From IMG/VR virus record IMGVR_UViG_2529292718_000007: a stretch of DNA of 49,349 bases; one strand, given 5' to 3'. The position numbers and the translations under genes were made by a program. This document shows positions 1 to 49,349 of the stretch, one piece after another (positions within the stretch are counted from its first letter, which is position 1; the number at the start of each line of letters is the position of its first letter). The DNA comes from a virus. Its lineage: Duplodnaviria > Heunggongvirae > Uroviricota > Caudoviricetes. The notes under the pieces are model-generated. The model ran no database searches. It saw only the letters and a program-made list of their open reading frames with translations, and was not told the origin of the DNA.

Positions 1-1002
1 TTGGTTGCTGCGGTTGTGTCAGGGATGTTTACTGTCTTTATTAAAACAGACGCTCCTGATGGGCCAGTCGGTGAATCGGGTATCCCTCAGTACGAGCAGA
101 TCGATAACCATGATGATAACACCCAAGAAATGGGGAATGGCTCCATAGTAAGTTTGGGTGAAGGTGAGTCGATAGATACAGCAAATCCCGGGCGACCAAA
201 TACGGCATTTGATGGTTTTGTTGTCGCCATATGCCGTCAAATTGGGGCTGCTTTAGAACTCCCTTACGAACTCTTGGTAAAGCATTTTACAGCAAGTTAT
301 AGCGCAAGCAGGGCCGCATTACTTGAAGCCTGGAAAATGTTCCGTATGCGACGTGACTGGATGGTTCAGTCATTTTGCCAACCGATCTATGAGGAATGGT
401 TGGCCGAAGCCGTTGCTAAAGGTCGTGTTATTGCCCCTGGTTTTTTTTATGGGCCTGAATATCGCGCTGCATGGAGTGGCGCTCAATGGTATGGCCCATC
501 ACAAGGCCAATTAGATCCTCTTAAAGAAGTCAAAGCTGCAAAACTGCGTGTTGAGGAAACATTCTCTACCCGTGAAAAAGAAGCGGCTGAAATGTCAGGT
601 CTTAACTGGGAAGAAACCGCACAAATCTGTGGCAGAGAAGAGAATGCTCGCCGTGAGTTGGGGCTTATTACACCTCCTGTTTCTGAGGTAAATGAACAAA
701 ATATGGAGACTGATGATGCCTAATTGGTGGGAAATAAAAAATAGCACGGGTGAAGATGACTCTCCGGCTGAGCTTTTAATTTACGGGTATATTGGTGAAT
801 TTGATGAGGTTTCTTCTTCTGACATAGTTAATAAATTAAAGGATATTTCATCAAATACTATCAACGTAAAAATTAATAGTTATGGTGGTTCTGTTTTTAC
901 TGCTCAAGCTATTCTTTCATCATTAAAGCGTCATAAGGCGAATATTACGGTTTATATCGACGGGATTGCTGCATCGGCTGCAACTATTATTGCAATGGCG
1001 GG
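1..1002. repeat. Window-terminal direct duplication: 1-1002 identical to 48348-49349 (circular genome wrap; unit length 48,347 bp)
   Basis: Direct comparison of first and last ~1 kb; ORF 1..723 has the same 240 aa as the C-terminus of ORF 47496..49070. Confidence 0.95.
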
Positions 1003-1780
1003 TGATAAAATTATTATCCCATCTAATTCTATGATGATGATCCATAATCCGTGGACATTTGCTGCTGGCGATGCGGATGAATTGCGTGATATTGCTGAGA
1101 TGATGGATAAGATACGCAATAGTATTTTATCTGCATATAAGGAGAAAACAGGGCTTTCTGAGGATAAATTAATTGAACTAATGGATCAGGAAACATGGCT
1201 AAATGCAGAAGAGGCTGTAGAGCTTGGATTTGCTGACGAAGTTGAAAAACCAATACGCTTATCCGCTTCTATAAAGGAAGGGATGCTTTCGCTTAATGGA
1301 ATAACTTTTGAAGCATCAAGGTTTTCAAAATTACCTGATTCACTCGCAAAGTTGCCGCAAAATAAAAATGAGTTATCTACTGAATCAAATGAACAAAATG
1401 AGGACGATATTGTGACTCTTGATGAATTAAAAAATAAATATCCAGAATTATACAATCAGGTTTTTAATGCTGGTAAAGACGAGGGCGTTAAATCAGAACG
1501 CGAGCGCATTGAAACAATCGAGAATAGCGTGATTCCTGGTCATGACGACCTGGTTAAGAATGCAAAATTCAAAACAGGAGTTTCTGCGGCTGAACTTGCT
1601 TTGGAAATTATGAATGCAGAGCGAGCGCGTAACAAAAACTTTCTTAATCAACGGCAAGAAGACGCAAGTGAGGTGAATGATTCAGTTGATGTTAATCAAC
1701 CAGAAAACAACGGCAACAAACAGGCTGAAGCAGTAAAAAATGTTATTGGGTCAGTATTTAAAAACCGCGATAAAAATTAA
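692..1780 (+). CDS. Head maturation protease (ClpP-like, S14) with C-terminal scaffold-like domain
   Basis: 362 aa; ClpP-like core (NSYGGSVFTAQAI..., MMMIHNPW, LNAEEAVELGFADEV); acidic coiled C-terminus; start may be ATG 713/716; 5' end repeated at 49039..49349. Confidence 0.8.
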   Translation: MNKIWRLMMPNWWEIKNSTGEDDSPAELLIYGYIGEFDEVSSSDIVNKLKDISSNTINVKINSYGGSVFTAQAILSSLKRHKANITVYIDGIAASAATIIAMAGDKIIIPSNSMMMIHNPWTFAAGDADELRDIAEMMDKIRNSILSAYKEKTGLSEDKLIELMDQETWLNAEEAVELGFADEVEKPIRLSASIKEGMLSLNGITFEASRFSKLPDSLAKLPQNKNELSTESNEQNEDDIVTLDELKNKYPELYNQVFNAGKDEGVKSERERIETIENSVIPGHDDLVKNAKFKTGVSAAELALEIMNAERARNKNFLNQRQEDASEVNDSVDVNQPENNGNKQAEAVKNVIGSVFKNRDKN

Positions 1781-1789
1781 GGTGAGTTT

Positions 1790-2173
1790 ATGCGAGAGTC
1801 TTTTTCATTTGAACCAGATAATCTGATTATTTCTGGTGGTATGCCAGCAATTCCAACAAGTATTAAACTTGCCAGCGGTAAAGTAAAACGGGGTGAGCTA
1901 CTTGCTTTTGTCAGTATTGATCAGAAAACAAATGTTGTCACTGTGGCGCCAATAAATCTCTCTGGTGAAGGGGAGGCAAAAGAACCGTATTGTATCGCTC
2001 AACACAATATTGATGCGACTGATTCAGCGCAAGTCGGAACAGCATGGCTGACCGGAATGTTCAATGCACATGCGGTTATCCTTCCTGAATCAGCAAAAGT
2101 TGCCGATGTATATCTGGCTTGCCGGAAGGTTGGAATATTCCTTAATACCGCACAACAAAATCCATCTGCATAA
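1790..2173 (+). CDS. Head decoration protein (gpD-like)
   Basis: 127 aa small gene between protease and major capsid gene, lambda D position. Confidence 0.6.
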   Translation: MRESFSFEPDNLIISGGMPAIPTSIKLASGKVKRGELLAFVSIDQKTNVVTVAPINLSGEGEAKEPYCIAQHNIDATDSAQVGTAWLTGMFNAHAVILPESAKVADVYLACRKVGIFLNTAQQNPSA

Positions 2174-2193
2174 TATAAAGAGGTCGTATTTTT

Positions 2194-3237
2194 ATGCCGA
2201 ATATTGATATTTTTGAACGACGTACGATGCTTGAGCCTGTTATTCAGAATTTCAAGGCTCGTCGTTTTCTTCTTCGTACCTTTTTTCCTGGTGTTCAGAC
2301 CTTTAATACAAAGAAAGTTGATCTGGATTTTGTTCGCGGTGGCCGTACTATGGCTCCGTTTGTTGGTAAAGGTTTTGGCTCAAAAACCGTTGAGCGACGC
2401 GGCTTTGTAACGAGAACTCTGGAGCCACCACTTGTTGCACCTGATTTGGTAACAACAGCCGAGCTGCTTTTAAACAGGCTTCCGGGTGAGAATATTTACA
2501 ACGCAAAATCGCCAGCAGAACGAGCCGCCGAGCAATTAGGTAAAGATTTGCTTGAGCTTGATGAAATGGTTAACCGCCGTGAAGAATGGATGTGTGCACA
2601 AGTCTTGTTTACGGGGCAGGTTGATATTGTTGGTGAAGGAGTGGATGACACAGTTTATTTTTGGCCTGAAGAGGAAGGAGATAAACCATATCTTGAACTG
2701 ACAGGTGATGATTTATGGAGTGCAGCAAAATCAGATCCGTTAGTCAATGTTCGCAACTGGAAACGTCGGGTATCACTAACTTCAGGTTTTACACCTCGTG
2801 TTGCCGTAATGGGCGCAAAAGTTGTTGATGCCTTCGTTAAAAATGAAGCAGTAACTAAATATCTTGATAATCGCCGAAAAGAGCTTGGGTATATTGAGCC
2901 TAAAGAGTTAGAAGAAGGCGTAACTCATTATGGCAATCTTGAAGGTGTCGATTTTTATGGTTACGACGAACTTATTCGCAATGATAAAACAGGAAAACCT
3001 GAACCATTAGTACCGGAAGATAAGATCCTCTTTGGCTCTCCTGGTCGAGGAACGATGCTGTATGGTGCTGTAGAGCTTGTAGATGACGCCGAAAAGACTC
3101 TAACGATTGTTGAGTCACCACGAGTTCCAGACACCTGGGTAACTCGTAAGCCGGCTGGCCGTTATGTTGCCATGAAGTCATCTCCACTGCCTAATCCTGG
3201 TGTGGCTGATGCCTATCTGGTGGCTAAGGTGGTTTAA
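2194..3237 (+). CDS. Major capsid protein (lambda E family)
   Basis: 347 aa; size and position; N-terminal region resembles E-family capsid proteins. Confidence 0.8.
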   Translation: MPNIDIFERRTMLEPVIQNFKARRFLLRTFFPGVQTFNTKKVDLDFVRGGRTMAPFVGKGFGSKTVERRGFVTRTLEPPLVAPDLVTTAELLLNRLPGENIYNAKSPAERAAEQLGKDLLELDEMVNRREEWMCAQVLFTGQVDIVGEGVDDTVYFWPEEEGDKPYLELTGDDLWSAAKSDPLVNVRNWKRRVSLTSGFTPRVAVMGAKVVDAFVKNEAVTKYLDNRRKELGYIEPKELEEGVTHYGNLEGVDFYGYDELIRNDKTGKPEPLVPEDKILFGSPGRGTMLYGAVELVDDAEKTLTIVESPRVPDTWVTRKPAGRYVAMKSSPLPNPGVADAYLVAKVV

Positions 3238-3630
3238 ATGGCCAGACTGATTAAAAACATTGATACGATAAGCCACGGCTCGCTAAAAGCGGGCCGTTTG
3301 CTTAATGGGCTAATGGATAACTCCAGAATTGCCGAACTGATTGCGTCAGGACATGCTATTGCCACCGAAGAGGATGGTGATTTGGCATCGGCTGGGGGCT
3401 ATGATGCTGCTAAGTTAGCTTTTGAGCATGGATACGCATCTGCTGTTAATGATGCTGTGGACGCGGGGTTGATTACGCGAACGGAGGCGGGTAGCTGTGT
3501 ATTCGAGGTTGAGTTTGAGGATGATGGCGGCAATGAGGAAATGGTTGCTGATGATTCATCTGAATCTGTAGCTACTTCTGATACCAGTAATGCGAAAAAA
3601 TCAACGCAAAAAAAAGGTAATAAGAAGTAA
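3238..3630 (+). CDS. Hypothetical acidic head-associated protein
   Basis: 130 aa ORF abutting capsid gene; acidic C-terminus. Confidence 0.4.
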   Translation: MARLIKNIDTISHGSLKAGRLLNGLMDNSRIAELIASGHAIATEEDGDLASAGGYDAAKLAFEHGYASAVNDAVDAGLITRTEAGSCVFEVEFEDDGGNEEMVADDSSESVATSDTSNAKKSTQKKGNKK

Positions 3631-3974
3631 TGAACTCCTTCAAAGAGGTTATAGCGCAAGATATTTCTGCAATATTCCTCAATGAAAAAGAGTTTGCCGA
3701 TACATATAACATAGACGGCAAGGATATCCTTGCCGTTATTGATACAGACCTTATTCATGAGCGGAATAAACGCTCATATGCTGAGTTTGCAGAGGGAATA
3801 AATCAGGGGCAAATAATATTATTTGTTTCAAGAAAAGATTTTCCTGTTCTCCCTGTCAAAGACCAGTCAATGAAAATCAACGGTAAAAATTATATTGTTG
3901 ATGAAGTATCAGATAATGTTGGTGTATTGGAAATAACTCTCACTGTTAATACTAACAGAGGAATGCCGATTTGA
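3630..3974 (+). CDS. Putative head-tail adaptor/connector protein
   Basis: 114 aa; position between head and tail genes; start overlaps upstream stop. Confidence 0.4.
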   Translation: MNSFKEVIAQDISAIFLNEKEFADTYNIDGKDILAVIDTDLIHERNKRSYAEFAEGINQGQIILFVSRKDFPVLPVKDQSMKINGKNYIVDEVSDNVGVLEITLTVNTNRGMPI

Positions 3975-4456
3975 TTAATCTTTTGATAGATGCAATAAAA
4001 AATCGGTTGGAACATGAGGTTTTCCATGATTTATTAGTGCAGGGGCCTCCTTATGATGAAACAGACAGCGATATTAAATTGTTTGTTCCAACAATATTTA
4101 AAGGGTACTTGCCTCCTAAATCACAACCATCTCCAGATAAACCGCCAGAATTTCCTCATGTGATTATCAGGCCCACGGAAGGAGGAATGCAGCCTGAAAC
4201 GGATGAAGTTAAGGTTAAGTTTCTTCTAGGTGGTTTTTGTGAGGACCATACTGGATATGAATGGGTAATGGCTCTTCTTGAAAGGATGATGTTTCATTTT
4301 CAGGAGAAGCCTTTACTTGAAGAGAAATTTCTCTTTCAGGGTGATATCAGATGGCGAATGTTTGATGATCAACCATATCCATATTGGATAACGGAAGCAA
4401 CTGGAACGTGGCTAGTATTAAAGCCTCAGAATATTCAGTCTCAGGAGTTTATCTAA
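3971..4456 (+). CDS. Putative head closure / tail completion protein
   Basis: 161 aa; overlapping start/stop in morphogenesis operon. Confidence 0.35.
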   Translation: MINLLIDAIKNRLEHEVFHDLLVQGPPYDETDSDIKLFVPTIFKGYLPPKSQPSPDKPPEFPHVIIRPTEGGMQPETDEVKVKFLLGGFCEDHTGYEWVMALLERMMFHFQEKPLLEEKFLFQGDIRWRMFDDQPYPYWITEATGTWLVLKPQNIQSQEFI

Positions 4457-4747
4457 ATGGCTAATAAGAAAAGTAGTAAAGAAGATATAGAAAAGAAGGA
4501 AGATGTTGCTCAAACATTTGTATATATAGGGCCAACAATCCCTCAACTCTCAATTTTGAAGCATAAACTATTTAAGAATGGCTTATCTCCAGAGTGTGAA
4601 AAATTAATATCACATATTCCTGGTGCAAAGTGTTTGTTTGTGGCAACCAGTGATTTTTCAGATGCAGAAAAAAGACTTTCTGATAAAACCAGTGTCGAGT
4701 ATGTAATGTACTCTAGAGTTTCTTCTTCTATCATGGAGATTAAATAA
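4457..4747 (+). CDS. Hypothetical virion-module protein
   Basis: 96 aa ORF immediately upstream of tail sheath gene. Confidence 0.35.
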   Translation: MANKKSSKEDIEKKEDVAQTFVYIGPTIPQLSILKHKLFKNGLSPECEKLISHIPGAKCLFVATSDFSDAEKRLSDKTSVEYVMYSRVSSSIMEIK

Positions 4748-6210
4748 TGGGATATCGCCACGGTATTTATATATCTGAGCTGGCTACATCTATAACTCCT
4801 CCAGTACAAGTTAGTGCTGGGTTGATTGTCGCATTTGGTACAGCTCCTGTTAATCAGTTAGAAGATCCAGCCTCAGCGGTAAATAAACCTATCATTGCTT
4901 ATACATACGCAGAGGCCGTATCTAAAATAGGATATAGCACAAACTTCGAGAAATATACTTTAAGCGAAGTAATTAAAGTCGCATTTGGAATATATGGTGT
5001 TGCGCCAGTTGTATTTATCAATGTGCTTGATCCAGCAAAGCATAAGAAAGACGTAACTGATGAGGTAGTAAAACTTTCTGGCGGGAAAGGTACGCTCTCT
5101 AACGATGGTGTCTTATATAAATCTGTTGTTGTGAAAAAAGCAGATGGTGATTCTCCAGGGTTAACGGTTGATACAGATTATGTACTGGCGCTGGATGATA
5201 ATGGCTATACGGTCATTACCGCTATTAGCGGAGGAAAAGTTACTGAAAAAGACGCCACTCTTAAGGTTAGTTATACGTATCTTGATCCCGGGGCTGTAAC
5301 TAAAAACGATATTATTGGTGGCGTGGATTCCAACACTAAAGCGAATACGGGGCTTGAGTTACTGTCGGATGTTTATCCCCGCTTCAAACTAGTTCCAGGA
5401 CAAGTGATTGCGCCTGGATTTAGTTCTGATAGTGAAGTTGGCCAGCTAATGGCGGCTAAAGCTGCGCTGATTAGTGAATTGTTCAAAGCAGAAGCTATCA
5501 CCGATGCGCCGACTGATAAATCTACTATCAGTGATTATTCTGCTGTTCCTGAATGGAAGCAGAACAATAATCATATGGCAGCTAACCAGACAGTGTGCTG
5601 GCCGATGGTGAAACTTGGTGACAATATTTACCATCACTCAACCCATTTAGCGGCAGCAACATGCTTGCTGGATAGTCAGTATGGTGATATTCCATCACGT
5701 TCTCCGTCAAATATAAAACTACAGATGGACGGTGCTGTACGTAAAGATGGCAGTGAGGTATGGCTTAACATTAGCCAGGCAAACTACTTAAATGGACAGG
5801 GGATTGTAACAAGCCTTAATTTTGATGGTTGGAAATCATGGGGAAACCGTAATGCTATTTATCCAACATCTACAGACCCCAAAGACGCATTTCGTGTTTG
5901 CCGACGTATGTTTAACTGGGTGGGTAATACGTTAATTCTTTCGCATTGGTCAAAAATAGACAATCCTGCAAACCGTCGATTAATTGAATCGATTGTTACT
6001 AGTGCGAATATTTGGCTTAACGGCCTCACTGGTAATCAGGATATTGCAGGTGGTGTTGTTACCTTTGATCAGTCTGAAAACACGATTACGTCATTGATGG
6101 ACGGGATTGTTAAATTCCATGTGAAAATGACACCATTCTCACCTGCCAGAGATATAGAGTTCGTCATGGAATATAATCCTGATTATCTGCTGAACTTGTT
6201 TTCTGAATAA
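4747..6210 (+). CDS. Contractile tail sheath protein
   Basis: 487 aa; size and position before tube gene; Mu L/P2 FI-like. Confidence 0.85.
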   Translation: MGYRHGIYISELATSITPPVQVSAGLIVAFGTAPVNQLEDPASAVNKPIIAYTYAEAVSKIGYSTNFEKYTLSEVIKVAFGIYGVAPVVFINVLDPAKHKKDVTDEVVKLSGGKGTLSNDGVLYKSVVVKKADGDSPGLTVDTDYVLALDDNGYTVITAISGGKVTEKDATLKVSYTYLDPGAVTKNDIIGGVDSNTKANTGLELLSDVYPRFKLVPGQVIAPGFSSDSEVGQLMAAKAALISELFKAEAITDAPTDKSTISDYSAVPEWKQNNNHMAANQTVCWPMVKLGDNIYHHSTHLAAATCLLDSQYGDIPSRSPSNIKLQMDGAVRKDGSEVWLNISQANYLNGQGIVTSLNFDGWKSWGNRNAIYPTSTDPKDAFRVCRRMFNWVGNTLILSHWSKIDNPANRRLIESIVTSANIWLNGLTGNQDIAGGVVTFDQSENTITSLMDGIVKFHVKMTPFSPARDIEFVMEYNPDYLLNLFSE

Positions 6211-6226
6211 ATAATAGGAGGTTGCT

Positions 6227-6748
6227 TTGAGCAATCAAATTCCTGAGAGACTTATTAACTTTACAGTATACGGTGAAGGAAACCGTATTATCGGTGTTGC
6301 TGACGCAAAGCTGCCATCAATTGAGATGATGACAGAAACTGTTAGTGGTGCAGGTATCGCTGGAGAGCTTGAGAGCGGAACGCTGGGGCATTTCAAACCA
6401 ATGACTGTCTCTCTTAAATGGCGAACTCTGACCTCTGCTGGTACAAAATTATTTCTATCCTCATCGCATCAGGTAGATTTTCGCGGTAGCCAGCAGGTTT
6501 ATGATGCAGGAACAGGAAAATATAAAACGGTTCCTATTCGGGCTTCAATGAAGCTAAACCCTAAAAAACTGGATTTAGGTTCGCTACAGGTAGCAAAGGC
6601 CACTGATTCAGAAAATGAATTCGAAGTTCTCTATATCAAATTATTTATTGATGGGAAAGAAGTCTTAGAAATTGATAAGTTGAACTTTATTTGTATCTTT
6701 GATGGCGAAGATATATTAAAAACTGTTCGTGATGATTTAGGTTTATAA
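6227..6748 (+). CDS. Tail tube protein
   Basis: 173 aa directly after sheath; P2 FII/Mu tube size. Confidence 0.8.
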   Translation: MSNQIPERLINFTVYGEGNRIIGVADAKLPSIEMMTETVSGAGIAGELESGTLGHFKPMTVSLKWRTLTSAGTKLFLSSSHQVDFRGSQQVYDAGTGKYKTVPIRASMKLNPKKLDLGSLQVAKATDSENEFEVLYIKLFIDGKEVLEIDKLNFICIFDGEDILKTVRDDLGL

Positions 6749-6757
6749 GGTGAAAAA

Positions 6758-7039
6758 ATGGAAACCGTTAAATTAAGTAAAGAATATCGTTTTGAAGACT
6801 TTGAGCCAGTGACTGAACTCAACCTTGATTTAGACAACCTAAAAGGCAGTGATATTTTAGAGGTATCGGACTTACTGCAATCTCAAGGGCATGTTTCAGT
6901 TCAAACATCACTTGATAATAAAGTCCATGCAGCCTTGGCTGCTCGCTGTATTGGTCGTCCAATAGAGTATCTGAATGGATTACCAGCGAAAGACTTTGTT
7001 AAAGTTTGTCAAAAGGTACAGAATTTTTTGCTCTCGTAG
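6758..7039 (+). CDS. Tail assembly chaperone (short form)
   Basis: 93 aa between tube and tape measure; ends just after slippery T_TTT_TTG. Confidence 0.7.
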   Translation: METVKLSKEYRFEDFEPVTELNLDLDNLKGSDILEVSDLLQSQGHVSVQTSLDNKVHAALAARCIGRPIEYLNGLPAKDFVKVCQKVQNFLLS

Positions 7040-7188
7040 GTTTTGATGAGCAAAAACCTATTGATAAGCAAATAATGAGGGCCGCGAGTTCTCTATCTCA
7101 ATCATCTCAATCAACACCTATATCCTACTGGCTTTCGCTTCGGTTGAGGCGAATCGTCGCATGGATTGACGTGTTTAATGAGGATTAA
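6758..7188 (+). CDS. Tail assembly chaperone, predicted -1 frameshift-extended form
   Basis: Slippery heptamer T_TTT_TTG at 7024..7030 in zero frame; -1 frame continues as ORF 7006..7188 to just before tape measure. Confidence 0.55.
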
Positions 7189-7193
7189 TACTA

Positions 7194-9986
7194 ATGGCCA
7201 GCAATAAGAACTTTAAGCTGGCTTTTGAAATTGGCGGCAAAGTTGCCGCCTCTCTCCCCAAAAGTTTTACTACAGCTAATCAGGCTGTTGCTAAATTAAA
7301 TGCCGAGCTTGCTGGATTAACGAAAGAACATGGGGAAATTCAAAAGCTACAATCTGTAAAAGTAAAGGTTGGACAGACTGCCCTCGAATATCATAAAGCT
7401 GCCGCTCGCGTTGAAGAGTTACAGAAGCAAATAAAAAACACGGCCAATCCAACCAGAGCGATGCTTCGTGACTTTGAGAAGGCAAAAACACATTCATCGA
7501 ATTTACGAGCATCACTACGTTCTCAGCGTGAAGAACTGGCCGCTTTAAAGTCTGCCTATCAGGGAGCTGATACATCTGCCAGAGCTTTGGCCTCAAGAGA
7601 GAAAGAGCTTAAAGCCAGCATTGATCGTAATCGTGAGGCTCAGGCCCGTAGCGTTGAGCAGGTTAACCGCTACAGAACGGCTTTGGCTTTAGCCAGAGCA
7701 AATGTTCAGCAAGTGAAAAAACAGCAGGAGGAACTTAACCGGGCATTAGAAAAACAACGTATTGATAAAATTAACAGCTATAAAAATGCGTTGGCTGAAG
7801 CACGGAAAAATGTTCTTGCAGTAAAACGTGCTCAGGAGGAGTTAAACCGCGCGTTGGAAAGGCAGCGTGAATTGAAGCGAGAGCATCTTGGTGAGGCAAA
7901 GAGTCAACTTGTAAGGTCAGGATTACAAACTGGTGCTGTAGCGGCTGGTGCATTTGCTGCTGCTAACAATGCAGCAAATTTCAATCGTGAAAACAAAATG
8001 ATTGGTCTTACGGCAGATATGAAGCCGGAAGAAGTTCAGGCGATGGGGCAGGCGATGCTTGTTACCGGAACGGCTACCAACCAGTTTGCATCTGATATTC
8101 AGGCCGCTCAGGGTTTTCTCGTAGCTGCTGGGCAGGATTATAAAGAGGCTCAGGCGAATCTACTAACTATTGGGCGAACAGCTACAGCTACTGGCTCTGA
8201 TATCCTCGATGTCTCGAAAGCATCATTTACATTAAGTGACTCATTGAAGATTGATCCATCTCAAATGAAGTCTGCAATGGGGATTCTGGTTCAGGCAGGG
8301 AAAGAGGGGAACTTTGAATTTAAAGATATGGCCAAAAATCTTCCTGTGCTTGGTGCTCAGTTCCAGGCATTAAAAATGGGAGGTAAAGAAGCAGCCGCGA
8401 CGATGGGTGCAGCTTTGCAGATAGCTCGCAAGGGGGCTGCAACTTCGGATGAGGCTGCTAATAATATGAACAACTTTTTGGCAAAAATACTTTCCCCTGA
8501 AACACTAAAAAAAGCAAAGAAAAATTTCGGTGTAGATTTATATAAAATTGTTACAACAGCGCAGAAAAAAGGGAAGAATCCATTCGAAGCTGCAATGCAT
8601 TCTGTCATGAAAATGACTAAGAACGGAGATCAGAAGTTACTTGGTGAACTATTTGGCGATATGCAGGTTCAGAACTTTGTTCGTCCGATGATTCAAAACT
8701 GGAAGGAATACCAGAGAATCAAAGCAACATCTCTTGGAGCTGGAAGTGCTGTTATTGACCGCGATTTTGCCAACATAACGAAAGATAATGCGGAGCGATT
8801 GAAACAATTACGTATTCAGGCTAGCAATGCATCATTAAGTTTTGGTCAGGCCTTGCAACCTGCTTTGAATGCCGCGCTTAGTGTTTTGGTTCCGCTGATT
8901 ACAAAAATTAGTGAATTTGTAGCTAACAACCCCAATTTTGTGTCTCAGATAGTGATGGCGGCAGGTGCGTTTCTAACCATGAAAAGTGTGGTTATAGCGT
9001 GTAGGGTAGCTATGCTGGCTTTATCTGTAGCGACAAAGCTAACACCCTTCGGGTGGATTCAGATGGCTATATCTGCGCTGGTTGCCGCAGGAATATTGCT
9101 CTATCAGAATTGGGATAAGATCAGAGATTATGCTGTCAGAGTTTGGCCTTCTGTTAAGGAATATACAGTTAAATCATTTGAGGCTATAAAAAACTTTATC
9201 TTAAACTTTGACCTCAATGGATGGATTATATCTATGTTTGGTAAAGCATGGGATTATCTTTCCAACATAAACTGGAGTTCGGCAGGTGTAAGAATTTACA
9301 GTACATTAATTAGTGCTTTTAAATGGATGTCTCCGCTTCCGTTCTTAATTAAAGCATTTAAAATTACAACAAATTACCTTTCTGGCATTAACTGGAGCGA
9401 AACAGGAAAGAAAATCATAGATACACTGGTATCTGTTTTTATGCGTTTTTCACCAGTTGGACTCTTTATAAGAGCATTCCAATCTGTAACGACTTATTTA
9501 TCTGGAATAAACTGGAGTGAGTCAGGCGCAAAAATAATTGAGACGTTAATCACTGGGATAAAATCAAAAGCAAATGCTTTAATTAATGAAGTGAAAGGCG
9601 TTTTTTCTTCTGTACGTGAGTATTTACCGTTCTCTGACGCGAAAAAAGGTCCATTCTCACAGCTAACAAAGTCAGGTGGTGCAATAATGACTACTCTGGC
9701 ATCAGGTGTTAGCAGGAATAACAGCTTACAGAATGCAATAGCAAGCAAGTTCGGGCAATCAAATTTATCACCTCACGGGATATCTGCCGCCGGGACTTCT
9801 GGACCTCGCCAGAACGTTAACGCTGTGACTGGTGGAATAACCTATTCACCTGTAATCAATCTTCCGGCTGGTTCACCAAAGGAAACTGAGGCGGCAGCTA
9901 AAAGAGCATTAGATGCGGGATATTCTGATTTTGAGAAGAAATTGAGTGCTCATATGTTCCAACAACGGAGATTAAGTTTTGGATGA
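7194..9986 (+). CDS. Tail tape measure protein
   Basis: 930 aa; coiled-coil N-terminal region with repeated QEELNRALE segments, hydrophobic central region; position. Confidence 0.85.
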   Translation: MASNKNFKLAFEIGGKVAASLPKSFTTANQAVAKLNAELAGLTKEHGEIQKLQSVKVKVGQTALEYHKAAARVEELQKQIKNTANPTRAMLRDFEKAKTHSSNLRASLRSQREELAALKSAYQGADTSARALASREKELKASIDRNREAQARSVEQVNRYRTALALARANVQQVKKQQEELNRALEKQRIDKINSYKNALAEARKNVLAVKRAQEELNRALERQRELKREHLGEAKSQLVRSGLQTGAVAAGAFAAANNAANFNRENKMIGLTADMKPEEVQAMGQAMLVTGTATNQFASDIQAAQGFLVAAGQDYKEAQANLLTIGRTATATGSDILDVSKASFTLSDSLKIDPSQMKSAMGILVQAGKEGNFEFKDMAKNLPVLGAQFQALKMGGKEAAATMGAALQIARKGAATSDEAANNMNNFLAKILSPETLKKAKKNFGVDLYKIVTTAQKKGKNPFEAAMHSVMKMTKNGDQKLLGELFGDMQVQNFVRPMIQNWKEYQRIKATSLGAGSAVIDRDFANITKDNAERLKQLRIQASNASLSFGQALQPALNAALSVLVPLITKISEFVANNPNFVSQIVMAAGAFLTMKSVVIACRVAMLALSVATKLTPFGWIQMAISALVAAGILLYQNWDKIRDYAVRVWPSVKEYTVKSFEAIKNFILNFDLNGWIISMFGKAWDYLSNINWSSAGVRIYSTLISAFKWMSPLPFLIKAFKITTNYLSGINWSETGKKIIDTLVSVFMRFSPVGLFIRAFQSVTTYLSGINWSESGAKIIETLITGIKSKANALINEVKGVFSSVREYLPFSDAKKGPFSQLTKSGGAIMTTLASGVSRNNSLQNAIASKFGQSNLSPHGISAAGTSGPRQNVNAVTGGITYSPVINLPAGSPKETEAAAKRALDAGYSDFEKKLSAHMFQQRRLSFG

Positions 9987-10197
9987 TTATAGAACGGTTC
10001 AAGGGGACTCATGGGATAGTATCGCTTTAAAGTTGTATGGTAATGAGTACCTGTCTTATCTTCTTATTGATGCTAATACTGAGCACCGCTTTACGGTGCT
10101 TTTTTCTGCGGGAATTATTCTTAAAGTTCCTGATGCTCCGGTTATGCCAATATCAGTAAACAATTTTCCTCCGTGGAGACGCAATAGTGTTACGTAA
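9979..10197 (+). CDS. Tail protein X-like (LysM-like)
   Basis: 72 aa; QGDSWDSIALKLYG pattern resembles P2 gpX; position after tape measure. Confidence 0.6.
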   Translation: MDDYRTVQGDSWDSIALKLYGNEYLSYLLIDANTEHRFTVLFSAGIILKVPDAPVMPISVNNFPPWRRNSVT

Positions 10198-11188
10198 AAC
10201 GCTTTTTGATGTTATATATCAGAATGTAAATATTACCGCTCATATGTCACCTGATGTTTTGTCAATGTCTTATACAGATAATGAAGATGGTCAGGTCGAT
10301 GATATTTCTATTATATTAAAAAATGATGATGGGAAATGGTCTGGAGACTGGACACCTAAAAAGGGTGATTTTATTGATTTGAGCTTTAAGCCTATAAATC
10401 AAATCGTCCTTGAGTGCGGGAAATTCCAGGTAGATGGCATAACTTGCTCTGGACCACCTTCTGTGGTTGAGGTAACTGCTGTTTCTGTTCCTGTTTCATC
10501 AGGCATTAGACGTGATTTAAAAAGTAATGCATGGGAAAAAACAACTCTTAAAGATATAGCAACTTCTATAGCTAAATTAGCTAACCTTGAACTGTTGTTT
10601 CTTATTGATGGTGATAGTAATCCATATTATGCGCGTGAAGATCAAATGGAGGAAAGCGATTTAAAATTTCTCCATCGACTTTGCCAGGATGAAGGGTTGT
10701 CGTTAAAGGTCACTGATAGCCAATTAATAATATTTGCTCAAGAGATGTTTGAGCAAAAAGATCCTATCGCTACGCTTACGTTAGGTATTGATGAGATAAT
10801 CAGATATAGCTTTAGCACACAATCTACAGATTTGTATAAAAGTTGCACGTGCAAATATCGCGTACCTAAAAAAAGAAAGTCGCTTTCGTATACTTGGGTA
10901 GATCCATCCGTAGAAGAAGGGTCGAATCTTAAGATAAGAAAACTGGTAGCTAATTTAGATGAAGCAAAACGTAAGGCAAAGGCTGCTTTGCGGCTTAAAA
11001 ATAGATATCAAAATACCGGATCTTTAGTATTGGTTGGAGACACCAGATTGGTAGCTGGTGTAACTATAAATCTGGAGGGATTCGGTTCATTTTCTGGAAA
11101 ATATCTTATATCGAAAGCTGTGCATTCAATTGGGACTAGTGGTTATACCACCTCGATTGATGTCCGAAGAGTAATTAATGGGTATTAA
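10187..11188 (+). CDS. Tail protein D-like (late control D family, baseplate hub)
   Basis: 333 aa; N-terminal pattern resembles P2 gpD/Mu P family; position. Confidence 0.65.
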   Translation: MLRKTLFDVIYQNVNITAHMSPDVLSMSYTDNEDGQVDDISIILKNDDGKWSGDWTPKKGDFIDLSFKPINQIVLECGKFQVDGITCSGPPSVVEVTAVSVPVSSGIRRDLKSNAWEKTTLKDIATSIAKLANLELLFLIDGDSNPYYAREDQMEESDLKFLHRLCQDEGLSLKVTDSQLIIFAQEMFEQKDPIATLTLGIDEIIRYSFSTQSTDLYKSCTCKYRVPKKRKSLSYTWVDPSVEEGSNLKIRKLVANLDEAKRKAKAALRLKNRYQNTGSLVLVGDTRLVAGVTINLEGFGSFSGKYLISKAVHSIGTSGYTTSIDVRRVINGY

Positions 11189-11190
11189 TT

Positions 11191-11811
11191 ATGAATGATT
11201 TAGAAACATTATTACGTCAGACTATAAGAGTTGGCGTTGTTTCTGATATTGATGATGGTGATGTTACAGCAAGAGTTACTTTCGATGATCAGGATAACGT
11301 CACTTCGGCAAAGTTATCAGTTATTGTGAAAAATACAGATAAGAATGCTGATTACTGGATGCCAGATATTGGTGAGCAAGTTTTGTGTATCTTTCATCCC
11401 GCGGGGCCGCAACAAGGTTTTATTCTTGGTAGTTTTTATGATGAAACACAGAAGCCGCCATCTAATACTGTTAATAAACGCGTCATTAGATTTAATAACG
11501 GAACTCGTATTGAGATAGACAGAGAATCTAATTTACTCCTTGTTGATGCTGTCGGAGATGTAACCATTAAGGCTACAGGAACCGTAACTATTGATGCTCC
11601 AGAAACCATCATTACCGGAAATGCTACAGTTGAAGGATTACTAACCTTCAAAGGTGGAATGAAAGGATCTTCTGCTGGAGGTGTTGCAGCTACAATTTCT
11701 GGGAATGTTAAGGTTGTTGGTGGTGATATAGATGTTGATGGGATTAAATCTAAAGGCCACCATCACACAGCTCAGGGGGAATACGCTCCGACAACGGAGG
11801 CTCAGGCATGA
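11191..11811 (+). CDS. Baseplate assembly protein V (spike)
   Basis: 206 aa; gpV-like repetitive beta-helix segment TIKATGTVTIDAPETIITGNATVEG. Confidence 0.7.
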   Translation: MNDLETLLRQTIRVGVVSDIDDGDVTARVTFDDQDNVTSAKLSVIVKNTDKNADYWMPDIGEQVLCIFHPAGPQQGFILGSFYDETQKPPSNTVNKRVIRFNNGTRIEIDRESNLLLVDAVGDVTIKATGTVTIDAPETIITGNATVEGLLTFKGGMKGSSAGGVAATISGNVKVVGGDIDVDGIKSKGHHHTAQGEYAPTTEAQA

Positions 11812-12275
11812 TTGTGGGTATGCTTGGTACAATGCCTTTTGTTGCCTCATCAATAGTGGTGAATACGTTCAACAATTTTAAAAGGACGTCAAAGCGTCGT
11901 GTAGCGCGCCATGATGTTATTGGGCTTAAACCTGTTCTGGAGGATATAGGTCCAGATCTGGATGAAGTTAGTTTTAATATGCGGTTGGATACAACACTTG
12001 GCATTGTTCCATTGGCTGCGCTTTCATTACTTAGGACAATGCAATCAATTCAGGAAGTAAATCCTGTTGTAATTGGTATTCAGTATTTTGGTAATTTTAT
12101 AATTACAGATATAGAGGAATCATGGACTTATTTCGGTCCAACTGGGAATCCACGAGTGATTATCGTCGGCATTAAATTACAGGAAGTCGGACAGACCTCT
12201 CTGAAAGAAGCATTAGTTGATATTGCTGGCAATATAGAGTCAAAAACTAGAAGTGCGTTAGGTAAATTATTATGA
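11808..12275 (+). CDS. Putative baseplate protein
   Basis: 155 aa ORF with overlapping start/stop between gpV-like and gpW-like genes. Confidence 0.4.
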   Translation: MIVGMLGTMPFVASSIVVNTFNNFKRTSKRRVARHDVIGLKPVLEDIGPDLDEVSFNMRLDTTLGIVPLAALSLLRTMQSIQEVNPVVIGIQYFGNFIITDIEESWTYFGPTGNPRVIIVGIKLQEVGQTSLKEALVDIAGNIESKTRSALGKLL

Positions 12276-12592
12276 ATAATACGTTTACCATATCATCACC
12301 TTCTTACTCGATTGATTGGTCGCCCAAAACAGTTGTAGAAGAAGTTTTGCAAAATGTCTCTACTATTATTAATACTCAAATTGGCACTGTACCATATGCC
12401 AGAAAATTAGGAATTAATTCAAGTCTTGTTGATAGCCCTAGTCCAATTTTTATTGCTACAGCAACACGAGAAATAATTCAAAAAATTAGTGAGTTTGAGC
12501 CTAGAGCGATTATCCATTCTGTTACTTTTGAAAGAACGGACGTTTCTGATGGTTTTATTAGGCCAAAACTTGTGATAGGAGTTAGAGAATGA
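12272..12592 (+). CDS. Baseplate wedge protein (GPW/gp25 family)
   Basis: 106 aa; gp25-like pattern (PYARKLGINSSLVDSP...EFEPRAII). Confidence 0.7.
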   Translation: MNNTFTISSPSYSIDWSPKTVVEEVLQNVSTIINTQIGTVPYARKLGINSSLVDSPSPIFIATATREIIQKISEFEPRAIIHSVTFERTDVSDGFIRPKLVIGVRE

Positions 12593-13713
12593 CGTTGCCG
12601 CGTGGTGGTTTGCCAGATATTACTTTCGCAGATTCTAACCCGACTGATATAACAACTCGTTCAATCAGGGCTTTTGAGAGTATAACAGGTGAAACATTAG
12701 CACCTGCTGATCCACGTAGATTATTCATCTTATCATTGTGTGAGATTATTATACAGCAAAGAAAAGCTATCGATTTTTCTGCAAAACAAAACCTTCTTAC
12801 ATATGGTGAAGGTGAATATCTCGACCATATAGGCTATCTGACGGATACGCCTAGGCTGGAAGCTCAATCTGCCTTGACTACATTTGAGTTTAATCTGTCA
12901 ACAAAATTATCGGGGATATATACAATACCTGCTGGCACTCAAGTTTCAACTGGAAATGGTGTTATTTTCCAAACAGATATTTTGTTGGAAATACCTGCTG
13001 GGAAAACAGTTGGTACAGTCTCAGGATATGCTGTTATACCTGGTTTATCTGGGAATGGCTTTTTACCAGGGCAAATAAATGAGTTGGTGACTCCGTTGCC
13101 GTATGTTTCCAGCGTAAGGAATGTAACAACATCTAATTCTGGTGCTGATACGGAGTCAGATGATAATTATGCTGAAAGAATAAAACTGTCGCCGGAAAAA
13201 CTGTCTACAGCAGGGCCGGAGGATTCTTATAAATATTGGACAAGAACAGCCAATCAGAATATAAAAGATGTGAATGTATATACACCATCGCCCGGAATTG
13301 TAGAAATCCGTTCTTTGTTAGAGAACGGAGATATACCTTCTAATGAACTATTAGAGCAGATAAATAGCGTTCTCTCTGCAACTAATATTCGACCATTCAC
13401 AGATAAAGTTCTTGTTAAGAAACCAGAGAGCATTGAATACGATATAATAATTAAATACTGGATTAACTCATCGGACAAAAACAGAACAACTTTAATTCAA
13501 AGTGAGGTTGAGAAAGCTATTGATGAGTATAAACAATGGCAACGTTCGGTTATGGGAAGAGATATAAATCCAGATGAAATTATTCAACGTTTAAAAAATG
13601 CTGGGGCTAAAAGATTAGAAATATCAAGTCCTGTTTTTACTGTGATTGGAGAGACACAGGTCGCCAGAGAGAGAAATATAAATTGCCAGTATGCGGGGTT
13701 AGAGGATGGCTGA
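12589..13713 (+). CDS. Baseplate protein J-like
   Basis: 374 aa; follows gp25-like gene as in P2/Mu baseplate clusters. Confidence 0.7.
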   Translation: MTLPRGGLPDITFADSNPTDITTRSIRAFESITGETLAPADPRRLFILSLCEIIIQQRKAIDFSAKQNLLTYGEGEYLDHIGYLTDTPRLEAQSALTTFEFNLSTKLSGIYTIPAGTQVSTGNGVIFQTDILLEIPAGKTVGTVSGYAVIPGLSGNGFLPGQINELVTPLPYVSSVRNVTTSNSGADTESDDNYAERIKLSPEKLSTAGPEDSYKYWTRTANQNIKDVNVYTPSPGIVEIRSLLENGDIPSNELLEQINSVLSATNIRPFTDKVLVKKPESIEYDIIIKYWINSSDKNRTTLIQSEVEKAIDEYKQWQRSVMGRDINPDEIIQRLKNAGAKRLEISSPVFTVIGETQVARERNINCQYAGLEDG

Positions 13714-14287
13714 TATCTTTAATGTTAGCTTGTTGGATGTTTTACCTCCTAACTTAGCTAGCGATCCCAACGTGATAGCTATGTCGAAAGCTATTGATGA
13801 TGAACTACAAGCAATTAACAATTTAATATATAAGACAGAAATATATAGCGTTGTTGATAACCTGGACTCAGTTGTTCTCGATCATTTAGCTTGGCAATGG
13901 AATGCTGATACATGGAGGGATAGTTGGCCTGTATTGTTAAAGCGTTCTGTTTTTAAATCAATAATACGAACAAAGCGAATAAAGGGTACAAGGGCAGCGG
14001 TTGAAGATGTAGTAAATAGCTTGGGTGGAGAGGTAAACATAACAGAATGGTTTGAAACATCACCACCTGGCGAACCATATACAGCCTCAATTGTTGCTTC
14101 GATTAACTCTTTTGATGGTGCTGTTCCTTCGAAAGAGATGTTGGAGGATACGTTAAGAAGTATCAAGAGTGCAAAGTCGGCAAGAACACTATTTACATTT
14201 TCGCAAGCAACCAATGTTTCAGGTGGTGTTGGTATTGTCGGTGCTTTCCAGCCTGTGTCTTATGTACGATTAATTGGTGAGTGCTAA
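13706..14287 (+). CDS. Tail protein I-like
   Basis: 193 aa; resembles P2 gpI (HLAWQWNADTWRDSWP..., VNITEWFETSPPGEP). Confidence 0.65.
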   Translation: MADIFNVSLLDVLPPNLASDPNVIAMSKAIDDELQAINNLIYKTEIYSVVDNLDSVVLDHLAWQWNADTWRDSWPVLLKRSVFKSIIRTKRIKGTRAAVEDVVNSLGGEVNITEWFETSPPGEPYTASIVASINSFDGAVPSKEMLEDTLRSIKSAKSARTLFTFSQATNVSGGVGIVGAFQPVSYVRLIGEC

Positions 14288-14317
14288 TTTGCGATTTGTT
14301 AATCCAAGGAATTAAGC

Positions 14318-17164
14318 GTGAGTAAATTATTATTTACGATGACTGACGCCGGGCGTAAGGCGCTGGTTAATGCCAACAAGACTGGAACAAATAAAGTTGA
14401 GATCGTTTCTGTTGGTTTAGGTAGTAGATATTATGCCACATCAACCACACAAACAAAAATAACAGATGAAATAAAGCGACTTACCACAATAGGAGGCAAA
14501 GTCGTTTCTCCTGATACCATTCATGTAACTGCGAAGGATGATAGTAAAGATGAGTATGTTGTCCATACAATAGGTTTGTATACAAATAAAGGAACATTGT
14601 TTGCTGTATACTCGCAAGAACAAGTAATAATAAATAAAGCATCTTCTACAATTGCTTTAATATCAAGTGATATAGCAATTAAAAATCTTGATACTAAAAA
14701 CATTACATTTGGTGATGTTGAGTTTATTAACCCTCCCGCAACCGAAACTGTTGTTGGAGTAGCAAGATTTGCTAATGAACAAGAAATTGATGCAGGTACA
14801 GATGATTCCCTGGCTGTTTCAGCAAAGCGGCTTAAGCAAGCTATTGTAAAACATGAGCAATCACGTAATCATCCTGATGCAACTTTAACATCAAAAGGCA
14901 TTGTTCAACTCAGTAATGCCACCAATAGCACGTCTGAAAAGCTCGCAGCGACGCCTAAGGCTGTTAAGGCTGCATATGACCTGGCTGACGGAAAATATAC
15001 CGCCCAGAATGCCACCACGGCACAAAAAGGGATAGTTCAGCTCAGTAGTGCCACTAACAGTACGTCTGAAACGCAGGCGGCAACGCCAAAAGCGGTCAAG
15101 GCAGCAAATGACAACGCAAATTCACGTCTGGCGAAAAATCAGAACGGTGCAGATATCCAGGATAAATCAGCTTTTCTGGACAATGTTGGCGTTACCAGCC
15201 TGACGTTTATGAAAAACAATGGCGAAATGCCGCTTGATGCTGATCTGAATACGTTTGGTCCTGTTAAGGCTTATTCAGGTATCTGGTCTAAAGCAACATC
15301 CACCAACGCAACACTGGAGAAAAATTTCCCGGAAGATAATGCTGTCGGTGTGCTTGAGGTTTTTGCTGCCGGCCATTTTGCAGGTACGCAACGCTTTACC
15401 ACGAGAGACGGCAATGTATACATGCGTAAACTCGCCAATAAGTGGAATGGCACTGATGGTCCGTGGGGCGTATGGCGTCACACTCAATCTGCTACCCGCC
15501 CTTTGAGTACGACTATAGACCTGAATACGCTTGGAGCCGCCGAGCATCTTGGTTTATGGCGTAACAGTAGCTCAGCTATAGCTTCATATGAACGCAATTA
15601 TCCAGAGGAAGGCGGCTTTGCTCAGGGGATGCTTGAGATCCTCGAAGGCGGAAATTATGGAAGAACGCAACGTTATACCACTCGCCGTGGAAATATGTAT
15701 GTCCGCTGTCTTGCGGCAAGCTGGGATGCATCAAATCCGCAGTGGGAACCGTGGTTAAGAGTCGGTCATCAGTCAGAGAGTCGTTATTACGAAGGTGATT
15801 TGAATGATGTAACCTCACCAGGTATTTACAGCGTTACAGGTAAAGCGACCAACGGTCCAGTACTGGACGGAAACGGCGTGACTGTACTCGGCATTCTGGA
15901 AGTGTTGAGGCGGTTTGATGGTGTTAATGTATGGCAGCGTTATACAACTGCCGGAACAGGTACAACCCTTAAAGGCCGCACCTTTGAGCGCGTCTTTACC
16001 GGCAGCTCATGGAGCGAATGGCGGGAAGTCTACACCTCGTATTCACTTCCCCTGAATCTGGGTATCGGCGGTGCTGTGGCAAAGCTCACCAGCCTGGACT
16101 GGCAGACCTACGATTTTGTGCCGGGCAGTCTGATAACCGTTCGGCTTGATAACATGACCAATATTCCCGACGGTATGGACTGGGGCGTCATTGATGGCAA
16201 CCTGATAAACATCTCAGTCGGTCCGAGTGATGATTCTGGTTCGGGACGCTCAATGCATGTATGGCGCAGCACTGTAAGTAAAGCCAACTACCGCTTTTTT
16301 ATGGTTCGCATTTCAGGAAATCCGGGAAGCCGCACGATCACGACAAGACGTGTGCCAATTATCGACGAAGCTCAGACATGGATGGCGAAACAGACATTCA
16401 GCGGTGGTCTTTCAGGCGAACTATCCGGCAATGCTGCTACAGCAACAAAGCTGAAAACGGCAAGGACAATTAACGGCGTAAAATTTGACGGCTCGGCAAA
16501 TATTGAAGCGTTTCCGCCAGGTGTTCCGCTGCCGTGGCCATCAGATACGCCACCTGCAGGTTATGCAATCATGCAGGGGCAGACGTTTGATAAGGCAGCA
16601 TATCCGAAACTGGCTATTGCCTATCCTTCTGGTGTTATTCCAGATATGCGCGGCTGGACAATCAAGGGCAACCCCGCCAGTGGTCGGGCCGTATTGTCTC
16701 AGGAACAGGATGGCATTAAATCGCACACCCACAGTGCCAGCGCATCCAGTACGGATTTGGGTACGAAAACCACATCGTCGTTTGATTACGGTACTAAATC
16801 AACGAATAACACAGGTGCACATACCCACAATGTATCTGGTACTGCAAATAGTGCTGGCGCACATACTCATACCGTTCCATTAAGGAGACCAAACAGTGGC
16901 GGTATGAATTTCGACTGGCTGGATGGTTCATCAAGTGGCACGGTGGTGGGGAATGGAACTGTGCCTTCTTCTGGCGCACATACCCACTCAGTATCAGGTA
17001 CCGCTACAAGTGCTGGGGCACATGCACACACTGTTGGTATTGGCGCTCATACGCACTCTGTTAAGATTGGTTCACATGGACACACCATCACCGTTAACGC
17101 TGCTGGTAACGCGGAAAACACCGTTAAAAACATCGCATTTAATTATATTGTGAGGCTTGCATAA
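14318..17164 (+). CDS. Tail fibre protein
   Basis: 948 aa; tandem fibre repeats (GIVQLSxATNSTSE..[10 protein letters not shown] twice), duplicated central domain, His-rich C-terminal repeats (GAHTHxVSGTA...). Confidence 0.85.
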
Positions 17165-17781
17165 TGGCATTCAGAATGAGTGAACAATCACGTACCGTAA
17201 AAATTTATAACCTGCTGGCCGGAACTAATGAGTTTATTGGTGAAGGTGACGCATATATTCCACCTCATACAGGGCTGCCAGCTAATTCTACAGATATCGC
17301 CCCACCGGAAATTCCTGCTGGCTTTGTGGCAGTTTTTAACAGTGAAAATGAATCGTGGAATATTGTTGAAGACCATCGTGGTAAAACGGTCTATGACGTG
17401 GCGTCGGGGGACGCATTGTTTATTTCTGAACTCGGACCGCTACCAGAGAATGTCACCTGGTTGTCGCCAGCAGGGGAGTATCAGAAGTGGGACGGCGTAT
17501 CCTGGGTGAATGATGAGGAAGCAGAAAAACTGTTTCGGATACGGGAAGCGGAAGAGAAAAAGGCAAGGTTGATCCAGGAAGCAACAGATAACATCGCAAT
17601 TCTGCAGGATGCAGTTAATCTTGAAATAGCAACAAACGAGGAAAATTCACAACTGGATTCCTGGAGAAAATACAGAGTATTAGTGAGTAGAATTGACACC
17701 AGTACAGCTCCGGATATCGTATGGCCAGAGCTGATGAATCAGGGTTATGTTCGGGAGGACGAGCAGATAACTTCAGACTGA
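17164..17781 (+). CDS. Tail fibre assembly protein
   Basis: 205 aa; immediately follows fibre gene; Tfa-like N-terminus and acidic coiled C-terminus. Confidence 0.7.
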
Positions 17782-18308
17782 AATTTAGTGATGAATGTTG
17801 AATCATCAGGAATATCATGCAATACCAATGCATGAGCACCTATTGTGACATTGTTTCCTATACGCACTTTGCCACCAAGAATGGTGGCATTACAACCAAT
17901 GGTCACATTATGCCCTATAACAATATCCATATCATTAAATTCCCCGCGAAGTCCAATAGTTACTCCGGGCTTAATTGAACAATTTTCACCGATTGTTACT
18001 TTGTGACCGATAACAACACTGTTGAGATAAGAAATATCAAAGCCTTTCCCTATATTTACAGTTAAAGGGACTGTTACATTATATTTATCAAGAATGAAAC
18101 GTTCTATTTTTCCCGCAATCTTCCGACAGTATCCGCCTTTATCAAAAAGGTATTTGGCTATGCGCCACCAAAATAAATAACGAACCCTTCTATGTTTTAT
18201 TGCGCGAACAATTGCCTTTCGCCAGGAGAAAGGACGCTCGCTACCGATTACTTCATAGTGAATACAGTCTTTAAGTTCATTAATATTCATATCTTTATTA
18301 TTCAGCAT
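17745..18308 (-). CDS. Hexapeptide-repeat acetyltransferase (WcaB/CysE-like)
   Basis: 187 aa; tandem hexapeptide repeats ([21 protein letters not shown]...[14 protein letters not shown]); AT-rich; convergent with and overlapping 3' end of fibre-assembly gene. Confidence 0.75.
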
Positions 18309-18782
18309 AAGATAATCATGTGACCAATTATTGTAATAATTTTAATGGTATGTTTCTACTGGCTATCCAGCGTGTCTGATATCCAGTAACAAATCGTCAA
18401 CACGGGTGCAATCAAATGGTGAGTGTTAAGACTGACCACTTATTACCAGGTATGAGTGGCCAGCATTAAATCAGAACAGCCCTTTAACTGAACTGGCCGC
18501 GCTGTTAAGGGATGATGTCACCTTATCTTTGAAGCCGGACAGCATATTGCTGAACGATGAGTTTACCGCAGGTTTCTGGCTGGGAATCATTGACTGGAGT
18601 TAGGCCAGTAGTATGATGCTCGCAAAACGAGATCCAATTTAGATCCTTTTACTGGTGGATTATCGTTCGATCAGTGAGAGACTTCGTGCATGACCGAAAG
18701 TGTTGTGGTAGAGTTCTCTTAAAACCACGTAACGTGGTTATGATTGTGGGTGTCTGGTTGGAAAGTGACCAGATATGGAAAC

Positions 18783-18895
18783 AAAAAGCCCGCAGATAAA
18801 TCTGCGGGCTTCTTGCGACATCCACGGAAAACCAACAACTAACCATGGGCGCCTCGACAACTCCCATTATACGTTGGTTTTCCGTGGACGCAAGA
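18783..18895 (-). ncRNA. Candidate CopA-like antisense RNA opposite the repA leader
   Basis: Minus-strand hairpin GCCCGCAGA-ttta-TCTGCGGGC followed by TTTTT (about 18782-18810) and a 15 bp stem (CCACGGAAAACCAAC / GTTGGTTTTCCGTGG, 18812-18889) in the repA leader; promoter not located. Confidence 0.4.
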
Positions 18896-18903
18896 GCGAA
18901 CAT

Positions 18904-19752
18904 ATGGATAGACCAATGCCGTCTCTACGTTCAGCTTACGTTTGTAATTTGTCGCCGGAGTTCCAGCCTCCAAAGCACCATACGCACAAGCTGCCGCTGG
19001 TGTTATCTGATGCTTTACAGCGCATTAATGGGCGTGATCTTACGTGTGAGGTTGCGTTCTACGTTAATCAACCGTCAGAGCGGAAGCGCCGGATAAACGA
19101 GCATCGTCGTCGGGCGATTAATGCTGTGATCGCTGCGATTTTGCACCATGTAAACATCATTTCTAAGCGGGTTCTGGCCAGTGCTGAGGCGTTGGCTGAT
19201 TTTTGCGGCCTGTCTACCGTATCCGAAGCTGGGAACAAGTCTATAACGCGCTGTACAAGGGCGTTGTCGCAACTGAAAGCGTTAGGTTTTATTGATTATG
19301 AACGTCGCTGGGATCGGGTGAATAAACAGTATTGGCCAGCGAAAATAGAGATTCGTGATCAACTGCTGGAAACCGTTGGTATTACTGAACAAGCATGGAG
19401 ACGTGCGGTTAGCCAGAAACTTAATTACTTCAATGCGAAGAATAGCGAACGGCTTAAAAAAGCGATAACGGAGGCTGATTATAAGCGTATTGTTATTCAG
19501 GAGCAGATGGAGAATGTATGGCATCAGAGGAAGACGGCCAGAGAGATAAAGGCAAAACAGAAAGCAGCGGAGAGAGCTGCGCGTCTTGTTCGGGAAAAGG
19601 GAGAGGCCGAACTTCGTCATCAAATCACTAGAGAGGTTAGCCAGGAATTTGCTGATGGCATGTATCCTGGAGCTGACCTTGCATATTTACGATCCCTCGT
19701 TGAGCAGCGTTATAACAGGTTAAGAAAGACCTGGAAATCACTCCAACATTAA
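18904..19752 (+). CDS. repA: Plasmid replication initiator RepA (IncFII RepA1 family)
   Basis: Clear RepA1-like motifs (RRRAINAVIAAILHH, CGLSTVSEAGNKSITRCTRALSQLKALGFIDYE); track ORF begins at ATG 18775 but the leader hairpins lie inside that extension; alternative starts 18775/18916. Confidence 0.8.
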   Translation: MDRPMPSLRSAYVCNLSPEFQPPKHHTHKLPLVLSDALQRINGRDLTCEVAFYVNQPSERKRRINEHRRRAINAVIAAILHHVNIISKRVLASAEALADFCGLSTVSEAGNKSITRCTRALSQLKALGFIDYERRWDRVNKQYWPAKIEIRDQLLETVGITEQAWRRAVSQKLNYFNAKNSERLKKAITEADYKRIVIQEQMENVWHQRKTAREIKAKQKAAERAARLVREKGEAELRHQITREVSQEFADGMYPGADLAYLRSLVEQRYNRLRKTWKSLQH

Positions 19753-19759
19753 CCCACCT

Positions 19760-20250
19760 GAATGATGAATCCGGTTTTACCGGAGGATTATCTACGTCGC
19801 AATAAAATATCTGTTCAAAAAACAATCTAAATTAATTTTCTCTAAACCGGAACACAGCAAAAATATCGCCTTTACAGGCATCGGCTAATAAAGTTATCCA
19901 CAGTTTTGATATGTATATGCAAATGGTTTTTTATAATAGATGCACTAAACAAATAAATGCAAAATCACTTTCTTTTATTAAGACTTTCTTTATTTAACTT
20001 ACGCAGGCTTTGCCTGTGAATATGTTCGCCCTTGCAGCGAGCTAAAGCTCGCGCCGGTTCGAGTCGCTACGCTCAAATATACCTCCTCCGGCACTTGCCG
20101 GAGGCATGGAGCAGCCTGATCATCCTTTTCGAAACGGCGCGTTTCGAACTATACAAAATCAATTTATATAAGGCCGAAATAAGGCCTACGGCCGGGCTTT
20201 GCAGGAGGAAGGGGCGAGCCTTATCAATAAACGTCGAGAAATACGCACAC
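19760..20250. other. Putative replication origin region (oriR-like) downstream of repA
   Basis: Consensus DnaA box TTATCCACA at 19893..19901 in AT-rich DNA, followed by GC-rich segment with several hairpins/palindromes (CCTCCGGCacttGCCGGAGG, TTCGAAACGgcgcGTTTCGAA). Confidence 0.45.
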
Positions 20251-20383
20251 AGTAGCCATCAGAACGCGATAAAACGTAAGAAACATCATTTCCTATTAGA
20301 CATAGAAAACTTGTCTTATACGCAATGTAGTAAATTTCTATTGCCACATAGGAAAAGATTTCCTACCATCGTAGATATAATAA

Positions 20384-20683
20384 ATGGAGATGGTTATGGA
20401 TAAAGATACTGTTTTAAAAATGTTGAATCCGGCTTGTTTAAAAAAAGCGGATGAATGGGAATCTCCTACATGTGGAGAAGTTCGGGCAGTCATTGGCCTC
20501 ACCGGAATGAGTGGCTCGCAGTTGGCCAAAAAACTAGGCTTAAAAGATAGTCGCAATGTTCGCAACTGGCAGATGTTAAAGGAGTCCACATCCAGATCCA
20601 GCATTCCGTATGCAGCCTGGGCGCTGCTGTGTTACTTCGCTGGGTTAGGGTTAATCTTCATTGATAACAAAACAGATGTTTGA
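20384..20683 (+). CDS. HTH-domain protein with C-terminal hydrophobic segment
   Basis: 99 aa; HTH-like GLTGMSGSQLAKKLGL; hydrophobic tail; stop overlaps next ORF. Confidence 0.45.
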   Translation: MEMVMDKDTVLKMLNPACLKKADEWESPTCGEVRAVIGLTGMSGSQLAKKLGLKDSRNVRNWQMLKESTSRSSIPYAAWALLCYFAGLGLIFIDNKTDV

Positions 20684-20706
20684 AACATGCAAATATGAGG
20701 TTTGTT

Positions 20707-20970
20707 ATGGAACTTGTACGCAAAACACGCAAAGAGTTCTTGGACCTGTATCGCATGGGAGCTTTCACTTGTGTTGTGGCTACCCAGGACGAAGTGACAA
20801 AAAGCTGGCGGCTTTTTGCTCTCAATAAAAAAGGGATTGCCGTTTTCATTGAAAAAGCCCGTGGTGGTATCCGCGAATGGGCGGGATTGAATTATGTGGC
20901 TGATTTTTGCGCAGCTATGGGGATTCGTCGCTGGGAAGTCCATATGCCAGGAGTAAAGTCACAAAAATAG
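20707..20970 (+). CDS. Hypothetical protein (partner of upstream HTH gene)
   Basis: ORF 20680..20970; ATG 20707 has GAGG 8 nt upstream. Confidence 0.4.
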   Translation: MELVRKTRKEFLDLYRMGAFTCVVATQDEVTKSWRLFALNKKGIAVFIEKARGGIREWAGLNYVADFCAAMGIRRWEVHMPGVKSQK

Positions 20971-21208
20971 GGCTTTCGCGTCGAAAATGAGGCGAAACTG
21001 AAAACGAGATTTCATTAACAAATAAGCAACATAAAAAACGGTGGAAAACGCCCAGGAAAACATGATCTTTTGAGCGGATTTTTTAGATCCGACAATGAAC
21101 GGTGATCCGGTGGTGCCGATAACGTCCATTATGTTAAATAGCCCCGTTTTTCTTGAAATTATAACCCACAGGTTATATAGTTAGTGATATAAACTACAGG
21201 TTATAGGA

Positions 21209-21562
21209 TTGAGCATGTGGACGGTACTTTTTAGCCAGCGATTTGACGACTGGCTAAATGAGCAAGAAGACGCTCTTCAGGAAAAGGTTTTGGCTGATTT
21301 GAAAAAGCTACAGGTTTACGGACCTGAGTTACCCAGGCCATATGCCGATACCGTAAAAGGTTCTCGGTACAAAAATATGAAAGAGCTTCGCGTTCAGTTT
21401 TCTGGCCGTCCGATAAGAGCCTTTTATGCGTTCGATCCGATTCGCCGGGCCATCGTTCTTTGTGCAGGAGACAAAAGTAACGATAAACGGTTTTATGAAA
21501 AACTGGTGCGTATAGCTGAGGATGAGTTTGCAGCACATCTGAACACACTGGAGAGCAAGTAA
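21209..21562 (+). CDS. higB: Type II toxin, RelE/ParE superfamily (HigB/Gp49-like)
   Basis: 117 aa; Gp49/HigB-like pattern (ELRVQFSGRPIRAFYAF, RRAIVLCAGDKSNDKRFYEKLVRIAEDEF); toxin-first order. Confidence 0.75.
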   Translation: MSMWTVLFSQRFDDWLNEQEDALQEKVLADLKKLQVYGPELPRPYADTVKGSRYKNMKELRVQFSGRPIRAFYAFDPIRRAIVLCAGDKSNDKRFYEKLVRIAEDEFAAHLNTLESK

Positions 21563-21861
21563 TGAGAACATTAGATGAGGTGATTGCCAGCCGTTCACCT
21601 GAAAGCCAGGCGCGAATTAAAGAAATGGCAGATGAGATGATTCTTGAGGTCGGCTTGCAGATGATGCGTGAAGAACTCCAGTTATCACAAAAACAGGTTG
21701 CTGAGGCGATGGGTATAAGCCAGCCAGCAGTAACAAAGCTGGAGCAGCGCGGAAATGATTTAAAGCTGGCGACATTAAAGCGTTACGTTGAAGCTATGGG
21801 AGGCAAATTAAGCCTGGATGTTGAGCTTCCCACAGGAAAACGAATAGCGTTTAACATCTGA
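21562..21861 (+). CDS. higA: Antitoxin, XRE-family HTH (HigA-like)
   Basis: 99 aa; HTH LSQKQVAEAMGISQPAVTKLEQ; ATGA overlap with toxin stop. Confidence 0.75.
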   Translation: MRTLDEVIASRSPESQARIKEMADEMILEVGLQMMREELQLSQKQVAEAMGISQPAVTKLEQRGNDLKLATLKRYVEAMGGKLSLDVELPTGKRIAFNI

Positions 21862-21875
21862 TCAGAACGAATGAT

Positions 21876-21904
21876 AAGCCCCTGTTGCAAAGGGGCTTTT
21901 TTGT
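21876..21904 (+). terminator. Rho-independent terminator after higBA
   Basis: AGCCCCTgttgcaaAGGGGCT hairpin followed by TTTTTT. Confidence 0.6.
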
Positions 21905-21910
21905 GCTCAT

Positions 21911-22024
21911 AGAATTATATAATTATATATTTATATAAAAAGCGCTTTACAGGTGGGAAAAAATTTCCTATGGTTATACCCGAAACCGAGCGATACCCGC
22001 CCTGGTTAAACCGGAGATAACCCG
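21911..22024 (+). promoter_or_regulatory. Conserved promoter-leader module, copy 1 of 3
   Basis: Near-identical to 30607..30719 and 38793..38906; AT-rich palindromes, then TTTACA (21946-21951), 17 bp spacer containing GGAAAAAATTTCC, TATGGT (21969-21974), then leader with GGAGA SD before ATG 22025. Confidence 0.6.
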
Positions 22025-22405
22025 ATGAGCATGATTAAAATCCGCAAAAACGCTTTCCTTAAAATTCAAACTATCCTGGCTGGTTCTGTTGGCGTGATTT
22101 GCCGTTCTTCTTCAAGCCGCATCGATGACGGCTACGATGATGAGTACCGTGTGTCCTCGTGCGATGAGGCTTTAACCTGGCTGAAGGAGAATCAGGAACG
22201 TGCCCAGGTATATCTGGAAACAGAGAACGGCAATCAGATGCTGCGTATTAGCGGTCGTTATGGATTTGAAACTACATTCATGGCCTATTTTAATCAGGCT
22301 TACTTTGACAAGGAGCTGGCCTGGTACACTGATCGCATGAGCAAAAGCGAGCCAGCCCCGATTACACCGCCGAACAATAAACCATTTTTATTCCTCGTTA
22401 AGTAA
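22025..22405 (+). CDS. Hypothetical protein (first gene of module 1)
   Basis: 126 aa ORF with SD; no family recognised. Confidence 0.5.
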   Translation: MSMIKIRKNAFLKIQTILAGSVGVICRSSSSRIDDGYDDEYRVSSCDEALTWLKENQERAQVYLETENGNQMLRISGRYGFETTFMAYFNQAYFDKELAWYTDRMSKSEPAPITPPNNKPFLFLVK

Positions 22406-22468
22406 ACACAATGCGCAAAGTGTCATTTTGACACTTTGCGAGTGTTAATATTGTGCGAGGAGGATGCT

Positions 22469-22741
22469 ATGACGGGTTATGAATTGAAATTATGGCGTCG
22501 TGGGATGAACTGGACGCAGGAGCGAGCCGCCGAATAATTTGGGATATCGTTGGCTACATATAAGCGATATGAGAAGGGGGAGCCGCCGAGGGTCATTGAG
22601 ATGGCCATTCGCGTTCTGTCGTTTGACGATATGGTTAAGGATCTTTCACACCTTGATAAAGATGCGATTCTGTTAAGGCTGCAAACCCTTGTATGGGAAA
22701 AGGTTAAAGTGTCGTCAGAATTGGAACAAGGGATCAAATGA
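22469..22741 (+). pseudogene. XRE-family HTH gene interrupted by in-frame TAA
   Basis: ATG 22469 with strong SD GAGGAGGA; MTGYELKLWRRGMNWTQERAAE then TAA at 22535-22537, same frame continues ...FGISLATYKRYEKGEPPRVIEM... to 22741. Confidence 0.55.
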
Positions 22742-22792
22742 TCCTTTACGGATCGTTTTATGGTGGTGTAATGTAAGCGCCAGAAAGACAAA

Positions 22793-22814
22793 AACCGCCT
22801 TGCCGGGCGGTTTT
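22793..22814 (+). terminator. Rho-independent terminator
   Basis: AACCGCCttgccgGGCGGTT followed by TT. Confidence 0.5.
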
Positions 22815-23347
22815 CAGTCTGAAATTTAAATCTTGCTTGGTAGGCTGGATTTAAAAAGACACCTCTTGATTGGGGCGGCTTTCTTGCGTCTAAAGATAAT
22901 CAAATCTTTTTGCGCCTGCAACCCCTTTTTTACTGGTGCCTGTTTCAGACTCACGCTCGCGTCGTTGTCTTTGCCACTTCGTTGGGTTCGGTGTTTTTGG
23001 GCGGAGTGGCGCGCGGGTATGCGTACAAGGGGAAAGTGTGCTGACGCAAGCCAGGAACAGCGATCTAAACTAAGTCGAGTCTGAGAAAGGCAGGAGTGCG
23101 ACAACTCGCCTGTGCTCAATGAGCAGAAGAAGGTATATCAGACGACCAATGGCATGATTGTGGGCCACAGGGCGCACACGGCGGCGAAGCATTGGAAACG
23201 ATGTGGAGCTATCTGGTGGCATGAGTTCCGGTACTCGATCTCGAGCTTTTTTTGATGCTTTTGAGAAGGGGCCGGAACTCCGGTAAAGGGCACCCTGTAT
23301 GGGGGGAGGGGGGGTTGTGTCTTAAAGGGGCCGTAGCCCCTTTGTTG

Positions 23348-24490
23348 TTATGGTCTGCTTTTCTGTGCGAGCTTATCAGCACATGTTTTTATCAGCTCCT
23401 GTAGTGTCCTGGCTGGCAGGTTTGCATCCAGTACGCTGAGTATGCTGTTGTGATCTGCCTGGTCGACTACTTTGCCTGTCGGTGGTAATAGCTTGAGCTG
23501 AGGATTCAGGTTTTCGTCAAAGCTGATAAGTGCTCTGGCGTTTCTGAGCAGATCAAGAAGTAAGGCTGATATCACATTTTCCTGAGTCATTGCTGGCAGA
23601 TTTAGCGCCGCTTTGGTTTTCCCTGTTGCCTTGTCAAACTCCTTGATTAGTTCCTTCCTGTAGTTCGGTTCCGTTAATAGCCGATTATGCTCTGTTGCCG
23701 CGCGGATAATCGTTTTTTCCTGGTACAGTCGTTTAGCCAGATCGCGCTCGTACTGTGTTTTTAACACGCTGCTGATAGCGCTAAAGGCTTCAATGTAGGC
23801 CAGCTTGATATCCTTCACGCCTGGACCGTCGATACTTTCCATGAGCAAGGTAAATCCGTCTTTTGTCATGCGATAGATTGTTATTTCGCGGTCGCTTCCT
23901 TCCAACGGTCGTTGCTCTTTAAAGAAATGACGCGCCGCAGCTGTGCGAGGAATGCGTAACGCATCGATGGCCATAACGATGGAATTGTTTGTGGTGCTGA
24001 ATGCTTGGGCAACATCGGCTGAGGTTGTGAGTGGCTCGTTATTGCACACCTTAATGTAAAACATCGGTTTGGCGTTGAGCGTATCGACAACCTCACGAGC
24101 ATTGTTTGGCGAGACGGTTACGGTCGCGGCCGTTTGCGCGTTCTGGTTGAAGTAGCAGTCTTCCAGCCGTTCGAATACATCCCACGCCTGATCGGTTTCG
24201 AGCATTTTAGCGTGACGTGCAGCCCCGCGTTCGGTCCAGAGGATTAGTTTTCTAACGTTATTCGCGATGGTTTGAAAATCTCTTAAAGAGATTTTCAAAC
24301 TTTGGAGATCTGTACCTTTTACAATTATGAAATGTTTTCCTTCTGTAAACCGGGACTTATTACGGTGGTGATTTCTGTGAAGACATTCGACGCTACAGCC
24401 ATATAGTTTGGCAAGCAGCTCCGTGGTGATAACGGGGATCTGGTTATGCAGGATAGGCTGTAGGGTGTTAACGGTCGGAAGAGTTTTCAT
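23348..24490 (-). CDS. ant: Phage antirepressor / Rha-family regulatory protein
   Basis: 380 aa; two Rha/antirepressor-like segments (IPVITTELLAKLYGCSVECLHRN; PLTTSADVAQAFSTTNNSIVMAIDAL). Confidence 0.55.
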   Translation of the reverse strand: MKTLPTVNTLQPILHNQIPVITTELLAKLYGCSVECLHRNHHRNKSRFTEGKHFIIVKGTDLQSLKISLRDFQTIANNVRKLILWTERGAARHAKMLETDQAWDVFERLEDCYFNQNAQTAATVTVSPNNAREVVDTLNAKPMFYIKVCNNEPLTTSADVAQAFSTTNNSIVMAIDALRIPRTAAARHFFKEQRPLEGSDREITIYRMTKDGFTLLMESIDGPGVKDIKLAYIEAFSAISSVLKTQYERDLAKRLYQEKTIIRAATEHNRLLTEPNYRKELIKEFDKATGKTKAALNLPAMTQENVISALLLDLLRNARALISFDENLNPQLKLLPPTGKVVDQADHNSILSVLDANLPARTLQELIKTCADKLAQKSRP

Positions 24491-24678
24491 TTTGCACCTC
24501 CCATAACTACTTTGGTTACGAGGGAGATTTTTGCGTCAGAAACAGCGTTATCGTTGCTGGCGATGCGCATAGCTTCGCGCTCGATTATTTCAGCCAGGCG
24601 GAGTTTATCGGCGTATGAGGCTTTCTTGAGAAGGATCTTTACGAGGTTGACGTAATAGTCATGGGGTAGGTTTGTCAT
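24487..24678 (-). CDS. Small protein co-transcribed with antirepressor
   Basis: Track ORF 24487..24714; internal ATG at 24678 has GGAGA SD; stop overlaps ant start (ATGA). Confidence 0.45.
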   Translation of the reverse strand: MTNLPHDYYVNLVKILLKKASYADKLRLAEIIEREAMRIASNDNAVSDAKISLVTKVVMGGAK

Positions 24679-25431
24679 TGTGATATCTCCAGTATATGGA
24701 ACTATCACCGCCATTCGAGGCTAATCAAATGGTGGTGAGCCGTACAGGGTTAGCCTTACCGGACACAATGACGAACCGGCGCGGATTTCTCCGCCCCTGT
24801 ACGACCCACCATAATTTGGGCGTAACAGTGCTCTACGCATAAAAAAACCGCTAACGCGGTATGCGCCATCGTGTTATTCAGGAGGCTAATCCCGGCCGTA
24901 GATTTTGCTACGGCTCGGAAAGTGTCCACCAATGGCGCATTTATGTCAATACGGCGGGGTTTTAACAGAGACAACCACATAGCGTGGGTTTATTGGTAGG
25001 CAGAAACAAAAAAACCGCCCTATTGAGGACGGTTCTTTCGTGCTGATCGGATTCGCGGTCCTTTCAGCATTACGTTGTTGTATAAACAACCACGCAAGCA
25101 CAAGCAGCAAGTTAATTTTACCCAAAAGGTAATAATAGTCCACTATTATGCTTCAAAAAATTGTGGTTCTTGTTGTGCCTGCAAACTCACAGATTGTGGG
25201 TAGGTTACTGATTTTGTGAAAATAAACGAGTTTTTTCGTTTAATTTCTTTCCTATTACTAATCTTAAAATAATCGTAAAATACCTGTGGACCTTCCCGCC
25301 GATTCGCACCCGGGCACCGACTTTAGGGGAGGATTCTCCGTTGCCGTACATGCAAGCACAAGCAGCCGTGCTTGCTCTCGCGTTGTTTTCGTCGGTGGGG
25401 ATGCCGTGAAACGGCCTGTAAGGGCCATACA

Positions 25432-25554
25432 ATGAAAAAATACTGTATGTGTATTTTTATCGTTGTTACTGGGGCTTTGTTTACGCCACATGGGGAGGGT
25501 TGGAAGATTACTGATAACGCTCTGAATGTGACGATAAACATTAGCAGCAAGTAG
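25432..25554 (+). CDS. Small hydrophobic peptide (40 aa)
   Basis: MKKYCMCIFIVVTGALFTPHGEGWKITDNALNVTINISSK; followed by strong terminator. Confidence 0.3.
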   Translation: MKKYCMCIFIVVTGALFTPHGEGWKITDNALNVTINISSK

Positions 25555-25559
25555 CGATT

Positions 25560-25583
25560 AGGCCCCTTCGGGGGCCTTTTTTT
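25560..25583 (+). terminator. Rho-independent terminator
   Basis: AGGCCCCttcgGGGGCCT followed by TTTTTTT. Confidence 0.7.
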
Positions 25584-25805
25584 ATGGCTGAATTTAAACG
25601 CTGGAGCGCATTAAGCCTTTCAGAACTGCTTCACGTACCCATTCTGGCCTGGTGGATAGCAGGGCAAATAAGCAGCCAGCTTGCAGCCGTTTGAGGTCGG
25701 TTAGACGAGTTTTCAGTAACCGTGTATATTGTTGCTCGGACATAACAAATTCCCCTTGTTGTGTCGCGACGGCCAACAGTTGGCGCTGGAGGCCGTCACC
25801 TTCTC

Positions 25806-26054
25806 TTACTTCTGGTTGTATTGAGCCTTGAGTAACTCAAAAGACTTTGTCAGCACTTCTTTCAATGACATATCCATTGAGCTGGCGAACGTTTTGTACT
25901 CGCGTTTAAATTCAGGGTCGACGTTAAACGCCATTTGTGCCCCACCTGATTTGGTTCTGGTTGGCGTTTCAGTCGGGTCGAAAACCTGCGGTTGTTCGAT
26001 CGATGGCGGTACGCCTTTGCTGTTCTTCTTTGGTGGTTTTGATGGTGCGGCCAT
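25806..26054 (-). CDS. ParG-like ribbon-helix-helix centromere-binding protein
   Basis: 82 aa; disordered basic N-terminus then RHH-like FNVDPEFKREYKTFASSMDMSLKEVLTKSFELLK; downstream of parA. Confidence 0.7.
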   Translation of the reverse strand: MAAPSKPPKKNSKGVPPSIEQPQVFDPTETPTRTKSGGAQMAFNVDPEFKREYKTFASSMDMSLKEVLTKSFELLKAQYNQK

Positions 26055-26097
26055 GTGTATCCCCTCTTATATAAATCTATAAAACTATAATTATATA

Positions 26098-26751
26098 TTA
26101 TGCGGCAGTAGTCAGAGCCTCAAGCTGGTTGATAATCCCCTGAATAACGTCGTCTGCCTTTTTGCGTGGCGCAACGTATGAGCACTCAATGAGGCTTAAG
26201 CCCTTATCCTGAGCTTTGCTCAGAGCTGGCTTGTGGGGAATGTACTTATCGACAACAAAGTATGGCGTATTAGCCAGGTACTCTTGGGCTTCAATATAGT
26301 CAGCTTCGTTTTCAGCCGCGCCGGAAAACACCATGCAAATTTTCTTGATTGGTACACCCTTTTTAACGATGCCGTGAGCAGTGTTAACGGTGGTTTCCAG
26401 GTCATCGGTAGAGAATCGGGTTGGCAAAATAACCATATCCAGAAATTCAGATAGCTTCGGTACTGATTCAGATGCGTAGGCACCGCCATCGACGATAACC
26501 AGGTCGTATACTTCTGATTCGATGATTTTCTGGACTTGTGATGGTGTGCCGCACGGCTGCGCCGCGATTGCTGGTTCGATATTGTTGGCCATTCTGCGTT
26601 GTACCCAACGCGTTACCGTTCCGTTAAGCACATCCATATCGATCAGGCATACATTCCAGCCAGCCTTTGCATAAGCAACTGCTAAAGCACGGGCAATTGT
26701 TGATTTGGTTACGCCGCCTTTTCCGTTGAAAATACCTACAGAGATAGTCAT
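26098..26751 (-). CDS. parA: Partition ATPase ParA (small type Ib)
   Basis: Deviant Walker A GIFNGKGGVTKST; track start 26766, ATG 26751 has GGAG SD. Confidence 0.8.
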   Translation of the reverse strand: MTISVGIFNGKGGVTKSTIARALAVAYAKAGWNVCLIDMDVLNGTVTRWVQRRMANNIEPAIAAQPCGTPSQVQKIIESEVYDLVIVDGGAYASESVPKLSEFLDMVILPTRFSTDDLETTVNTAHGIVKKGVPIKKICMVFSGAAENEADYIEAQEYLANTPYFVVDKYIPHKPALSKAQDKGLSLIECSYVAPRKKADDVIQGIINQLEALTTAA

Positions 26752-26775
26752 TTGTCGAGACTCCATGTGTTTGGT

Positions 26776-26879
26776 TATATAATTCTATAAATCTATATTT
26801 ATAGAACGAGGTAAGCATAACCAACTTTTTGGCTGATGAAAAGCGTTTTATATAATTATATAAATCTATAATCATATAA
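26776..26879. promoter_or_regulatory. par operon promoter/operator (possible centromere) with two AT-rich palindrome clusters
   Basis: TATATAATTCTATAAATCTATATTTATAG (about 26776-26805) and TATATAATTATATAAATCTATAATCATATAA (about 26847-26879) upstream of parA; a third cluster at 26067-26100 between parA and parG-like gene. Confidence 0.5.
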
Positions 26880-26901
26880 GCGGGCGTTAGCCCGCTTGCA
26901 G

Positions 26902-27276
26902 TCAGAGGTCAGCTATCGTTGATATCAGTTGATTTGCTAGCTGTCGCTGTTTACGTGAGAGGGTTAGAGCAGCTTCTGAGCGGTCGCTAAGAGGGGGGGT
27001 TTCATCAAGAATCATGAGGCATACAGAAATAATAGCCCTGTTATATGCCATCAATGGCTGGCACAGCTTCGATACCGCTGGCACATCGTATTGTAAGGCC
27101 GTTTTGAGGCAGACTTTTTGTTCTGATGCCAGATGAAGGATAGATTCTATCCAGTCGATATCTTTCTCATTATCAATGATTTGGCATAACATACACTCAA
27201 TCGCTATGTTCAACGCTTGGATTTCGATTCCAGCAGTGATCAGAGTTTCGTTTTTATTGGCTGTATGTAATTCCAT
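26902..27276 (-). CDS. Hypothetical protein downstream of cI-like gene
   Basis: 124 aa ORF; position analogous to accessory genes co-transcribed with repressors. Confidence 0.45.
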   Translation of the reverse strand: MELHTANKNETLITAGIEIQALNIAIECMLCQIIDNEKDIDWIESILHLASEQKVCLKTALQYDVPAVSKLCQPLMAYNRAIISVCLMILDETPPLSDRSEAALTLSRKQRQLANQLISTIADL

Positions 27277-27368
27277 GCGTAGCCTCTTTTATACTTTTAC
27301 ATGTTGTCAAAACCACAAAATGTGGTTTTTTTGAGCGTAGAAATGCACGGCTTTCGCCGTGCTGTGTA

Positions 27369-28025
27369 TCATAACCAGTTGACAACACTAACTACGCGGC
27401 CAAGAACTTTATAACGCTTAAATTCCTCGTTATTCAGATGCTTAGTGTTCATTTCAGCATCCCTTTCGGTTGACAGCATAACAGCATTGTCACCCGGTAT
27501 GACTCTACAGTGCCTCAAAACAACCAGGCCATTTCTGTCTTCAAGGGCATAGATCCCCTCATGAATCTCTGTATCGTCTGTATTAATCAGGACTTGGGAG
27601 CCTGGGGATATTGTTGGTGACATTAACTCATCGTTGCTCTGGAGAACTGACAGAGACGATGGGTTGATGTTCTTGCTTCGTAGAATCTCCTGTTCTATCG
27701 CCAGCACTGGCTTTTCTCCGGCGTGCGATGCTATGTCATTTTTTATAGCTACAAGCCCAGGAATAACAGGAGCGTTAGTATTCTGGGGTGGGAACGGGTT
27801 ATCTGTTAAGCACGCGATATAAGGCGCTGATGCTTTCAGGGCGTGCGCGATTTTCTTGATGGCAGGTATAGATGGTTGTCTTAATCCGGCCTCATAGTTC
27901 TGCAAGGTGCTTAAGCCTATTCCAGTGACTTGCTGGAGATCTCCGGCAGTCATGCCGGATTGTTTCCGTAGAGTCTGAATGCGCAGACCTATTTCTTTCT
28001 TGATGTTCTCGTCGTTGCTTTTCAT
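27369..28025 (-). CDS. cI: CI-like repressor (N-terminal XRE HTH, C-terminal S24 LexA-like domain)
   Basis: 218 aa; HTH GLRIQTLRKQSGMTAGDLQQVTGIGLSTLQNYEAG; C-terminal S24-like fold (MSPTISPGSQVLIN...); divergent from Cro-like gene. Confidence 0.75.
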   Translation of the reverse strand: MKSNDENIKKEIGLRIQTLRKQSGMTAGDLQQVTGIGLSTLQNYEAGLRQPSIPAIKKIAHALKASAPYIACLTDNPFPPQNTNAPVIPGLVAIKNDIASHAGEKPVLAIEQEILRSKNINPSSLSVLQSNDELMSPTISPGSQVLINTDDTEIHEGIYALEDRNGLVVLRHCRVIPGDNAVMLSTERDAEMNTKHLNNEEFKRYKVLGRVVSVVNWL

Positions 28026-28199
28026 GTCTCATCAATCGTGAATGGTGGGTTATTTATACATTACCACATTTAGTGGTTTTCACATGGTAAGACGAGAGGT
28101 GGACCACAAATAGAAGGTTATTTTTTGTTTCGCCCATTGAAAAACTCACGATATGTGGTTTTAATACCACGTATCGTGGTTTTAACTGGAGTTCGTTAA
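28026..28199. promoter_or_regulatory. Immunity-region divergent promoter/operator
   Basis: Operator-like palindromes ACCACATTTAGTGGT (28063-28077) and ACCACGTATCGTGGT (28166-28180); rightward promoter TTGAAA (28137-28142)-17 bp-TTTAAT (28160-28165) abutting the second palindrome. Confidence 0.55.
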
Positions 28200-28694
28200 A
28201 TGACCTTTCAGGAGTGGGTTGACGAAAATGGAGGCCAAATTGGTGTTGCCAGAAAGTTTGGCTTTACGTCATCACTGATTGGTGCCTGGTATCGCTTCGA
28301 GAGATTCCCTCGTGCGGATAACCTGACGCTGCTGGTGGCGTATTCGGAAGGCCGGATTAACGTCCAGCAATGGGCGGCAGATTTTGCCGAACGTCAGCGC
28401 CAGCGTAGCGATGGCACATCGGTTCGGCAGAACAAGATCAAAGGGAATCTCCCTGTTAACTGCTTATCAAGGCTGAAAGCGGTTTTCTCTGAGCTGGGGA
28501 TGCCTGCGGAGCGTTGCAATCTACGCGGTCCGCGATTCATTGCTCGCTGGAAACACTCACACGTAACCGTTTCAGAGGTTCGTGATGCGATTACCGTGCT
28601 GGAGCTTAAGAATAAAGATTCCAGCGATATCGAGCTGATTCATAAGGAGATTAGCAACGCCCGGCGTTCAGCACTTGGGAGGCTTGAGGAATGA
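28200..28694 (+). CDS. Cro-like / early transcriptional regulator
   Basis: 164 aa; first rightward gene; N-terminal Cro-like segment GQIGVARKFGFTSSLIGAWYRF. Confidence 0.45.
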   Translation: MTFQEWVDENGGQIGVARKFGFTSSLIGAWYRFERFPRADNLTLLVAYSEGRINVQQWAADFAERQRQRSDGTSVRQNKIKGNLPVNCLSRLKAVFSELGMPAERCNLRGPRFIARWKHSHVTVSEVRDAITVLELKNKDSSDIELIHKEISNARRSALGRLEE

Positions 28695-29206
28695 TGATTC
28701 TGGCCTTCTTTGGTGATAATCACCAGATTCAATCGCAGGTGGTGCACTACCTTGATCAAACGATTAAAGGATTTGTTATCGATCATATTGATAACGATAG
28801 CAAACGTCTATCTGTAGAGCAGAAAATTGGAGGTGTGCAGCGACTGGTTGCCAGCCGTAACAGACGTGACACCGTAACAGTCGTTACGGGGATTACGGAG
28901 GTCATGGAGTACCAGATGTTGCTGCATCGTGGAGCTGTTTTCTGCGTTCTTCCTGGTATTCTGCCAGCAATTCTTGCTCGTGGTTTTGTCCCTATTGATG
29001 AGTCGTTCTTATATGTAACCCCAAGCCGTTCCCTTCTGGATACGGAGGCGAAGCGTCGCATTTATATGATGCCGGACGAGGCATTTTCTGAATGTTACCG
29101 CCGTGAAATGAGGTTGGGTAAACGAGAAGTGTCTGTTGTTCGTGATGGCAGGTTTTTAAGAAGCCGCACGGTGAAAAGCACCAGAAATGACGGGGGCCAT
29201 CAATGA
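28691..29206 (+). CDS. Hypothetical early protein
   Basis: 171 aa; ATGA start/stop overlap; no family recognised. Confidence 0.5.
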   Translation: MMILAFFGDNHQIQSQVVHYLDQTIKGFVIDHIDNDSKRLSVEQKIGGVQRLVASRNRRDTVTVVTGITEVMEYQMLLHRGAVFCVLPGILPAILARGFVPIDESFLYVTPSRSLLDTEAKRRIYMMPDEAFSECYRREMRLGKREVSVVRDGRFLRSRTVKSTRNDGGHQ

Positions 29207-29436
29207 GTAGTTATGTTCGCGGTGCTGCGATGCATTGCCAGAATCCCCAATTCTGGCGCTTTCTGACCAGTAAAACAGGGAAGAACGTTTCAAACAGTTC
29301 TGAGGCCTCTGTGATTCTGCGTGAGTTTTGCGGGATCTCATCCCGTAAAGAGCTGGCAAAGAACTACGCGGCCAGAAGCATGTATGTCCAGTTAATCAAC
29401 GAGTTCAACCTCTTTATCAATGGTAAGGGGCGCTGA
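29203..29436 (+). CDS. Hypothetical early protein
   Basis: 77 aa ORF with overlapping start/stop. Confidence 0.4.
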   Translation: MSSYVRGAAMHCQNPQFWRFLTSKTGKNVSNSSEASVILREFCGISSRKELAKNYAARSMYVQLINEFNLFINGKGR

Positions 29437-29840
29437 TGAACGGACGTACACCAACGAAGAAAGAGAAACTTTATATACAAGCGGTGCTCACTCACGTGGG
29501 TTGCATAGCTTGCATTATTGATGGCCGTGAAATTGAGAATCCAGAGCTGTGGACGGAGCTACATCACGATCCTGATTACGGCAGCGTTGATGAGAATTGC
29601 CACTTCCATAGCTTTGGGTTGTGCGCACCACATCATCGCGGTGTTGTGCCTGGTGGTGGGCGTGTGCCTCCGCATATTGCCGTTCGTCCCCCTCCCCTGA
29701 GTAATTGTGCTCGCTTTGTTGAGCGTTATGGCACAGATGAATTTTTGTGTGCGCAGACGTGGGAGCTGTTGCCGCAGTCAGTTAAAGACGAAATTGGGTT
29801 TGATCTTAGTCTTGGTGAAGTACCAGGGGATACCAAATGA
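29436..29840 (+). CDS. HNH-family nuclease-like protein
   Basis: 134 aa; Cys/His-rich HNH-like pattern (HVGCIACIIDG...LHHDPDYGSVDENCHFHSFGLCAPHH). Confidence 0.5.
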   Translation: MNGRTPTKKEKLYIQAVLTHVGCIACIIDGREIENPELWTELHHDPDYGSVDENCHFHSFGLCAPHHRGVVPGGGRVPPHIAVRPPPLSNCARFVERYGTDEFLCAQTWELLPQSVKDEIGFDLSLGEVPGDTK

Positions 29841-30169
29841 GATATACCGGCTTTCGCAAACCAGCGACAAGGAAAAGCAAATACGGCAATAAAAAAACGG
29901 TTGTCGATGATATCGCTTTTGATAGCAAAAAAGAGGCTGATTACTACTGCGAACTGAAGCTACTGAGAAAAGCTGGCCGCGTTGTGACGTTTCTTATGCA
30001 GGTGCCTTTTCATCTGCCAGGTGGTGTCGTTTATAAACTTGATTTCATGGTGTTTTATGACGATGGGACGATTGATTGTGTCGACACTAAAGGTGTGCGA
30101 ACAGACGTCTACATCATGAAGAAAAAGCAGGTAGAGGCGCTTTATCCCGTCACGATACGGGAGATCTGA
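29837..30169 (+). CDS. DUF1064-family protein (putative resolvase/nuclease-like)
   Basis: 110 aa; KYGNKKTVVDDIAFDSKKEADYYCELKLL...VDTKG..T pattern. Confidence 0.6.
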   Translation: MRYTGFRKPATRKSKYGNKKTVVDDIAFDSKKEADYYCELKLLRKAGRVVTFLMQVPFHLPGGVVYKLDFMVFYDDGTIDCVDTKGVRTDVYIMKKKQVEALYPVTIREI

Positions 30170-30172
30170 ACA

Positions 30173-30550
30173 GTGAGACGCGATCTGGATAGCTTGTTTG
30201 AGCTATGGGCGCTGTGGGTGCGCAATGGCTGCAACGCCCGTAGCGGTTTCGCGTCGATGTTAGAAATGATGATGGTTACGCGCTGCCAGTTTACCGGAGG
30301 GGGCGGCGCACCAAATGACTCACTGGAAACCAGTATAGAGGGAGCGGTGACGGCCCTCACGGTAGTTGATGAGACTGCGGCGCTGGTTGTCCGAATTGAA
30401 TACGGGGCGTGGGAGATTCGGGGCCTCGACATAAATGCACCGCATATTGATAAAGCCCACGCCCTTTCTCTTAGCCTCAGACAGTATCGCCGGAAGCTGG
30501 CAAAAGCCAGGGCGTATGTTGTCGACTATTTGAAAAAGCGAAGAGAGTAA
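30173..30550 (+). CDS. Putative antitermination protein Q-like
   Basis: 125 aa; N-terminal LFELWALWVRNG and C-terminal pattern resemble the small phage Q-like family; assignment from memory. Confidence 0.45.
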   Translation: MRRDLDSLFELWALWVRNGCNARSGFASMLEMMMVTRCQFTGGGGAPNDSLETSIEGAVTALTVVDETAALVVRIEYGAWEIRGLDINAPHIDKAHALSLSLRQYRRKLAKARAYVVDYLKKRRE

Positions 30551-30606
30551 AAGTGTCATTTTGAGCTGTTTTGATGGTGTGTAGACATCGGGAACATCGA
30601 AAATCT

Positions 30607-30719
30607 ATAAATATATAATTATAGATTTATATAAAAAGTGCTTTACAGGTGGGAAAAAATTTCCTATGGTTATACCCGAAACCGAGCGATACCCGCCCTG
30701 GTTAAACCGGAGAAATCTG
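30607..30719 (+). promoter_or_regulatory. Conserved promoter-leader module, copy 2 of 3
   Basis: TTTACA at 30642-30647; about 95 bp nearly identical to copies 1 and 3 (one substitution before the last 10 nt of the leader); ends at ATG 30720. Confidence 0.6.
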
Positions 30720-31787
30720 ATGAATAAACAAGTAATTATTTCTGACTGGATCAACAACCCTAACAGCCTGTTAAGCACTGATACTGGCTACCTATTACGC
30801 CATGTTAATGGTCGTATGGTCAAAAGCGATGAGCACGAAACCTTTTTCTTTGTTGAAGACGATGGGCGTATCTATGAGGATGGTTACTCTTATGAAGCCC
30901 AAACTGGTTGTATCCCTGCGGAGCTGGTGGACGTAACAGAAGATCTGCGCAAAGCATGGCTTGAACAGCAGCAGCGCGGAGATGATTACGTAAACACCTA
31001 TCAGGAACGCCAGAACGCGCGTCTTGCCCGATATATTGCTCGTGCAGAAAAAGCCAGAAAAGAAGGTGCGGTAGCGCATAAGCGAGCGCATGACCTGTTG
31101 GATGTGATCCCGTTAGGCCAGCCGATTTTAGTTGACCATTATAGCGCGAAAGGCCATCGCCGCCGTTTGTCTAAAGCTGATGCGTTATTCAGAAAAGCGT
31201 TTGTTGAATGCGAAAGTAAAGCATCACACTACGAGAGCAAAGCCGCAGGTGTTGGTCGTAATGGAATTTCGTCTGATGATCCTGATGCGCTATTTAAGTT
31301 GCTTCGTAAGCTGCAAGGCTGCATGAAGTCACACGTCAAAATGAAGGCCGCAAATAAGGCCATTCGCAAATACAAAAAAGACCAAATACAGCAGCTTTCT
31401 GCATTAATCGATCTCAGGTTTACAGAAAGCGAAGCCAAAGAGTTACTGGCCGGAGATTTCTGTGGGCACATCGGATTCCCTTCATACGCACTGAGCAACA
31501 ATAACGCCGAAATCAAACGACTACAGAGCCGTATTAAGGAGCTTGAATCGGTCAAGTCTGTAACAGGAGCACAGCGCGAAGAATACGACGGCTTTTCTAT
31601 GGAGATAGATCCAGAGGATAACCGCATCCTGTTTTATTTCCCTGGCAAACCAGAGGCAAACATTCGTTCGCTGCTTAAATCACGCGCCTTTAAGTGGAGT
31701 CCAACCCGTAATGCATGGGTTCGCAAGATTACTCCAAACGCCCTGGCTGATGCCCGATATCTAAAAGAATCGCTATTGAAAGCCTGA
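30720..31787 (+). CDS. DUF3560-like protein
   Basis: 355 aa from ATG 30720 (track ORF 30666 begins inside the conserved leader); QPILVDHYSAKGHRRR and C-terminal FKWSPTRNAWVRK pattern. Confidence 0.5.
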   Translation: MNKQVIISDWINNPNSLLSTDTGYLLRHVNGRMVKSDEHETFFFVEDDGRIYEDGYSYEAQTGCIPAELVDVTEDLRKAWLEQQQRGDDYVNTYQERQNARLARYIARAEKARKEGAVAHKRAHDLLDVIPLGQPILVDHYSAKGHRRRLSKADALFRKAFVECESKASHYESKAAGVGRNGISSDDPDALFKLLRKLQGCMKSHVKMKAANKAIRKYKKDQIQQLSALIDLRFTESEAKELLAGDFCGHIGFPSYALSNNNAEIKRLQSRIKELESVKSVTGAQREEYDGFSMEIDPEDNRILFYFPGKPEANIRSLLKSRAFKWSPTRNAWVRKITPNALADARYLKESLLKA

Positions 31788-31864
31788 CAGTAAGCCTACG
31801 GCGGGACGTCTCCCGCCGTATATAGAATTATATATTTATACAAATGTATAAGGACGCCTCGACA

Positions 31865-32146
31865 ATGAAACGCAAAATTATTAACCCCCAAGATGTGATT
31901 AATTTCCTGACCGATCACCCATGTTCAAAAGTGGACGTAATCGCGGAGCACATTGGTGTGTCGCAGAACTCTATGCGTTGCAGACTGAGAAGCATGGTTG
32001 CCGAAGGACAGATAACAACCAGGAAAATAAATGGTTGCCTGTACTACTCCGCTAAACCGGAATTGCCATTTGGCATGAATCCTAACTCCATGTTGTTTAA
32101 CACCTTATTAGCCAAAGTTAAGCCGTTGAGAGGGGCTGTGGCATGA
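31865..32146 (+). CDS. Putative winged-helix DNA-binding protein
   Basis: Track ORF 31844..32146; ATG 31865 has AAGGA SD; helix-rich small protein; preceded by AT-rich palindrome cluster. Confidence 0.4.
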   Translation: MKRKIINPQDVINFLTDHPCSKVDVIAEHIGVSQNSMRCRLRSMVAEGQITTRKINGCLYYSAKPELPFGMNPNSMLFNTLLAKVKPLRGAVA

Positions 32147-32508
32147 GCATCAAAACCCATACCGGAATAATCATTACCAATGATGGTGAGAAAAAAGTGA
32201 AGTTGCGCGAGACGCCGACAACCTGGTGTGTTGGTCCGAAAGAAACATATCGCAAGGAAGATGGCCGTCGTTGTGGGGCACCACTTTCCCGCCGTCGCCT
32301 CCTTTTGAGCACGATAAAACCTATCGGGCAGGTTGAGCAACCAACGACTCCGGTAACGAAGATTTCAGACAAGAGTCTGGCAAACCTGATCGCCGATGCG
32401 GACAAGGTGCTGGAGCGGAACACCCCAGTAGCCGATGAGGAATGGTGGCAGGATTTCCGAGCCGCAATGCTAGAGCTTCAGGAACGTCGTCGGGAGGAGT
32501 TGAAGTGA
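32143..32508 (+). CDS. Hypothetical protein
   Basis: 121 aa; ATGA overlap with upstream stop. Confidence 0.45.
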   Translation: MSIKTHTGIIITNDGEKKVKLRETPTTWCVGPKETYRKEDGRRCGAPLSRRRLLLSTIKPIGQVEQPTTPVTKISDKSLANLIADADKVLERNTPVADEEWWQDFRAAMLELQERRREELK

Positions 32509-32696
32509 GCAAGAAAAATGCCGGATGGGTCAGGCCAATGAAGGCGAATAAACATCATTATTTTAATGAAGGTGAAGTAACCAGCATTTGCGGCCGTTGG
32601 ATGTATTTTGGTGATTACCGTGAGCCAGACACTTTTGAGAGTCCTGATGATTGCGTGTCTTGTCGCCGGAAATTGAACAAGGTGGCTTCTAAATGA
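32505..32696 (+). CDS. Small Cys-containing protein (possible zinc ribbon)
   Basis: GTG 32505 overlaps upstream stop; CGRW...CVSCRR motif. Confidence 0.35.
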   Translation: MSKKNAGWVRPMKANKHHYFNEGEVTSICGRWMYFGDYREPDTFESPDDCVSCRRKLNKVASK

Positions 32697-33304
32697 AAGA
32701 ACGTGGTGTTGTTTTTAATGACGATATGGTTAGGGCCATCCTCGAAGGAAGGAAGACGCAGACTCGCCGACCTGTAAAAAATGTCAGGGCCGATAACTGC
32801 CTGGTTATCCGTAAACCGACAAAGAAACGCAATGGTGTCTATACCCACGTTATGGATGCACCGGAACATGGTTTATGCCCGTTCGGTAACGTTGGTGATC
32901 GCATATGGGTCCGTGAAACATTCAACGCTTTTTGGCTGGATAACGATGTCATTCAGGAAATCAAAGATGGTGTCTCTCTGGCTTCTGAACTGTGTGATTA
33001 CAAGGCTGATTACTCAGATAGTAGCAAGCCAGCTGAGGGTTGGACCCCATCAATTCACATGCCGCGCTGGGCTTCACGTATTTTGCTGGAAATTACCGAC
33101 GTGCGTGTGGAACGGCTGCATGACATGAGCGAGGCAGATGCTAAAGCAGAAGGCGCATCTCCGGTGACGTACAAGATTACACAGCCGGAAGCTGTTTATC
33201 GCGTTGGCTTTGGTGATATCTGGCGCGGTATTTACGGGCAAGAGAACTGGCTATCTAACCCGTGGGTATGGGTAATTGAGTTTAAGCGTATTAAGGAAGC
33301 ATAA
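32693..33304 (+). CDS. Hypothetical phage protein
   Basis: 203 aa; N-terminal MVRAILEGRKTQTRRP motif seen in a conserved phage family; function unknown. Confidence 0.5.
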   Translation: MKERGVVFNDDMVRAILEGRKTQTRRPVKNVRADNCLVIRKPTKKRNGVYTHVMDAPEHGLCPFGNVGDRIWVRETFNAFWLDNDVIQEIKDGVSLASELCDYKADYSDSSKPAEGWTPSIHMPRWASRILLEITDVRVERLHDMSEADAKAEGASPVTYKITQPEAVYRVGFGDIWRGIYGQENWLSNPWVWVIEFKRIKEA

Positions 33305-33306
33305 CT

Positions 33307-33651
33307 ATGAGCAAATCACTTAACGCACGCTGCATCCGTCGCTGGACCGTCGAATTTAAAGGCCGCTGCGACTCAAAATATAGCCCGTATTGGCGTAAGC
33401 GCGACCTGCGGGGGTACATCCGTGAGGTTGCACTGAACACCGCGGATTGCATGGTCGAGCGTATGGCCGAGGATAATGCGATGGTAGATTTTCAGGGGGC
33501 TAATCGAGGATGGTCGCCGGAGTTCTCAGCCTGGTACCACGAACGCCGTGAACAGTATCTCAAAGAGGCGCGCGACCATCTGAACGAAGACGCCACCAAT
33601 GACGAGGTTGACGAGGAGATTCAGAACGAGCTGGAGGCCTGGAATGACTAA
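33307..33651 (+). CDS. Hypothetical protein
   Basis: 114 aa ORF. Confidence 0.45.
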   Translation: MSKSLNARCIRRWTVEFKGRCDSKYSPYWRKRDLRGYIREVALNTADCMVERMAEDNAMVDFQGANRGWSPEFSAWYHERREQYLKEARDHLNEDATNDEVDEEIQNELEAWND

Positions 33652-34444
33652 CAGCACAGCAATTAACTATCAGGCACTACGTGAGATAGCAAAACAGGCA
33701 ACACAGGGCGAATGGGTCGCATTTATTTCGCCGGGCAAACACGGCACGTACGCTGTGCACACACCAGGAGATAATCATCACGGAGATATTGTCGACTGGC
33801 CAGGATTCGACGAACAGAAAAACGCAGAGAACAACGCTCGTTATATCGCAGCTTTCAACCCTGAAGTAGTGCAGGCATTACTGGATGAACGGGAAAGAAA
33901 CCAGCAATACATCAAATCACGCGACCAGGAGAACGAGGATATTGCGCTAACGGTAGGGAAGCTGAGAGTTGAGCTTGAGGAAGTAAAACAACACGCTGAA
34001 GAATTATCCGAAACCAAGGCTGTTCGTAACCAATGGCGGCCAGATCTTTGCCCAATAACCGGACGTGCATTTTTCATGTGGATTGAGCATCCAACATTGG
34101 GAAATGTGCCGACATATGGTGGCCCATTAGATAGTTACACCATTCCAACAAAGGACGGTGACGGTGAGTTTTCATGTGAGCGTTACGATCATGATTTTGG
34201 CGGTTGGGTAGAAAGCGAATGTCTTGGGTTATATCTGATTGATGATAGAGAACAATGCAGGGTCTACGAACTGGAGGAACGCGTTAAGGAACTGGATGCT
34301 CGGGAAATATCGCTCCCGGAACGTAGCAGCATGCTTCATCGAACAGATTTTCACGATGATTACCAAACGGTAATGGCATACAAAGTTTCTGAAGTCATCG
34401 ATGCAATCCGCGCCGCAGGCATTCGCATCAAAGGAGGTGAGTAA
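33644..34444 (+). CDS. Ead/Ea22-like protein
   Basis: Starts MTNSTAINYQALREIAKQATQGEWV...NARYIAAFNPEVVQALLDE, typical Ea22-like N-terminus. Confidence 0.55.
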   Translation: MTNSTAINYQALREIAKQATQGEWVAFISPGKHGTYAVHTPGDNHHGDIVDWPGFDEQKNAENNARYIAAFNPEVVQALLDERERNQQYIKSRDQENEDIALTVGKLRVELEEVKQHAEELSETKAVRNQWRPDLCPITGRAFFMWIEHPTLGNVPTYGGPLDSYTIPTKDGDGEFSCERYDHDFGGWVESECLGLYLIDDREQCRVYELEERVKELDAREISLPERSSMLHRTDFHDDYQTVMAYKVSEVIDAIRAAGIRIKGGE

Positions 34445-34620
34445 TGCGTGTGGCATGTATCGGCTTTTTACCGTACCCGACTCGTTTTTGGGCTTCTGCG
34501 CTAATTGCAAAGCCGTATGTCCTGATGGCTGACAACATCATCCCGGCACCAAAGCGCCGCCATACCGGTATTGCAGCGGCACGACGAGCAGAAAAGAGAC
34601 GCAGGAGAGCAAAGCGATGA
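34444..34620 (+). CDS. Small Arg-rich ORF (58 aa)
   Basis: Below 60 aa so absent from track; ATG overlaps upstream stop; basic C-terminus. Confidence 0.25.
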   Translation: MRVACIGFLPYPTRFWASALIAKPYVLMADNIIPAPKRRHTGIAAARRAEKRRRRAKR

Positions 34621-34793
34621 AAAACCGTAAGGCAAAACGACTTTTTTTACAGCGACCTGTGCGTGTGGTGGAGCTGGTTATTAGCAACCATAAGATAGCG
34701 GTACTCCATCCATTTGGTCAGGTGGCTTTTGCCGCAAAGCGTAAGCCTACTGCGTCACAGAACAGGCGGAAGAAAGGGTACGCTGTAAGATGA
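34617..34793 (+). CDS. Small basic protein, paralog A (MKNRKAK...)
   Basis: 58 aa; shares MKNRKAKxLxxxR N-terminus with the next ORF; ATGA overlaps. Confidence 0.35.
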   Translation: MKNRKAKRLFLQRPVRVVELVISNHKIAVLHPFGQVAFAAKRKPTASQNRRKKGYAVR

Positions 34794-34978
34794 AAAACCG
34801 TAAAGCAAAGATTCTGTTAGTTCGTAGAAACGCTCCTGGCGTCTGGCAGTGGGTGAGACTCAGCAACCGACGGATGGGGTTGATGAAATATTACGGGATG
34901 ATGGATTGTGGTTTTTGCAAAAAGCCCAGCGCGGCGCAAAACCGCTGGAAAAACCACTTGCGCACTAAAGGAGAGTGA
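34790..34978 (+). CDS. Small basic protein, paralog B (MKNRKAK...)
   Basis: 62 aa track ORF with same N-terminal motif. Confidence 0.4.
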   Translation: MKNRKAKILLVRRNAPGVWQWVRLSNRRMGLMKYYGMMDCGFCKKPSAAQNRWKNHLRTKGE

Positions 34979-34979
34979 T

Positions 34980-35189
34980 ATGGCTATCGCTGCAAGTTAC
35001 ACCATGCATCTCTATTGTGATTGCCTCCAATGTACAGATGGCAAATATAAGTCGCCAGACTTCGGTGAGTATATAGGTACGTCATGGGCTGGCTGTGCAA
35101 AAGAGGCGCGCAAGGATGGCTGGCGAATAAGCAAAGACAAAACGCGTGCTTTTGCGCCCGGGCATAAAGTTTTGAGGATTAACAAATGA
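34980..35189 (+). CDS. Small Cys-rich hypothetical protein
   Basis: ATG 34980 with AAGGAG SD; 69 aa. Confidence 0.45.
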   Translation: MAIAASYTMHLYCDCLQCTDGKYKSPDFGEYIGTSWAGCAKEARKDGWRISKDKTRAFAPGHKVLRINK

Positions 35190-35581
35190 CTACTATAACC
35201 AAAGAGCGACTGCTGACAATCAAGCAGTGGCGCGAAACATACGGACTTGGTAGCAACGTTGTACTGCCAGCAGAAGAAGCGGAAGAACTGGCACGAATTG
35301 CTCTGGCAGCGCTGGAAGTCGAGCCGATAGGTTTCCGTTGCAGGCGCAATGATAACCTTGGTGATTGGAGTTACGTATATCATCGAGAGCCAGATGATTT
35401 TGAGCGCAAACATTTAGTGATAGAGGGCATTTACGCCGCCCCTCCATCGCCAGTAGTACCGGAAGAAAAACCAATGCCTAATCCTCTTAGCATGTACGCG
35501 GTTGATGCTGTTGCCGCTATTGCAGAGGTGAGAGGCTGGAATGCCTGCCGCGCGGCTATGCTTCATGGGAAAGGAAAGTGA
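35186..35581 (+). CDS. Hypothetical protein
   Basis: 131 aa; ATGA overlap. Confidence 0.45.
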   Translation: MTTITKERLLTIKQWRETYGLGSNVVLPAEEAEELARIALAALEVEPIGFRCRRNDNLGDWSYVYHREPDDFERKHLVIEGIYAAPPSPVVPEEKPMPNPLSMYAVDAVAAIAEVRGWNACRAAMLHGKGK

Positions 35582-35582
35582 T

Positions 35583-35858
35583 ATGGCTACTTTTACCAAA
35601 GAGCAATTGATTGCCCATATTCGTGAACGTAAGGAAGCGCGCCAGAGAATGTTGGATACGGTAACTATTAACCCCGGATTTCGTGAATATCTTGAAAGAG
35701 AGCTTGCTACAGATGAAATTGCACTGGCATCCCTGGCATCTGCACCTGTTGCATGGCTAGTTGGAGGGCGTTTGTTCACAACTGAGATAGCTGCGGGGAT
35801 GTACGCTAGTGAGGTGAGGAAAGCAGTTAAGCCGCTATTCTTTTCTGCACTACTGTGA
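35583..35858 (+). CDS. Hypothetical protein
   Basis: 91 aa from ATG 35583; N-terminus TKEQL resembles upstream ORF. Confidence 0.4.
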   Translation: MATFTKEQLIAHIRERKEARQRMLDTVTINPGFREYLERELATDEIALASLASAPVAWLVGGRLFTTEIAAGMYASEVRKAVKPLFFSALL

Positions 35859-36002
35859 GTATTGTTTTTTTATTGATCGATCAACCACATTTTGAAGGTT
35901 TTTTTATGAAGAAACCTTGTTTTAGGTGGTAACTGGGTGTAGTGTTTCATTTAACGTAGTAAAACTGCGTTAAGCGATTACCGCGTAATTTGTTGCTTTA
36001 TG

Positions 36003-36032
36003 AAGCCCTGCCTTTTCGGCGGGGCTTTTTTT
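36003..36032 (+). terminator. Strong rho-independent terminator immediately upstream of the lysis cassette
   Basis: AGCCCTGCCttttcGGCGGGGCT followed by T8. Confidence 0.75.
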
Positions 36033-36046
36033 TAACGAGGATTTCA

Positions 36047-36442
36047 ATGTCAGCAGAACCAATTTCCGGTACGGCCGTTGCTGCTGGTGGCCTGATGGGT
36101 GCCAGCGTTTTTGGTATTGCAACTGGTATTGATTACGGCGTTGTATTCGGGGCATTTGCTGGCGCTGTTTTCTATGTTGCTACAGCGGTGAATATTAGCC
36201 GTCTCAAGCTGATTGGCTATTTCTTTACATCGTTCATTGTTGGAGTGATTGGAGCGCCGTTAGTTGGCTCATTTCTTGCCAAATGGACCAGCTACAACGA
36301 TCGTCCTCTGGATGCGCTTGGTGCGGTTATTGTGGCTGCATTGACCATTAAAATCCTCACGTTCGTAAACAGCCAGGATCTCGGTAGCATCTTTGGAATG
36401 CTTTCCCGCTTACGTGGAGGGGGTTCAAATGGTAAGCAGTGA
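36047..36442 (+). CDS. Putative holin
   Basis: 131 aa with several hydrophobic transmembrane-like segments; first gene of lysis cassette; GAGG SD. Confidence 0.55.
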   Translation: MSAEPISGTAVAAGGLMGASVFGIATGIDYGVVFGAFAGAVFYVATAVNISRLKLIGYFFTSFIVGVIGAPLVGSFLAKWTSYNDRPLDALGAVIVAALTIKILTFVNSQDLGSIFGMLSRLRGGGSNGKQ

Positions 36443-36725
36443 CCCGTCAGCACTGATTAATGCGGTGCTTTGCACAGTAATAGTAATGGCGCTGATGCTT
36501 TATCGACGGAAAGACTCCAGGCATCGTCCATTTGTTTCCTTTCTGGCTTATATCTACGTCATTGTATACGCCAATGTTCCCTTCCGTTATGTGTTCGGTC
36601 TTTATCAAGAATCCCACTGGCTGGTGGTTATTGGAAATCTGATTATCTGCATCGTTGTTCTGTATTTCAGGGGCAATCTGGCGCGGATAGTTGACGCATT
36701 AGGGTTTAATCATGACCAAAGATGA
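36429..36725 (+). CDS. Membrane protein (second holin/antiholin-like)
   Basis: 98 aa with three hydrophobic segments; GGAGGG SD; overlaps neighbours. Confidence 0.45.
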   Translation: MVSSDPSALINAVLCTVIVMALMLYRRKDSRHRPFVSFLAYIYVIVYANVPFRYVFGLYQESHWLVVIGNLIICIVVLYFRGNLARIVDALGFNHDQR

Positions 36726-37254
36726 GATTTTTAACAGCATTCTTGGAAAAGAGGGCGGCTATGTGGATCACCCTGACGACAAGGGAGGCCCAACAAAGTG
36801 GGGCATTACTCAGAATACTGCCCGTGCTCACGGATACCGTGGCGATATGCGAGATCTGACGCGAGAACAGGCTCTGATGATTCTTGAAGGTGATTATTGG
36901 TATGGGCCTCGTTTTGACCAGGTGGCGCAATTTTCCCCTGATATTGCGGCTGAGATGTGCGATACGGGCGTCAACATGGGGCCGACTGTGGCTACGAAGA
37001 TGCTTCAACGTTGGCTGAATGTTTTCAACCGTGGCGGGAAGTTGTATCCAGATATGGATGTGGATGGGCGAATCGGCCCGCGCACCATTGCGGCATTACG
37101 TGCTTATCTTGGGAATCGGGGAAAAGACGGCGAACGGGTAATGCTGACGGCCCTGAACTGTACGCAGGGCGACCGTTATCTGGACCTGGCGGAGAAACGC
37201 GAAGCAAATGAGTCGTTTGTCTATGGCTGGATGAAAGAGCGAGTGGTGGTATGA
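36712..37254 (+). CDS. Endolysin (GH108 muramidase with peptidoglycan-binding domain)
   Basis: EGGYVDHPDDKGGPTKWGIT signature of GH108; C-terminal PG-binding-like region. Confidence 0.85.
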   Translation: MTKDEIFNSILGKEGGYVDHPDDKGGPTKWGITQNTARAHGYRGDMRDLTREQALMILEGDYWYGPRFDQVAQFSPDIAAEMCDTGVNMGPTVATKMLQRWLNVFNRGGKLYPDMDVDGRIGPRTIAALRAYLGNRGKDGERVMLTALNCTQGDRYLDLAEKREANESFVYGWMKERVVV

Positions 37255-37529
37255 CTGGTTTGAAAGCCGTTTTGTCATTTATCGGCACCGTTATATTGGT
37301 TGCATTCGGTGCGTTTGGTTTTGGTCGTATGAAGGGGCGAGAAAAGGCCGAAGATGAAGCTGAAAAGCAGCGCATTAATGAGAATGCAGCCGCCGTAAAA
37401 GCCACTGCGGAGCGGCGTATAGAAGTGACAAAAGAGGTGGGCAATGTACAGCAGAGTGTTAACCATATGGCTGATGACGATGTTGATCGCGAGCTGCGGG
37501 AGTCGTGGAAGCGTCCCGGTGGTGGTTGA
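37251..37529 (+). CDS. Inner-membrane spanin (Rz-like)
   Basis: 92 aa; N-terminal TM helix then charged coiled region; follows endolysin. Confidence 0.55.
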   Translation: MTGLKAVLSFIGTVILVAFGAFGFGRMKGREKAEDEAEKQRINENAAAVKATAERRIEVTKEVGNVQQSVNHMADDDVDRELRESWKRPGGG

Positions 37530-37653
37530 TACCGCCTGTGATTGGGTAAAGCCCATCTACCTGACTGATCACGATATCGATGTTATGGACCGCCAGACAA
37601 AGAAAGATATTCTGGCTCATAACAGGGCATGGGAAATCAACTGCCCCAAGTAA
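37444..37653 (+). CDS. Outer-membrane spanin lipoprotein (Rz1-like), overlapped frame
   Basis: 69 aa in alternative frame overlapping the i-spanin 3' end; signal-like N-terminus with lipobox LIASC. Confidence 0.5.
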   Translation: MYSRVLTIWLMTMLIASCGSRGSVPVVVDTACDWVKPIYLTDHDIDVMDRQTKKDILAHNRAWEINCPK

Positions 37654-37822
37654 TATATATTTCTATAATTATATAAATATATAGTTACAACATTCTATGC
37701 GCTTTTCTCATGGGCGCACGCATCAACCATGTTTGTCTGATATGCCGCCGCGCCCAAAAATCCTGAATTTATTGGCTGGGATTTTCGTGCGCGGCGCCAC
37801 ACCAGACAAACAGATCAAATAT

Positions 37823-37898
37823 GGCCCCTTAGCTCAGTGGTTAGAGCAGGCGACTCATAATCGCACGGTCATCGGTTCAAATCCGGTAGGGGCCACCA
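37823..37898 (+). tRNA. tRNA with CAU anticodon (Met or lysidine-type Ile2)
   Basis: 76 nt cloverleaf: acceptor GGCCCCT/AGGGGCC, D-stem GCTC/GAGC, anticodon loop CTCATAA, T-arm ATCGG-TTCAAAT-CCGGT, 3' ACCA. Confidence 0.85.
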
Positions 37899-38206
37899 AT
37901 TCACTCTCACACATAAAGATAAGCGCGGTGGAGTTACTTCCTTCGTGCTCATCTTTATGCGTGCCTGGTGCGCATTTCGGGCGAACGTGGGGCTAAGTTA
38001 CAGGCAGGGCCTGTTATCCGCAAAGGGGTAAAAGCTGGAGCGGCACGGAACTGTAGCCGTGTTACCAAAACAGCGTTGTCGGGCGATATCCGGCACACAA
38101 CAGGCAAGGGCATTAATCAGTCTGGTTAGTGCCCTTTTCGTTGCGTCTGCTGTAGAGCTGGCCAGCGTTATGACTGCCGGAGATAAGCGCCGGAGGCACA
38201 ACTAAC

Positions 38207-38794
38207 ATGGAGGCAATTGCATTGTTTAATCTGATTTATGCAGATCCCCCCTGGGAATACAAAGATAAGTGTAAGGATGGGAATCGTGGAGCTGGTTTTA
38301 AGTATCCAACGATGAAAGCTGAGGATATTGCTCGTATTCCTGTCTTGCAGCTTGCTAATCCTGAATCGTGTTTGTTGGCCATGTGGTGGGTTCCGACTCA
38401 GCCAGAAGAAGCGTTGCTGGTGGTGAAAGCATGGGGATTCAGGCTTATGACCATGAAGGGCTTCACATGGAACAAATGTGGTAGCCGACAACCAGATAAG
38501 CTGGTGATGGGGATGGGGCATATGACTCGTGCAAACAGTGAAGATTGCTTGTTTGCGGTAAAAGGCAAATTGCCGACCCGCCTTGATGCGGGGATCATTC
38601 AGTCGTTTACATCGCCTCGTCTGGAGCATTCTCGGAAGCCTGATGTGGTTCGTGACAAGCTGGTAAGGCTGTTAGGTGATGTTCCTCGTATTGAGCTGTT
38701 TGCTCGCGGTGATTTACCTGATGGTTGGCATGGCTGGGGCAACCAGTGCAATGGAGGTATCCAGTTGCATGATGCTCTCTGGCAAGTGGTATAG
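38207..38794 (+). CDS. DNA N6-adenine methyltransferase (MT-A70 family)
   Basis: 195 aa; hallmark DPPW motif (LIYADPPWEY). Confidence 0.8.
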   Translation: MEAIALFNLIYADPPWEYKDKCKDGNRGAGFKYPTMKAEDIARIPVLQLANPESCLLAMWWVPTQPEEALLVVKAWGFRLMTMKGFTWNKCGSRQPDKLVMGMGHMTRANSEDCLFAVKGKLPTRLDAGIIQSFTSPRLEHSRKPDVVRDKLVRLLGDVPRIELFARGDLPDGWHGWGNQCNGGIQLHDALWQVV

Positions 38795-38906
38795 AATTAT
38801 ATAATTATAGATTTATATAAAAAGTGCTTTACAGGTGGGAAAAAATTTCCTATGGTTATACCCGAAACCGAGCGATACCCGCCCTGGTTAAACCGGAGAT
38901 AACCCG
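38793..38906 (+). promoter_or_regulatory. Conserved promoter-leader module, copy 3 of 3
   Basis: TTTACA at 38828-38833; identical leader and SD before ATG 38907. Confidence 0.6.
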
Positions 38907-39176
38907 ATGAAAGTACAAGACCGTGAAGTAGTAAAAAACCTCCTGCAATACCTGACCTCAAAAAACCTGACTGGCAGCGTTGAGTTCCGTGAAGCGTTAA
39001 AACATTTCAACGTCACTACGGTTTATCGTTGGGAAAACAAACATTCTGAAAGACCGTATGTGGTGGATGTTTTTGCGCCTGATATTGAGTGCGGTTTTGA
39101 GCGTCATTCGTTCAAGGAGAAACATTCTGCTGATTTTTTTTGTGAGGTTGTATGTGCGGCAGGAGATGATGAGTGA
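38907..39176 (+). CDS. Hypothetical protein (first gene of module 3)
   Basis: 89 aa ORF with SD. Confidence 0.5.
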   Translation: MKVQDREVVKNLLQYLTSKNLTGSVEFREALKHFNVTTVYRWENKHSERPYVVDVFAPDIECGFERHSFKEKHSADFFCEVVCAAGDDE

Positions 39177-39373
39177 TGCGTATTTCCTTCAAACGTGCGA
39201 CTGAGCAGCAACGCAAAGAGTTCCTGGCTGATGATGTAGCGGCCGTTTATGACCTCATGAAAGAGGTTGTGGAATCAGGGAACTACACGGCGGCAAAGAT
39301 GCTTAAACTGCAATTCTTGCTGGGCGACCTGAAATACAAATCCGAAGTTGTCGCCGGACGACGCGAGCATTAA
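39173..39373 (+). CDS. Hypothetical protein
   Basis: 66 aa; ATGA overlap. Confidence 0.45.
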   Translation: MMRISFKRATEQQRKEFLADDVAAVYDLMKEVVESGNYTAAKMLKLQFLLGDLKYKSEVVAGRREH

Positions 39374-39396
39374 ACCGTAACGATAACGAACAACGA

Positions 39397-39422
39397 GCCT
39401 CGGCAATTGCCGGGGCTTTTTT
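39397..39422 (+). terminator. Rho-independent terminator
   Basis: GCCTCGGCAattGCCGGGGC followed by TTTTTT. Confidence 0.65.
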
Positions 39423-39447
39423 ACATCCAGACAAAGGAGAACATGGG

Positions 39448-39903
39448 ATGCCTTCGACAAGCACCAAAAAAGAAATGGCGGTTAGTGATGTGCTTTACGC
39501 GCTTTCGACTATATGTGACGGAGCAATGATGAGGATGAAAGTCCTCCATGAAGCATACGGAAAAAGTCACGATGAGGCAGCTAAAGAATGCCTGAATGAG
39601 ATTGTGGACTTCATTGATAGCCATCGGTCGCTGATAGCTCTCGATACCCAGCCGCAAGCCGAAGAATGCCAGAAGCGCGAGTATAAAACGATATATGGGA
39701 ATAAGTTCTTCTGTCTAAGCGAGTTGGCTGCAAAGGTGGCCGACATTCTGGAGAACAACGGCGGTCGAATGCGTCAGGTTAGCTATCTGGCTGAATATGA
39801 ATCTCTAATCATGTTAGTTGATCATTTAGTTGATACAGGAGCTTTACAGCTCAACTGCCTAAGGCTATCTGGTCACCCGATAAAAATGAATGGAAGGATA
39901 TAA
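39448..39903 (+). CDS. Hypothetical protein
   Basis: 151 aa ORF. Confidence 0.5.
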   Translation: MPSTSTKKEMAVSDVLYALSTICDGAMMRMKVLHEAYGKSHDEAAKECLNEIVDFIDSHRSLIALDTQPQAEECQKREYKTIYGNKFFCLSELAAKVADILENNGGRMRQVSYLAEYESLIMLVDHLVDTGALQLNCLRLSGHPIKMNGRI

Positions 39904-39905
39904 CC

Positions 39906-40112
39906 GTGGACTTGCCGAGTGATTTGTTCTGGTTTCCGCTTCCAATAAGAGATTTGTTGGTATTTCTGGCTGGCGCTTACGTCTGGAGAAAAGCGAAGGA
40001 CACCTCGTTATCTTTGAGGTTTGTCTTAGCTATATCGGTAGGAACCGCGCTGGGAACGGCGTATCTCTTGATATTACTGGAGATATTCATTGAAGAATGG
40101 ATAGTTTCATGA
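39906..40112 (+). CDS. Small membrane protein
   Basis: 68 aa, GTG start; two hydrophobic segments. Confidence 0.4.
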   Translation: MDLPSDLFWFPLPIRDLLVFLAGAYVWRKAKDTSLSLRFVLAISVGTALGTAYLLILLEIFIEEWIVS

Positions 40113-40261
40113 ATGGTGTTGGCATTTTTCTGATGGTTGTGGCCGTGTGTTTTTGTATCTCGCTGGTGGTTATCGCTGGTGTCCTGTGGCGCATCTTAGT
40201 GGCGCAGAGAGCTTTTCGGCGTAAGCGGGAGCAATTGCGCCTTGATTTCTATCGAAAGTAA
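40109..40261 (+). CDS. Small membrane protein (50 aa)
   Basis: Below track cutoff; ATGA overlap; hydrophobic core then basic C-terminus; followed by terminator. Confidence 0.3.
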   Translation: MNGVGIFLMVVAVCFCISLVVIAGVLWRILVAQRAFRRKREQLRLDFYRK

Positions 40262-40270
40262 CTCTTACAG

Positions 40271-40297
40271 CCTCGCGGTGTCGCGGGGCTTTTTATT
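40271..40297 (+). terminator. Rho-independent terminator
   Basis: CCTCGCGgtgtCGCGGGG followed by CTTTTTATTTT. Confidence 0.6.
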
Positions 40298-40310
40298 TTC
40301 AGGTGATGTT

Positions 40311-40721
40311 ATGGAAAAGAAAGAAGATAAACCGATTGCCATTGGTGCAGATGCTGTTCCGTTTAAGTTTGAATTATCCCAACTGGTAACAATGCGTATC
40401 AGTGACGAATGGGGAGAAGTTAAAGCCCGTGCTCAGTATGCAAATGGCGAAAACCAGTATCTGATTCACTATCAGGCGGCTGATGGCCGTGCTACCACAG
40501 AGTGGTTCGGTGAGTCGATGCTGATTGCGATGGAGGATAAACGTCATCCTGGCTGCCCTGTTTTTGCCTGTATTGATTTGCCAGAAGGCGCGGTACTTGA
40601 AGACGACAAAGAAGAATGGTCGCCTGATGGCGAACTTGTCATTACCGGAATCGTGGATGGTAAGCAGGAATATTCCCGTATTGAGGTAAATAACGGCCAC
40701 ATCTGTTTGATCCCTGCGTAA
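40311..40721 (+). CDS. Hypothetical acidic protein
   Basis: Track ORF 40242..40721 spans the terminator; ATG 40311 has AGGTGA SD. Confidence 0.5.
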   Translation: MEKKEDKPIAIGADAVPFKFELSQLVTMRISDEWGEVKARAQYANGENQYLIHYQAADGRATTEWFGESMLIAMEDKRHPGCPVFACIDLPEGAVLEDDKEEWSPDGELVITGIVDGKQEYSRIEVNNGHICLIPA

Positions 40722-40955
40722 CGCATTACAGCAGCTCTTGTGCTTATCAGGGGCTGCGATAATGCGCAAACCAAAGCTGCCTCATTAACTCCAGCTCGCT
40801 GTGGAGTTAATGCTGGTGGCTTTTTTATTACTGGAAGGTGGGCGACCGCCGTCAGTTGCGACCTGACGACAGTCATTCATACCCACAGGGTGCCGTGGAT
40901 ACAAACCGAGGCCCACTTGCTTGCACAAGCGAGGGGATTTTAGCGGATAAACGGC

Positions 40956-41579
40956 ATGACAAAACATCTTAATGTGGTTTCTTTACCACTTTCTGTGTTG
41001 ATTGGTTATGAAAAGAACGCTCGCACACACTCCGTGGAGCAGGTAGATCAGATTGTTGCCAGCATACAGGAGTACGGATGGACTAATCCGATCCTGATAG
41101 ACGAGAACAACGTTGTAATTGCTGGTCATGGTCGAATTGCTGCGGCCACTCAGTTGGGGATGGATGACGTTCCCTGCATTGTTCTGGAAGGGCTAACGGA
41201 GAATCAGAAGAAGGCATATCGTCTGGCCGACAACCGTATTCCGCTGAATGCTGGTTGGGATGAAGAGCTGTTAAGCGCGGAGCTTGCAGATCTTGCGGCC
41301 GATGATTTTGCTCTGGACTCAATTGGTTTTACTCAGCGCGAACTGGATAACTTATTGAGTGCGGCGGTCTACGATGACACAGAGGGTATGGATATCCCAT
41401 TTGAGAAGGATGAGGCCAAATCAGGCGTAAAAGTTCAGTACCTGTCATTTGGAGGTCATAAAATCCCGGCAACGGATGAGGAAGCGGATCGTTTTGACTG
41501 CGCGGTGTCTCGTTATGTTGATGATAATGGCAGCTATATCGGATTTGTATCCGCATTGCTGGCTGGGGAGGGGTGCTGA
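40956..41579 (+). CDS. ParB-like nuclease domain protein
   Basis: 207 aa; N-terminus parallels 44245..44835 (KNARTHSVEQVDQIVASIQEYGWTNPILIDENNVVIAGHGRIAAA). Confidence 0.7.
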   Translation: MTKHLNVVSLPLSVLIGYEKNARTHSVEQVDQIVASIQEYGWTNPILIDENNVVIAGHGRIAAATQLGMDDVPCIVLEGLTENQKKAYRLADNRIPLNAGWDEELLSAELADLAADDFALDSIGFTQRELDNLLSAAVYDDTEGMDIPFEKDEAKSGVKVQYLSFGGHKIPATDEEADRFDCAVSRYVDDNGSYIGFVSALLAGEGC

Positions 41580-42952
41580 TGCTTCACCTCAATTACGACA
41601 TAACGCACCTACGTGGCGCGGAATATAACCCGCGTTTTATCGGTGAGGATGATCTTGCGAGGCTGGCGGAAAGCGTCAGGGAGCTGGGGCTTGTGAAGCC
41701 ATTGATAGTGCGTGGCGATTTGCTGGTGGCGGGACACCAAAGGACGAAGGCGCTACGTAAGTTGGGAATAACGCGTGCTGCGGTGTATGTGTTGCCCTGT
41801 GAAACGACGGTATACGACGAAGTACGGTTTAACCAACTGCATAACGGAACGGATTTTGATAGCGGAGATGAGCGTTGCAGGGTGTCCGGTCTGGAAGATA
41901 AGCATGGTTTTGTTCAGGTATCGGCAAGCCAGATCTCAGGCAATATGCGCGCGAAAATGGCATATGTTCGAAAGAACATAGCGGAACTGGTTATCAAGTA
42001 TGGTCCGTGGGGTGGTTGTGTTGCTACTCAGTCTGGCGAGGTTATTCACTGTGCTCAGTATGCATTAGCAGCGAAGATGACGCGCACACCGCTAACGGTG
42101 TTTGTGATCCCTGATGTTGAGAAGGGAAAATACCAAAGTTATCTGAATAAAACTTATGGTGTATTTGAGTATTCTCATCTGGAGAAAACAACATACATCC
42201 AGACGTATGCGCAGCTTATGCGGTTGCGTAATGGTGGCAGCCTGAAATCAAACCTGTATGAGTCGTTGATCCTCCCGATCATCGCCAAGACGCCAAGAGG
42301 AATTGATTTTGGTTCGGGGCAGGGAGACTACGCGCGAATGCTCAGGGCAAAGGGATATAACCTGCATGATCTCGAGCTTTTCCGCCGTAAGGGCGCTGGA
42401 AACACTCTGGATAGGACCGCAACAAACCGGATGATTGATACGCTGGTGGACGACTTAAAAACGCGAGGGCGTTACGACTACGTGATTTGCGATAGCGTTT
42501 TGAACTCGGTCGATAGTGTCGAGGCTGAATGGTCCGTTCTGACGGTTCTGAAAGGCCTGTGTAAAGCTGGTGGGTCAATATTCTTTTCTGGTCGTAGCCG
42601 TGGAGAGCTGGAAACAGTCCTGAAGCAAACACAAGCGGCGAGTTCCAAAAGCCGGCTTTATTTTATTGATCATAACGGTTTTACCGCGTTGTACCGGAAG
42701 GGGCACTGGTTTTACCAGAAGTTTCACTCTGATGATGAAGTGAAGCAGTTGTGTCGTGTACATGGTTTCAGGATTAAGCGGTCAATATTCAACTGTAAGA
42801 GCTGGTATTTGCACGTCATTAACGATGATTCCCTTAGTTGGGCGAGTCTGGAGAAAGCTGTTCGTTTTGAGTTTGAGTTGCCGTTGCCTGGTGGTTCAAC
42901 AATCGGACGATCTGATGATGTGCTGGCGGCTTTCCGGCCGTTGATTAAGTAG
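41573..42952 (+). CDS. ParB-like N-terminal domain fused to a class I SAM-dependent methyltransferase-like domain
   Basis: 459 aa; N-terminal ParB-like motif (LIVRGDLLVAGHQRTKAL); C-terminal SAM motif I IDFGSGQGDYA with downstream acidic residue and YVICDSVLN motif; no DPPY/DPPW motif. Confidence 0.55.
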   Translation: MLMLHLNYDITHLRGAEYNPRFIGEDDLARLAESVRELGLVKPLIVRGDLLVAGHQRTKALRKLGITRAAVYVLPCETTVYDEVRFNQLHNGTDFDSGDERCRVSGLEDKHGFVQVSASQISGNMRAKMAYVRKNIAELVIKYGPWGGCVATQSGEVIHCAQYALAAKMTRTPLTVFVIPDVEKGKYQSYLNKTYGVFEYSHLEKTTYIQTYAQLMRLRNGGSLKSNLYESLILPIIAKTPRGIDFGSGQGDYARMLRAKGYNLHDLELFRRKGAGNTLDRTATNRMIDTLVDDLKTRGRYDYVICDSVLNSVDSVEAEWSVLTVLKGLCKAGGSIFFSGRSRGELETVLKQTQAASSKSRLYFIDHNGFTALYRKGHWFYQKFHSDDEVKQLCRVHGFRIKRSIFNCKSWYLHVINDDSLSWASLEKAVRFEFELPLPGGSTIGRSDDVLAAFRPLIK

Positions 42953-42968
42953 TGTGTAGGAGGCGCTG

Positions 42969-43688
42969 GTGGCTGACAGAATTGAGATAAAGATGGATTT
43001 TTCTTCTCAGGATATTCAACGACAACTCCAGCGCCTTGAAGAACGCGAATTGCCGTTCGCAATGGCGCTTGCGGCAACCAGAACGGCAAAGGCTTCTCAG
43101 GCTGCGATTAAGAATGAAATTAATCGGGTATTTGACAGGCCCACGCCGTGGATTCAGAACTCTACTTACGTTTTGGCCGCAAAGAAGAGTGATCCTACAG
43201 CCATTGTGTATGCTCGTGAATGGGGAGGAACGCCAGCCCCTGTAACGTTGACTCCGCAAATCGAAGGTGGACAACGACAGTACAAACGCTCAGAAGGGGC
43301 GCTAAGGGCTGGTGGATATTTGCCTAACGGCTGGCAGCTTGCTCCTGGTCCCGGCGCAAAGCTGGACAAATACGGGAATATTTCGCGGGGGCAATTACAG
43401 CAGGTCTTATCTGGCCTAAGAGTTCAGCGAGATGCGCATCAAAATCGCCGTCAGGGCAAGCCTACGGAGTTTTTTGTTGTTCGACCTGGTACAAGTAACC
43501 CGCTTCAACCAGGCGTCTGGCAGCGCGTTGGGCGGCGTCCTACGTTGATCCTTACGTTTATCCAGCAACCTAACTATTCGCAGCGTCTTGATTGGCATGG
43601 CGTGGCGCTGCGTGCTGGTGAGGATGCGTTTGCTGATGAAGTCACAAAGGCTATTGATGACATTCTTTCTAAGACTTTCTCTCGTTAA
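42969..43688 (+). CDS. Hypothetical protein
   Basis: 239 aa ORF; no family recognised. Confidence 0.5.
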   Translation: MADRIEIKMDFSSQDIQRQLQRLEERELPFAMALAATRTAKASQAAIKNEINRVFDRPTPWIQNSTYVLAAKKSDPTAIVYAREWGGTPAPVTLTPQIEGGQRQYKRSEGALRAGGYLPNGWQLAPGPGAKLDKYGNISRGQLQQVLSGLRVQRDAHQNRRQGKPTEFFVVRPGTSNPLQPGVWQRVGRRPTLILTFIQQPNYSQRLDWHGVALRAGEDAFADEVTKAIDDILSKTFSR

Positions 43689-44244
43689 TCATCGTGTGGT
43701 TGATGGTGTTGTTATGCAGAGTGTATTCACTGTGTTCTGTAGCGTCGCTCGCTGGCTGTCTGTGGGGGAGCACGAGCATCGTTTCATCGTCCGGCAGAAT
43801 TGGGTCCTTCTGGCCAAAAGCGTTGGATGCGGGTCATTCGAACCCCGATATTCGGCTAGCTAAACGTGAAAAAAGTTAGGTTAAAAGTTGCGGTAAAAGA
43901 AATTTACTCATCTCATTGAAAAATATCGGGAAAACGTGATTTTTTCTGTATTTGTACTGGTAAAAAGAAAGTGGAAAATTTTCTTTTAGATCATCAAGAT
44001 ACGCGCAGATCTTTAACCAATGTGATGTTGTTCTGATAAAAATCGTTATAAATCATGCAAATACATCCAATCTTTTAACCAAAACACCATCGCAAGATCC
44101 TTTTTACTTATAAAAACTTAATAAAATCAGATAATTATGCTGGTTTGTGTGATTTTTTATGAGTAAAAAGATCGTCATTTTTCTCTTTTAGTATCAATAA
44201 GTTAAACAGTTTTCTTTAACCTGTTGTGTTATGGCGGTTAAAAA
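43689..44244. promoter_or_regulatory. AT-rich intergenic region upstream of packaging/structural operon (candidate late promoter and packaging-site region)
   Basis: About 550 bp without convincing ORFs; three TCTTT(T)AACC repeats (44010-44018, 44071-44080, 44213-44221) and four GATC sites within about 185 bp. Confidence 0.4.
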
Positions 44245-44835
44245 ATGGCTCTAAAAATCGAATATTTACCAGTCGGTAAGTTGCTCAGATATGCCAAAAA
44301 TTCACGGACTCATTCAGATGAGCAAGTTGAACAGTTGGTGAACAGTATCCGTGAGTTCGGTTTCACTAATCCTGTGCTGATCGATGAAAAGAATGAACTG
44401 ATTGCGGGGCATGGGCGGCTTGCAGCAGCCGAAATTCTGGAAATGGATAAAGTTCCGGCGATTCGGTTGAGTAACCTTTCTGAAAAACAGAAGAAGGCTT
44501 ACAGGATTGCAGATAACAAGCTGGCCTTAAATGCTGGCTGGGATATGCAGCTTCTGGCCGAAGAAGTCAAAGAGTTAATGGATGATGATTTTGATATTGA
44601 TCTGCTTGGGTTTAATGATGCAGAGCTTGACGAAATGTTAAGCGATGAACAGCCGCAGGAAGAAGACGATAATTCTTCCCCTGTTGTTCAAATTAAGTAC
44701 CTGGCTATTGATAAAGAACGTATTCCCGCGACGGATATGGAAATTGCATTGTTGCTGGATGTTTATCGTCAGTACCACGACGCGCATGAAACGCATGAGG
44801 GATTTGTTCAGTATCTTGCTAATGGTTGCAAGTAA
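44245..44835 (+). CDS. ParB-like nuclease domain protein, immediately upstream of terminase genes
   Basis: 196 aa; N-terminal ParB/Srx-type motifs (KNSRTHSDEQVEQL, LIAGHGRLAAA); paralog of 40956..41579; stop overlaps terS start. Confidence 0.7.
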   Translation: MALKIEYLPVGKLLRYAKNSRTHSDEQVEQLVNSIREFGFTNPVLIDEKNELIAGHGRLAAAEILEMDKVPAIRLSNLSEKQKKAYRIADNKLALNAGWDMQLLAEEVKELMDDDFDIDLLGFNDAELDEMLSDEQPQEEDDNSSPVVQIKYLAIDKERIPATDMEIALLLDVYRQYHDAHETHEGFVQYLANGCK

Positions 44836-45386
44836 TGGCCATCGTCAGTAAGTCAGAGTTTGCCCGCCGGAAAGGTATTTCTCCGGCAATGGTTACGAAG
44901 CTCTGTCGTTCCGGTCGCATTCCAGTGCTGAAAAGCGGCAAGCTGGATTTTGATAAAGCCAGTGCGGCTTATGAAGCGAGCCGACAGGTTGGTCGTGAGG
45001 TATCTGCTGAAAATGGAAAAAGAGGGCATGGGATATCTTCGGAACAACCAGAGTTACCCGCTGATGATGCCGGATTAGCTGGTGGTACTTCCGGTGTTGC
45101 GGTGCAATTCAACAAGGCTAAGACCGCAGAAAAAATTTATCAGGCAAAGCTGAAACGCCTTGAATTTGAAGAAAAGGAAGGCTCTCTCATCGCTAAAGAT
45201 GCGGTCAGGGATGATGCATTTCTGGCAGCTAATGAATTGCGTAGCCGCTTATTTAGTATTGCTCCAAGAGCAGCTCCCCGTTGTGAAGGCAAAACAGCCA
45301 GGGAGATCGAGCGCATTATTGAAGACGAGATTAATTTTGCGCTTCAGGCGCTCCAGGAATCCCGATTTATTAAGCAGGAAGAATAA
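44835..45386 (+). CDS. terS: Terminase small subunit (Nu1-like, N-terminal HTH)
   Basis: Position directly before large terminase; N-terminal HTH-like segment SKSEFARRKGISPAMVTKLCRSGRIP; track ORF starts at TTG 44826, ATG 44835 preferred. Confidence 0.6.
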   Translation: MAIVSKSEFARRKGISPAMVTKLCRSGRIPVLKSGKLDFDKASAAYEASRQVGREVSAENGKRGHGISSEQPELPADDAGLAGGTSGVAVQFNKAKTAEKIYQAKLKRLEFEEKEGSLIAKDAVRDDAFLAANELRSRLFSIAPRAAPRCEGKTAREIERIIEDEINFALQALQESRFIKQEE

Positions 45387-45391
45387 ACCTC

Positions 45392-47248
45392 ATGGGCGAA
45401 ACAGTATGGAGCACCGCTTTTTTCCGTGCGCTTCGCCCTAAATCACGGCTAACTGTTTCCGAATGGGCTGATAAGTATCGTCATGTAGCGCCGGGAACGT
45501 CTCCAGAGCCAGGGCCGTGGCGTACAAGCCGAGTGCCATATTTGCGTGAACCAATGGATGTTATTGGTGACGCTGATACAGAAACAGTAGTGATGCAATG
45601 TAGCTCGCAAATTGGTAAATCCGAATTACAGCTAAATGTTATGGGTTACTTTGCAGATCAGGAGCCATCTCCTCAGTTGATGATTTATCCAACGGTAGAG
45701 GCGGCTGAGGCTTTTTCAAAAGAGCGTATTGATCCGACGTTCAAATATTCCCCTGGTTTGAAACACAAGCTGCATGAAGGGAAAGAGGGGCGCGGTGCAG
45801 CCAAAAAGTCCAGCACGACTATACGTATGAAGCATTACGCTGGTGGATATATAGCACTTGTTGGTGCTAATTCCCCAGCAGGTCTTGCATCCAGGCCAAT
45901 TCGAATACTGTTAGGTGATGAGATTGATCGTTACGGTGTGACGCAGGAGGGCGACCCACTAAAACTAGGTATTCAGCGTACTACCAACTTTCATAATCGT
46001 AAGAAAGTTTTTGTTTCTACTCCTGTTTTGGAGGAAACAAGCAAAATCCACAAGTGGTTTAAGCTCTCCGATCAGCGTTACTACCATGTTCCTTGCCCAT
46101 GTTGTGGCACCATGCAGGTGATGAAATGGTCGCAAGTCAGATGGGATAAGAGCGATTCAGGTGAGGCGTTACCGGAAACGGCCAGATATGAGTGCTGTGA
46201 GTGCGGCGGGATTATGCGCGGATCTGGTAAACCAGACGTTGATTGGTTGGCGAAGGGGGTATGGATAGCTGAACATACTGGAGTTAAAGGTATTGTTGGT
46301 TTTCATATTAACAGTCTTTACTCCCCGTGGGTTGCATTGTCAGAGCTGGTTGAAGAATTTACGGAAGCAACCAGAAACCGCGATAAAAATGGATTAATGG
46401 AGTTTATTAACCTTAAGCTGGGTGAGCCATGGAAAGAGGATGCTAAAGACGATATCGATCCTGAATACTTGTTGCAACGCAGAATAAGGTTTGAAGAGTT
46501 TTTACCAGATGATGTTTTATTGTTAAGTGCTGGTGTTGACGTACAGGACACGTATTTAGTTTGTGAATTGGTCGGTTGGGGAAAAGGTAAGGAGTCATGG
46601 GGGATAGAATATAAAATATTCCCAGGTGATCCCGCACAAGATGTTGTCTGGAAACAACTTGATGAATACTTACTCCGTAGCTGGTCATTCCGTGACGGTC
46701 GAAAATTACAGATTTCTTCCGTTTGTATTGACTCTGGTGGGCATTTTACGACAGAGGTATATCGCTTTACTAAGCCGAGAGAATCAAGGCGAATATACTC
46801 TATCAGGGGGCGTGGTGGGGTAGGTTTACCATTTATAGGAAAGCCAAGTAATAATAACCGTGTGGGTGCTATGTTGTTTAATTTGGGGGTTGATGATGGT
46901 AAAGGGACCATCATGGCAAGAATTAAACTACATGATCCTGGTCCTGGTTATATGCATTTCCCATTAGATTCTGACAGAGGATATGATACCGAATACTTTA
47001 AAGGATTATTATCAGAGAAAAAAATATTTGAATATAAAAATGGGCAGACAAAAGAAAAGTGGGTGAAAGTCTACGAGCGTAACGAGCCTCTTGATTGCCG
47101 TAACTATGCAACTGCCGCGATGGAAATTCTGAACCCTAATTTTAACTGGCTTGCCGAACAGGAAATGCGAGGTAATGTGTATGTGCAGAACTCGTCAGGT
47201 ATACGTAGAAGACGCCGTAGAGTTATAAGTAAAGGCGTAACCATATAG
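45392..47248 (+). CDS. terL: Terminase large subunit (lambda GpA family)
   Basis: 618 aa; GpA-like features (TVSEWAD, Cys-rich CPCCG...CCECGG, ICIDSGGH) and position before gpW-like and portal genes. Confidence 0.85.
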   Translation: MGETVWSTAFFRALRPKSRLTVSEWADKYRHVAPGTSPEPGPWRTSRVPYLREPMDVIGDADTETVVMQCSSQIGKSELQLNVMGYFADQEPSPQLMIYPTVEAAEAFSKERIDPTFKYSPGLKHKLHEGKEGRGAAKKSSTTIRMKHYAGGYIALVGANSPAGLASRPIRILLGDEIDRYGVTQEGDPLKLGIQRTTNFHNRKKVFVSTPVLEETSKIHKWFKLSDQRYYHVPCPCCGTMQVMKWSQVRWDKSDSGEALPETARYECCECGGIMRGSGKPDVDWLAKGVWIAEHTGVKGIVGFHINSLYSPWVALSELVEEFTEATRNRDKNGLMEFINLKLGEPWKEDAKDDIDPEYLLQRRIRFEEFLPDDVLLLSAGVDVQDTYLVCELVGWGKGKESWGIEYKIFPGDPAQDVVWKQLDEYLLRSWSFRDGRKLQISSVCIDSGGHFTTEVYRFTKPRESRRIYSIRGRGGVGLPFIGKPSNNNRVGAMLFNLGVDDGKGTIMARIKLHDPGPGYMHFPLDSDRGYDTEYFKGLLSEKKIFEYKNGQTKEKWVKVYERNEPLDCRNYATAAMEILNPNFNWLAEQEMRGNVYVQNSSGIRRRRRRVISKGVTI

Positions 47249-47259
47249 AGGAAATATAA

Positions 47260-47499
47260 ATGAACAATGAAGCATTTTCTCTGACTGAAGCCAGAGAGAT
47301 GTTATCTGTCTGGCGGGAAGCATATCGCGCTATTGCTATTGGCGGTCAGTCATATAAATTTGGTACGCGGCAGTTAACTCGTGCGGATTTATCAGAAGTC
47401 AGAAAAGAGATGGATTACTGGCGTAATGAAGTAGAAAGATTATCAGCAGGTGTACGCCGAGGCCCACGAATTAAACGAGTGGTGATAAGAGATTTATGA
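47260..47499 (+). CDS. Head-tail joining protein (lambda gpW-like)
   Basis: 79 aa between terminase and portal, as gpW in lambda-like head modules. Confidence 0.6.
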   Translation: MNNEAFSLTEAREMLSVWREAYRAIAIGGQSYKFGTRQLTRADLSEVRKEMDYWRNEVERLSAGVRRGPRIKRVVIRDL

Positions 47500-49070
47500 A
47501 TATTCTTGATCGAGTTATTGCGCCGTTTTCACCTCAGAGGGCATTAAATCGAGCTTTGGCAAGAAAACGGTTAGAAGCACTTGAAGGTATTAATAACCTT
47601 GGATATTCACGTCATGGTGCAAGCACTCATAAAAAATCATTAAGGGGTTGGTTTAGTAAAGCTGGTTCTCCTGATGATGATATTGTTAAAAATATAGATA
47701 AATTGCGTGAGCGTTCTCGTGATCTCTTCATGGGAAACCCGCTATCTGTTGGCGCAATAAAAACTATCAGGACAAACGTTGTTGGTTCCGGTTTAAAACT
47801 AAATGCGAACATTGATGCCGATTTCTTGGGGATGACGCAGGAAGAAGCGCGAGCATGGGAAAAGCATGTTGAGCGTGAGTTTAGATTATGGGCTGATTCT
47901 CCAAATTGTGATGCATCAAGAATGTGTACTTTTGGACAATTGCAATCATTGGTCCAAATATCTGCGTTAACATCTGGCGATATATTTGCTGCGCTACCAG
48001 TTATTAAGCGTAAGGGTGTTATATATGATTTGTGCGTCTATTTAATTGAAGGTGATCGTGTTTGCAATCCAGAGGATCGTTTTATACCAAATCTTTACGG
48101 TGGCGTAGAGGTTGGTGAATTTAGCGAGCCTGTGGCGTACTGGGTTGCAAAACATCACCCAGCCGGGACTTCTGGTTTTGTAACCCGCAAGTGGGAACGT
48201 ATTCCCGCATATGGGAGTAAAACAGGAAGAAGAAATATTCTGCATGTCATGCAGGATTTTGAAAGGCCTGGGCAACGCCGTGGCGTTCCTGTCCTTGCTC
48301 CTGTAATTGAAGCATTGAAGCAGTTAGGGCGATACACCGATGCTGAATTGGTTGCTGCGGTTGTGTCAGGGATGTTTACTGTCTTTATTAAAACAGACGC
48401 TCCTGATGGGCCAGTCGGTGAATCGGGTATCCCTCAGTACGAGCAGATCGATAACCATGATGATAACACCCAAGAAATGGGGAATGGCTCCATAGTAAGT
48501 TTGGGTGAAGGTGAGTCGATAGATACAGCAAATCCCGGGCGACCAAATACGGCATTTGATGGTTTTGTTGTCGCCATATGCCGTCAAATTGGGGCTGCTT
48601 TAGAACTCCCTTACGAACTCTTGGTAAAGCATTTTACAGCAAGTTATAGCGCAAGCAGGGCCGCATTACTTGAAGCCTGGAAAATGTTCCGTATGCGACG
48701 TGACTGGATGGTTCAGTCATTTTGCCAACCGATCTATGAGGAATGGTTGGCCGAAGCCGTTGCTAAAGGTCGTGTTATTGCCCCTGGTTTTTTTTATGGG
48801 CCTGAATATCGCGCTGCATGGAGTGGCGCTCAATGGTATGGCCCATCACAAGGCCAATTAGATCCTCTTAAAGAAGTCAAAGCTGCAAAACTGCGTGTTG
48901 AGGAAACATTCTCTACCCGTGAAAAAGAAGCGGCTGAAATGTCAGGTCTTAACTGGGAAGAAACCGCACAAATCTGTGGCAGAGAAGAGAATGCTCGCCG
49001 TGAGTTGGGGCTTATTACACCTCCTGTTTCTGAGGTAAATGAACAAAATATGGAGACTGATGATGCCTAA
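47496..49070 (+). CDS. Portal protein (lambda gpB family)
   Basis: 524 aa following terminase/gpW; C-terminal 240 aa repeated at 1..723 because the window wraps. Confidence 0.85.
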   Translation: MNILDRVIAPFSPQRALNRALARKRLEALEGINNLGYSRHGASTHKKSLRGWFSKAGSPDDDIVKNIDKLRERSRDLFMGNPLSVGAIKTIRTNVVGSGLKLNANIDADFLGMTQEEARAWEKHVEREFRLWADSPNCDASRMCTFGQLQSLVQISALTSGDIFAALPVIKRKGVIYDLCVYLIEGDRVCNPEDRFIPNLYGGVEVGEFSEPVAYWVAKHHPAGTSGFVTRKWERIPAYGSKTGRRNILHVMQDFERPGQRRGVPVLAPVIEALKQLGRYTDAELVAAVVSGMFTVFIKTDAPDGPVGESGIPQYEQIDNHDDNTQEMGNGSIVSLGEGESIDTANPGRPNTAFDGFVVAICRQIGAALELPYELLVKHFTASYSASRAALLEAWKMFRMRRDWMVQSFCQPIYEEWLAEAVAKGRVIAPGFFYGPEYRAAWSGAQWYGPSQGQLDPLKEVKAAKLRVEETFSTREKEAAEMSGLNWEETAQICGREENARRELGLITPPVSEVNEQNMETDDA

Positions 49071-49349
49071 TTGGTGGGAAATAAAAAATAGCACGGGTGA
49101 AGATGACTCTCCGGCTGAGCTTTTAATTTACGGGTATATTGGTGAATTTGATGAGGTTTCTTCTTCTGACATAGTTAATAAATTAAAGGATATTTCATCA
49201 AATACTATCAACGTAAAAATTAATAGTTATGGTGGTTCTGTTTTTACTGCTCAAGCTATTCTTTCATCATTAAAGCGTCATAAGGCGAATATTACGGTTT
49301 ATATCGACGGGATTGCTGCATCGGCTGCAACTATTATTGCAATGGCGGG

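Follow-up and report, generated by a model that had tools for sequence, protein, structure and literature searches.

The two ends of the window, by which we mean the whole stretch of 49,349 nucleotides analyzed here, carry the same sequence, and the question is whether this repeat belongs to the viral genome or to the way in which its sequence was put together. Self-comparison of the window aligns positions 1–1002 with positions 48348–49349 (neither copy having an assigned strand) with 0 mismatches in 1,002 positions, a match that cannot have arisen by chance. The maximal exact overlap between prefix and suffix is exactly 1,002 bp, and the unit is therefore 48,347 bp long; a repeat scan across the whole window revealed no other large repeats. 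The left copy comprises codons 285–524 of a portal gene followed by the start of a protease gene, and both edges of the overlap fall inside these two coding sequences. The complete portal gene (47496–49070, plus strand), in which the contig was opened, encodes a 524-amino acid protein of the lambda family (Pfam PF05136, E = 7e-101). Translation of the open reading frame at 1–723 yields residues 285–524 of this protein, and position 48348 lies in frame 0 of the portal gene. The adjoining gene (692–1780, plus strand; RefSeq relatives start at 716) encodes a ClpP-related head maturation protease (Pfam CLP_protease, E = 7e-32), and codons 1–103 recur at 49039–49349, where the contig end cuts the gene off. 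A preliminary description had reported the identity of the two ends, the recurrence of the C-terminal 240 amino acids of the portal protein at 1–723, the location of the repeat within portal and protease coding sequence and a unit genome of 48,347 bp; its coordinates and gene assignments all proved correct.

Through its tail-fibre protein we located the window in the public record as one whole contig of an NCBI draft assembly (AQDE01000034.1 in GCA_000355455.2; 49,349 bp, with matching coordinates). The overlap is therefore already contained in the contig as deposited, and the sequenced DNA was cellular rather than derived from virions. A 41-nt cos pattern had no match in the viral contig collection, which shows that the window does not stem from there. 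We estimate at about 95% the probability that the contig represents a circular 48,347-bp phage-plasmid from a bacterial isolate, deposited with an untrimmed assembly overlap. The assembler would have circled the molecule once and run 1,002 bp beyond its start point inside the portal gene, and the identical contig ends would be the leftover of this traversal, never trimmed. About 1 kb would also be a plausible length for padding, added when the window was cut from a circular record and not contained in any public sequence, but the public AQDE01000034.1 is itself 49,349 bp long and has its tail-fibre gene at the same coordinates, which refutes this explanation and leaves it next to no probability.

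Untrimmed overlaps of circular replicons, reported by completeness tools as a "direct terminal repeat," have the same exact end identity and arbitrary intragenic breakpoints, the same agreement of the unit with the size of closed relatives and the same single copy in closed records. The overlap described here is longer (1,002 bp) than a k-mer-sized one, and we see no other substantive difference. The end overlap is a correct but ordinary finding, of a kind that is already known. In practical terms, the last 1,002 bases need trimming so that portal and protease each enter the gene count a single time and the stated genome length becomes 48,347 bp.

Comparison with closed relatives reveals how the two contig ends are joined. 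In the closed circular plasmid NZ_CP064105.1, window positions 39913–49349 correspond to 7324–16760 and positions 1–21851 to 15759–37609; the plasmid is colinear with the window through both repeat edges and contains the segment once, which marks the right copy as redundant. ON470591.1 is 100% identical over the junction. The 1,002-bp segment is matched by 75 complete Escherichia coli genomes, in 71 of them over its full length. With three exceptions it occupies one place per record in these 71 genomes; its position and strand vary between records, which is what one expects of circles opened at arbitrary points. Plasmids account for 81 of the 82 places matched, and the element is found as a plasmid of 46–52 kb in about 72 complete E. 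coli genomes, ATCC 25922 included. In the records of related Yersinia phages, the portal region is likewise internal and single.

Duplications, genuine or artefactual, do occur in this phage-plasmid family. Extra copies of the portal region are carried by two deposits, pN32b, with an internal tandem duplication of 10,175 bp that includes the portal-protease region, and NZ_CP032086.1. The pN32b duplication, the two portal places in a 94-kb record from ATCC 25922 and the fact that plasmid dimers are common speak for a real extra copy in the cell, with the contig as a piece of a larger molecule, either a multimer of the plasmid or a molecule whose portal-protease region is partly duplicated in tandem. 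The repeat studied here, however, sits exactly at both contig ends with zero mismatches, and the 48,347-bp unit is within the family range of 46–52 kb; the 94-kb record contains only one cos place (see below) and is therefore no clean dimer. We consider a real extra copy very unlikely, and a head-to-tail multimer would leave both the 48,347-bp unit and our conclusion unchanged.

A genuine direct terminal repeat, present at both ends of each packaged linear genome in the style of T7, T5 or SPO1, would equally be expected to produce exact direct repeats at the contig ends. Phages with such long terminal repeats resemble our contig in that a linear sequence begins and ends with the same directly repeated segment, but the repeat described here lies in the middle of essential structural genes, with its edges inside the portal and protease genes, in a contig of cellular DNA that came from a bacterial genome assembly and not from virions, and it is absent from virion-derived relatives and present as a single copy in closed plasmids. 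The terminase bears on the same issue. The large subunit (45392–47248, plus strand) belongs to the gpA family of lambda (GpA_ATPase PF05876, E = 1.6e-75; GpA_nuclease PF20454, E = 1.1e-84) and shares 28% sequence identity with lambda gpA over 599 amino acids (E = 3e-62), with both the ATPase and the nuclease domain matched. The gpA-family signal extends to distant members of the terminase superfamily in phages with long terminal repeats (SPO1-like), and family membership alone is therefore no proof of cos packaging; these matches are, however, distant and partial, covering the ATPase half only. In addition, where close relatives were grown as phages, their records terminate at a cos-like site that lies 4.5 kb from the repeat, with a 12-nt offset between records. 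We regard a terminal repeat in the virion DNA as highly improbable. The preference for a circular or concatemeric assembly overlap, already expressed in the preliminary description, is supported by the source contig, the single-copy closed plasmids, the 71 genomes and the cos-type ends of relatives, and the repeat should not be taken as a sign of terminal-repeat packaging.

The records of three phages grown on Yersinia pestis point to the probable location of the virion DNA ends. Those of vB_YpM_39 and vB_YpM_41 start at window position 43832; for vB_YpM_44 the start is at 43844, and the final bases are the 12-mer GGTCATTCGAAC. The record ends are offset by exactly 12 nt; two records carry the 12-mer at their left end, and the third carries it at its right end. 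All three records are labelled circular and our literature search found no paper explaining how their ends were set, and the assignment of a 12-nt end therefore rests on the record-end pattern. A cosQ-like heptamer, GGGTCCT (43802–43808, plus strand), is located 30 nt upstream of the putative nick and does not recur elsewhere in the unit, whichever strand is read. We find the heptamer at the same 30-nt distance from the nick in lambda and N15, as checked against both sequences; the lambda copy at bp 48473–48479 we take to be its cosQ. According to Feiss and colleagues (PMC4669245), cosQ is a highly conserved 7-bp element. Given the 12-nt offset of the record ends and the unique heptamer 30 nt upstream, the virion DNA most likely ends in 12-nt cohesive ends at 43832–43843 (plus strand), ∼4.5 kb from the repeat, with the 12-mer as the putative cosN sequence. 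We infer this cut site from the record ends of relatives and the geometry of lambda and N15, and the polarity of the overhang is likewise putative.

Downstream of the putative nick, a spacer with 30% GC (43870–44225, plus strand) is a candidate cosB, a function suggested by four of the six CTTT(T)AACC copies of the unit (within 43879–44221) and by a single IHF consensus match at 44192. Next comes a gene for a protein with a ParB_N (ParB/Srx) domain (44245–44835, plus strand; Pfam PF02195, E = 4e-8; phrog_620), directly upstream of the gene for the terminase small subunit (44826–45386, plus strand; phrog_57, E = 7e-42; no match in Pfam). Each of 72 E. coli genomes contains a single copy of the cos segment at an identity of at least 95%, in all cases at an internal position. 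A lambda-type terminase of the gpA family would most likely cut the replicated DNA at this cos, ∼4.5 kb upstream of the repeat, with cosQ starting at 43802, cosN at 43832–43843 and the AT-rich cosB ahead of the small terminase gene. Cutting would generate linear DNA with 12-nt cohesive ends, to be re-circularised after injection. For the phage form, numbering would naturally begin at the likely cos site.

In lambda and N15, packaging by a gpA terminase at cosQ, cosN and cosB yields 5' cohesive ends of 12 nt. The proposed packaging region resembles those of lambda and N15 in its large terminase of the gpA family with both domains, in the GGGTCCT heptamer 30 nt upstream of the nick, in the CG directly before the nick, in a 12-nt end (here deduced from record ends) and in an AT-rich, repeat-bearing spacer ahead of the small terminase gene. 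Lambda further shares the portal family, an E-type capsid protein, a decoration protein, a W-like adaptor and the order of these genes. In contrast, only 3 of 12 bases are common to the lambda cohesive end GGGCGGCGACCT and its putative counterpart here, and the downstream flank of cosN is CC rather than the CG of lambda, only the upstream CG being kept. No similarity to lambda Nu1 is detectable in the small terminase, a gene with a ParB_N domain is inserted between cos and the small terminase gene, and the tail is contractile, unlike that of lambda. We rejected a wider similarity between the cos regions, as an ungapped comparison with lambda yields 40 of 120 identities while background offsets reach 45, and we claim similarity only for the heptamer of cosQ, the distance at which it lies and the CG flank.

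The gene content defines the element as a phage-plasmid that combines an IncFII-family RepA, ParA and toxin-antitoxin systems with a lambda-type head and terminase and a contractile tail, and that has no integrase. The plasmid replication initiator RepA (18775–19752, plus strand) belongs to the IncFII RepA family (Pfam PF02387, E = 1e-43) and is annotated as repA in RefSeq relatives, and the ParA partition ATPase (26098–26766, minus strand) matches the Pfam CbiA/ParA/MipZ families and is a "ParA family protein" in RefSeq. The type II toxin-antitoxin pair (21215–21861, plus strand) consists of a HigB/RelE-type toxin of the Gp49 family (Pfam PF05973) followed by an HTH antitoxin (HTH_3/HTH_37), in agreement with the RefSeq annotation. 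A cI-like repressor of the XRE type (27369–28025, minus strand) contains an HTH_3 domain (E = 4.5e-11) and a weakly matched Peptidase_S24 domain (E = 1.8e-3). A structural, packaging and lysis set is present, with terminase, portal, capsid, sheath, tube, tape measure, baseplate, holins and endolysin. No integrase was found in the PGAP annotation of a closed plasmid relative or among window-specific open reading frames. An integrase-sized open reading frame of 380 amino acids (23348–24490) was considered as a recombinase and rejected, as it encodes an ORF6N/Rha antirepressor. A P1-type C4 antisense RNA adjoins an antirepressor gene, an RNA type that the element shares with P1.

In the cell, the element would exist as an autonomous circular plasmid prophage. 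With phage-plasmids such as P1, N15 and SSU5, the element shares the combination of temperate phage genes with plasmid replication and partition functions, the lack of an integrase and its deposition as extrachromosomal circular records. N15 is comparable to it in size and has a lambda-type cos, which might suggest a linear plasmid prophage with a repeat related to its telomeres. The repeat, however, is direct rather than inverted and is located in coding sequence, and no protelomerase is found in the PGAP annotation of a plasmid that is 99% identical over most of its length or among window-specific open reading frames; that annotation has no telomere palindrome either. With relatives deposited as circular records and a replication initiator of the IncFII RepA family, we assign no probability to a linear prophage of the N15 type and retain the circular phage-plasmid.

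Relatives that match 86% of the first 24 kb at ∼98% identity have been deposited as phages with Y. pestis EV76 as host. One and the same molecule would be a plasmid in E. coli, among others in a strain widely used for quality control, and a phage on Y. pestis, which is relevant to the tracking of phage-plasmids but opens no new question. vB_EcoM-613R2 (ON470591) was not counted as virion DNA, because its source preprint discusses it among prophages in the genomes of clinical isolates, and vB_YpM_HQ103 was rejected as a relative, being an unrelated P2-like phage of 32 kb.

We next compared the element with known phage-plasmid types. None of the ten curated types of PMC12977533 (Table 1 therein) is matched by its size of 48 kb, contractile tail, lambda-type head and IncFII-type RepA, and six accessions of the family (five plasmids and one Yersinia phage) are absent from the supplementary files of that study. 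Assignment to the pSLy3 group was rejected, pSLy3 being an SSU5-like siphovirus of 85–134 kb. A literature search by member names and by descriptive terms found no description of this family. We raise, tentatively and with more doubt than confidence, the idea of a widespread phage-plasmid lineage, maybe not formally typed, that would combine lambda-type cos packaging, in which cosQ is conserved and cosN divergent, with a contractile tail, a RepA of the IncFII type, immunity based on a P1-type C4 RNA and antirepressor, and virions able to infect Y. pestis. Any novelty, if this is true, would lie in the lineage and not in the terminal repeat. Members are present in ∼1.3% of complete E. coli genomes, and one of them is the plasmid of ∼48.5 kb in reference strain ATCC 25922. 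We also noted a match to a type I-F CRISPR spacer, and operator-like repeats are dispersed in the element.

A prefix/suffix comparison of the window showed that its first and last 1,002 bases agree with 0 mismatches and that 1,002 bp is its longest such overlap. As no overlap exceeds 1,002 bp, the unit without its redundant part measures 48,347 bp, the value proposed in the preliminary description, all coordinates of which are correct. No further long repeats emerged when the whole window was scanned. The left copy encodes, as described earlier, the C-terminal 240 aa (residues 285–524 by translation) of the 524-aa portal protein, whose gene lies at 47496–49070. Codons 1–103 of a ClpP-type protease gene (692/716–1780) lie in the left copy too, and they recur at 49039–49349, where the gene is truncated. 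The window corresponds to the complete 49,349-bp contig AQDE01000034.1 of the draft genome assembly GCA_000355455.2, the only NCBI record matched by the tail-fibre protein, and the tail-fibre gene has the same coordinates (14318–17164) in both. The overlap is thus the public contig's own rather than a pipeline addition, and cellular DNA rather than virion DNA had been sequenced.

The proposal that the overlap derives from a circular assembly and not from a true terminal repeat is supported, as closed relatives carry a single copy and the record ends of phage relatives lie elsewhere. The closed, circular plasmid NZ_CP064105.1 (47,492 bp) shares 99% identity with the window along most of its length. 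Window positions 39913–49349 align with its positions 7324–16760 and 1–21851 with 15759–37609; both window ends are therefore colinear with the plasmid, which has one copy of the segment and crosses both repeat edges. ON470591.1 (26,627 bp) spans the junction with 100% identity. Of 5,426 complete genomes of E. coli, 72 have the terminase-portal region, with plasmids accounting for 81 of its 82 places. Full-length matches to the 1,002-bp segment occur in 71 E. coli genomes, among which the reference strain ATCC 25922 is represented by several assemblies (48,403–48,488 bp). The element is already present many times in public databases. Segment-bearing records are mostly 46–52 kb long, and their segment coordinates are scattered over both strands, which fits arbitrary opening of circles. 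In one of the 72 genomes, the terminase/cos region (queries 44000–49349 and 43760–43900) is located on a record classed as chromosome. Three records have two segment places: pN32b (NZ_JBUBMH010000003.1; 57,491 bp) contains an internal 10,175-bp tandem duplication (region 21542–31998), the ATCC 25922 plasmid record NZ_CP032086.1 (94,204 bp) has one cos place as against two for the portal, and in NZ_CP032259.1 the segment is split at the record start. The pN32b duplication reaches from a tail-assembly gene to the portal gene and creates a chimeric 3.7-kb 'portal' CDS. The duplications in pN32b and NZ_CP032086.1 may represent misassemblies in records deposited as complete. The repeat in our contig is an ordinary mark of an untrimmed circular contig; its trimming matters for bookkeeping, and the finding is correct and otherwise of low interest.

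The phages vB_YpM_39, 41 and 44 (host Y. pestis EV76) share ∼98% identity over 86% of the window's first 24 kb. The records of vB_YpM_39 and 41 start with GGTCATTCGAAC, at window position 43832, and their last bases are ...GGATGCG; the vB_YpM_44 record begins 12 nt further on and finishes with ...GGATGCGGGTCATTCGAAC. Such a pattern, in which one 12-mer opens two records and closes a third, is what a 12-nt cohesive end should leave behind. We found no paper giving the method behind these record ends, and the records are labelled circular. The heptamer GGGTCCT, which we take to be lambda cosQ in agreement with the lambda/N15 comparison, occurs once in the unit (both strands), at 43802, exactly 30 nt before the inferred nick. 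In lambda and N15 it is likewise located 30 nt before the nick, which is directly preceded by CG as in the unit. CosQ has been described as a highly conserved 7-bp element required for packaging termination, and 12-base 5′ extensions are found in the lambda-type phage group (Feiss and colleagues, PMC4669245). The spacer 3′ of the nick is AT-rich (30% GC) and is followed by a ParB_N gene and the gene for the small terminase. Of six CTTT(T)AACC copies in the unit, four lie in this spacer, as does one IHF-consensus match; we consider the spacer a candidate cosB. The large terminase matches both domains of lambda gpA (28% identity over 599 residues, E=3e-62), and the cos segment is found once, and internally, in each of the 72 E. 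coli genomes (identity ≥95%). In contrast, the cohesive-end sequence has only 3 of 12 bases in common with that of lambda, the two cos regions as a whole are no more similar than background, and distant, half-length terminase relatives include phages with long terminal repeats.

We propose that the element replicates as a circular plasmid in the cell and that the assembler went round the circle and overshot by 1,002 bp, two steps for which there is direct sequence evidence. Upon induction, terminase most likely cuts cos (43832–43843), as judged from the relatives' record ends and the lambda/N15 geometry, which would generate linear 48.3-kb DNA whose 12-nt cohesive ends would anneal once injected.

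Judged by Pfam and PHROG scans and by the PGAP annotation of NZ_CP064105.1, the element is a phage-plasmid. Plasmid functions comprise an IncFII-family RepA (18775–19752), ParA (26098–26766, minus strand) and a HigB/RelE-type toxin-antitoxin pair; an XRE/S24 repressor (27369–28025, minus) and an ORF6N/Rha antirepressor (23348–24490, minus) are assigned to regulation, and holins and a GH108 endolysin to lysis. The head module follows the lambda order (small terminase, gpA-family large terminase, W-like adaptor, lambda-family portal, ClpP protease, decoration protein and E-family capsid protein), and the contractile tail consists of sheath, tube, tape measure and a P2-type baseplate. The same scans and annotation contain no integrase or protelomerase. 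None of the ten curated phage-plasmid types (PMC12977533) fits the element, which differs from them in size, type of tail and replication initiator; six accessions of its family are absent from the supplementary files of that paper, and a limited literature search found no publication naming the lineage.

Three proteins with ParB_N (ParB/Srx) domains are encoded near cos and the terminase genes (40956–41579, 41573–42952 and 44245–44835), one of them fused to a methyltransferase domain, and an MT-A70 methyltransferase gene is located at 38207–38794. The tail-fibre gene is followed by a fibre-assembly gene and a hexapeptide-repeat transferase gene (17164–18308; transferase at 17745–18308, minus). 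At the matching place, the Yersinia phages (21193–23874 in the record compared) have an invertible host-range cassette made up of fibre genes in opposite orientations and a hin DNA invertase. GC skew is positive in all 2-kb windows of positions 1–48000 (0.04–0.24, no sign change), also across the minus-strand gene block at 23–28 kb. A tRNA with anticodon CAT (37823–37898, plus) is called tRNA-Met by ARAGORN; it may be a lysidine-dependent tRNA-Ile2, because its homologue in relatives is a tRNA-Ile in the PGAP annotation. The ryfA RNA family of Rfam has a full-length match at 25286–25582 (plus; 141.8 bits); as the family includes a small-toxin (TimP-type) mRNA, the matched stretch may be a further plasmid-addiction module.

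Directly upstream of the antirepressor gene, we located gathering-level Rfam matches to C4 antisense RNA (24728–24816, minus; 70.8 bits) and isrK (24841–24914, minus; 68 bits), a layout that resembles P1 immI (c4-ant). Seven intergenic copies of an AT-rich, ∼31-nt element, TATAGAATTATATAATTATAGATTTATATAA, are each found close upstream of a gene start (21908, 26841, 30604, 31821, 37646 and 38790, plus; 26054–26099, inverted). Three copies (21909, 30605, 38791) are followed by a shared leader of ∼90 nt, 89–98% identical and ending in GGAGA..ATG. The copies look like scattered operators for one regulator, in a distribution reminiscent of the P1 C1 operators.

A 33-nt portal stretch (198–230, equivalent to 48545–48577) is 100% identical to a spacer (1501–1533 in the record compared) of an E. 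coli chromosomal CRISPR array, which adjoins clpA and whose repeat, GTTCACTGCCGTACAGGCAGCTTAGAAA, is of type I-F; two spacer matches are among the matches listed, from four chromosomal places counted. Immediately 5′ of the protospacer is CC (196–197), the type I-F PAM. Spacer identity, repeat type and PAM together indicate that some E. coli carry immunity against the phage-plasmid.

Follow-up and report, generated by a model that had tools for sequence, protein, structure and literature searches.

A temperate myovirus genome, very likely maintained in Escherichia as a circular plasmid of low copy number

The window analysed here, i.e. the whole 49,349-nt stretch of viral DNA, is very likely the complete genome of a phage-plasmid, a temperate myovirus maintained in Escherichia as a circular plasmid of low copy number. 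This reading is based on a full set of head, contractile tail and lysis genes, the absence of an integrase and the finding that its relatives are always separate replicons of ~48 kb; together with a window that closes upon itself, these points support the original prediction of a phage kept extrachromosomally rather than integrated. Positions 1-1002 are identical to 48348-49349, an exact 1,002-nt overlap of the ends that yields a circle of 48,347 bp, in agreement with the predicted unit of 48.3 kb, and host flanks are absent. The maintenance and immunity genes cluster in 17745-28025 (Table 1).

Table 1. Genes, RNAs and sites of the window
Feature	Position	Strand	Basis or remark
Virion module	1..17781	+	starts at 44245 and crosses the circle junction; Pfam; PGAP names in a 99%-identical plasmid
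ClpP-type head protease	692-1780	+	Pfam
Phage_cap_E major capsid	2194-3237	+	Pfam, E=2e-54
Tail sheath	4747-6210	+	annotation of a 100%-identical phage record; no Pfam match
Tube FII (P2)	6227-6748	+	Pfam
Tape measure	7194-9986	+	virion module
P2-type baseplate gpD/V/U/W/J/I	10187-14287	+	Pfam matches GpU, GPD, V, J, I
Tail fibre	14318-17164	+	Pfam
Fibre assembly protein	17164-17781	+	Pfam, Caudo_TAP
Hexapeptide-repeat acyltransferase (serine-acetyltransferase-like)	17745..18308	-	Pfam Hexapep, E=1e-12
Possible remnant (last 10 codons) of a Hin-type DNA invertase gene	18561..18590	+	at cassette breakpoint
Candidate repA promoter	18590..18617	+	TTGACT-16-TATGAT; consensus scan, 10/12
Candidate copy-control antisense RNA	18779..18892	-	long bulged stem-loop, then rho-independent terminator
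repA (probable start)	18904..19752	+	IncFII_repA PF02387, E=1e-43; distant lineage
Candidate vegetative plasmid origin	19894..20000	+	DnaA box, then conserved AT-rich block with three ATGCA(A/C) motifs
dif/cer-like XerC/XerD site (candidate)	21112..21139	+	GGTGCCGATAA-CGTCCA-TTATGTTAAAT; 2 mismatches to dif arms
HigBA-type type II toxin-antitoxin pair	21209..21861	+	toxin first, one-base overlap with antitoxin
Toxin (Gp49/HigB-like)	21209-21562	+	PF05973, E=6e-23
HTH antitoxin	21562-21861	+	HTH_3, E=4e-10
P1-ImmI-like antirepressor operon	23348..24914	-	Rfam and Pfam
ORF6N+Rha antirepressor	23348-24490	-	ORF6N, E=9e-18; Phage_pRha, E=2e-11
Small ORF of antirepressor operon	24487-24714	-	
C4 antisense RNA	24728-24816	-	Rfam, 70.8 bits (gathering 45)
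isrK-like RNA	24841-24914	-	Rfam, 68 bits (gathering 50)
ryfA-like RNA	25286..25582	+	Rfam RF00126, 141.8 bits (cut-off 80), E=2e-36
82-aa ParA partner	25806..26054	-	candidate ribbon-helix-helix centromere-binding protein, disordered N-terminal tail
Third 32-nt array	26067-26098		between parA and the 82-aa gene
parA	26098..26766	-	Walker-type partition ATPase; CbiA (E=2e-12), MipZ, ParA
32-nt arrays, each of four 8-bp TTATAnAA units	26848-26879 and 26775-26806	-	bracket the parA promoter
CI-like repressor	27369..28025	-	HTH_3, E=5e-11; degenerate S24-like C-terminal domain
Lysis cassette	35990..37653	+	two holins (Phage_holin_8, E=2e-35; Phage_holin_3_7, E=4e-16), GH108+PG_binding_3 endolysin (Glyco_hydro_108, E=4e-25), two overlapping spanin-like ORFs
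Packaging and head start	44245..49070	+	ParB-N domain protein, putative small terminase, GpA, gpW-like DUF6148, portal; Pfam
GpA large terminase	45392-47248	+	Pfam, E=1e-84 and 2e-75
lambda-family portal	47496-49070	+	Pfam, E=7e-101

Virion genes and episomal relatives

A lambda-like head, a contractile tail and a lysis set had been recognised in the sequence, and Pfam matches bear out all three, with the tail being of the P2 type. At the lytic end of the cycle, a lambda-type terminase would package genomes into lambda-type heads that are joined to P2-type tails, and the two overlapping ORFs of the lysis cassette would encode the spanins. A Pfam search of the genes of the early operon recognised none for lytic replication.

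The region 17745-28025 is found, at least 80% covered, in 57 of 5,426 complete E. coli genomes (about 1%). The check for chromosomal integration was negative: each of the 60 best E. coli records is a separate replicon, 39-57 kb long except for one of 94 kb (ATCC 25922, about twice the unit length), and none is a chromosome. PLSDB contains the replicon in just 63 plasmids, whose sizes range over 32-52 kb (44-52 kb in nearly every case) and none of which is mobilizable. Collinear coverage of at least 80% of the region, at 96-99% identity, is seen in more than 40 circular plasmids (47-50 kb) from independent assemblies; in the one plasmid whose annotation was examined, the gene order agrees over 42 kb. 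Synteny is also kept in a Salmonella relative, a circular 47-kb plasmid with ~74% nucleotide identity. Outside the family, the nearest capsids come from Vibrio temperate phages (X29, 46.6% at the amino-acid level).

Replication, partition and stabilisation functions

The initiator had been described as an IncFII RepA. It scores 231 bits against NCBIfam NF040977 (cut-off 70) but only 77 bits against the IncFII equivalog TIGR03474 (cut-off 447), and is, over a third of its own length, at most 41% identical to classical IncFII RepA; judged by sequence, RepA is a distant IncFII relative only, and the name holds at the level of the Pfam family. The longest repA ORF spans 18775-19752, yet translation probably starts at 18904, since the PF02387 match begins at residue 52 of this ORF and the Salmonella relative, whose repA is annotated as 277 aa, lacks the ATG at 18775. 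The alignment to a PHROG profile with 284 positions begins at residue 53. Both hexamers of the promoter predicted to drive repA are nearly invariant in the Salmonella relative.

The antisense-type repA leader finds support in a conserved, structured candidate RNA, complementary to the repA mRNA leader and located just upstream of the likely RepA start. Its predicted minimum free energy of -69.5 kcal/mol (z=-9.2) was matched by none of 200 shuffles, RNAalifold recovered 42 pairs (3 of them preserved via changes on both sides), and a T-run follows the hairpin on the minus strand only. However, an Rfam search of the region gave no CopA homologue even at E<=10, and by this measure the control element is analogous, not homologous, to CopA. 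A consensus scan for a promoter of the antisense RNA returned none reaching 9/12. Because one stem position in one Salmonella lineage reads C-A on the antisense strand and U-G on the sense strand, the conserved hairpin could act in the mRNA leader instead of an antisense transcript.

The predicted DnaA-box origin region was recovered as well. The sole perfect DnaA box of the window (TTATCCACA, 19894-19902) lies 142 nt past the repA stop codon, and the origin block is conserved far above its flanks on comparison with the Salmonella relative (74% identity), which has TTATTCACA as its box. Farther on, at about 20040-20170, there are conserved hairpins. A loose DnaA pattern is not enriched in the window (5 observed vs 6.4 expected). 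RepA would fire this DnaA-box and AT-rich origin directly downstream of its gene, while a constitutive antisense RNA would pair with the repA leader and throttle RepA synthesis.

As to segregation, the proposed type Ib pair of ParA and a ribbon-helix-helix (RHH), ParG-like protein stands for its first member only. ParA is of the type Ib size class (217-222 aa, no N-terminal DNA-binding domain), carries the deviant Walker A motif KGGVTKS and matches the ParA-like PHROG 164 (E=2e-39); among solved partition proteins, ParF of TP228 is its best relative (4dzz, E=3e-4), and it stays under the NCBIfam ParA_partition cut-off (78 vs 180 bits). The 82-aa partner, in contrast, has no Pfam, NCBIfam, PDB or Foldseek match, and its homologues are confined to its own phage-plasmid family. 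An AlphaFold2 model (pLDDT 65) predicts disorder for residues 1-40, then a short extended segment and helices 47-59 and 62-79, and hhalign pairs residues 40-72 with 36-68 of ParG, but at E=0.05. With the predicted topology alone fitting an RHH protein, its likeness to ParG is unproven.

The parA promoter (TTTTCA-17-TATGCT) lies between two of eight conserved operator-like 32-nt arrays, five of which occupy promoter-proximal sites distant from par. The Salmonella relative has such arrays at the syntenic positions too, and a PWM scan gave 0 matches in 20 shuffles. Those at par are candidates for a centromere/operator, i.e. the 8-bp repeats around the par promoter that a small RHH-like adaptor would bind while a type-Ib-like ParA ATPase moves the copies apart.

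Loss of the element would be penalised by the HigBA-type pair, whose presence had been correctly predicted and whose toxin PGAP names a RelE/ParE family toxin, and probably also by a ryfA-type type I toxin. ryfA is linked to the small toxin TimP, and the ryfA-like RNA, which contains a 40-codon hydrophobic ORF (25432-25554), may represent the mRNA of a type I toxin and a further addiction module. Additionally, the dif/cer-like sequence is a candidate multimer-resolution site: the Salmonella plasmid and a Yersinia phage have both Xer arms unchanged at the syntenic position, and 0 of 100 shuffles contained any match. The host XerCD recombinase is proposed to resolve dimers at this site, which would make a recombinase of the element's own unnecessary.

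Recombinases, immunity and rival readings

The profile search for integrases and other recombinases was run on about 73 genes and 134 stop-to-stop shadow ORFs of at least 70 aa. In the genes, Pfam (E<=1e-3) gave no Phage_integrase, Resolvase, Recombinase, rve or protelomerase, with the 20 genes of 17745-28025 searched for recombinase families at a laxer E<=0.01; in the shadow ORFs, no recombinase family was found at E<=0.05, and neither set contained a transposase. The predicted lack of tyrosine and serine recombinases holds for the window; for the serine type it does not extend to the family, as most relatives have a Hin-type invertase adjoining repA. Here, the acyltransferase is a cargo cassette in the place of the relatives' invertible fibre segment and hin, and this cassette is replaced in Yersinia phages and most plasmid relatives. 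From 18562 on, the DNA is again homologous to that of the Yersinia phage; this point lies about 30 nt ahead of the phage's hin stop codon, and tblastn with the relatives' invertase gave a marginal match there to its last 10 residues (8/10 identical; E=0.54, not significant alone).

Lysogeny would be held by the CI-like repressor, which is divergent from an early operon starting at 28200 and matches PHROG 4 (transcriptional repressor, E=1e-26) and a CI-like repressor profile (E=3e-9); its Peptidase_S24 score is 18.4 bits, under the cut-off of 23.3. Induction may run through the antirepressor operon, which a C4-type antisense RNA would gate in the manner of immunity region I of phage P1. No LexA box was found near this operon.

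It is improbable that the element is a cryptic phage-derived plasmid without infectious particles, with virion genes that are inert cargo or specify a tailocin or gene-transfer particle. The missing LexA box and the sub-threshold S24 domain, in which the catalytic-serine position appears by eye to be Leu, would suit such a plasmid, as would the fact that the study calling an identical sequence a prophage relied on PHASTER prediction alone. Yet the structural, packaging and lysis ORFs are all intact and syntenic in E. coli, Salmonella and Yersinia-propagated copies, and three Yersinia phage genomes, 97-98% identical, are on deposit as isolates grown on Y. pestis EV76 (a literature search found no publication behind these records). 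Fibre and host-range cassettes are, moreover, actively exchanged, which implies selection on adsorption.

Clearly less probable still is an integrative prophage seen as an excised circle, whether it uses host XerCD at dif, as IMEX such as CTXphi do, or an unrecognisably divergent integrase. Although the dif-like site is well conserved and a Pfam-based search of genes and shadow ORFs of at least 70 aa could miss a recombinase of an unknown family, chromosomal copies occur in 0 of the 57 E. coli genomes with the region, and the dedicated initiator, origin and partition system of the element, like its two addiction modules, would be superfluous for an integrating phage. The one oversized IMG/VR contig (68.5 kb) shows part of a second phage's head module, not host genes, in the 10 kb examined. 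This chimeric contig, an exact end repeat of a kind that assemblers can produce and the double-length ATCC 25922 record would be expected if the circle were an assembly artefact, i.e. a wrongly closed linear or concatemeric contig or a plasmid-prophage chimera; with the more than 40 independent circles in agreement and the gene order shared by the Salmonella plasmid and the three phage genomes, this can be regarded as extremely unlikely.

Known systems and the place of the element

Phage P1 is a temperate myovirus kept as a circular low-copy plasmid. It encodes replication and partition functions and a toxin-antitoxin system, has an immunity region in which a C4 antisense RNA precedes the antirepressor, and possesses a fibre-switching invertase locus. 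The phage-plasmid described here resembles it as a plasmid-prophage myovirus with maintenance functions and an Rfam-detected C4 RNA upstream of an antirepressor, and a fibre-switching invertase locus exists in its relatives. However, DNA relatedness is undetected save for a short Ea22-type module, and the element is half the size of P1 and combines a lambda-type head with a P2-type tail. Its initiator is of the IncFII_repA family and goes with a candidate antisense RNA, whereas the RepA of P1 is controlled by iterons, and its small ParA is type-Ib-like where P1 has type Ia ParAB. A host Xer site stands in place of Cre/lox, HigBA in place of Phd/Doc and a lambda-CI-like repressor in place of C1.

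With the IncFII (RepFIIA) replicon of R1/R100, the element shares the Pfam family of RepA, a structured antisense RNA and terminator opposite the repA leader and a DnaA-box and AT-rich origin shortly downstream of repA. It differs in the low equivalog score, the lack of CopA homology and the absence of an upstream CopB-sized ORF; at the nucleotide level, its replicon is restricted to this phage-plasmid family, and PLSDB assigns no replicon type. Type Ib systems such as ParF/ParG of TP228 and ParA/ParB of pB171 par2 likewise have a ParA of ~220 aa without N-terminal DNA-binding domain, a small downstream gene whose product (here in a predicted model) has a disordered tail and a strand-helix-helix end, and short direct-repeat arrays around the promoter, for whose 8-bp phasing the tetramer boxes of TP228 parH are the comparison. 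Unlike in these systems, the 82-aa protein has no significant match to ParG or any RHH protein, and the arrays recur far from par. The candidate Xer site, in turn, shares with ColE1 cer, psi and dif sites the 11-6-11 architecture, with a perfect XerD arm and both mismatches in the XerC arm, and a replicon without its own resolvase.

Pfeifer et al. 2021 (PMC7969092) describe the heterogeneous 'VP882' community of phage-plasmids, among them Vibrio VP882, Burkholderia KS14 and E. coli P88, as proteobacterial elements of on average about 41 kb that score as phage and plasmid. The Vibrio origin of the nearest non-family capsids is a likeness to this community, whereas a protelomerase is absent here (Pfam) and P88 matches at the DNA level only in a 96-nt piece of a fibre gene.

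Finally, the view that this combination of head, tail and replicon is unusual was overstated. The element is common and already known, with near-identical records deposited as isolates of Yersinia phages as well as plasmids, among the latter that of E. coli ATCC 25922.

Chromosomal copies, recombinases and the circular unit

The first 1,002 bases of the window are identical to its last 1,002, which closes the sequence into a circular, overlap-written unit of 48,347 bp, the '48.3 kb unit' of the original prediction; no host-like flanks are present in the window. Chromosomal copies, i.e. the observation that the prediction itself set against its reading as an extrachromosomal replicon, were not encountered. 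At least 80% of the finding region (17745-28025 of the window, the maintenance and immunity genes) is held by 57 of 5,426 complete E. coli genomes, and all 60 best records are separate replicons, 39-57 kb in size plus one 94-kb record of ATCC 25922, with not a single chromosome among them. PLSDB contains 44 plasmids in which 80% or more of the finding region is present, those listed being 47-52 kb long apart from the same 94-kb record. The repA-ori segment is found in only 63 PLSDB plasmids, nearly all of 44-52 kb and all non-mobilizable; three of these match at ~74% identity, and the two of the three that are listed both come from Salmonella. One such relative, a circular S. Weltevreden plasmid of 47,244 bp, has the same gene order as the window throughout. 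Another 52 PLSDB matches to the finding region are Yersinia plasmids, which the repA-ori search excluded as carriers of the replicon.

An integrated copy appeared to be offered by a 68.5-kb IMG/VR contig, 3300029841_000009 (L126), that exceeds the unit in length. Because its extra DNA encodes the head module of another phage—a small terminase, a podovirus-type portal and a GP7 capsid at 10700-20681, joined at Ea22-like genes—and no host genes occur in the 10 kb examined, the contig is either chimeric by metagenome assembly or a true hybrid, and not a host junction. It was not recovered by an exact 32-mer scan of IMG/VR, and the Ea22-like protein makes a poor query because its family is widespread. 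The extrachromosomal state is left standing by the reader's own test, with 60 of 60 best records as separate replicons.

The predicted lack of an integrase was borne out as well. Profile scans with Pfam returned no integrase, resolvase, large serine recombinase, rve/DDE transposase or protelomerase family in the ~73 genes (E<=1e-3; E<=0.01 for the 20 genes of the finding region), and no recombinase family in 134 stop-to-stop shadow ORFs of 70 aa or more from the remaining frames (E<=0.05). A Hin-type invertase does lie just upstream of repA in the Yersinia phages (three deposited genomes), in the Salmonella plasmid and in the majority of the family's E. coli plasmids, where it adjoins an inverted fibre cassette; since such an invertase switches fibres and does not integrate, its presence in relatives leaves the episomal reading unweakened. 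In the window, an acetyltransferase cassette stands in place of the relatives' invertible segment and hin. The sole trace of the latter is a marginal 10-residue match to the last residues of Hin (18561-18590, E=0.54); at the DNA level, homology to the Yersinia phage restarts at 18562, just ahead of that phage's hin stop. The adjacent fibre and host-range region is mosaic, with a distal fibre 92-94% identical to phage P2-type fibres and a short fragment matching P88-type phages.

Coordinates and supporting matches of the features of the element
Feature	Coordinates	Strand	Match or remark
Mosaic fibre/host-range region	15037-18561		96-nt P88-type fragment at 18466-18561
Hexapeptide acyltransferase	17745-18308	minus	first gene of finding region
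repA, longest ORF	18775-19752	plus	PF02387 IncFII_repA, E=1e-43, 150 bits (cut-off 22.9)
Candidate antisense RNA	18892-18779	minus	just upstream of likely repA start
DnaA box	19894-19902		TTATCCACA; only perfect box in the window, 142 nt after repA
GC-rich conserved hairpin cluster	20040-20170		150-270 nt beyond DnaA box
Two small ORFs			between repA and HigB-like toxin
Candidate Xer site	21112-21139		just upstream of higB
HigBA			HigB-like toxin Gp49, PF05973, E=6e-23, then HTH_3 antitoxin, E=4e-10; 1-nt overlap
ORF6N+Rha antirepressor	23348-24490	minus	Pfam
C4 antisense RNA	24728-24816	minus	RF01695, 70.8 bits (cut-off 45)
isrK-like RNA and C4 RNA	within 24728-24914	minus	above Rfam gathering score; directly upstream of antirepressor operon
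ryfA-like RNA	25286-25582		Rfam, 141.8 bits; contains 40-codon hydrophobic ORF (MKKYCMCIFIVVTGALFT...)
82-aa protein gene	25806-26054	minus	downstream of parA
CI-like repressor	27369-28025	minus	HTH_3 + S24-like domain below Pfam threshold; divergent from early operon
Eight arrays	21907-21938, 26067-26098, 26775-26806, 26848-26879, 30603-30634, 31820-31851, 37653-37692, 38789-38820		32-nt arrays of four 8-bp units
120-nt promoter-plus-leader repeats	21909-22028, 30605-30724, 38791-38910		copies 89-98% identical
tRNA-Met (CAT)	37823-37898		downstream of lysis cassette; preceded by an array
MT-A70 methyltransferase and three ParB-N-domain proteins	38207-38794, 40956-42952, 44245-44835		upstream of terminase genes
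GpA terminase			ATPase and nuclease domains, Pfam E=2e-75 and 1e-84
Lambda-family portal			Pfam E=7e-101
ClpP-type prohead protease			Pfam
Phage_cap_E major capsid			Pfam E=2e-54
gpW-like DUF6148			Pfam
P2-type tail			tube FII, GpU, GPD, baseplate V, J, I, fibre repeats, fibre assembly protein (Pfam)
Lysis			two holins, GH108 endolysin with PG_binding_3 domain, two overlapping spanin-like ORFs

The RepA replicon and a candidate Xer site

The initiator had been named an IncFII RepA, which is right at the level of the Pfam family PF02387 but stops short of the equivalog. RepA passes the broad NCBIfam model RepA_IncFII_LM (NF040977; 231 bits against a cut-off of 70), yet scores far below the IncFII equivalogs, with 77 bits against 447 for TIGR03474 and 81 against 478 for PRK13750. 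In tblastn, annotated classical IncFII RepA proteins show 35-41% identity over 29-38% of the protein, and matches drop from the 62 plasmids of its own family (at least 80%) straight to a Buchnera RepA (34% over 71% of the length). Translation probably starts at 18904, because Salmonella, in which repA is annotated with 277 aa, lacks the ATG at 18775, and because both Pfam and PHROG matches begin near residue 52.

Just upstream of this likely start, the minus strand folds into a long stem-loop and a terminator hairpin followed by a T-run, with a minimum free energy of -69.5 kcal/mol (z=-9.2). In an RNAalifold analysis of four diverged sequences, 42 pairs are kept, in three of which both partners have changed. 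E. coli and Salmonella do not differ in the antisense terminator and apical region, within surrounding DNA of only 76% identity. One lineage's wobble pair in the hairpin of this alignment favours the sense strand, and no strong promoter was found for the antisense element. The CopA family has no Rfam match in 18250-20450, even at E<=10. The element fits a candidate antisense copy-control RNA of the CopA kind that is not a CopA homologue. Upstream of repA, within 18309-18774, the plus strand has no ORF of 60 aa or more that could be CopB.

Downstream of repA, the DnaA box heads an AT-rich block whose conservation is well above that of its flanks, in agreement with the predicted origin region and making this block the candidate origin. 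Overall, the replicon resembles IncFII (RepFIIA) in its Pfam-type RepA and in the DnaA box and AT-rich block downstream of it, but differs in its sub-equivalog RepA score and in having neither a CopA homologue nor a CopB-sized ORF. Further on, a cluster of conserved GC-rich hairpins was observed; IncFII plasmids carry primase-dependent single-strand initiation signals at the matching position.

A dif/cer-like site was absent from the original prediction. A search with the dif consensus yields a single site, GGTGCCGATAA-CGTCCA-TTATGTTAAAT, with a perfect XerD arm, while 100 shuffles gave no match, and both the Salmonella plasmid and the Yersinia phage carry the same Xer arms at the syntenic position. 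The candidate site would explain in concrete terms why the element can manage without encoding a recombinase. P1 resolves dimers by Cre/lox, whereas the window has this candidate site for the host's XerC/XerD. The 94-kb ATCC 25922 record (NZ_CP032086.1; 94,204 bp, about twice the unit length, with four matching places) bears on the Xer idea, being either a dimer or an assembly artefact.

The par locus and the dispersed arrays

The par locus consists of parA and the gene of the 82-aa protein on the minus strand, followed by a 124-aa ORF and then the CI-like repressor. In line with the predicted type Ib partition, the ParA is a small Walker-type protein (217-222 aa) with the Walker A motif KGGVTKS, a Pfam match spanning residues 12-191 and no N-terminal DNA-binding domain. 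Among solved structures of partition proteins, ParF of TP228 (4dzz) is its best match. Its presumptive partner is harder to place: the 82-aa protein has homologues only within its own family, no match in Pfam, NCBIfam, PDB sequences (single and profile) or Foldseek against PDB, and a non-significant hhalign score (E=0.05) against a ParG sequence. Its AlphaFold model (pLDDT 65) comprises a disordered first half, a short extended segment and two helices, a predicted layout that would be that of ParG. Three 32-nt arrays, each made of four 8-bp TTATAnAA units and conserved in Salmonella, are placed around the par promoter and in the intergenic gap. The locus resembles the ParF/ParG type in its small ParA, and the 82-aa protein and the arrays are candidates, as yet unproven, for a ribbon-helix-helix (RHH) adaptor and a centromere; 'type Ib' hence describes its appearance best.

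The arrays are not confined to par. Eight occur in the window, all in intergenic gaps ahead of transcription units and three of them those around the par operon; every one recurs at a syntenic position in the Salmonella plasmid of 74% identity, whereas 20 shuffles yielded none. A TTTACA/TTTTCA-17-TATGGT/TATGCT promoter follows 7 nt after the end of the array in four units. Of these four, three share a 120-nt repeat that combines the array with a TTTACA-17-TATGGT promoter, a leader of ~55 nt and a Shine-Dalgarno sequence, each ahead of a different first gene. The eight arrays look like the regulon of a single regulator centred on the par locus. That this regulator is the ParA partner itself, i.e. 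that the 82-aa protein binds all eight arrays, doubles as a global regulator and uses them as dispersed centromeres, is a rather unlikely extension, for which omega of pSM19035 serves as the model. If true, plasmid segregation would be coupled to how at least six further lysogen-phase transcription units in the phage genome are expressed. We know of no such partition-regulation circuit described for any phage-plasmid.

Immunity, virion genes and the standing of the family

The predicted HigBA-like addiction module is present, with the toxin gene directly before that of the antitoxin. The ORF in the ryfA-like region may encode a type I toxin and thus a second addiction module. Upstream of the antirepressor and in one transcription unit with it lies a C4 RNA, and the place of icd between c4 and ant is taken by an ORF of 63-75 aa that matches only a PHROG of unknown function. 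This layout of C4 RNA, small ORF and ORF6N/Rha antirepressor resembles immunity region I of P1 (c4-icd-ant). At the position of the usual S24 peptidase motif G-D-S-M-x-P-T-I, the CI-like repressor has D-E-L-M-S-P-T-I, and by this motif its catalytic serine may have been lost. No LexA box that would suggest an SOS link was found near the antirepressor operon, the only site being at chance level within a structural gene.

Pfam matches to terminase, portal, protease, capsid, tube, baseplate, fibre, holins and endolysin show complete virion, packaging and lysis sets. The contractile tail is of P2 type as predicted, although its sheath gene has no Pfam match and is named solely from the annotation of an identical record. 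The 'lambda-like head' applies at the family level only, as the closest phage capsids outside the element's own family are those of Vibrio phages, at 45-47% amino-acid identity. Elsewhere in the genome, the Yersinia phage annotation also has a tRNA-Met at the place corresponding to that in the window. One of the three ParB-N-domain proteins is fused to a methyltransferase domain, and these proteins and the MT-A70 methyltransferase probably act outside plasmid partition.

GenBank records titled as Yersinia phage isolates are 97-98% identical to the window and give the sole, indirect indication that the element may form infectious virions and replicate as a plasmid; no publication was found for them. 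In a megablast search against 50,697 phage records, long matches came only from these three phages and from two partial records of E. coli; P1-type records match only over an Ea22-type module of ~1.5 kb, and none of the other curated phage-plasmid types (D6, N15, SSU5/pHCM2, pSLy3, pKpn, pMT1) has a record among the phage matches listed. The pSLy3 group was rejected as the family, since published pSLy3 belongs to the SSU5 supergroup of elements predicted to be Siphoviridae, and the published 'pseudolysogenic' Yersinia phage HQ103 is set apart by length alone (32 kb versus the 48-kb element). The family may fall within the 'VP882' community, a heterogeneous group (Pfeifer et al. 2021). An identical 26.6-kb piece has been published as a PHASTER-predicted prophage, its plasmid nature unrecognised, and literature searches for CP009073, OR545055 and 613R2 returned nothing useful. 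The family is not treated as a phage-plasmid type in the literature examined. For the element's hypothetical proteins, PHROGs already has full-length families.

Temperate phages kept as plasmids are a well-established kind, so the finding is useful rather than surprising: a myovirus family of ~48 kb resides in ~1% of finished E. coli genomes, that of the quality-control strain ATCC 25922 among them, and also in E. albertii, E. fergusonii and Salmonella. Phage-plasmids are increasingly recognised for moving genes by infection as well as by vertical inheritance, and the tools for surveillance and typing are limited to a few well-defined types. The map of replicon, partition locus, Xer site, addiction modules and immunity region offers a basis for typing this family and for testing how an antisense-controlled plasmid replicon and host-encoded dimer resolution work together in one phage.

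Follow-up and report, generated by a model that had tools for sequence, protein, structure and literature searches.

An acetyltransferase-like gene with an altered active site is carried in a mobile tail fibre cassette of an Escherichia coli phage-plasmid

The left-handed beta-helix (LbH) O-acetyltransferase NeuO is encoded by a prophage (PMC3046976), and acetylation of the K1 capsule by NeuO raises the resistance of the cell to phage (PMC13001214). Prophage acetyltransferases have also been associated with particular Klebsiella K loci (PMC13123978). NeuO, which resides in the E. coli K1 prophage CUS-3, offers the best functional analogy for the acetyltransferase-like gene described here, both being prophage-borne, single-gene accessory cargo that specifies a cytoplasmic LbH protein. 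Receptor-blocking genes lie beside receptor-binding genes in several phages, as do llp next to pb5 in T5 and cor after the fibre genes of phi80 and N15, and P2-like phages possess a moron locus, Z/fun, between G and FI. The old/tin hotspot of P2, near cos, is documented as well (PMC9122126), in a paper that covers the cos-proximal locus and not the slot between tfa and gpU with which the present work is concerned. Like T5 llp, phi80/N15 cor and the P2 morons, the gene studied here would be a separately promoted accessory gene that is located beside host-range genes and is thus co-inherited with them. The products of the former are nucleases, or else lipoproteins or membrane proteins that act directly against an outer-membrane receptor, whereas that of the latter is a soluble protein with an acyltransferase fold.

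Among cellular enzymes, those of the WcaB/EpsC type share with our protein a short helical N-terminal domain followed by a beta-helix, in a total of about 160-190 aa. Unlike them, it scores below the profile cut-offs, has Thr and Tyr in place of the Glu/Asp-His pair, and is borne by a phage, outside any wca or polysaccharide cluster. CysE has the same serine acetyltransferase (SAT)-type fold, a helical N-terminal domain plus LbH, but the phage protein lacks the residues with which CysE catalyses the reaction and binds serine, as well as the complete N-terminal domain and the tail at the C-terminus. Within the same family, a Glu/His-type paralogue (named 'sacF' in phage JL22 and found also in prophages of O157:H7 and O22:H8) has in common with our gene the slot or the adjacency to tfa and the database name; it differs in being only 35-37% identical and in having kept the canonical Glu-His dyad. 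In one paper this paralogue is labelled 'serine acetyltransferase', and its function and the reason for its presence are given as unknown (PMC9603915), and elsewhere a homologue with the same label was filed as putative 'fitness' cargo (PMC6456863). In the literature on the homologues we found mentions without a function, and no experimental report of glycan modification affecting adsorption or serotype.

The DNA analysed here (the window; 49,349 nucleotides) represents a phage-plasmid of E. coli, complete and about 49 kb in size. It combines a lambda-type terminase, a portal, a ClpP-like protease and a capsid module with a contractile-tail and baseplate module that includes P2-type gpV, W, J and I, and it carries plasmid functions in the form of an IncFII-type RepA, ParA and a RelE/ParE pair. 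The region from 17000 to 19000 recurs at 99-100% identity in some 20 plasmids of PLSDB, each 47-50 kb in size, and in a myovirus obtained by induction, vB_EcoM-613R2. A tail fibre gene of 948 codons (14318..17164, + strand; Phage_fiber_2, Collar and Phage_fiber domains; phrog_295) is followed by the tail fibre assembly (chaperone) gene tfa (17164..17781, + strand; Pfam Caudo_TAP, 1.1e-39; phrog_105). At the end of this tail module the initial annotation had described an acetyltransferase-like ORF on the opposite strand (17745..18308, - strand; 187 aa; SAT-type fold), which is present as claimed and lies between tfa and repA, the latter beginning at 18775. A scan of positions 17000-20500 against Rfam gave sub-threshold matches only, among them IS009 inside tfa.

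The true start of the acetyltransferase-like gene is probably the second ATG, at 18290, which would give a protein of 181 aa, because all homologues begin at this second Met and a 90%-identical copy, in L011, has no upstream ATG. The description of the gene as AT-rich is accurate: its GC content is 37.2% (GC3 30%), compared with 45.6% in tfa, 50% in the distal part of the fibre gene and 40-47% in the backbone. Its convergent 3' overlap with tfa, put earlier at about 37 bp, measures exactly 37 bp from the ORF coordinates (17745..17781). The weight that had been placed on this overlap was, on the other hand, excessive, the arrangement being limited to one cassette variant and absent from diverged relatives: in L011, yong2, phiNP and JL22 the two genes are separated tail to tail by a gap of 10-43 bp. 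The overlap codes for the non-conserved tails of both Tfa and the acetyltransferase-like protein, and no structured element or terminator was predicted within it on either strand (z-scores of about -1), for which reason a bidirectional terminator or structured RNA at this point was rejected. The overlap looks like an accident of a recombination junction rather than a feature of the family.

That the product is a hexapeptide LbH protein with a CysE/WcaB-like fold was confirmed by a match to Pfam Hexapep (PF00132; 47.5 bits, gathering score 27) and by an AlphaFold2 model of the monomer (pLDDT 91.6) in which four N-terminal helices precede a left-handed beta-helix. The closest solved structures are SAT-fold enzymes, and the C-terminal coils are conserved across the family alignment in a manner compatible with a trimer and with binding of acyl-CoA between subunits. 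A full-length match was obtained to phrog_2154 (E 6.9e-79; residues 5-186 against profile positions 2-184/185), a family annotated as of 'unknown function'.

A profile search had been expected to separate sugar O-acetyltransferases, serine acetyltransferases and xenobiotic acetyltransferases, but searches of NCBIfam, Pfam, PHROGs and PADLOC, with curated cut-offs applied, assigned the protein to no subfamily. Its best NCBIfam matches were EpsC and CysE, both below cut-off: 81.2 bits against 150 for the EpsC-type profile NF041874, 71.5 against 210.65 for the CysE profile TIGR01172 and 44.7 against 397 for a second CysE profile, NF008349. The WcaB profiles TIGR04016 (60.1 bits against 194.65) and NF007564 (62.4 against 196) were likewise not reached, and no defence protein model in PADLOC-DB 2.0 was matched at E <= 1. 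Three cellular homologues, 31-33% identical to our protein, all sit in surface-polysaccharide gene clusters, where their neighbours are glycosyltransferases, flippase/polymerase genes and genes for NeuB-type sugar synthesis, and over the beta-helix our protein shares 38% identity with WcaB of E. coli (BLASTP). Together these two observations point to an ancestry among short SAT-like O-acetyltransferases of polysaccharides, not in CysE.

The active site departs from that of these relatives. Three independent alignments (HMMER to the SATs of the PDB, MAFFT of 225 family members, and BLASTP to WcaB) agree in placing Tyr94 at the position of the general base, which is His158 in CysE and a His in WcaB. 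Thr79 occupies the position of the partner carboxylate, Asp143 in CysE and Glu in WcaB, so that the E and HH of WcaB stand opposite T79 and S93-Y94 of our protein, and the substrate-binding Asp157, Arg192 and His193 of CysE are replaced by Ser93, Met127 and Asp128. In the 225-member alignment a His is found at the Tyr94-equivalent position in about 205 sequences, and Tyr is confined, with one exception, to the window's own clade. This Tyr clade consists of all sequences at least 52% identical to the window protein, that of Hafnia phage yong2 included; in the next relatives, at 50% identity or less, Asp/Glu plus His are present. Additional residues specific to the clade, namely Gly101, Pro114 and Met127-Asp128, correspond to residues of CysE that form the lining of its acceptor pocket. 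Within the clade dN/dS is 0.03-0.12 where dS is unsaturated, and Tyr94 is invariant; such strong purifying selection indicates that the protein is functional and that its altered site is not decaying. All LbH enzymes crystallised by 2011 shared a catalytic histidine (PMC3046976). Loss of the canonical Asp/Glu-His dyad makes O-acetyl transfer by the standard mechanism doubtful here. It has since emerged that certain LbH N-acetyltransferases do not need a base. The designation as an acetyltransferase thus stands for the fold and fails for the canonical catalytic dyad, while acetyl transfer itself can only be presumed.

The gene is part of a larger exchangeable unit. The sibling phage-plasmid pRHB41-C23_4, from E. 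fergusonii, is 95-98% identical to the window on both flanks, but the homology ends at 14968 and restarts at 18562, which delimits a host-range cassette of 3.6 kb (14969..18561). The cassette comprises the distal two-thirds of the fibre gene, tfa, the acetyltransferase-like gene and the 253 bp upstream of the latter, so that the fibre gene is split between an N-terminal part belonging to the backbone and a distal part belonging to the cassette. In pRHB41-C23_4 a different fibre tip and a different tfa are found, tfa is followed directly by repA, and the acetyltransferase-like gene is absent. In P2-like elements, represented by a 34-kb plasmid and by a prophage in a chromosome, the cassette recurs with 94-96% identity, and there too the homology ends on the right at 18561; P1-like phage-plasmids match it at 94% over the span 15186-18378. 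It has therefore been found on three phage backbones. Near its right end we located the last 29 codons of a P2-like gpU (18471..18561, - strand), whose translation, ending in SSFSNMLSGFKDKVTSSLNSAASSVKGLF before the stop codon, agrees with the C-terminal end of a gpU homologue in prophage L009 (Pfam Phage_P2_GpU, 5.3e-39). This remnant shows that the phage-plasmid took the cassette from a P2-like prophage, in which the gene lay between tfa and gpU. In sampled hits from complete E. coli genomes, the 3' third of the tfa variant of the window never occurred without the acetyltransferase-like gene. The view of the gene as accessory, moron-type cargo is well borne out by its absence from the collinear sibling, its AT-richness and the promoter-like site upstream of it. 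Co-transfer and a conserved position next to tfa show that in phages the gene is linked to receptor-binding genes. Membership in a mobile fibre cassette and the replacement of His by Tyr under selection are the two non-obvious features of this locus.

Of 5426 complete E. coli genomes, 184 contain genes of the window type, at 223 places altogether (165 chromosomal and 58 on plasmids) and in up to three copies per genome. Their hosts include E. coli of serotypes O121, O6, O166, O103, O80 and others; they are also found on Klebsiella plasmids, and a close partial homologue is recorded from Providencia. The tail-to-tail arrangement with tfa extends to more distant homologues: in Hafnia phage yong2 (53% identity), in Citrobacter phiNP (38%), where the gene comes directly after a hicAB toxin-antitoxin pair, and in the P1-like JL22 and P2-like prophages of O157:H7 and O22:H8 (35-37%), the copies in the O157:H7 and O22:H8 prophages filling the same tfa-gpU slot. 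The Glu/His-type paralogue occurs in 530 of the 5426 E. coli genomes. In Streptococcus thermophilus phages of the 987 group, a 31%-identical gene directly follows the receptor-binding genes and is co-oriented with the structural genes, and in ESSI2 a His-type homologue is found after int, far from the fibre genes. Other sibling P2-like prophages carry in the tfa-gpU slot an invertible fibre set (tfa', a fibre tip and a serine recombinase), which marks the slot as the variable end of the host-range locus. The fibre and tfa that accompany the yong2 homologue are unrelated to those of the window, and a strict co-variation of fibre and acetyltransferase was accordingly rejected.

A sigma-70-like promoter candidate was recognized by consensus scan upstream of the gene (18330..18358, - strand; TAGAAA, 17-nt spacer, TACAAT); it predicts a transcription start near 18323. 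Each of the nine Tyr-clade genes has a -10-like hexamer whose last base lies 30-39 nt before the ATG equivalent to Met7, in upstream regions that are otherwise unalignable; a -10 element at such a conserved distance is suggestive of a promoter belonging to the gene itself. Upstream of the candidate, at the end of the gpU remnant, the consensus scan also returned a hairpin (18477..18495, - strand) that resembles a terminator and may act as one, while consensus scan and structure prediction found no terminator-like site or significant structure after the stop codon of the acetyltransferase-like gene. As far as can be read from these signals, the gene's own promoter candidate is the only one that can drive it in the window. 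In the P2-like donor prophages the gene follows, in the same orientation, the late tail operon that ends in gpU, an arrangement that would permit late expression by read-through. Given this co-orientation in the donors, the location on the opposite strand is insufficient ground for concluding that the gene is expressed in the lysogen.

On the likeliest reading, a tentative one to which we would assign a probability of about 0.45, the acetyltransferase-like gene is a self-promoted gene of the moron type whose product modifies an envelope glycan and which is inherited together with the receptor-binding module. The gene forms a physical part of a mobile host-range cassette made up of fibre tip, Tfa chaperone and acetyltransferase. 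Its product would be a cytoplasmic, probably trimeric, acyl-CoA-dependent LbH enzyme, descended from WcaB/EpsC-like O-acetyltransferases that decorate surface polysaccharides at the stage of lipid-linked repeat units. The gene would be transcribed from a weak promoter of its own, and in the original P2-like setting perhaps also by read-through from the late tail operon. The enzyme would modify an envelope glycan or a precursor thereof, be it LPS core, O-unit, colanic acid, ECA or capsule; with the surface altered in this way, competing phages might adsorb less readily, or the phage's own progeny might adsorb less to debris. Since the closest cellular relatives are found in surface-polysaccharide clusters, it is most reasonable to suppose that the product acts on a surface glycan or masks a receptor. 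Several observations weigh against this reading, among them the missing catalytic dyad, the failure to reach any curated subfamily cut-off, and the unrelated fibre and tfa that accompany the yong2 homologue. The spread of the gene over many E. coli serotypes, Klebsiella plasmids and Providencia argues against an acceptor specific to one O-antigen, and the presence of up to three copies per genome fits poorly with a strict exclusion of phages that have the same fibre. The tfa-gpU slot, moreover, lies where convergent operons meet and accommodates different cargo as well, namely invertible fibre segments, and position alone could therefore reflect a permissive site.

The strongest competing explanation, which we hold to be possible but unlikely, is that the Tyr94 clade no longer acetylates glycans and has become a neofunctionalised enzyme or a pseudoenzyme with an intracellular role. 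The beta-helix trimer with its CoA site might have been turned to another reaction, such as base-free N-acylation, acyl-CoA hydrolysis or modification of a small molecule, or the protein might serve as a binder or as a dominant-negative partner of host LbH enzymes; in either case the benefit could lie in phage defence, counter-defence or manipulation of the host. Such a change of function would account for the replacement of both residues of the dyad and for the clade-specific changes at the equivalents of CysE G165, Q178, R192 and H193, all of the replaced positions being part of the lining of the acceptor pocket in a helix that is otherwise conserved, and it agrees with a purifying selection so strong that the altered site must be functional. 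A His-type homologue in a different accessory region, after int in ESSI2, and another directly after hicAB in phiNP may be counted in its favour. Against it stand the lack of a PADLOC defence model match and of a conserved partner gene, and the fact that relatives with an intact dyad hold the same tfa-adjacent position, which makes an ancestral role of the same, glycan-directed kind probable. To our knowledge, there is no precedent for LbH pseudoenzymes in phage defence.

It is improbable that the gene instead encodes a late-expressed helper of the tail fibre, which would act on the fibre or Tfa, as a modifier or as an aid, while the virion is being assembled. Co-transfer with the fibre tip and tfa would be expected of such a factor, as would the position downstream of and co-oriented with the late operon ending in gpU in P2-like prophages and the co-orientation with structural genes in the S. 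thermophilus phages, but the sibling phage-plasmid, like many P2-like prophages, produces fibres while lacking an acetyltransferase-like gene, the ESSI2 homologue is remote from fibre genes, and in the window the gene's own promoter candidate is the sole possible upstream driver. Nor do we know of LbH acyltransferases that act on proteins. We attach a similarly low probability to the gene being a neutral passenger, lodged at a permissive insertion site at the end of the fibre operon and having no link to host range. A slot between convergent operons that accepts alternative cargo, and an overlap with tfa resembling a junction accident, are what a passenger might be expected to show; a dN/dS of 0.03-0.12 is not, and the slot is shared by two lineages whose mutual identity is only 37% and which are present in 184 and 530 of the 5426 genomes, with the same arrangement recurring in unrelated phages of Hafnia, Citrobacter and Streptococcus. 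Finally, a genuine serine O-acetyltransferase that boosts cysteine synthesis or O-acetylserine signalling, the auxiliary metabolic option of the initial annotation, may be suggested by RefSeq names that include 'serine acetyltransferase', by SATs as best solved neighbours and by top NCBIfam matches to EpsC and CysE, but is effectively excluded by scores of 81 bits where 150 is required and 71.5 where 210.65 is, no curated cut-off being reached, by T, S, Y, M and D at the equivalents of CysE D143, D157, H158, R192 and H193 (catalytic and serine-binding residues being absent), by the lack of a long N-terminal SAT domain and of a C-terminal CysK-binding tail in a protein of 187 aa that ends in SSSRT, and by cellular relatives located in polysaccharide clusters and not in cys operons.

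A bolder reading deserves mention, unlikely as we consider it. The Tyr94 clade might represent either a new catalytic type of LbH enzyme with a Tyr-based mechanism, perhaps with Tyr94 and Asp128 acting across the trimer interface, or a CoA-binding pseudoenzyme, and might form the obligate third part of a 'fibre tip - chaperone - receptor modifier' cassette; with the Glu/His paralogue it would then make up an unrecognised surface-conversion system in roughly one-eighth of sequenced E. coli, O157:H7 included. If the gene were such an obligate third part, a phage that gained a new receptor specificity by recombination would gain the matching receptor masking along with it.

The family is common and is systematically mislabelled as 'serine acetyltransferase', and a corrected name would put an end to false calls of a 'cysteine metabolism AMG'. 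The conserved Tyr in place of a nearly universal catalytic His, under strong purifying selection, poses a small enzymological puzzle. If the product does modify a phage receptor or a surface glycan, the swapping of fibre tips among P2-like, P1-like and phage-plasmid families would also move surface conversion between them, which would bear on predicted phage susceptibility, on serology and on the design of phage therapy in E. coli.

Tfa, the tail fibre assembly protein encoded at 17164-17781 on the plus strand, runs approximately 16 residues past the end of its Caudo_TAP match (residue 189 of 205). Most of this C-terminal extension (17734-17781) is encoded where tfa overlaps the acetyltransferase gene, which points to loss of an earlier tfa stop codon at a recombination junction. 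Within the tfa coding sequence, a match to the Rfam family IS009 (17507-17705, plus strand) scored 81.5 bits with an E value of 4e-18, below the gathering score of 117, and probably arises because this stretch is homologous to tfa genes from cryptic prophages of K-12, not because it encodes an sRNA.

The annotated RepA ORF carries a 56-residue N-terminal extension (18775-18950) that lies outside the RepA models. In the DNA of this extension, two 16-nt arms (18821-18836 and 18873-18888) form a perfect inverted repeat, and there is a near-palindrome at 18782-18815; these repeats may constitute a leader or antisense-RNA control region of the IncFII-type replicon. Elsewhere, the phage-plasmid encodes a tRNA-Met (CAT) at 37823-37898 (plus strand) and has three further accessory or regulatory genes, namely those for a RelE/ParE toxin paired with an HTH antitoxin (21209-21861, plus strand), an antirepressor-like ORF6N/Rha-domain protein (23348-24490, minus strand) and a ParB_N-methyltransferase fusion (41573-42952, plus strand).

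Some otherwise identical sibling plasmids (CP125027.1, NZ_CP040921.1; plasmid matches H26, H178 and H193) bear an IS3-family or IS2 insertion inside the region spanning the fibre, tfa, acetyltransferase and repA genes. In some versions of the fibre cassette, the tail fibre gene and tfa are separated by an inserted macro-domain gene (Pfam Macro, 8e-19) that adjoins the acetyltransferase gene, as in the P2-like prophage locus L027 (1239-2141) and in plasmid CP056621.1 (H197).

A second acetyltransferase lineage, which retains the canonical Glu-His dyad and shares no more than 35-37% identity with the window protein, occurred in 530 of the 5426 complete E. coli genomes. Its members include genes at 2772-3344 of both L026 and L027, two loci of P2-like E. 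coli prophages, and at L007:4022-4498 in the P1-like phage-plasmid JL22; prophages of O157:H7 and O22:H8 carry a gene of this lineage in the same slot between tfa and the P2-like tail gene gpU. The slot lacks an acetyltransferase gene in sibling P2-like prophages of E. coli O25b:H4 and SCU-152 (L025:1561-3472, L028:1314-3474), where it is occupied by an invertible alternative host-range set, in which an additional tfa and an additional fibre tip are accompanied by a serine recombinase with Resolvase and HTH_7 domains.

In JL22 (L007:773-5120) the acetyltransferase gene is flanked by U' and tfa, with cin adjoining. From this place between U' and tfa and beside cin, the gene is located in or at the invertible C-segment, and inversion of that segment could therefore change which way the gene points with respect to the late fibre operon.

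Follow-up and report, generated by a model that had tools for sequence, protein, structure and literature searches.

CopA, of the CopA/CopT system of plasmids R1 and R100, has its major recognition loop in the terminator-proximal stem-loop II. In the attenuation systems of the Gram-positive plasmids pT181, pIP501 and pAMbeta1, binding of the antisense RNA frees a leader segment which then enters an inhibitory downstream helix, and RNAI of pSK41 reportedly favours a fold in which the rep ribosome-binding site is concealed. Antisense control of IncFII-family repA genes is already established (PMC12361487; PMC8053102), and for Pseudomonas REx-C a control region with a putative antisense RNA has been described as joined to different downstream replication genes (PMC5304414).

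The repA leader described here lies in a 49,349-nucleotide stretch of DNA of an E. coli phage-plasmid, referred to below as the window. Judged from its sequence, antisense control very probably exists at this locus, and on balance the region appears to be the copy-number control module of the phage-plasmid replicon, acting through an antisense RNA of about 80 nt and a refolding leader. Most likely, antisense copy-number control of the known kind is carried here by an undescribed RNA family with a different architecture. A text search of the literature found no paper describing a control RNA of this replicon, which does not prove absence; pSLy3 was rejected as the same element, as it belongs to an SSU5-related group. 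The locus comprises the following features:

18590–18617, plus strand: candidate promoter of the repA leader transcript, TTGACT-16-TATGAT, matching 10/12 positions in a consensus scan
18723–18739 and 18752–18774 (18723–18774), plus strand: two extra sense-leader hairpins, beyond the 3' end of the predicted antisense RNA
18780–18861, minus strand: predicted countertranscript (antisense RNA), about 80 nt long and made up of a 5' tail, stem-loop SL1 and the terminator SL2
18781–18816, minus strand: SL2, the predicted intrinsic terminator of the antisense RNA, GCCCGCAGA-UUUA-UCUGCGGGC followed by UUUUUGUUU
18817–18853, minus strand: SL1 of the predicted antisense RNA, with the stem GGCG.CCAUGG / CCGUGG.UGUC and a loop of 13–16 nt
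18812–18894, plus strand: long sense repA leader hairpin, with left arm L at 18812–18836 and right arm R at 18873–18894
18845–18849/18863–18867, plus strand: apical hairpin of the long sense hairpin, with a 13-nt loop at 18850–18862
18830–18842, either strand: hypervariable segment, forming the SL1 loop of the antisense RNA and, in the sense RNA, the internal loop together with the distal part of the left arm
18866–18893, minus strand: predicted antisense promoter, with a -35 element TTGCGT (18893–18888), a 16-nt spacer and a -10 element TATAAT (18871–18866)
18872–18918, plus strand: putative alternative helix R:S, predicted by constrained folding only when L is blocked
18916–19752, plus strand: repA coding sequence of 278 aa, with an in-frame alternative start at 18904

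The open reading frame at 18775–19752 (325 aa) spans the leader and is annotated as RepA by PGAP, in line with the observation of an earlier, sequence-only reading that the listed ORF extends RepA N-terminally through this region. The protein matches Pfam IncFII_repA (PF02387) over profile positions 2–272 of 275 with an E-value of 1.2e-43 and 150 bits against a cutoff of 22.9, and the match begins at residue 52 of the 325-aa ORF. It belongs to NCBIfam RepA_IncFII_LM (NF040977; 231.8 bits, cutoff 70) and, unlike classical IncFII RepA, falls short of the equivalog incFII_RepA (TIGR03474; 78 bits, cutoff 446.9), as it does of PRK13750 (81 bits, cutoff 478). The choice of start codon, which had been left between 18775, 18904 and 18916, is now largely settled. 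A start at 18775 is excluded by near-identical relatives that carry indels of +2 and +5 nt in the extension, and by the loss of this ATG in Salmonella, L015 and L021, where PGAP calls proteins of 277 or 278 aa. The RepA homologues are all 274–283 aa long and their start position aligns with 18916, which by this alignment is the conserved RepA start. The ATG at 18904 is a possible start, in frame with repA in the window and in L021 and out of frame in four other lineages. The annotation of RepA is systematically over-extended (325/326 aa annotated, 278 aa supported).

The locus resembles CopA/CopT in that the predicted RNA is cis-encoded in the leader of a gene of the IncFII_repA superfamily, contains two stem-loops with an intrinsic terminator at its end, is complementary to a target upstream of the repA ribosome-binding site, which it does not overlap, and gathers the specificity-determining variation in one loop. 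As in that system, the origin is probably downstream of repA, here with a DnaA box at 19894–19902. It differs from CopA in having the variable loop in the 5' stem-loop and an invariant 4-nt loop in the terminator stem-loop, and from CopA/CopT in the predicted position of the antisense promoter inside the target hairpin, so that the RNA covers half of the hairpin. Unlike in R1, neither a tap-like leader peptide nor a copB gene was found; the annotation shows no gene from the upstream cargo gene to repA, and the plus-strand ORFs upstream of the leader are of 43 aa or fewer. The CopA family (RF00042; gathering score 60 bits) has no match at E<=10 in 18400–19200 and none at the gathering threshold in the whole window, and L066, a classical IncFII locus in which tap and copB-type genes are annotated, scores 106.3 bits as the positive control. 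The proposal of an IncFII-style countertranscribed RNA in the repA leader is strongly favoured in its essence by covariation that differs between the strands, by a minus-strand promoter kept across lineages and by a diversity hotspot in one loop, but is not supported in its details, namely the match to CopA, the placement of the variable loop, the tap-like peptide and CopB.

The resemblance to RNAI (Inc RNA), which goes with the repBA or repZ pseudoknot in the IncB, IncI1, IncK and IncL/M plasmids, lies in a short antisense RNA with a 5' tail that has a leader stem-loop as its target, in control through a leader RNA structure distant from the ribosome-binding site, and in a RepA of the RepA_IncFII_LM equivalog. 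Unlike in these plasmids, the PK-repBA (RF01089) and PK-repZ (RF01087) families, with gathering scores of 45 and 44 bits, have no match in the window, L021 or L017, no leader peptide was found, and no convincing pseudoknot complementarity was seen by eye. The positive controls for RF01089 lie above its gathering score, with 60.4 bits for L065 (RepA 36% identical) and 49.3 bits for L020 (RepA 63%). Inspection by eye of the loop against the region before the ribosome-binding site gave only 4–5 bp matches that are not common to both clades, and nothing consistent across clades was seen for a pseudoknot of the invariant apical loop with this region. L020 has a clear UGGCGG / CCGCCA pair. The repression proposed for the present locus would act by sequestration of the start site, not by loss of an activating pseudoknot.

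The two hairpins that had been noticed in the leader, a 15-bp stem at 18812–18889 and a minus-strand GC hairpin with a T-run at 18782–18810, are both borne out. A repeat search recovered a perfect 16-nt inverted repeat, TCCACGGAAAACCAAC at 18821–18836 and GTTGGTTTTCCGTGGA at 18873–18888, with 36 nt between the arms, which is lengthened by CTTGCG (18812–18817) and CGCAAG (18889–18894) to a total span of 18812–18894. The second hairpin, at 18782–18815, has 16-nt arms with 94% complementarity; its core, the GC hairpin at 18788–18809, is formed by GCCCGCAGA (18788–18796) and TCTGCGGGC (18801–18809) and is followed on the minus strand by the T-run TTTTTGTTT. Folding of both strands, which had been suggested as a check, gave structures far more stable than those of shuffled sequences, with -73.8 kcal/mol and z = -8.3 for minus-strand 18775–18920 (0/200 shuffles as good) and z = -6.1 for plus-strand 18700–18960. 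Across some 30 related leaders the long stem and the GC hairpin are conserved RNA structures with compensatory changes, which in a set of 13 sequences affect three long-stem pairs and one pair in the terminator hairpin. A simple terminator scan did not flag the minus-strand GC hairpin, likely because its stem can extend into A/T tracts and consume the T-run. Weak partial Rfam matches align the GC hairpin to the terminator hairpins of CsrC and Thr_leader (the latter 31.8 bits, cutoff 55), and were rejected as reflecting a generic hairpin-plus-terminator shape. Further upstream, the sense-leader hairpin region 18723–18774 includes the inverted repeat AACCACGT/ACGTGGTT from the repeat search, and the structure of the hairpin at 18752–18774 is retained, as read by eye, despite sequence differences in Salmonella, L015 and L021, with a U-G pair on the sense strand among the changes.

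The candidate sense promoter, a consensus match only, is also present in the Salmonella leader as TTGACT-16-TAT[GC]AT, and TGACT-16-TATCAT lies at the edge of the L021 extract. The predicted antisense promoter is the only minus-strand sigma-70-like site present in all 12 lineages tested, from two clades in which the downstream genes differ; clade 2 carries an equivalent, TTGCAT-18-TATAAT, at the same place. With only 3/6 matches in its -35 element it was not listed by a standard promoter scan. Apart from single substitutions in L021 and S. salamae, both clades keep the -10 box and the following GGAGTTGTCGAGG, and the flanking stems differ where this core is kept; alternatively, the core could serve as a loop conserved in the sense RNA or as a site of protein binding. 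Because the conserved promoter sits inside the hairpin with the 16-bp stem, the long stem is best read as a sense-leader structure, and the antisense RNA is predicted to be about 80 nt long and to contain the hairpin only in part, shorter than the 90–110 nt that had been expected. The transcript probably starts inside the long hairpin, with a predicted 5' end at about 18858–18861 and a 3' end at about 18780.

All 25 distinct variants from both clades fold alike on the antisense strand, into a tail, SL1 and SL2. Among 17 clade-1 sequences, 98.3% of cells in this structure are paired and five pairs show compensatory changes, and 0/500 shuffles reach either the paired percentage or the covariation score. 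The same pairs fare differently on the two strands, with 96% of SL1 paired on the antisense and 68% on the sense strand, and 100% against 87% for SL2. A covariance model of clade 1 scores 107 bits at the window site and 35–37 bits at every clade-2 locus, and matches none of the CopA-type or PK-repBA-type loci. SL2 is near-invariant within clade 1, where its 4-nt loop is unchanged in all variants and its stem shows a single compensatory A-U to G-C change in L015, L058 and L060; the annotation contains no minus-strand gene at higher coordinates that could use this terminator. SL1 changes by compensatory and wobble substitutions, becoming CCAUAG/CUGUGG in S. salamae, CCAUUGG/CCGGUGG in L021 and CCAGAAU/AUUCUUGG in L058, and its G-U pairs turn into C.A mismatches on the sense strand. 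Complementarity of the predicted RNA to the 5' half of the sense hairpin, comprising L and the apical loop, is complete. The locus thus presents the general marks of a countertranscript: by consensus and conservation, a convergent promoter in the rep leader and a terminator oriented for the antisense strand, together with a conserved antisense-strand-specific structure whose variation is gathered in the recognition loop.

A longer CopA-like antisense RNA of about 110–125 nt, starting at about 18895–18905, would contain the whole 16-bp hairpin and the terminator and engage the mirror-image hairpin of the leader by loop-loop kissing. The high stability of the full minus-strand segment speaks for such an RNA, as does the L:R stem, which is nearly all Watson-Crick, so that either strand could form it. 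The window lineage also has a weak promoter-like TAGAGA-17-TATGTT immediately upstream of the stem, but this is missing in the 11 other lineages, and no CopA match was obtained. Moreover, the one U-G pair that S. Concord has in L:R would be an A.C mismatch on the antisense strand. If both arms were present in one RNA, the G-U-dependent SL1 would lose to the far stronger long hairpin; SL1 is conserved nonetheless, which speaks against R being included in the antisense RNA. The longer RNA is improbable.

The variation of the shorter predicted RNA is concentrated in the loop of SL1. Among 13 distinct replicons of the E. coli group, pairwise diversity is 0.25 at 18830–18842 against a mean of 0.013 over 1.16 kb, an approximately 20-fold excess. 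The variants comprise substitutions and length changes of +2, +3 and +5 nt, partly within a CAA repeat, and distinguish near-identical replicons: the window has AACTAA, ATCC 25922 has AACAACAAT, and a further variant is longer by 5 nt. The corresponding stem-loop of clade 2 carries its variable bases at the tip. The hotspot agrees with published cases, among them the Pseudomonas replicons, where incompatibility is overcome through a small number of changes to the stem-loop of an antisense RNA (PMC5304414).

As improbable as the longer transcript is an antisense RNA that acts as in R1 or IncB/IncI by blocking a leader ORF, which would begin at ATG 18845 (MGASTTPIIRW...) or at the conserved ATG of ACATGGA (18904), RepA synthesis then requiring ribosomes to pass R and the start region. 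Characterised relatives, as a rule, use leader-peptide coupling (PMC8053102; PMC12361487), which counts for this mode of action. The ATG at 18845 is within the antisense target, and the ORF that it opens continues across R and the repA start in the window, Salmonella, L015 and L021. By eye, the repA Shine-Dalgarno sequence is weak in all lineages, and AAGAG is seen 7 nt upstream of ATG 18904. Nevertheless, the ORF from 18845 has no Shine-Dalgarno sequence, is missing in L058, L060 and all of clade 2, and ends +26 to +178 nt past the repA ATG, unlike tap, repB and repY. The ATG at 18904 is in the repA frame in two lineages and in two different other frames elsewhere, and the first 19 codons from it fall in near-invariant nucleotides, so that a coding signature is unreadable there. 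Both ORFs were rejected as leader peptides for their inconsistent frames and ends across lineages, as was ATG 18775, which is not conserved. Frame 0 has a stop, TAG at 18909–18911, 5 nt before the repA ATG, and no start codon in the open stretch 18843–18908. The sequence-only reading had raised a leader peptide; across the lineages compared, no ORF combines a conserved start with a stop codon close to the repA ATG.

It is very improbable that a regulatory antisense RNA is absent and that the hairpins are sense-leader structures or DNA-level sites only, in which case the long stem could be a translational operator or an operator for RepA or a repressor, and the GC hairpin a bidirectional terminator insulating repA. 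L:R does covary as a sense structure (97.4% of cells paired in 13 sequences; 0/500 shuffles reach its covariation score). Likewise, the GC hairpin also forms on the plus strand, but is there followed by only CTTCTTGCG, the T-run being on the minus strand. Further points against the absence of an antisense RNA are the G-U pairs of SL1 and of the lower SL2 stem, which are mismatched on the sense strand, and the retention of a perfect TATAAT with a TTGC -35 element across two clades. Unless a self-complementary RNA pair is under diversifying selection, a 20-fold spike of diversity confined to one loop is difficult to account for, and the spacing of 36 nt between the arms, together with their compensatory and wobble changes, speaks for RNA rather than for a protein operator.

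A short antisense RNA directed against L would allow the leader to act as a switch. The antisense promoter, in the upper part of the long leader hairpin, would be constitutive. As long as the antisense RNA is absent, L would pair with R and leave the repA start region S (18903–18918) accessible. Once the antisense RNA occupies L, R would be freed to pair with S, which is similar to L in sequence. Both candidate ATGs would then be buried and RepA synthesis shut off, RepA presumably being rate-limiting for initiation at the downstream origin. The variable loop would decide recognition between antisense RNA and leader and hence incompatibility specificity.

In constrained folding, R (18872–18886) pairs with S over both candidate ATGs, with a small hairpin at 18889–18898 in between. 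The R:S duplex of the window has an energy of -20.7 kcal/mol and beats 870/870 background windows and 500/500 shuffles, and R:S ranks among the top 2–10% of background windows in the other clade-1 lineages and at 5–49% in clade 2. When the antisense target is blocked, the unpaired probability of positions -14 to +3 around the repA ATG falls from 0.60 to 0.22 in the window; it also falls in L015 (0.56 to 0.21), L058/L060 (about 0.55 to 0.25) and eight of nine clade-2 leaders (0.46–0.62 to 0.33–0.45), and accessibility is unchanged in L021 and in L031 of clade 2. L:R (-21 to -38) is always stronger than R:S (-14.5 to -20.7), as the switch requires. Against the switch, the lower part of L:R is not conserved in L058/L060. 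Because a matrix of R and S swapped between lineages shows no cognate preference, the switch is without covariation support and the case for it is one of folding energetics. That pairing of the antisense RNA with L frees R to block the repA start, and that this refolding is the inhibitory step, is therefore put forward tentatively; other possible routes of inhibition are RNase III cleavage of the duplex or the leader ORF. Transcription attenuation was rejected, as nothing terminator-like follows R. Overall, it may be inferred that the antisense RNA is produced, with the 5' end given above, that it regulates negatively, and that L, R and S constitute the switch.

The proposed logic is the same as in pT181, pIP501, pAMbeta1 and pSK41, where binding upstream frees an inhibitory segment. 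In contrast to those Gram-positive systems, to which replicon family and host are unrelated, the block would fall on translation initiation, with no terminator after R. The leader also resembles the REx-C control region, in that one leader stands before repA in clade 1 and before a RepA-N paralogue and repA in clade 2, and a close RepA relative uses another leader; this modularity is seen by comparison only, and the sequences, Rep families and hosts differ from those of REx-C.

The leader occurs in 71 of 5426 complete E. coli genomes, on plasmids every time, and is carried by the reference strain E. coli ATCC 25922. Related elements are found in Salmonella, Klebsiella and Escherichia albertii and in phages isolated on Yersinia pestis. 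A search for related loci in a genome contig collection was without result; a DNA-motif scan of these contigs gave L026 and L027, which were rejected as chance matches in unrelated metagenome-assembled genomes. RepA proteins that are 60–63% identical to that of the window are paired with three upstream arrangements, namely this leader alone, the leader followed by a RepA-N paralogue, and a PK-repBA-type leader, which makes them a clear example of control-module exchange in enterobacterial replicons.

It is conceivable, though rather unlikely, that the locus represents an undescribed family which combines a promoter nested in the apex of its target hairpin, a three-part switch free of leader peptide and pseudoknot, and a slippage-prone (CAA)n recognition loop. 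If so, the IncFII/IncL-M superfamily would gain, in the refolding switch, a mode of control that needs no leader peptide, and the (CAA)n loop would be a mutational hotspot through which co-infecting phage-plasmids that are about 99% identical could escape each other's incompatibility. The loop at 18830–18842 provides a sequence marker that probably defines incompatibility subtypes among otherwise near-identical elements, and the predicted control RNA accounts for the way in which this group of phage-plasmids probably sets its copy number and incompatibility.

The gene 3' of the leader (18775-18903) encodes RepA, a protein of the Pfam IncFII_repA superfamily (E = 1e-43) that passes the NCBIfam equivalog RepA_IncFII_LM (231.8 bits, cutoff 70) and falls below the cutoff of the classical incFII_RepA model (78 vs 447). 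The closest other plasmid RepA among the sampled PLSDB rows is only 36% identical. PGAP annotates a 325-aa ORF from 18775 in the window, and the sequence-only reading had listed 18775, 18904 and 18916 as candidate starts. In near-identical relatives the stretch 18775-18915 shows length differences of +2, +3 and +5 nt, the ATG equivalent to 18775 is missing from Salmonella and from the related loci L015 and L021, PGAP calls RepA at 277/278 aa in records with a broken leader frame, and homologues down to 58% identity are all 274-283 aa long with their first residue aligned with 18916. The extension from 18775 is therefore rejected as non-coding, and the conserved RepA start is, judging from these alignments, 18916. 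ATG 18904 shares the repA frame in the window (+12) and L021 (+15) but does not do so in Salmonella and the related loci L058 and L060 (17 nt) or in L015 (13 nt); it is a possible start in the window lineage, where it would add only four residues. Public annotation of RepA is inconsistent, with 325/326 aa called from the upstream ATG wherever the non-coding leader keeps frame and 277/278 aa wherever indels disrupt it; RepA is over-extended in the longer calls. Some 140 nt past the repA stop, where an IncFII-type origin is expected, an AT-rich region holds a perfect DnaA box, TTATCCACA (19894-19902).

The leader contains a perfect 16-bp inverted repeat (18821-18836 / 18873-18888) with its arms 36 nt apart and flanked by CTTGCG/CGCAAG (18812-18817 / 18889-18894), as well as a GC-rich hairpin (18788-18809) inside the repeat 18782-18815; on the minus strand this hairpin precedes TTTTTGTTT. 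The long stem and the minus-strand hairpin with its T-run, both proposed beforehand, are thus present, and when folded both strands lie well beyond dinucleotide shuffles (z = -8.3 and -6.1). Covariation shows the long stem to be conserved (97.4% paired): double changes occur at three of its pairs and at one pair of the terminator hairpin, and it has one U-G pair, which would be A.C on the opposite strand. The simplest reading places it in the sense leader, because its right arm lies upstream of the start point of the antisense promoter. Two more sense-leader hairpins (18723-18739 and 18752-18774) are located upstream of the antisense terminator, the second of which keeps its structure in Salmonella, L015 and L021 despite wholly different sequences. 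Two GATC sites 8 nt apart (18631-18646) lie directly downstream of the candidate leader promoter, and a cluster of 2-3 GATC sites occupies the equivalent position in Salmonella, L015 and all clade-2 leaders; it may serve Dam/SeqA-sensitive control or as a protein-binding site.

Protein and DNA-motif searches collected ~30 distinct leaders in two clades, which share the terminator hairpin, the core GCCTCGACAACTCC[CG]ATTATA and GCAAG(A)GCGAA. In clade 1 (E. coli group, Salmonella, L015, L021, L058 and L060) the leader lies immediately 5' of repA and the RepA proteins are 60-100% identical. In clade 2 the same leader is followed by an extra ORF of 158-162 aa that overlaps repA by ATGA:

L022:1528-2004, extra clade-2 ORF
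L025:1516-2004, extra clade-2 ORF
L017, L018, L031, L032, L035, L061 and L062, extra clade-2 ORF also present

This ORF is a paralogue of the N-terminal winged-helix part of RepA (30% identity over 128 aa, E = 2e-13) with a weak HTH_24 match, and may encode a coupled 'mini-RepA' or a regulator.

The minus strand carries a shared core consisting of TTGC[GA]T, a spacer of 16 or 18 nt, TATAAT and then GGAGTTGTCGAGG. In a hexamer scan this was the sole minus-strand promoter-like site found in 12/12 lineages; a site upstream of the stem, TAGAGA-17-TATGTT, occurs in the window lineage only.

18893-18888 (-35) and 18871-18866 (-10), minus strand, predicted antisense promoter within the long hairpin

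From this position the transcript should run from ~18858-18861 to ~18780, roughly 80 nt. All 25 distinct variants of the predicted RNA adopt one fold, a 5' tail followed by a stem-loop (SL1, 18817-18853) and a terminator stem-loop (SL2, 18781-18816). Across 17 clade-1 sequences pairing of this structure amounts to 98.3%, double changes occur at five pairs, and several pairs are G-U. Neither the paired percentage nor the covariation score is equalled by any of 500 shuffles, and slid controls are ~50% paired. The pairs of SL1 and SL2 form in 96% and 100% of cells on the antisense strand, against 68% and 87% on the sense strand. A clade-1 covariance model scores 107 bits at the window site and 35-37 bits at all clade-2 loci, on the correct strand, and has no match in loci bearing CopA-type or PK-repBA-type leaders.

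Pairwise diversity averages 0.013 over 1.16 kb in 13 distinct replicons of the E. coli group; it reaches 0.25 in the block 18830-18842, the loop of SL1, and is 0-0.04 in the flanks of this block. The variation comprises substitutions and length changes, in part of a CAA repeat present in different copy numbers (CCAACAACTAACC, CCAACAACAATCC, CCAACAACAACAATCC), and in clade 2 the variable bases are the exact tip of the equivalent stem-loop. The change in CAA copy number suggests that new antisense specificities may arise by slipped-strand mutation. Such clustering is a known signature of antisense/target specificity (incompatibility) in antisense-controlled replicons (PMC5304414).

No Rfam match to CopA, PK-repBA or PK-repZ was obtained in the window at E<=10, or in L021 or the clade-2 locus L017 at E<=0.01. 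The positive controls did score: a classical IncFII locus with annotated tap gave CopA at 106 bits, and PK-repBA was matched in L020 (49.3 bits, L020:1863-1989), whose RepA is 63% identical to that of the window, and in the 36%-identical outgroup L065, the nearest PLSDB RepA seen (60.4 bits, L065:1045-1163). Different control leaders thus serve closely related RepA proteins, and control modules have been exchanged, or have diverged, between these relatives. In R1, repA is coupled to the tap leader peptide, whose translation CopA blocks, and a second promoter is repressed by CopB (PMC12361487, PMC8053102). In the window no copB-like gene was found, nor a leader ORF whose start, frame or end is consistent. 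Formation of an activating pseudoknot is a further step that the antisense RNA prevents in IncI1/IncB (PMC8053102); inspection by eye found no consistent pseudoknot partner in the window leader. An ORF at 18845-19096, from the ATG in CCATGGGCGCC (MGASTTPIIRW...), begins within the antisense target and continues across the start of repA in a different frame. Its product would have 83 aa in the window and between 32 and 65 aa in Salmonella, L015 and L021; L058, L060 and clade 2 lack the ORF. It is probably not a gene, but may be a leader ORF.

Because the antisense target (18780-18861) stops ~45 nt short of the region where repA starts, any inhibition has to act indirectly. Pairing of the antisense RNA with its target would lead the right arm (R) to pair through 18872-18886 with the start region (S, 18903-18918), covering both ATGs. 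When the duplex is mimicked in folding by forcing the target single-stranded, these segments pair and -14..+3 becomes less accessible. Its unpaired probability drops in the window (0.60 to 0.22), L015 (0.56 to 0.21), L058/L060 (~0.55 to 0.25) and Salmonella (0.55 to 0.41), does not change in L021 and clade-2 L031, and declines from 0.46-0.62 to 0.33-0.45 across the remaining eight clade-2 leaders. The sequence of the start region is similar to that of the left arm (L), AUAUGGAUAGACCAA vs CCACGGAAAACCAAC, and in clade 2 GCCAGG...CCACAC likewise mirrors it. In the window R:S reaches -20.7 kcal/mol, better than 870/870 background windows and 500/500 shuffles; measured against background windows, R:S ranks within the best 2-10% in the other clade-1 lineages and at 5% to 49% in clade 2. 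L:R is stronger than R:S in every case, as a switch needs. Swapping R and S between lineages reveals no cognate preference and hence no covariation support for the switch. Refolding of R onto S is thus put forward tentatively as the inhibitory step, the folding models leaving it slightly on the doubtful side.

The window, at ~49 kb, is an essentially complete phage-plasmid whose replicon is 100% identical to that of the E. coli plasmid p853EC2. Near-identical elements comprise ~60 Escherichia plasmids of 47-49 kb (one in ATCC 25922), one Klebsiella plasmid and three phages isolated on Yersinia pestis, and the leader occurs in 71/5426 complete E. coli genomes, plasmid-borne every time. The gene directly upstream of the replicon (17745-18308, minus strand) differs among near-identical elements, being a hexapeptide-repeat transferase in the window and E. 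albertii and a DNA invertase adjoining tail-fibre genes in ATCC 25922, CP099296 and Salmonella; homology to the relatives picks up again at ~18590. Rfam gathering-score matches are to C4 antisense RNA (70.8 bits) and isrK (68 bits), which suggest a P1/P7-type immunity region, and to ryfA (141.8 bits) and one tRNA:

24728-24914, 25286-25582 and 37823-37895, C4 and isrK (minus strand), ryfA and tRNA

Overall, judged by sequence analysis, the CopA/CopT-like control proposed by the sequence-only reading appears right in kind, as countertranscript control of an IncFII-superfamily repA, but wrong in its anatomy and its family, the leader being, on the Rfam comparison, no CopA/CopT member. The minus-strand RNA ending at the GC terminator is retained as a prediction, but with a conserved promoter inside the long hairpin and a length of ~80 nt. 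Promoter conservation, strand asymmetry and the hotspot in the loop agree less well with a longer CopA-like RNA holding the entire hairpin, with control via a leader ORF, or with there being no antisense RNA whatsoever. The ~80-nt countertranscript apparently represents an undescribed antisense-RNA family common to two phage-plasmid replicon clades.

Follow-up and report, generated by a model that had tools for sequence, protein, structure and literature searches.

A probable immunity operator upstream of the IncFII-family repA gene in an Escherichia coli phage-plasmid

The palindrome upstream of repA in this element looks like a genuine extra immunity operator, so that the immunity repressor probably also throttles plasmid replication. 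In plasmid R1, CopB is an auxiliary repressor of the repA promoter. The best explanation of our results as a whole, to which we give a probability of roughly 60%, is that a CI-like repressor stands in for CopB as the transcriptional repressor of repA. An earlier note on this DNA had proposed a single dimeric regulator for the immunity and repA regions; the score, position and footprint of the repA site, together with a near-invariant helix-turn-helix (HTH) domain in CI, argue for this proposal.

The window (the whole stretch of DNA analysed, 49,349 nucleotides) is a circular E. coli phage-plasmid of approximately 49 kb. Its closest records are plasmids of 44–58 kb and the Yersinia phages vB_YpM_39/41/44, and it belongs to a different lineage from the pSLy3/SSU5 phage-plasmid supergroup, which was considered and rejected (pSLy3 is placed in the SSU5 supercommunity by the literature). 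Compared with the window, plasmid p853EC2 has an extra 1.3-kb IS2 insertion. Among 5,426 complete E. coli genomes, 71 have a member of the family, always as a plasmid; one of them is the reference strain ATCC 25922, whose family member is NZ_CP009073. Salmonella, Citrobacter, Klebsiella and Yokenella carry related elements, and Yersinia pestis was the host on which phages of the family were isolated. When the phage collection was searched by tblastn, RepA found only three Yersinia phages of the phage-plasmid family, and CI found the same three plus matches of no more than 30% identity, mostly in Vibrio phages.

Copies of the operator motif in the window

The palindrome had been described at 18723–18739, 27311–27327 and 28166–28180. 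The letters were verified at all three places, the third occupying 28165–28181 in full. The copy described at 28063–28077 is also real, but the distinct spacing claimed for it is not: it has the same N5 as the others and differs only at positions 7 and 11, which are A and A rather than R and Y. Two further copies, OR2 and the site at 24973–24989, were absent from the earlier note. The sites, none of which is assigned a strand, are as follows.

18723–18739: O_rep (the repA operator), 17 bp, AACCACGTAACGTGGTT, upstream of the repA leader
24973–24989: sixth site, AACCACATAGCGTGGGT, upstream of the antirepressor operon
27311–27327: par-side operator, AACCACAAAATGTGGTT, just downstream of cI
28062–28078: operator O3, TACCACATTTAGTGGTT, upstream of the cI start codon, which is 37 bp away
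28144–28160: operator OR2, ACTCACGATATGTGGTT, filling the spacer of the rightward promoter PR
28165–28181: operator OR1, TACCACGTATCGTGGTT, covering the PR −10 and start site

All six (18723, 24973, 27311, 28062, 28144 and 28165) have ACCAC-N5-GTGGT in common. The pattern AACCACRNNNYGTGGTT with up to two mismatches has seven matches in the window against 0.43 expected, a number reached in none of 100 shuffles. The spacing is equally specific: for ACCAC-Nx-GTGGT with at most one mismatch there are eight matches at x = 5, and between none and four at every other x from 1 to 11.

The claim that these copies represent a shared operator-like motif above chance was borne out by a weight-matrix scan of the window. 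The matrix was derived from the four immunity-region sites only and had never seen the repA site, which nevertheless scored 23.2 bits and ranked second in the window. The maxima from 300 Markov shuffles had a mean of 13.0, a 99th percentile of 17.2 and a highest value of 19.1; none of the 300 matched the repA site, whose score cannot be told apart statistically from those of the best operators in the immunity region. With 18.4, the sixth site exceeded the 99th percentile of the null. Two weaker candidates were rejected, one at 10452 (14.2, within the shuffle null, inside a tail gene and absent from relatives) and one at 25185 (13.8, also within the null).

The replicon and the repA control region

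The following features surround the repA operator.

18590–18617, plus strand: P1, promoter-like TTGACT-16-TATGAT, matching the consensus at 10 of 12 positions, about 105 bp before O_rep
18706–18714, plus strand: P2, predicted extended −10 promoter TGgTAGAGT, inferred from conservation
18780–18860, minus strand: predicted antisense RNA of the CopA type, about 80 nt long and complementary to the repA leader
18866–18893, minus strand: predicted promoter of the antisense RNA, TTGCGT-16-TATAAT, read from the sequence, in a region invariant across clades
18916–19752, plus strand: repA, IncFII RepA family (Pfam PF02387, E = 1.2e-43)
19790–19990, no strand assigned: candidate oriR downstream of repA, with a perfect DnaA box TTATCCACA at 19894–19902

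The PF02387 alignment covers 272 of the 275 profile positions and begins at residue 52 of the long open reading frame. RefSeq E. coli members have the repA start at 18775; alignments put the conserved start at 18916, and the Salmonella homologue is annotated at 277 amino acids. Outside the family the nearest relatives of RepA are 37% identical, and other plasmid RepA proteins are only distant. The description of the palindrome as lying directly upstream of repA is thus true of the long annotated frame from 18775 but not of the conserved RepA start at about 18916, from which the operator is separated by a leader of about 175 nt under predicted antisense-RNA control.

The predicted antisense RNA consists of one stem-loop with a hypervariable loop, followed by a terminator hairpin and U-run. 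Its fold has a z-score of −10, and in the consensus structure the terminator has a compensatory change from an A-U to a G-C pair. The Rfam CopA model gave no match in the antisense region, even at E values up to 10. Three 50-bp blocks of the candidate oriR, with starts at 19790, 19890 and 19940, are 76–78% A+T. We found no copB gene and no conserved reading frame between hin and repA; a short frame between P1 and the operator (ATG at 18691, 10 codons, 18691–18723) was rejected as a copB-like or leader frame because it is missing from C. amalonaticus-type sequences. No short frame resembling a tap leader peptide ends at the repA start, the sole candidate (ATG at 18845) being in a different frame and open for 83 codons.

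P1 is the sole strong consensus promoter upstream of repA. It is retained in most clades as TTGACT/TATCAT, and its −35 is gone in one sequence, L020. The −10 hexamer of P2 matches only four of six consensus positions, and P2 has no convincing −35. All 11 distinct sequences retain the element TG(G/A)TAGAGT, which lies within a conserved block, 8 bp before the operator. Transcription from P2 would be predicted to start near 18721, which would place O_rep at about +2 to +18. As a different −10 for the main model, the hexamer TATGAT that abuts the operator (18739–18744) was rejected: in other clades it decays to TATGAA or TAAGAA, and it has no −35.

With P1, the sole strong promoter, about 105 bp upstream and P2 weak, the effect of the operator may be weak, or may be that of a roadblock and no more. 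CI would then bind a real operator that overlaps no promoter, and would only obstruct or weakly attenuate the repA transcripts coming from P1. We consider this unlikely. Conservation is higher in the block adjoining the upstream side of the operator, which includes TGnTAGAGT, than in the interval from P1 to the operator, and this block survives in L020 despite the loss of the P1 −35; moreover, roadblocks formed by single dimers are usually leaky.

The immunity region, the regulator and conservation of its sites

The immunity region contains the following features.

27369–28025, minus strand: cI-like repressor of 218 amino acids, with an N-terminal XRE-type HTH and a weakly S24-like C-terminal domain
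28137–28165, plus strand: rightward promoter PR, TTGAAA-17-TTTAAT, read from the sequence
28200–28694, plus strand: first gene of the rightward operon, in the cro position, encoding a putative protein of 164 amino acids (PHROG 7452, unknown function)

Several two-fold symmetric copies of the motif (O3, OR2 and OR1; 28062–28181) lie over the divergent promoters that separate the repressor gene from the early lytic operon. The centre-to-centre spacings of the immunity-region operators are 42, 40 and 21 bp, the last being that of OR2 to OR1, and OR2 occupies exactly the 17 bp between the PR hexamers. The geometry of PR is identical in a Salmonella relative (TTGATA-17-TTTATA). This arrangement is the layout of a CI/Cro switch.

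The CI-like protein belongs to PHROG 4 (transcriptional repressor) and matches Pfam HTH_3 (4.5e-11). It was rejected as an autocleaving S24 repressor: Pfam Peptidase_S24 is below the family cut-off (0.0018), and in an alignment by eye the invariant motifs DELMxPT and LRHCR replace GDSM and the catalytic Lys. A search of the PDB found no S24 match. The repressor is therefore probably non-cleavable, as far as can be judged from these motifs. Its N-terminal 75 residues, comprising the HTH, are nearly invariant across clades, while the remainder of the protein diverges.

In sister elements from Salmonella, Citrobacter, Yokenella and Klebsiella, whose CI proteins are 60–66% identical to that of the window, the operator is carried at the same five positions, and the O_rep position is retained in every clade of the phage-plasmid family. 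Among 11 distinct relatives the arms of O_rep are invariant and its centre varies (TAA, TTG, ATG). Over these five positions taken together, 2 of 50 columns vary across clades in the core ACCAC/GTGGT, 7 of 10 at positions 7 and 11, 14 of 15 in the central 3 bp, and 66 of 120 in the flanks. Fixed arms with a free centre are what would be expected of the site of a dimeric HTH protein. The specificity scan took in the window and 23 further loci, 24 sequences in all and representing several clades; scores of at least 15 occur in them only at the five conserved positions and at the site upstream of the ant/Rha operon. We also searched PLSDB, INPHARED, IMG/VR and a set of 5.8 billion proteins, followed by contig look-ups, for relatives with altered repressor specificity, and found none: every clade reached in this way keeps both ACCAC-N5-GTGGT and the nearly invariant HTH domain.

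A natural 32-kb deletion derivative that has lost cI, cro and par retains repA with an intact operator and still replicates. CI is thus not required to activate replication. pCREC-544_3 lacks cI.

The par-side operator sits between the cI terminator hairpin (27345–27362) and the orf124-parA-orf82 operon. It is present in all clades, with one symmetric change from A..T to G..C. We rejected a defined promoter at this operator, as the clades have no pair of promoter hexamers in common. With the T-run that comes after it, this copy might serve as a weak terminator as well.

The sixth site lies upstream of an antirepressor module, whose parts are as follows.

23348–24914, minus strand: antirepressor module, comprising isrK RNA, C4 RNA, an icd-like frame and Ant
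24841–24914, minus strand: isrK RNA (Rfam, 68 bits)
24728–24816, minus strand: C4 RNA (Rfam, 70.8 bits)
24487–24714, minus strand: icd-like open reading frame
23348–24490, minus strand: Ant (Pfam ORF6N and Phage_pRha; PHROG anti-repressor families)

The centre of the site is about 67 bp before the predicted start of the isrK/C4/icd/ant transcript, and the site does not lie over the promoter. Other clades have AATCACGCATTGTGGTT upstream of their Rha/ant operon, and the site is missing in the Salmonella Weltevreden/Concord and C. freundii clade. Not every operator copy need be a repressor site, given that about −67 is no classical position for repression and that one clade lacks this copy.

We infer from the near-invariance of its HTH domain that CI is the protein that binds O_rep. 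It could be argued instead that the actor is the 164-residue protein in the cro position, or another regulator encoded by the element, which would modulate repA during lytic development and not in the lysogen. In lambdoid phages Cro and CI share operators, and the 164-residue protein is conserved throughout the phage-plasmid family. Its N-terminal 70 residues are predicted to be helical. Searches gave no backing for its identification as a Cro: it has no Pfam match, even when the N-terminal 70 residues are searched alone, no HTH family match was detected, and its all-helical AlphaFold model has a mean pLDDT of 56, too low for a fold search. The Cro of N15-type phages binds OR3 alone, and does not bind the operators at repA (PMC4997575, PMC4488713). 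No element is as tightly co-conserved with the operator arms as the HTH domain of CI. On this evidence a regulator other than CI seems distinctly improbable.

CI might also bind at O_rep in a purely architectural role (looping, pairing with the immunity or par-side operators, or handcuffing), with no control of repA transcription. Lambda CI loops OL to OR, possible CB oligomers have been mentioned for phiKO2, and the isolated single operators of the window lie 0.75–9 kb from the main cluster. Such a role explains poorly why the site is just downstream of a conserved −10-like element, where R1 has a repressor-controlled promoter, and we regard it as very improbable. A reading of the repA palindrome as a repeat present by chance or hitch-hiking, or as a mere RNA hairpin that binds no protein, is largely refuted: short palindromes are common and the par-side copy with its T-run could resemble a terminator, but the repA copy has no T-run, its score exceeds all 300 shuffles, and its invariant arms and freely varying centre are the opposite of what loop closure or coding constraint predicts.

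Relation to known systems and the proposed circuit

Phages N15 and phiKO2 have OL1/OL2 operators at their repA promoters; when the CB repressor binds there, repA is repressed and the copy number of the prophage falls (PMC4997575, PMC4488713). The principle is therefore not new. As in those phages, immunity-type operators are found both in the repressor-cro switch and at the replication initiator gene (the latter being predicted in the window), the repressor apparently lacks the Ser/Lys residues for self-cleavage, and there is an RNA-controlled antirepressor module. The differences are considerable. The RepA of the window is of the IncFII family (PF02387) and not of the N15 type, and the genome is circular where those of N15 and phiKO2 are linear. 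The window has a single operator at 8.6 kb from cI, while N15 has two adjacent to cB; the operators are 17-bp ACCAC-N5-GTGGT and not 16-bp TA-N10-TA; and in the window a predicted antisense-RNA layer lies between operator and repA. Homology to the RepA and immB region of N15/phiKO2 was not found, and the likeness is one of mechanism, not family membership.

The replicon itself resembles IncFII replicons of the R1/R100 type in its RepA family, in the predicted antisense RNA, which has a promoter and a terminator of its own, and in having, beyond repA, a candidate origin that contains a DnaA box. R1 has tandem promoters, of which the downstream one is repressor-controlled, and two tandem promoters with the downstream one under a repressor are likewise predicted in the window. 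Unlike R1/R100, the window has no copB, and an immunity-type operator of the phage occupies the place of the CopB-controlled repA promoter; it also has no Rfam CopA match and no convincing tap.

In phage P1, C1 operators are dispersed in the genome, for example Op51 at immI (c4-icd-ant) and Op53 at the lytic replicon repL. The window shares with phage P1 the scattered single operators for one immunity repressor and the antirepressor module with C4 RNA and an icd-like frame; a repressor-type operator lies upstream of this module in most clades of the family. C1 is unrelated to XRE/CI proteins, and its operators are asymmetric 17-mers. The plasmid replicon of phage P1 (repA, iterons) is not controlled by C1, only the separate lytic replicon is, whereas in the window one replicon appears to serve both roles.

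The operators resemble those of lambda CI/Cro in being 17 bp long and two-fold symmetric, in being placed in tandem over divergent promoters at whole helical turns, and in having an extra distal copy beyond the repressor gene; the half-site TACCACG also resembles the TATCACC of lambda. The window differs from lambda in that its repressor has no recognisable catalytic S24 motif and its operators reach plasmid maintenance genes.

We propose the following model, which is based on sequence comparison. A CI dimer would bind 17-bp operators of consensus aACCAC(R)-N3-(Y)GTGGTt, of which three or four lie over the divergent cI and rightward promoters and one each between cI and par, at the antirepressor operon and at the IncFII-family replicon. 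At about +2 to +18 of P2, bound CI would block initiation from this predicted promoter, and may additionally obstruct transcripts from P1. In the lysogen RepA synthesis would thus be held low, while the antisense RNA would fine-tune it. Immediately after infection, or once inactivated by the antirepressor, CI would be lacking, and repA transcription and copy number would be expected to rise. The resulting burst of RepA probably also feeds lytic replication, because the early operon has no other recognisable initiator or helicase, and the element as a whole no other recognisable replication initiator.

More tentatively, an IncFII-type replicon may have lost CopB and had its repA promoter captured by CI, leaving a single RepA/oriR for maintenance and for lytic and establishment replication. 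CI would in addition gate the par and antirepressor operons, forming a one-protein regulon over immunity, replication, segregation and induction. We consider this wider scheme possible, if somewhat doubtful in its entirety.

The defined operator motif and the map of its regulon can be used to annotate phage-plasmids of this kind. If CI truly controls repA, this would explain how an IncFII-like replicon does without CopB, and would represent a second independent evolutionary solution beside that of N15, on a different type of replicon. Control by CI would make copy number and establishment, and probably lytic replication as well, depend on the immunity switch, and so would provide a concrete, testable model for the coupling of copy number to the lysis-lysogeny decision in a phage-plasmid.

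Predicted operators shared by the immunity region and repA

The window carries 17-bp palindromes of the form ACCAC-N5-GTGGT. Those of the immunity region, together with the cI-like repressor gene and the rightward promoter PR, are placed as follows.

27311-27327: par-side operator, flanked by the cI terminator hairpin and the start of orf124-parA-orf82
27345-27362: cI terminator hairpin, with a loop that differs between clades
27369-28025, minus strand: cI-like gene (218 aa)
28062-28078: operator O3
28104-28120: half-conserved fourth site
28137-28142 (TTGAAA) and 28160-28165 (TTTAAT), plus strand: PR, 17-bp spacer, read from the sequence
28144-28160: operator OR2
28165-28181: operator OR1

The palindromes named in an earlier note are all present where it placed them. 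A scan of the window with AACCACRNNNYGTGGTT, allowing up to 2 mismatches, gave 7 matches against 0.43 expected, a number reached in 0 of 100 shuffles, and ACCAC-Nx-GTGGT is enriched at x = 5 only. The supposed 5-spaced variant at 28063-28077 is spaced like the other copies, and OR2 and a site at 24973-24989 (AACCACATAGCGTGGGT) had been overlooked. A symmetric weight matrix was built from nothing but the four sites of the immunity region (27311, 28062, 28144 and 28165). It gives the repA operator 23.2 bits, ranking it second in the window, and 24973-24989 a score of 18.4; the top scores of 300 Markov shuffles had a mean of 13.0, a 99th percentile of 17.2 and a maximum of 19.1. A site at 10452 was rejected as an operator, as its score of 14.2 is within chance and it lies inside a tail gene.

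Three Salmonella plasmids in PLSDB are 76% identical to the window in the repA region and 69% in the immunity region. In a large protein collection, homologues of the repressor (CI) that are 60-66% identical come from Citrobacter freundii, C. amalonaticus, Klebsiella aerogenes, Yokenella regensburgei and Salmonella, all on contigs with conserved gene order and an IncFII repA 6-9 kb from cI. When the same matrix was run over the window and all 23 related loci, scores of at least 15 occurred at five positions only (5′ of repA, just 3′ of cI, O3, OR2 and OR1), plus, in most clades, one additional site upstream of the ant/Rha operon. Across the five positional classes, 2 of 50 columns vary in the ACCAC/GTGGT core, 7 of 10 at positions 7 and 11, 14 of 15 in the central three bases and 66 of 120 in the 12-bp flanks; the repA site has invariant arms around a centre of TAA, TTG or ATG. 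As read from these alignments, the footprint is the signature of a site for a symmetric protein dimer rather than that of an RNA hairpin or of constraint on coding. Between clades, CI is nearly invariant over its N-terminal 75 residues and has diverged elsewhere, which fits the unchanged operator arms; operator specificity is the same in all clades found. The motif statistics and the clean footprint thus support the earlier proposal that one dimeric regulator would serve both the lysis-lysogeny switch and repA.

CI has an XRE-type helix-turn-helix domain (HTH_3, 4.5e-11) and an S24-like C-terminal domain, the latter a sub-threshold match; comparison of CI with the PDB gave no S24 match. OR2 exactly fills the PR spacer, OR1 covers the -10 and start site, and O3 lies 37 bp from the cI start codon on its upstream side. 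Centre-to-centre distances here are 42, 40 and 21 bp, all whole helical turns. The first rightward gene, at the cro position, encodes a family-conserved putative Cro of 164 aa; family searches with this protein gave no match, and its model is all-helical with low confidence. A 24-codon ORF (28129-28203, plus strand; TTG start after GAAGGT) crosses OR2 and OR1, and its TAA overlaps the ATG of this gene, as does the end of a 20-codon Salmonella counterpart; given its position 5′ of the PR start site, this ORF is probably spurious.

The repA control region and the proposed role of CI

From left to right, the region comprises P1, about 100 bp, a conserved block, the operator, a leader with two strong hairpins, and repA.

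18590-18617: predicted promoter P1, TTGACT-16-TATGAT, consensus-like (10/12 matches)
18706-18714: TGgTAGAGT, end of the strongly conserved block, 5′ of the operator
18723-18739: repA operator
18893-18888 (TTGCGT) and 18871-18866 (perfect TATAAT), minus strand: predicted antisense RNA promoter, 16-bp spacer

The element TG(G/A)TAGAGT, 8 bp 5′ of the operator, is invariant in 11 of 11 distinct sequences, and is kept in a locus (L020) whose P1 -35 was removed by rearrangement. We predict it to be an extended -10 promoter, P2, starting at ~18721; the operator would then span ~+2 to +18, the classical position for repression. Three GATC sites (18631, 18642, 18669) cluster between P1 and the operator, and close GATC pairs are retained here in all clades despite diverged sequence; they may represent a Dam/SeqA input to repA control.

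RepA belongs to the IncFII family (PF02387, 1.2e-43), the match beginning at residue 52 of the annotated 325-aa ORF. In RefSeq, E. coli repA (325 aa, 18775-19752) starts within the hairpin of the antisense-RNA terminator. The Salmonella homologue has an annotated length of 277 aa, and in the alignments the conserved start falls at ATG 18916 (278 aa); the extra 5′ sequence in RefSeq is probably an artefact of annotation. About 80 nt 3′ of the antisense promoter is the hairpin GCCCGCAG-ATTTAT-CTGCGGGC followed by a T-run, and we therefore predict a CopA-like antisense RNA from ~18860 to 18780 (minus strand). This region has a folding z-score of -10, and between clades an A-U pair in its terminator stem is exchanged for G-C, a compensatory change; the Rfam CopA model gave no match to the region. 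The first stem carries a hypervariable loop: in 18780-18860 (minus strand) and the homologous positions of L003, L013-L016 and L020-L022 it differs entirely by clade (GTTAGTTGTTGGTTTTCC, GGATATAGGATTCT, ATTTTTTTTGGATTTCT), with both flanks invariant, and from these sequences it looks like an incompatibility determinant undergoing diversification. A perfect DnaA box (TTATCCACA, 19894-19902) lies 140 bp past the repA stop, followed by a 76% A+T stretch, one of several of 76-78% 3′ of repA; this is likely oriR, arranged as expected for IncFII.

In most family members a Hin-type invertase gene lies immediately 5′ of repA. The window instead has a hexapeptide-repeat acetyltransferase gene there, on the opposite strand (17745-18308, minus), and homology to other members restarts at 18562. 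A HigB2/HigA-type toxin-antitoxin pair (21209-21861, plus strand) lies 3′ of the replicon.

We propose, with a probability of about 0.6 for the model as a whole, that in the lysogen CI would keep P2 off and may also impede read-through from P1, while the antisense RNA would set the steady-state copy number. Absence of CI, upon entry to a new cell or following inactivation by antirepressor, would release a burst of RepA. The early operon contains only a Ref nuclease, DUF1064, DUF3560 and proteins of unknown function, with no other recognisable initiator, helicase or loader, and RepA/oriR therefore probably doubles as the lytic replicon. A natural circular deletion derivative, pCREC-544_3 (NZ_CP024829.1; 32,182 bp), is without cI, cro, the par operon (orf124-parA), the early operon and the lysis genes, yet keeps repA with an intact P1-P2-operator region, the ant module and structural genes. 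On this one record CI is dispensable for replication, as expected of a repressor.

Predicted operators beside the partition and antirepressor operons

The par-side operator and the -35 region of a weak orf124-parA-orf82 promoter probably overlap, though no hexamer pair there is conserved across clades; the operator could also be an OL-like looping partner. The 24973-24989 site is centred ~67 bp 5′ of the predicted isrK start, a non-standard position for repression. The predicted isrK promoter is TTGACA (24949-24944), a 17-bp spacer and GACACT, and its start at 24914 agrees with the Rfam match. The clade of Salmonella Weltevreden/Concord and C. freundii lacks this site; other clades have AATCACGCATTGTGGTT 5′ of their Rha/ant operon.

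Tandem isrK (68 bits) and C4 (70.8 bits) RNAs (24728-24914, minus strand) are followed 3′ by an icd-like ORF and by Ant, an antirepressor of 380 aa (ORF6N+Rha); this anti-immunity module resembles P1 immI and N15 immA. The same RNA pair occurs in Salmonella plasmid pAR-0407-1 (L004, 21135-21320). In CI, the S24 nucleophile motif GDSM and catalytic Lys are apparently replaced by invariant DELMxPT and LRHCR (aligned by eye). Together with the immI-like module, by analogy with N15 and P1, this suggests that induction may run through the antirepressor.

Nearby, a weak operator-like sequence, ACTCACAGATTGTGGGT (25185-25201; 13.8, within the null), overlaps a minus-strand promoter-like TTCACA-16-CACAAT, whose transcript would be ~170 nt, ending at a terminator near 25005-25030. 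A strong ryfA-family RNA match (25286-25582, plus strand; 141.8 bits, gathering score 80) separates the partition genes from the antirepressor operon, in an interval whose sequence differs in other clades; enterobacterial ryfA loci encode type I toxin-antitoxin pairs.

Relation to known systems and distribution

In plasmid R1, repA reportedly has two promoters: transcription from the upstream one runs through copB, and the second is repressed by CopB. Loss of CopB is said to activate this second promoter, rescuing low copy number (work attributed to Nordstrom). The promoter layout is that predicted here. The window's replicon is of IncFII type, but it has no copB-like ORF in the interval from the upstream gene to repA; its repressor site is the phage immunity operator instead. 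P1 C1 operators are dispersed over the genome, including immI and the lytic replicon. In N15 and phiKO2, the CB repressor recognises three operators in OR and a further two in OL, the latter overlapping the repA promoter; it represses repA and reduces copy number, while the Cro proteins of these phages bind only OR3 (PMC4997575, PMC4488713). The principle of repressor-controlled repA is thus already established, and an N15 or P1 specialist should be only mildly surprised. The model proposed here works likewise, but the window is not an N15-family member. It is set apart by its IncFII-family RepA with a predicted antisense RNA and no CopB, its single distal repA operator 8.6 kb from cI, its lambda-like 17-bp operators, and a regulon apparently extending to the partition and antirepressor operons.

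As a whole, the window represents a circular phage-plasmid of ~49 kb, whose late region has a tRNA gene (37823-37895, plus strand; 67 bits). Membership of the SSU5/pSLy3 group was rejected. Its repA and immunity regions are 100% identical to those of E. coli plasmid p853EC2 (NZ_CP040921), and some 60-70 further plasmids of 44-58 kb match at 97-99%, among them the 48.5-kb plasmid carried by E. coli ATCC 25922. The family forms virions, as shown by Yersinia phages vB_YpM_39/41/44, which match at ~98%. Among 5,426 complete E. coli genomes 71 carry a family element, plasmid-borne every time. Our literature search found no paper on regulation in this family. The analysis provides a regulatory model that is sound and can be tested directly, for a family of phage-plasmids that is widespread.
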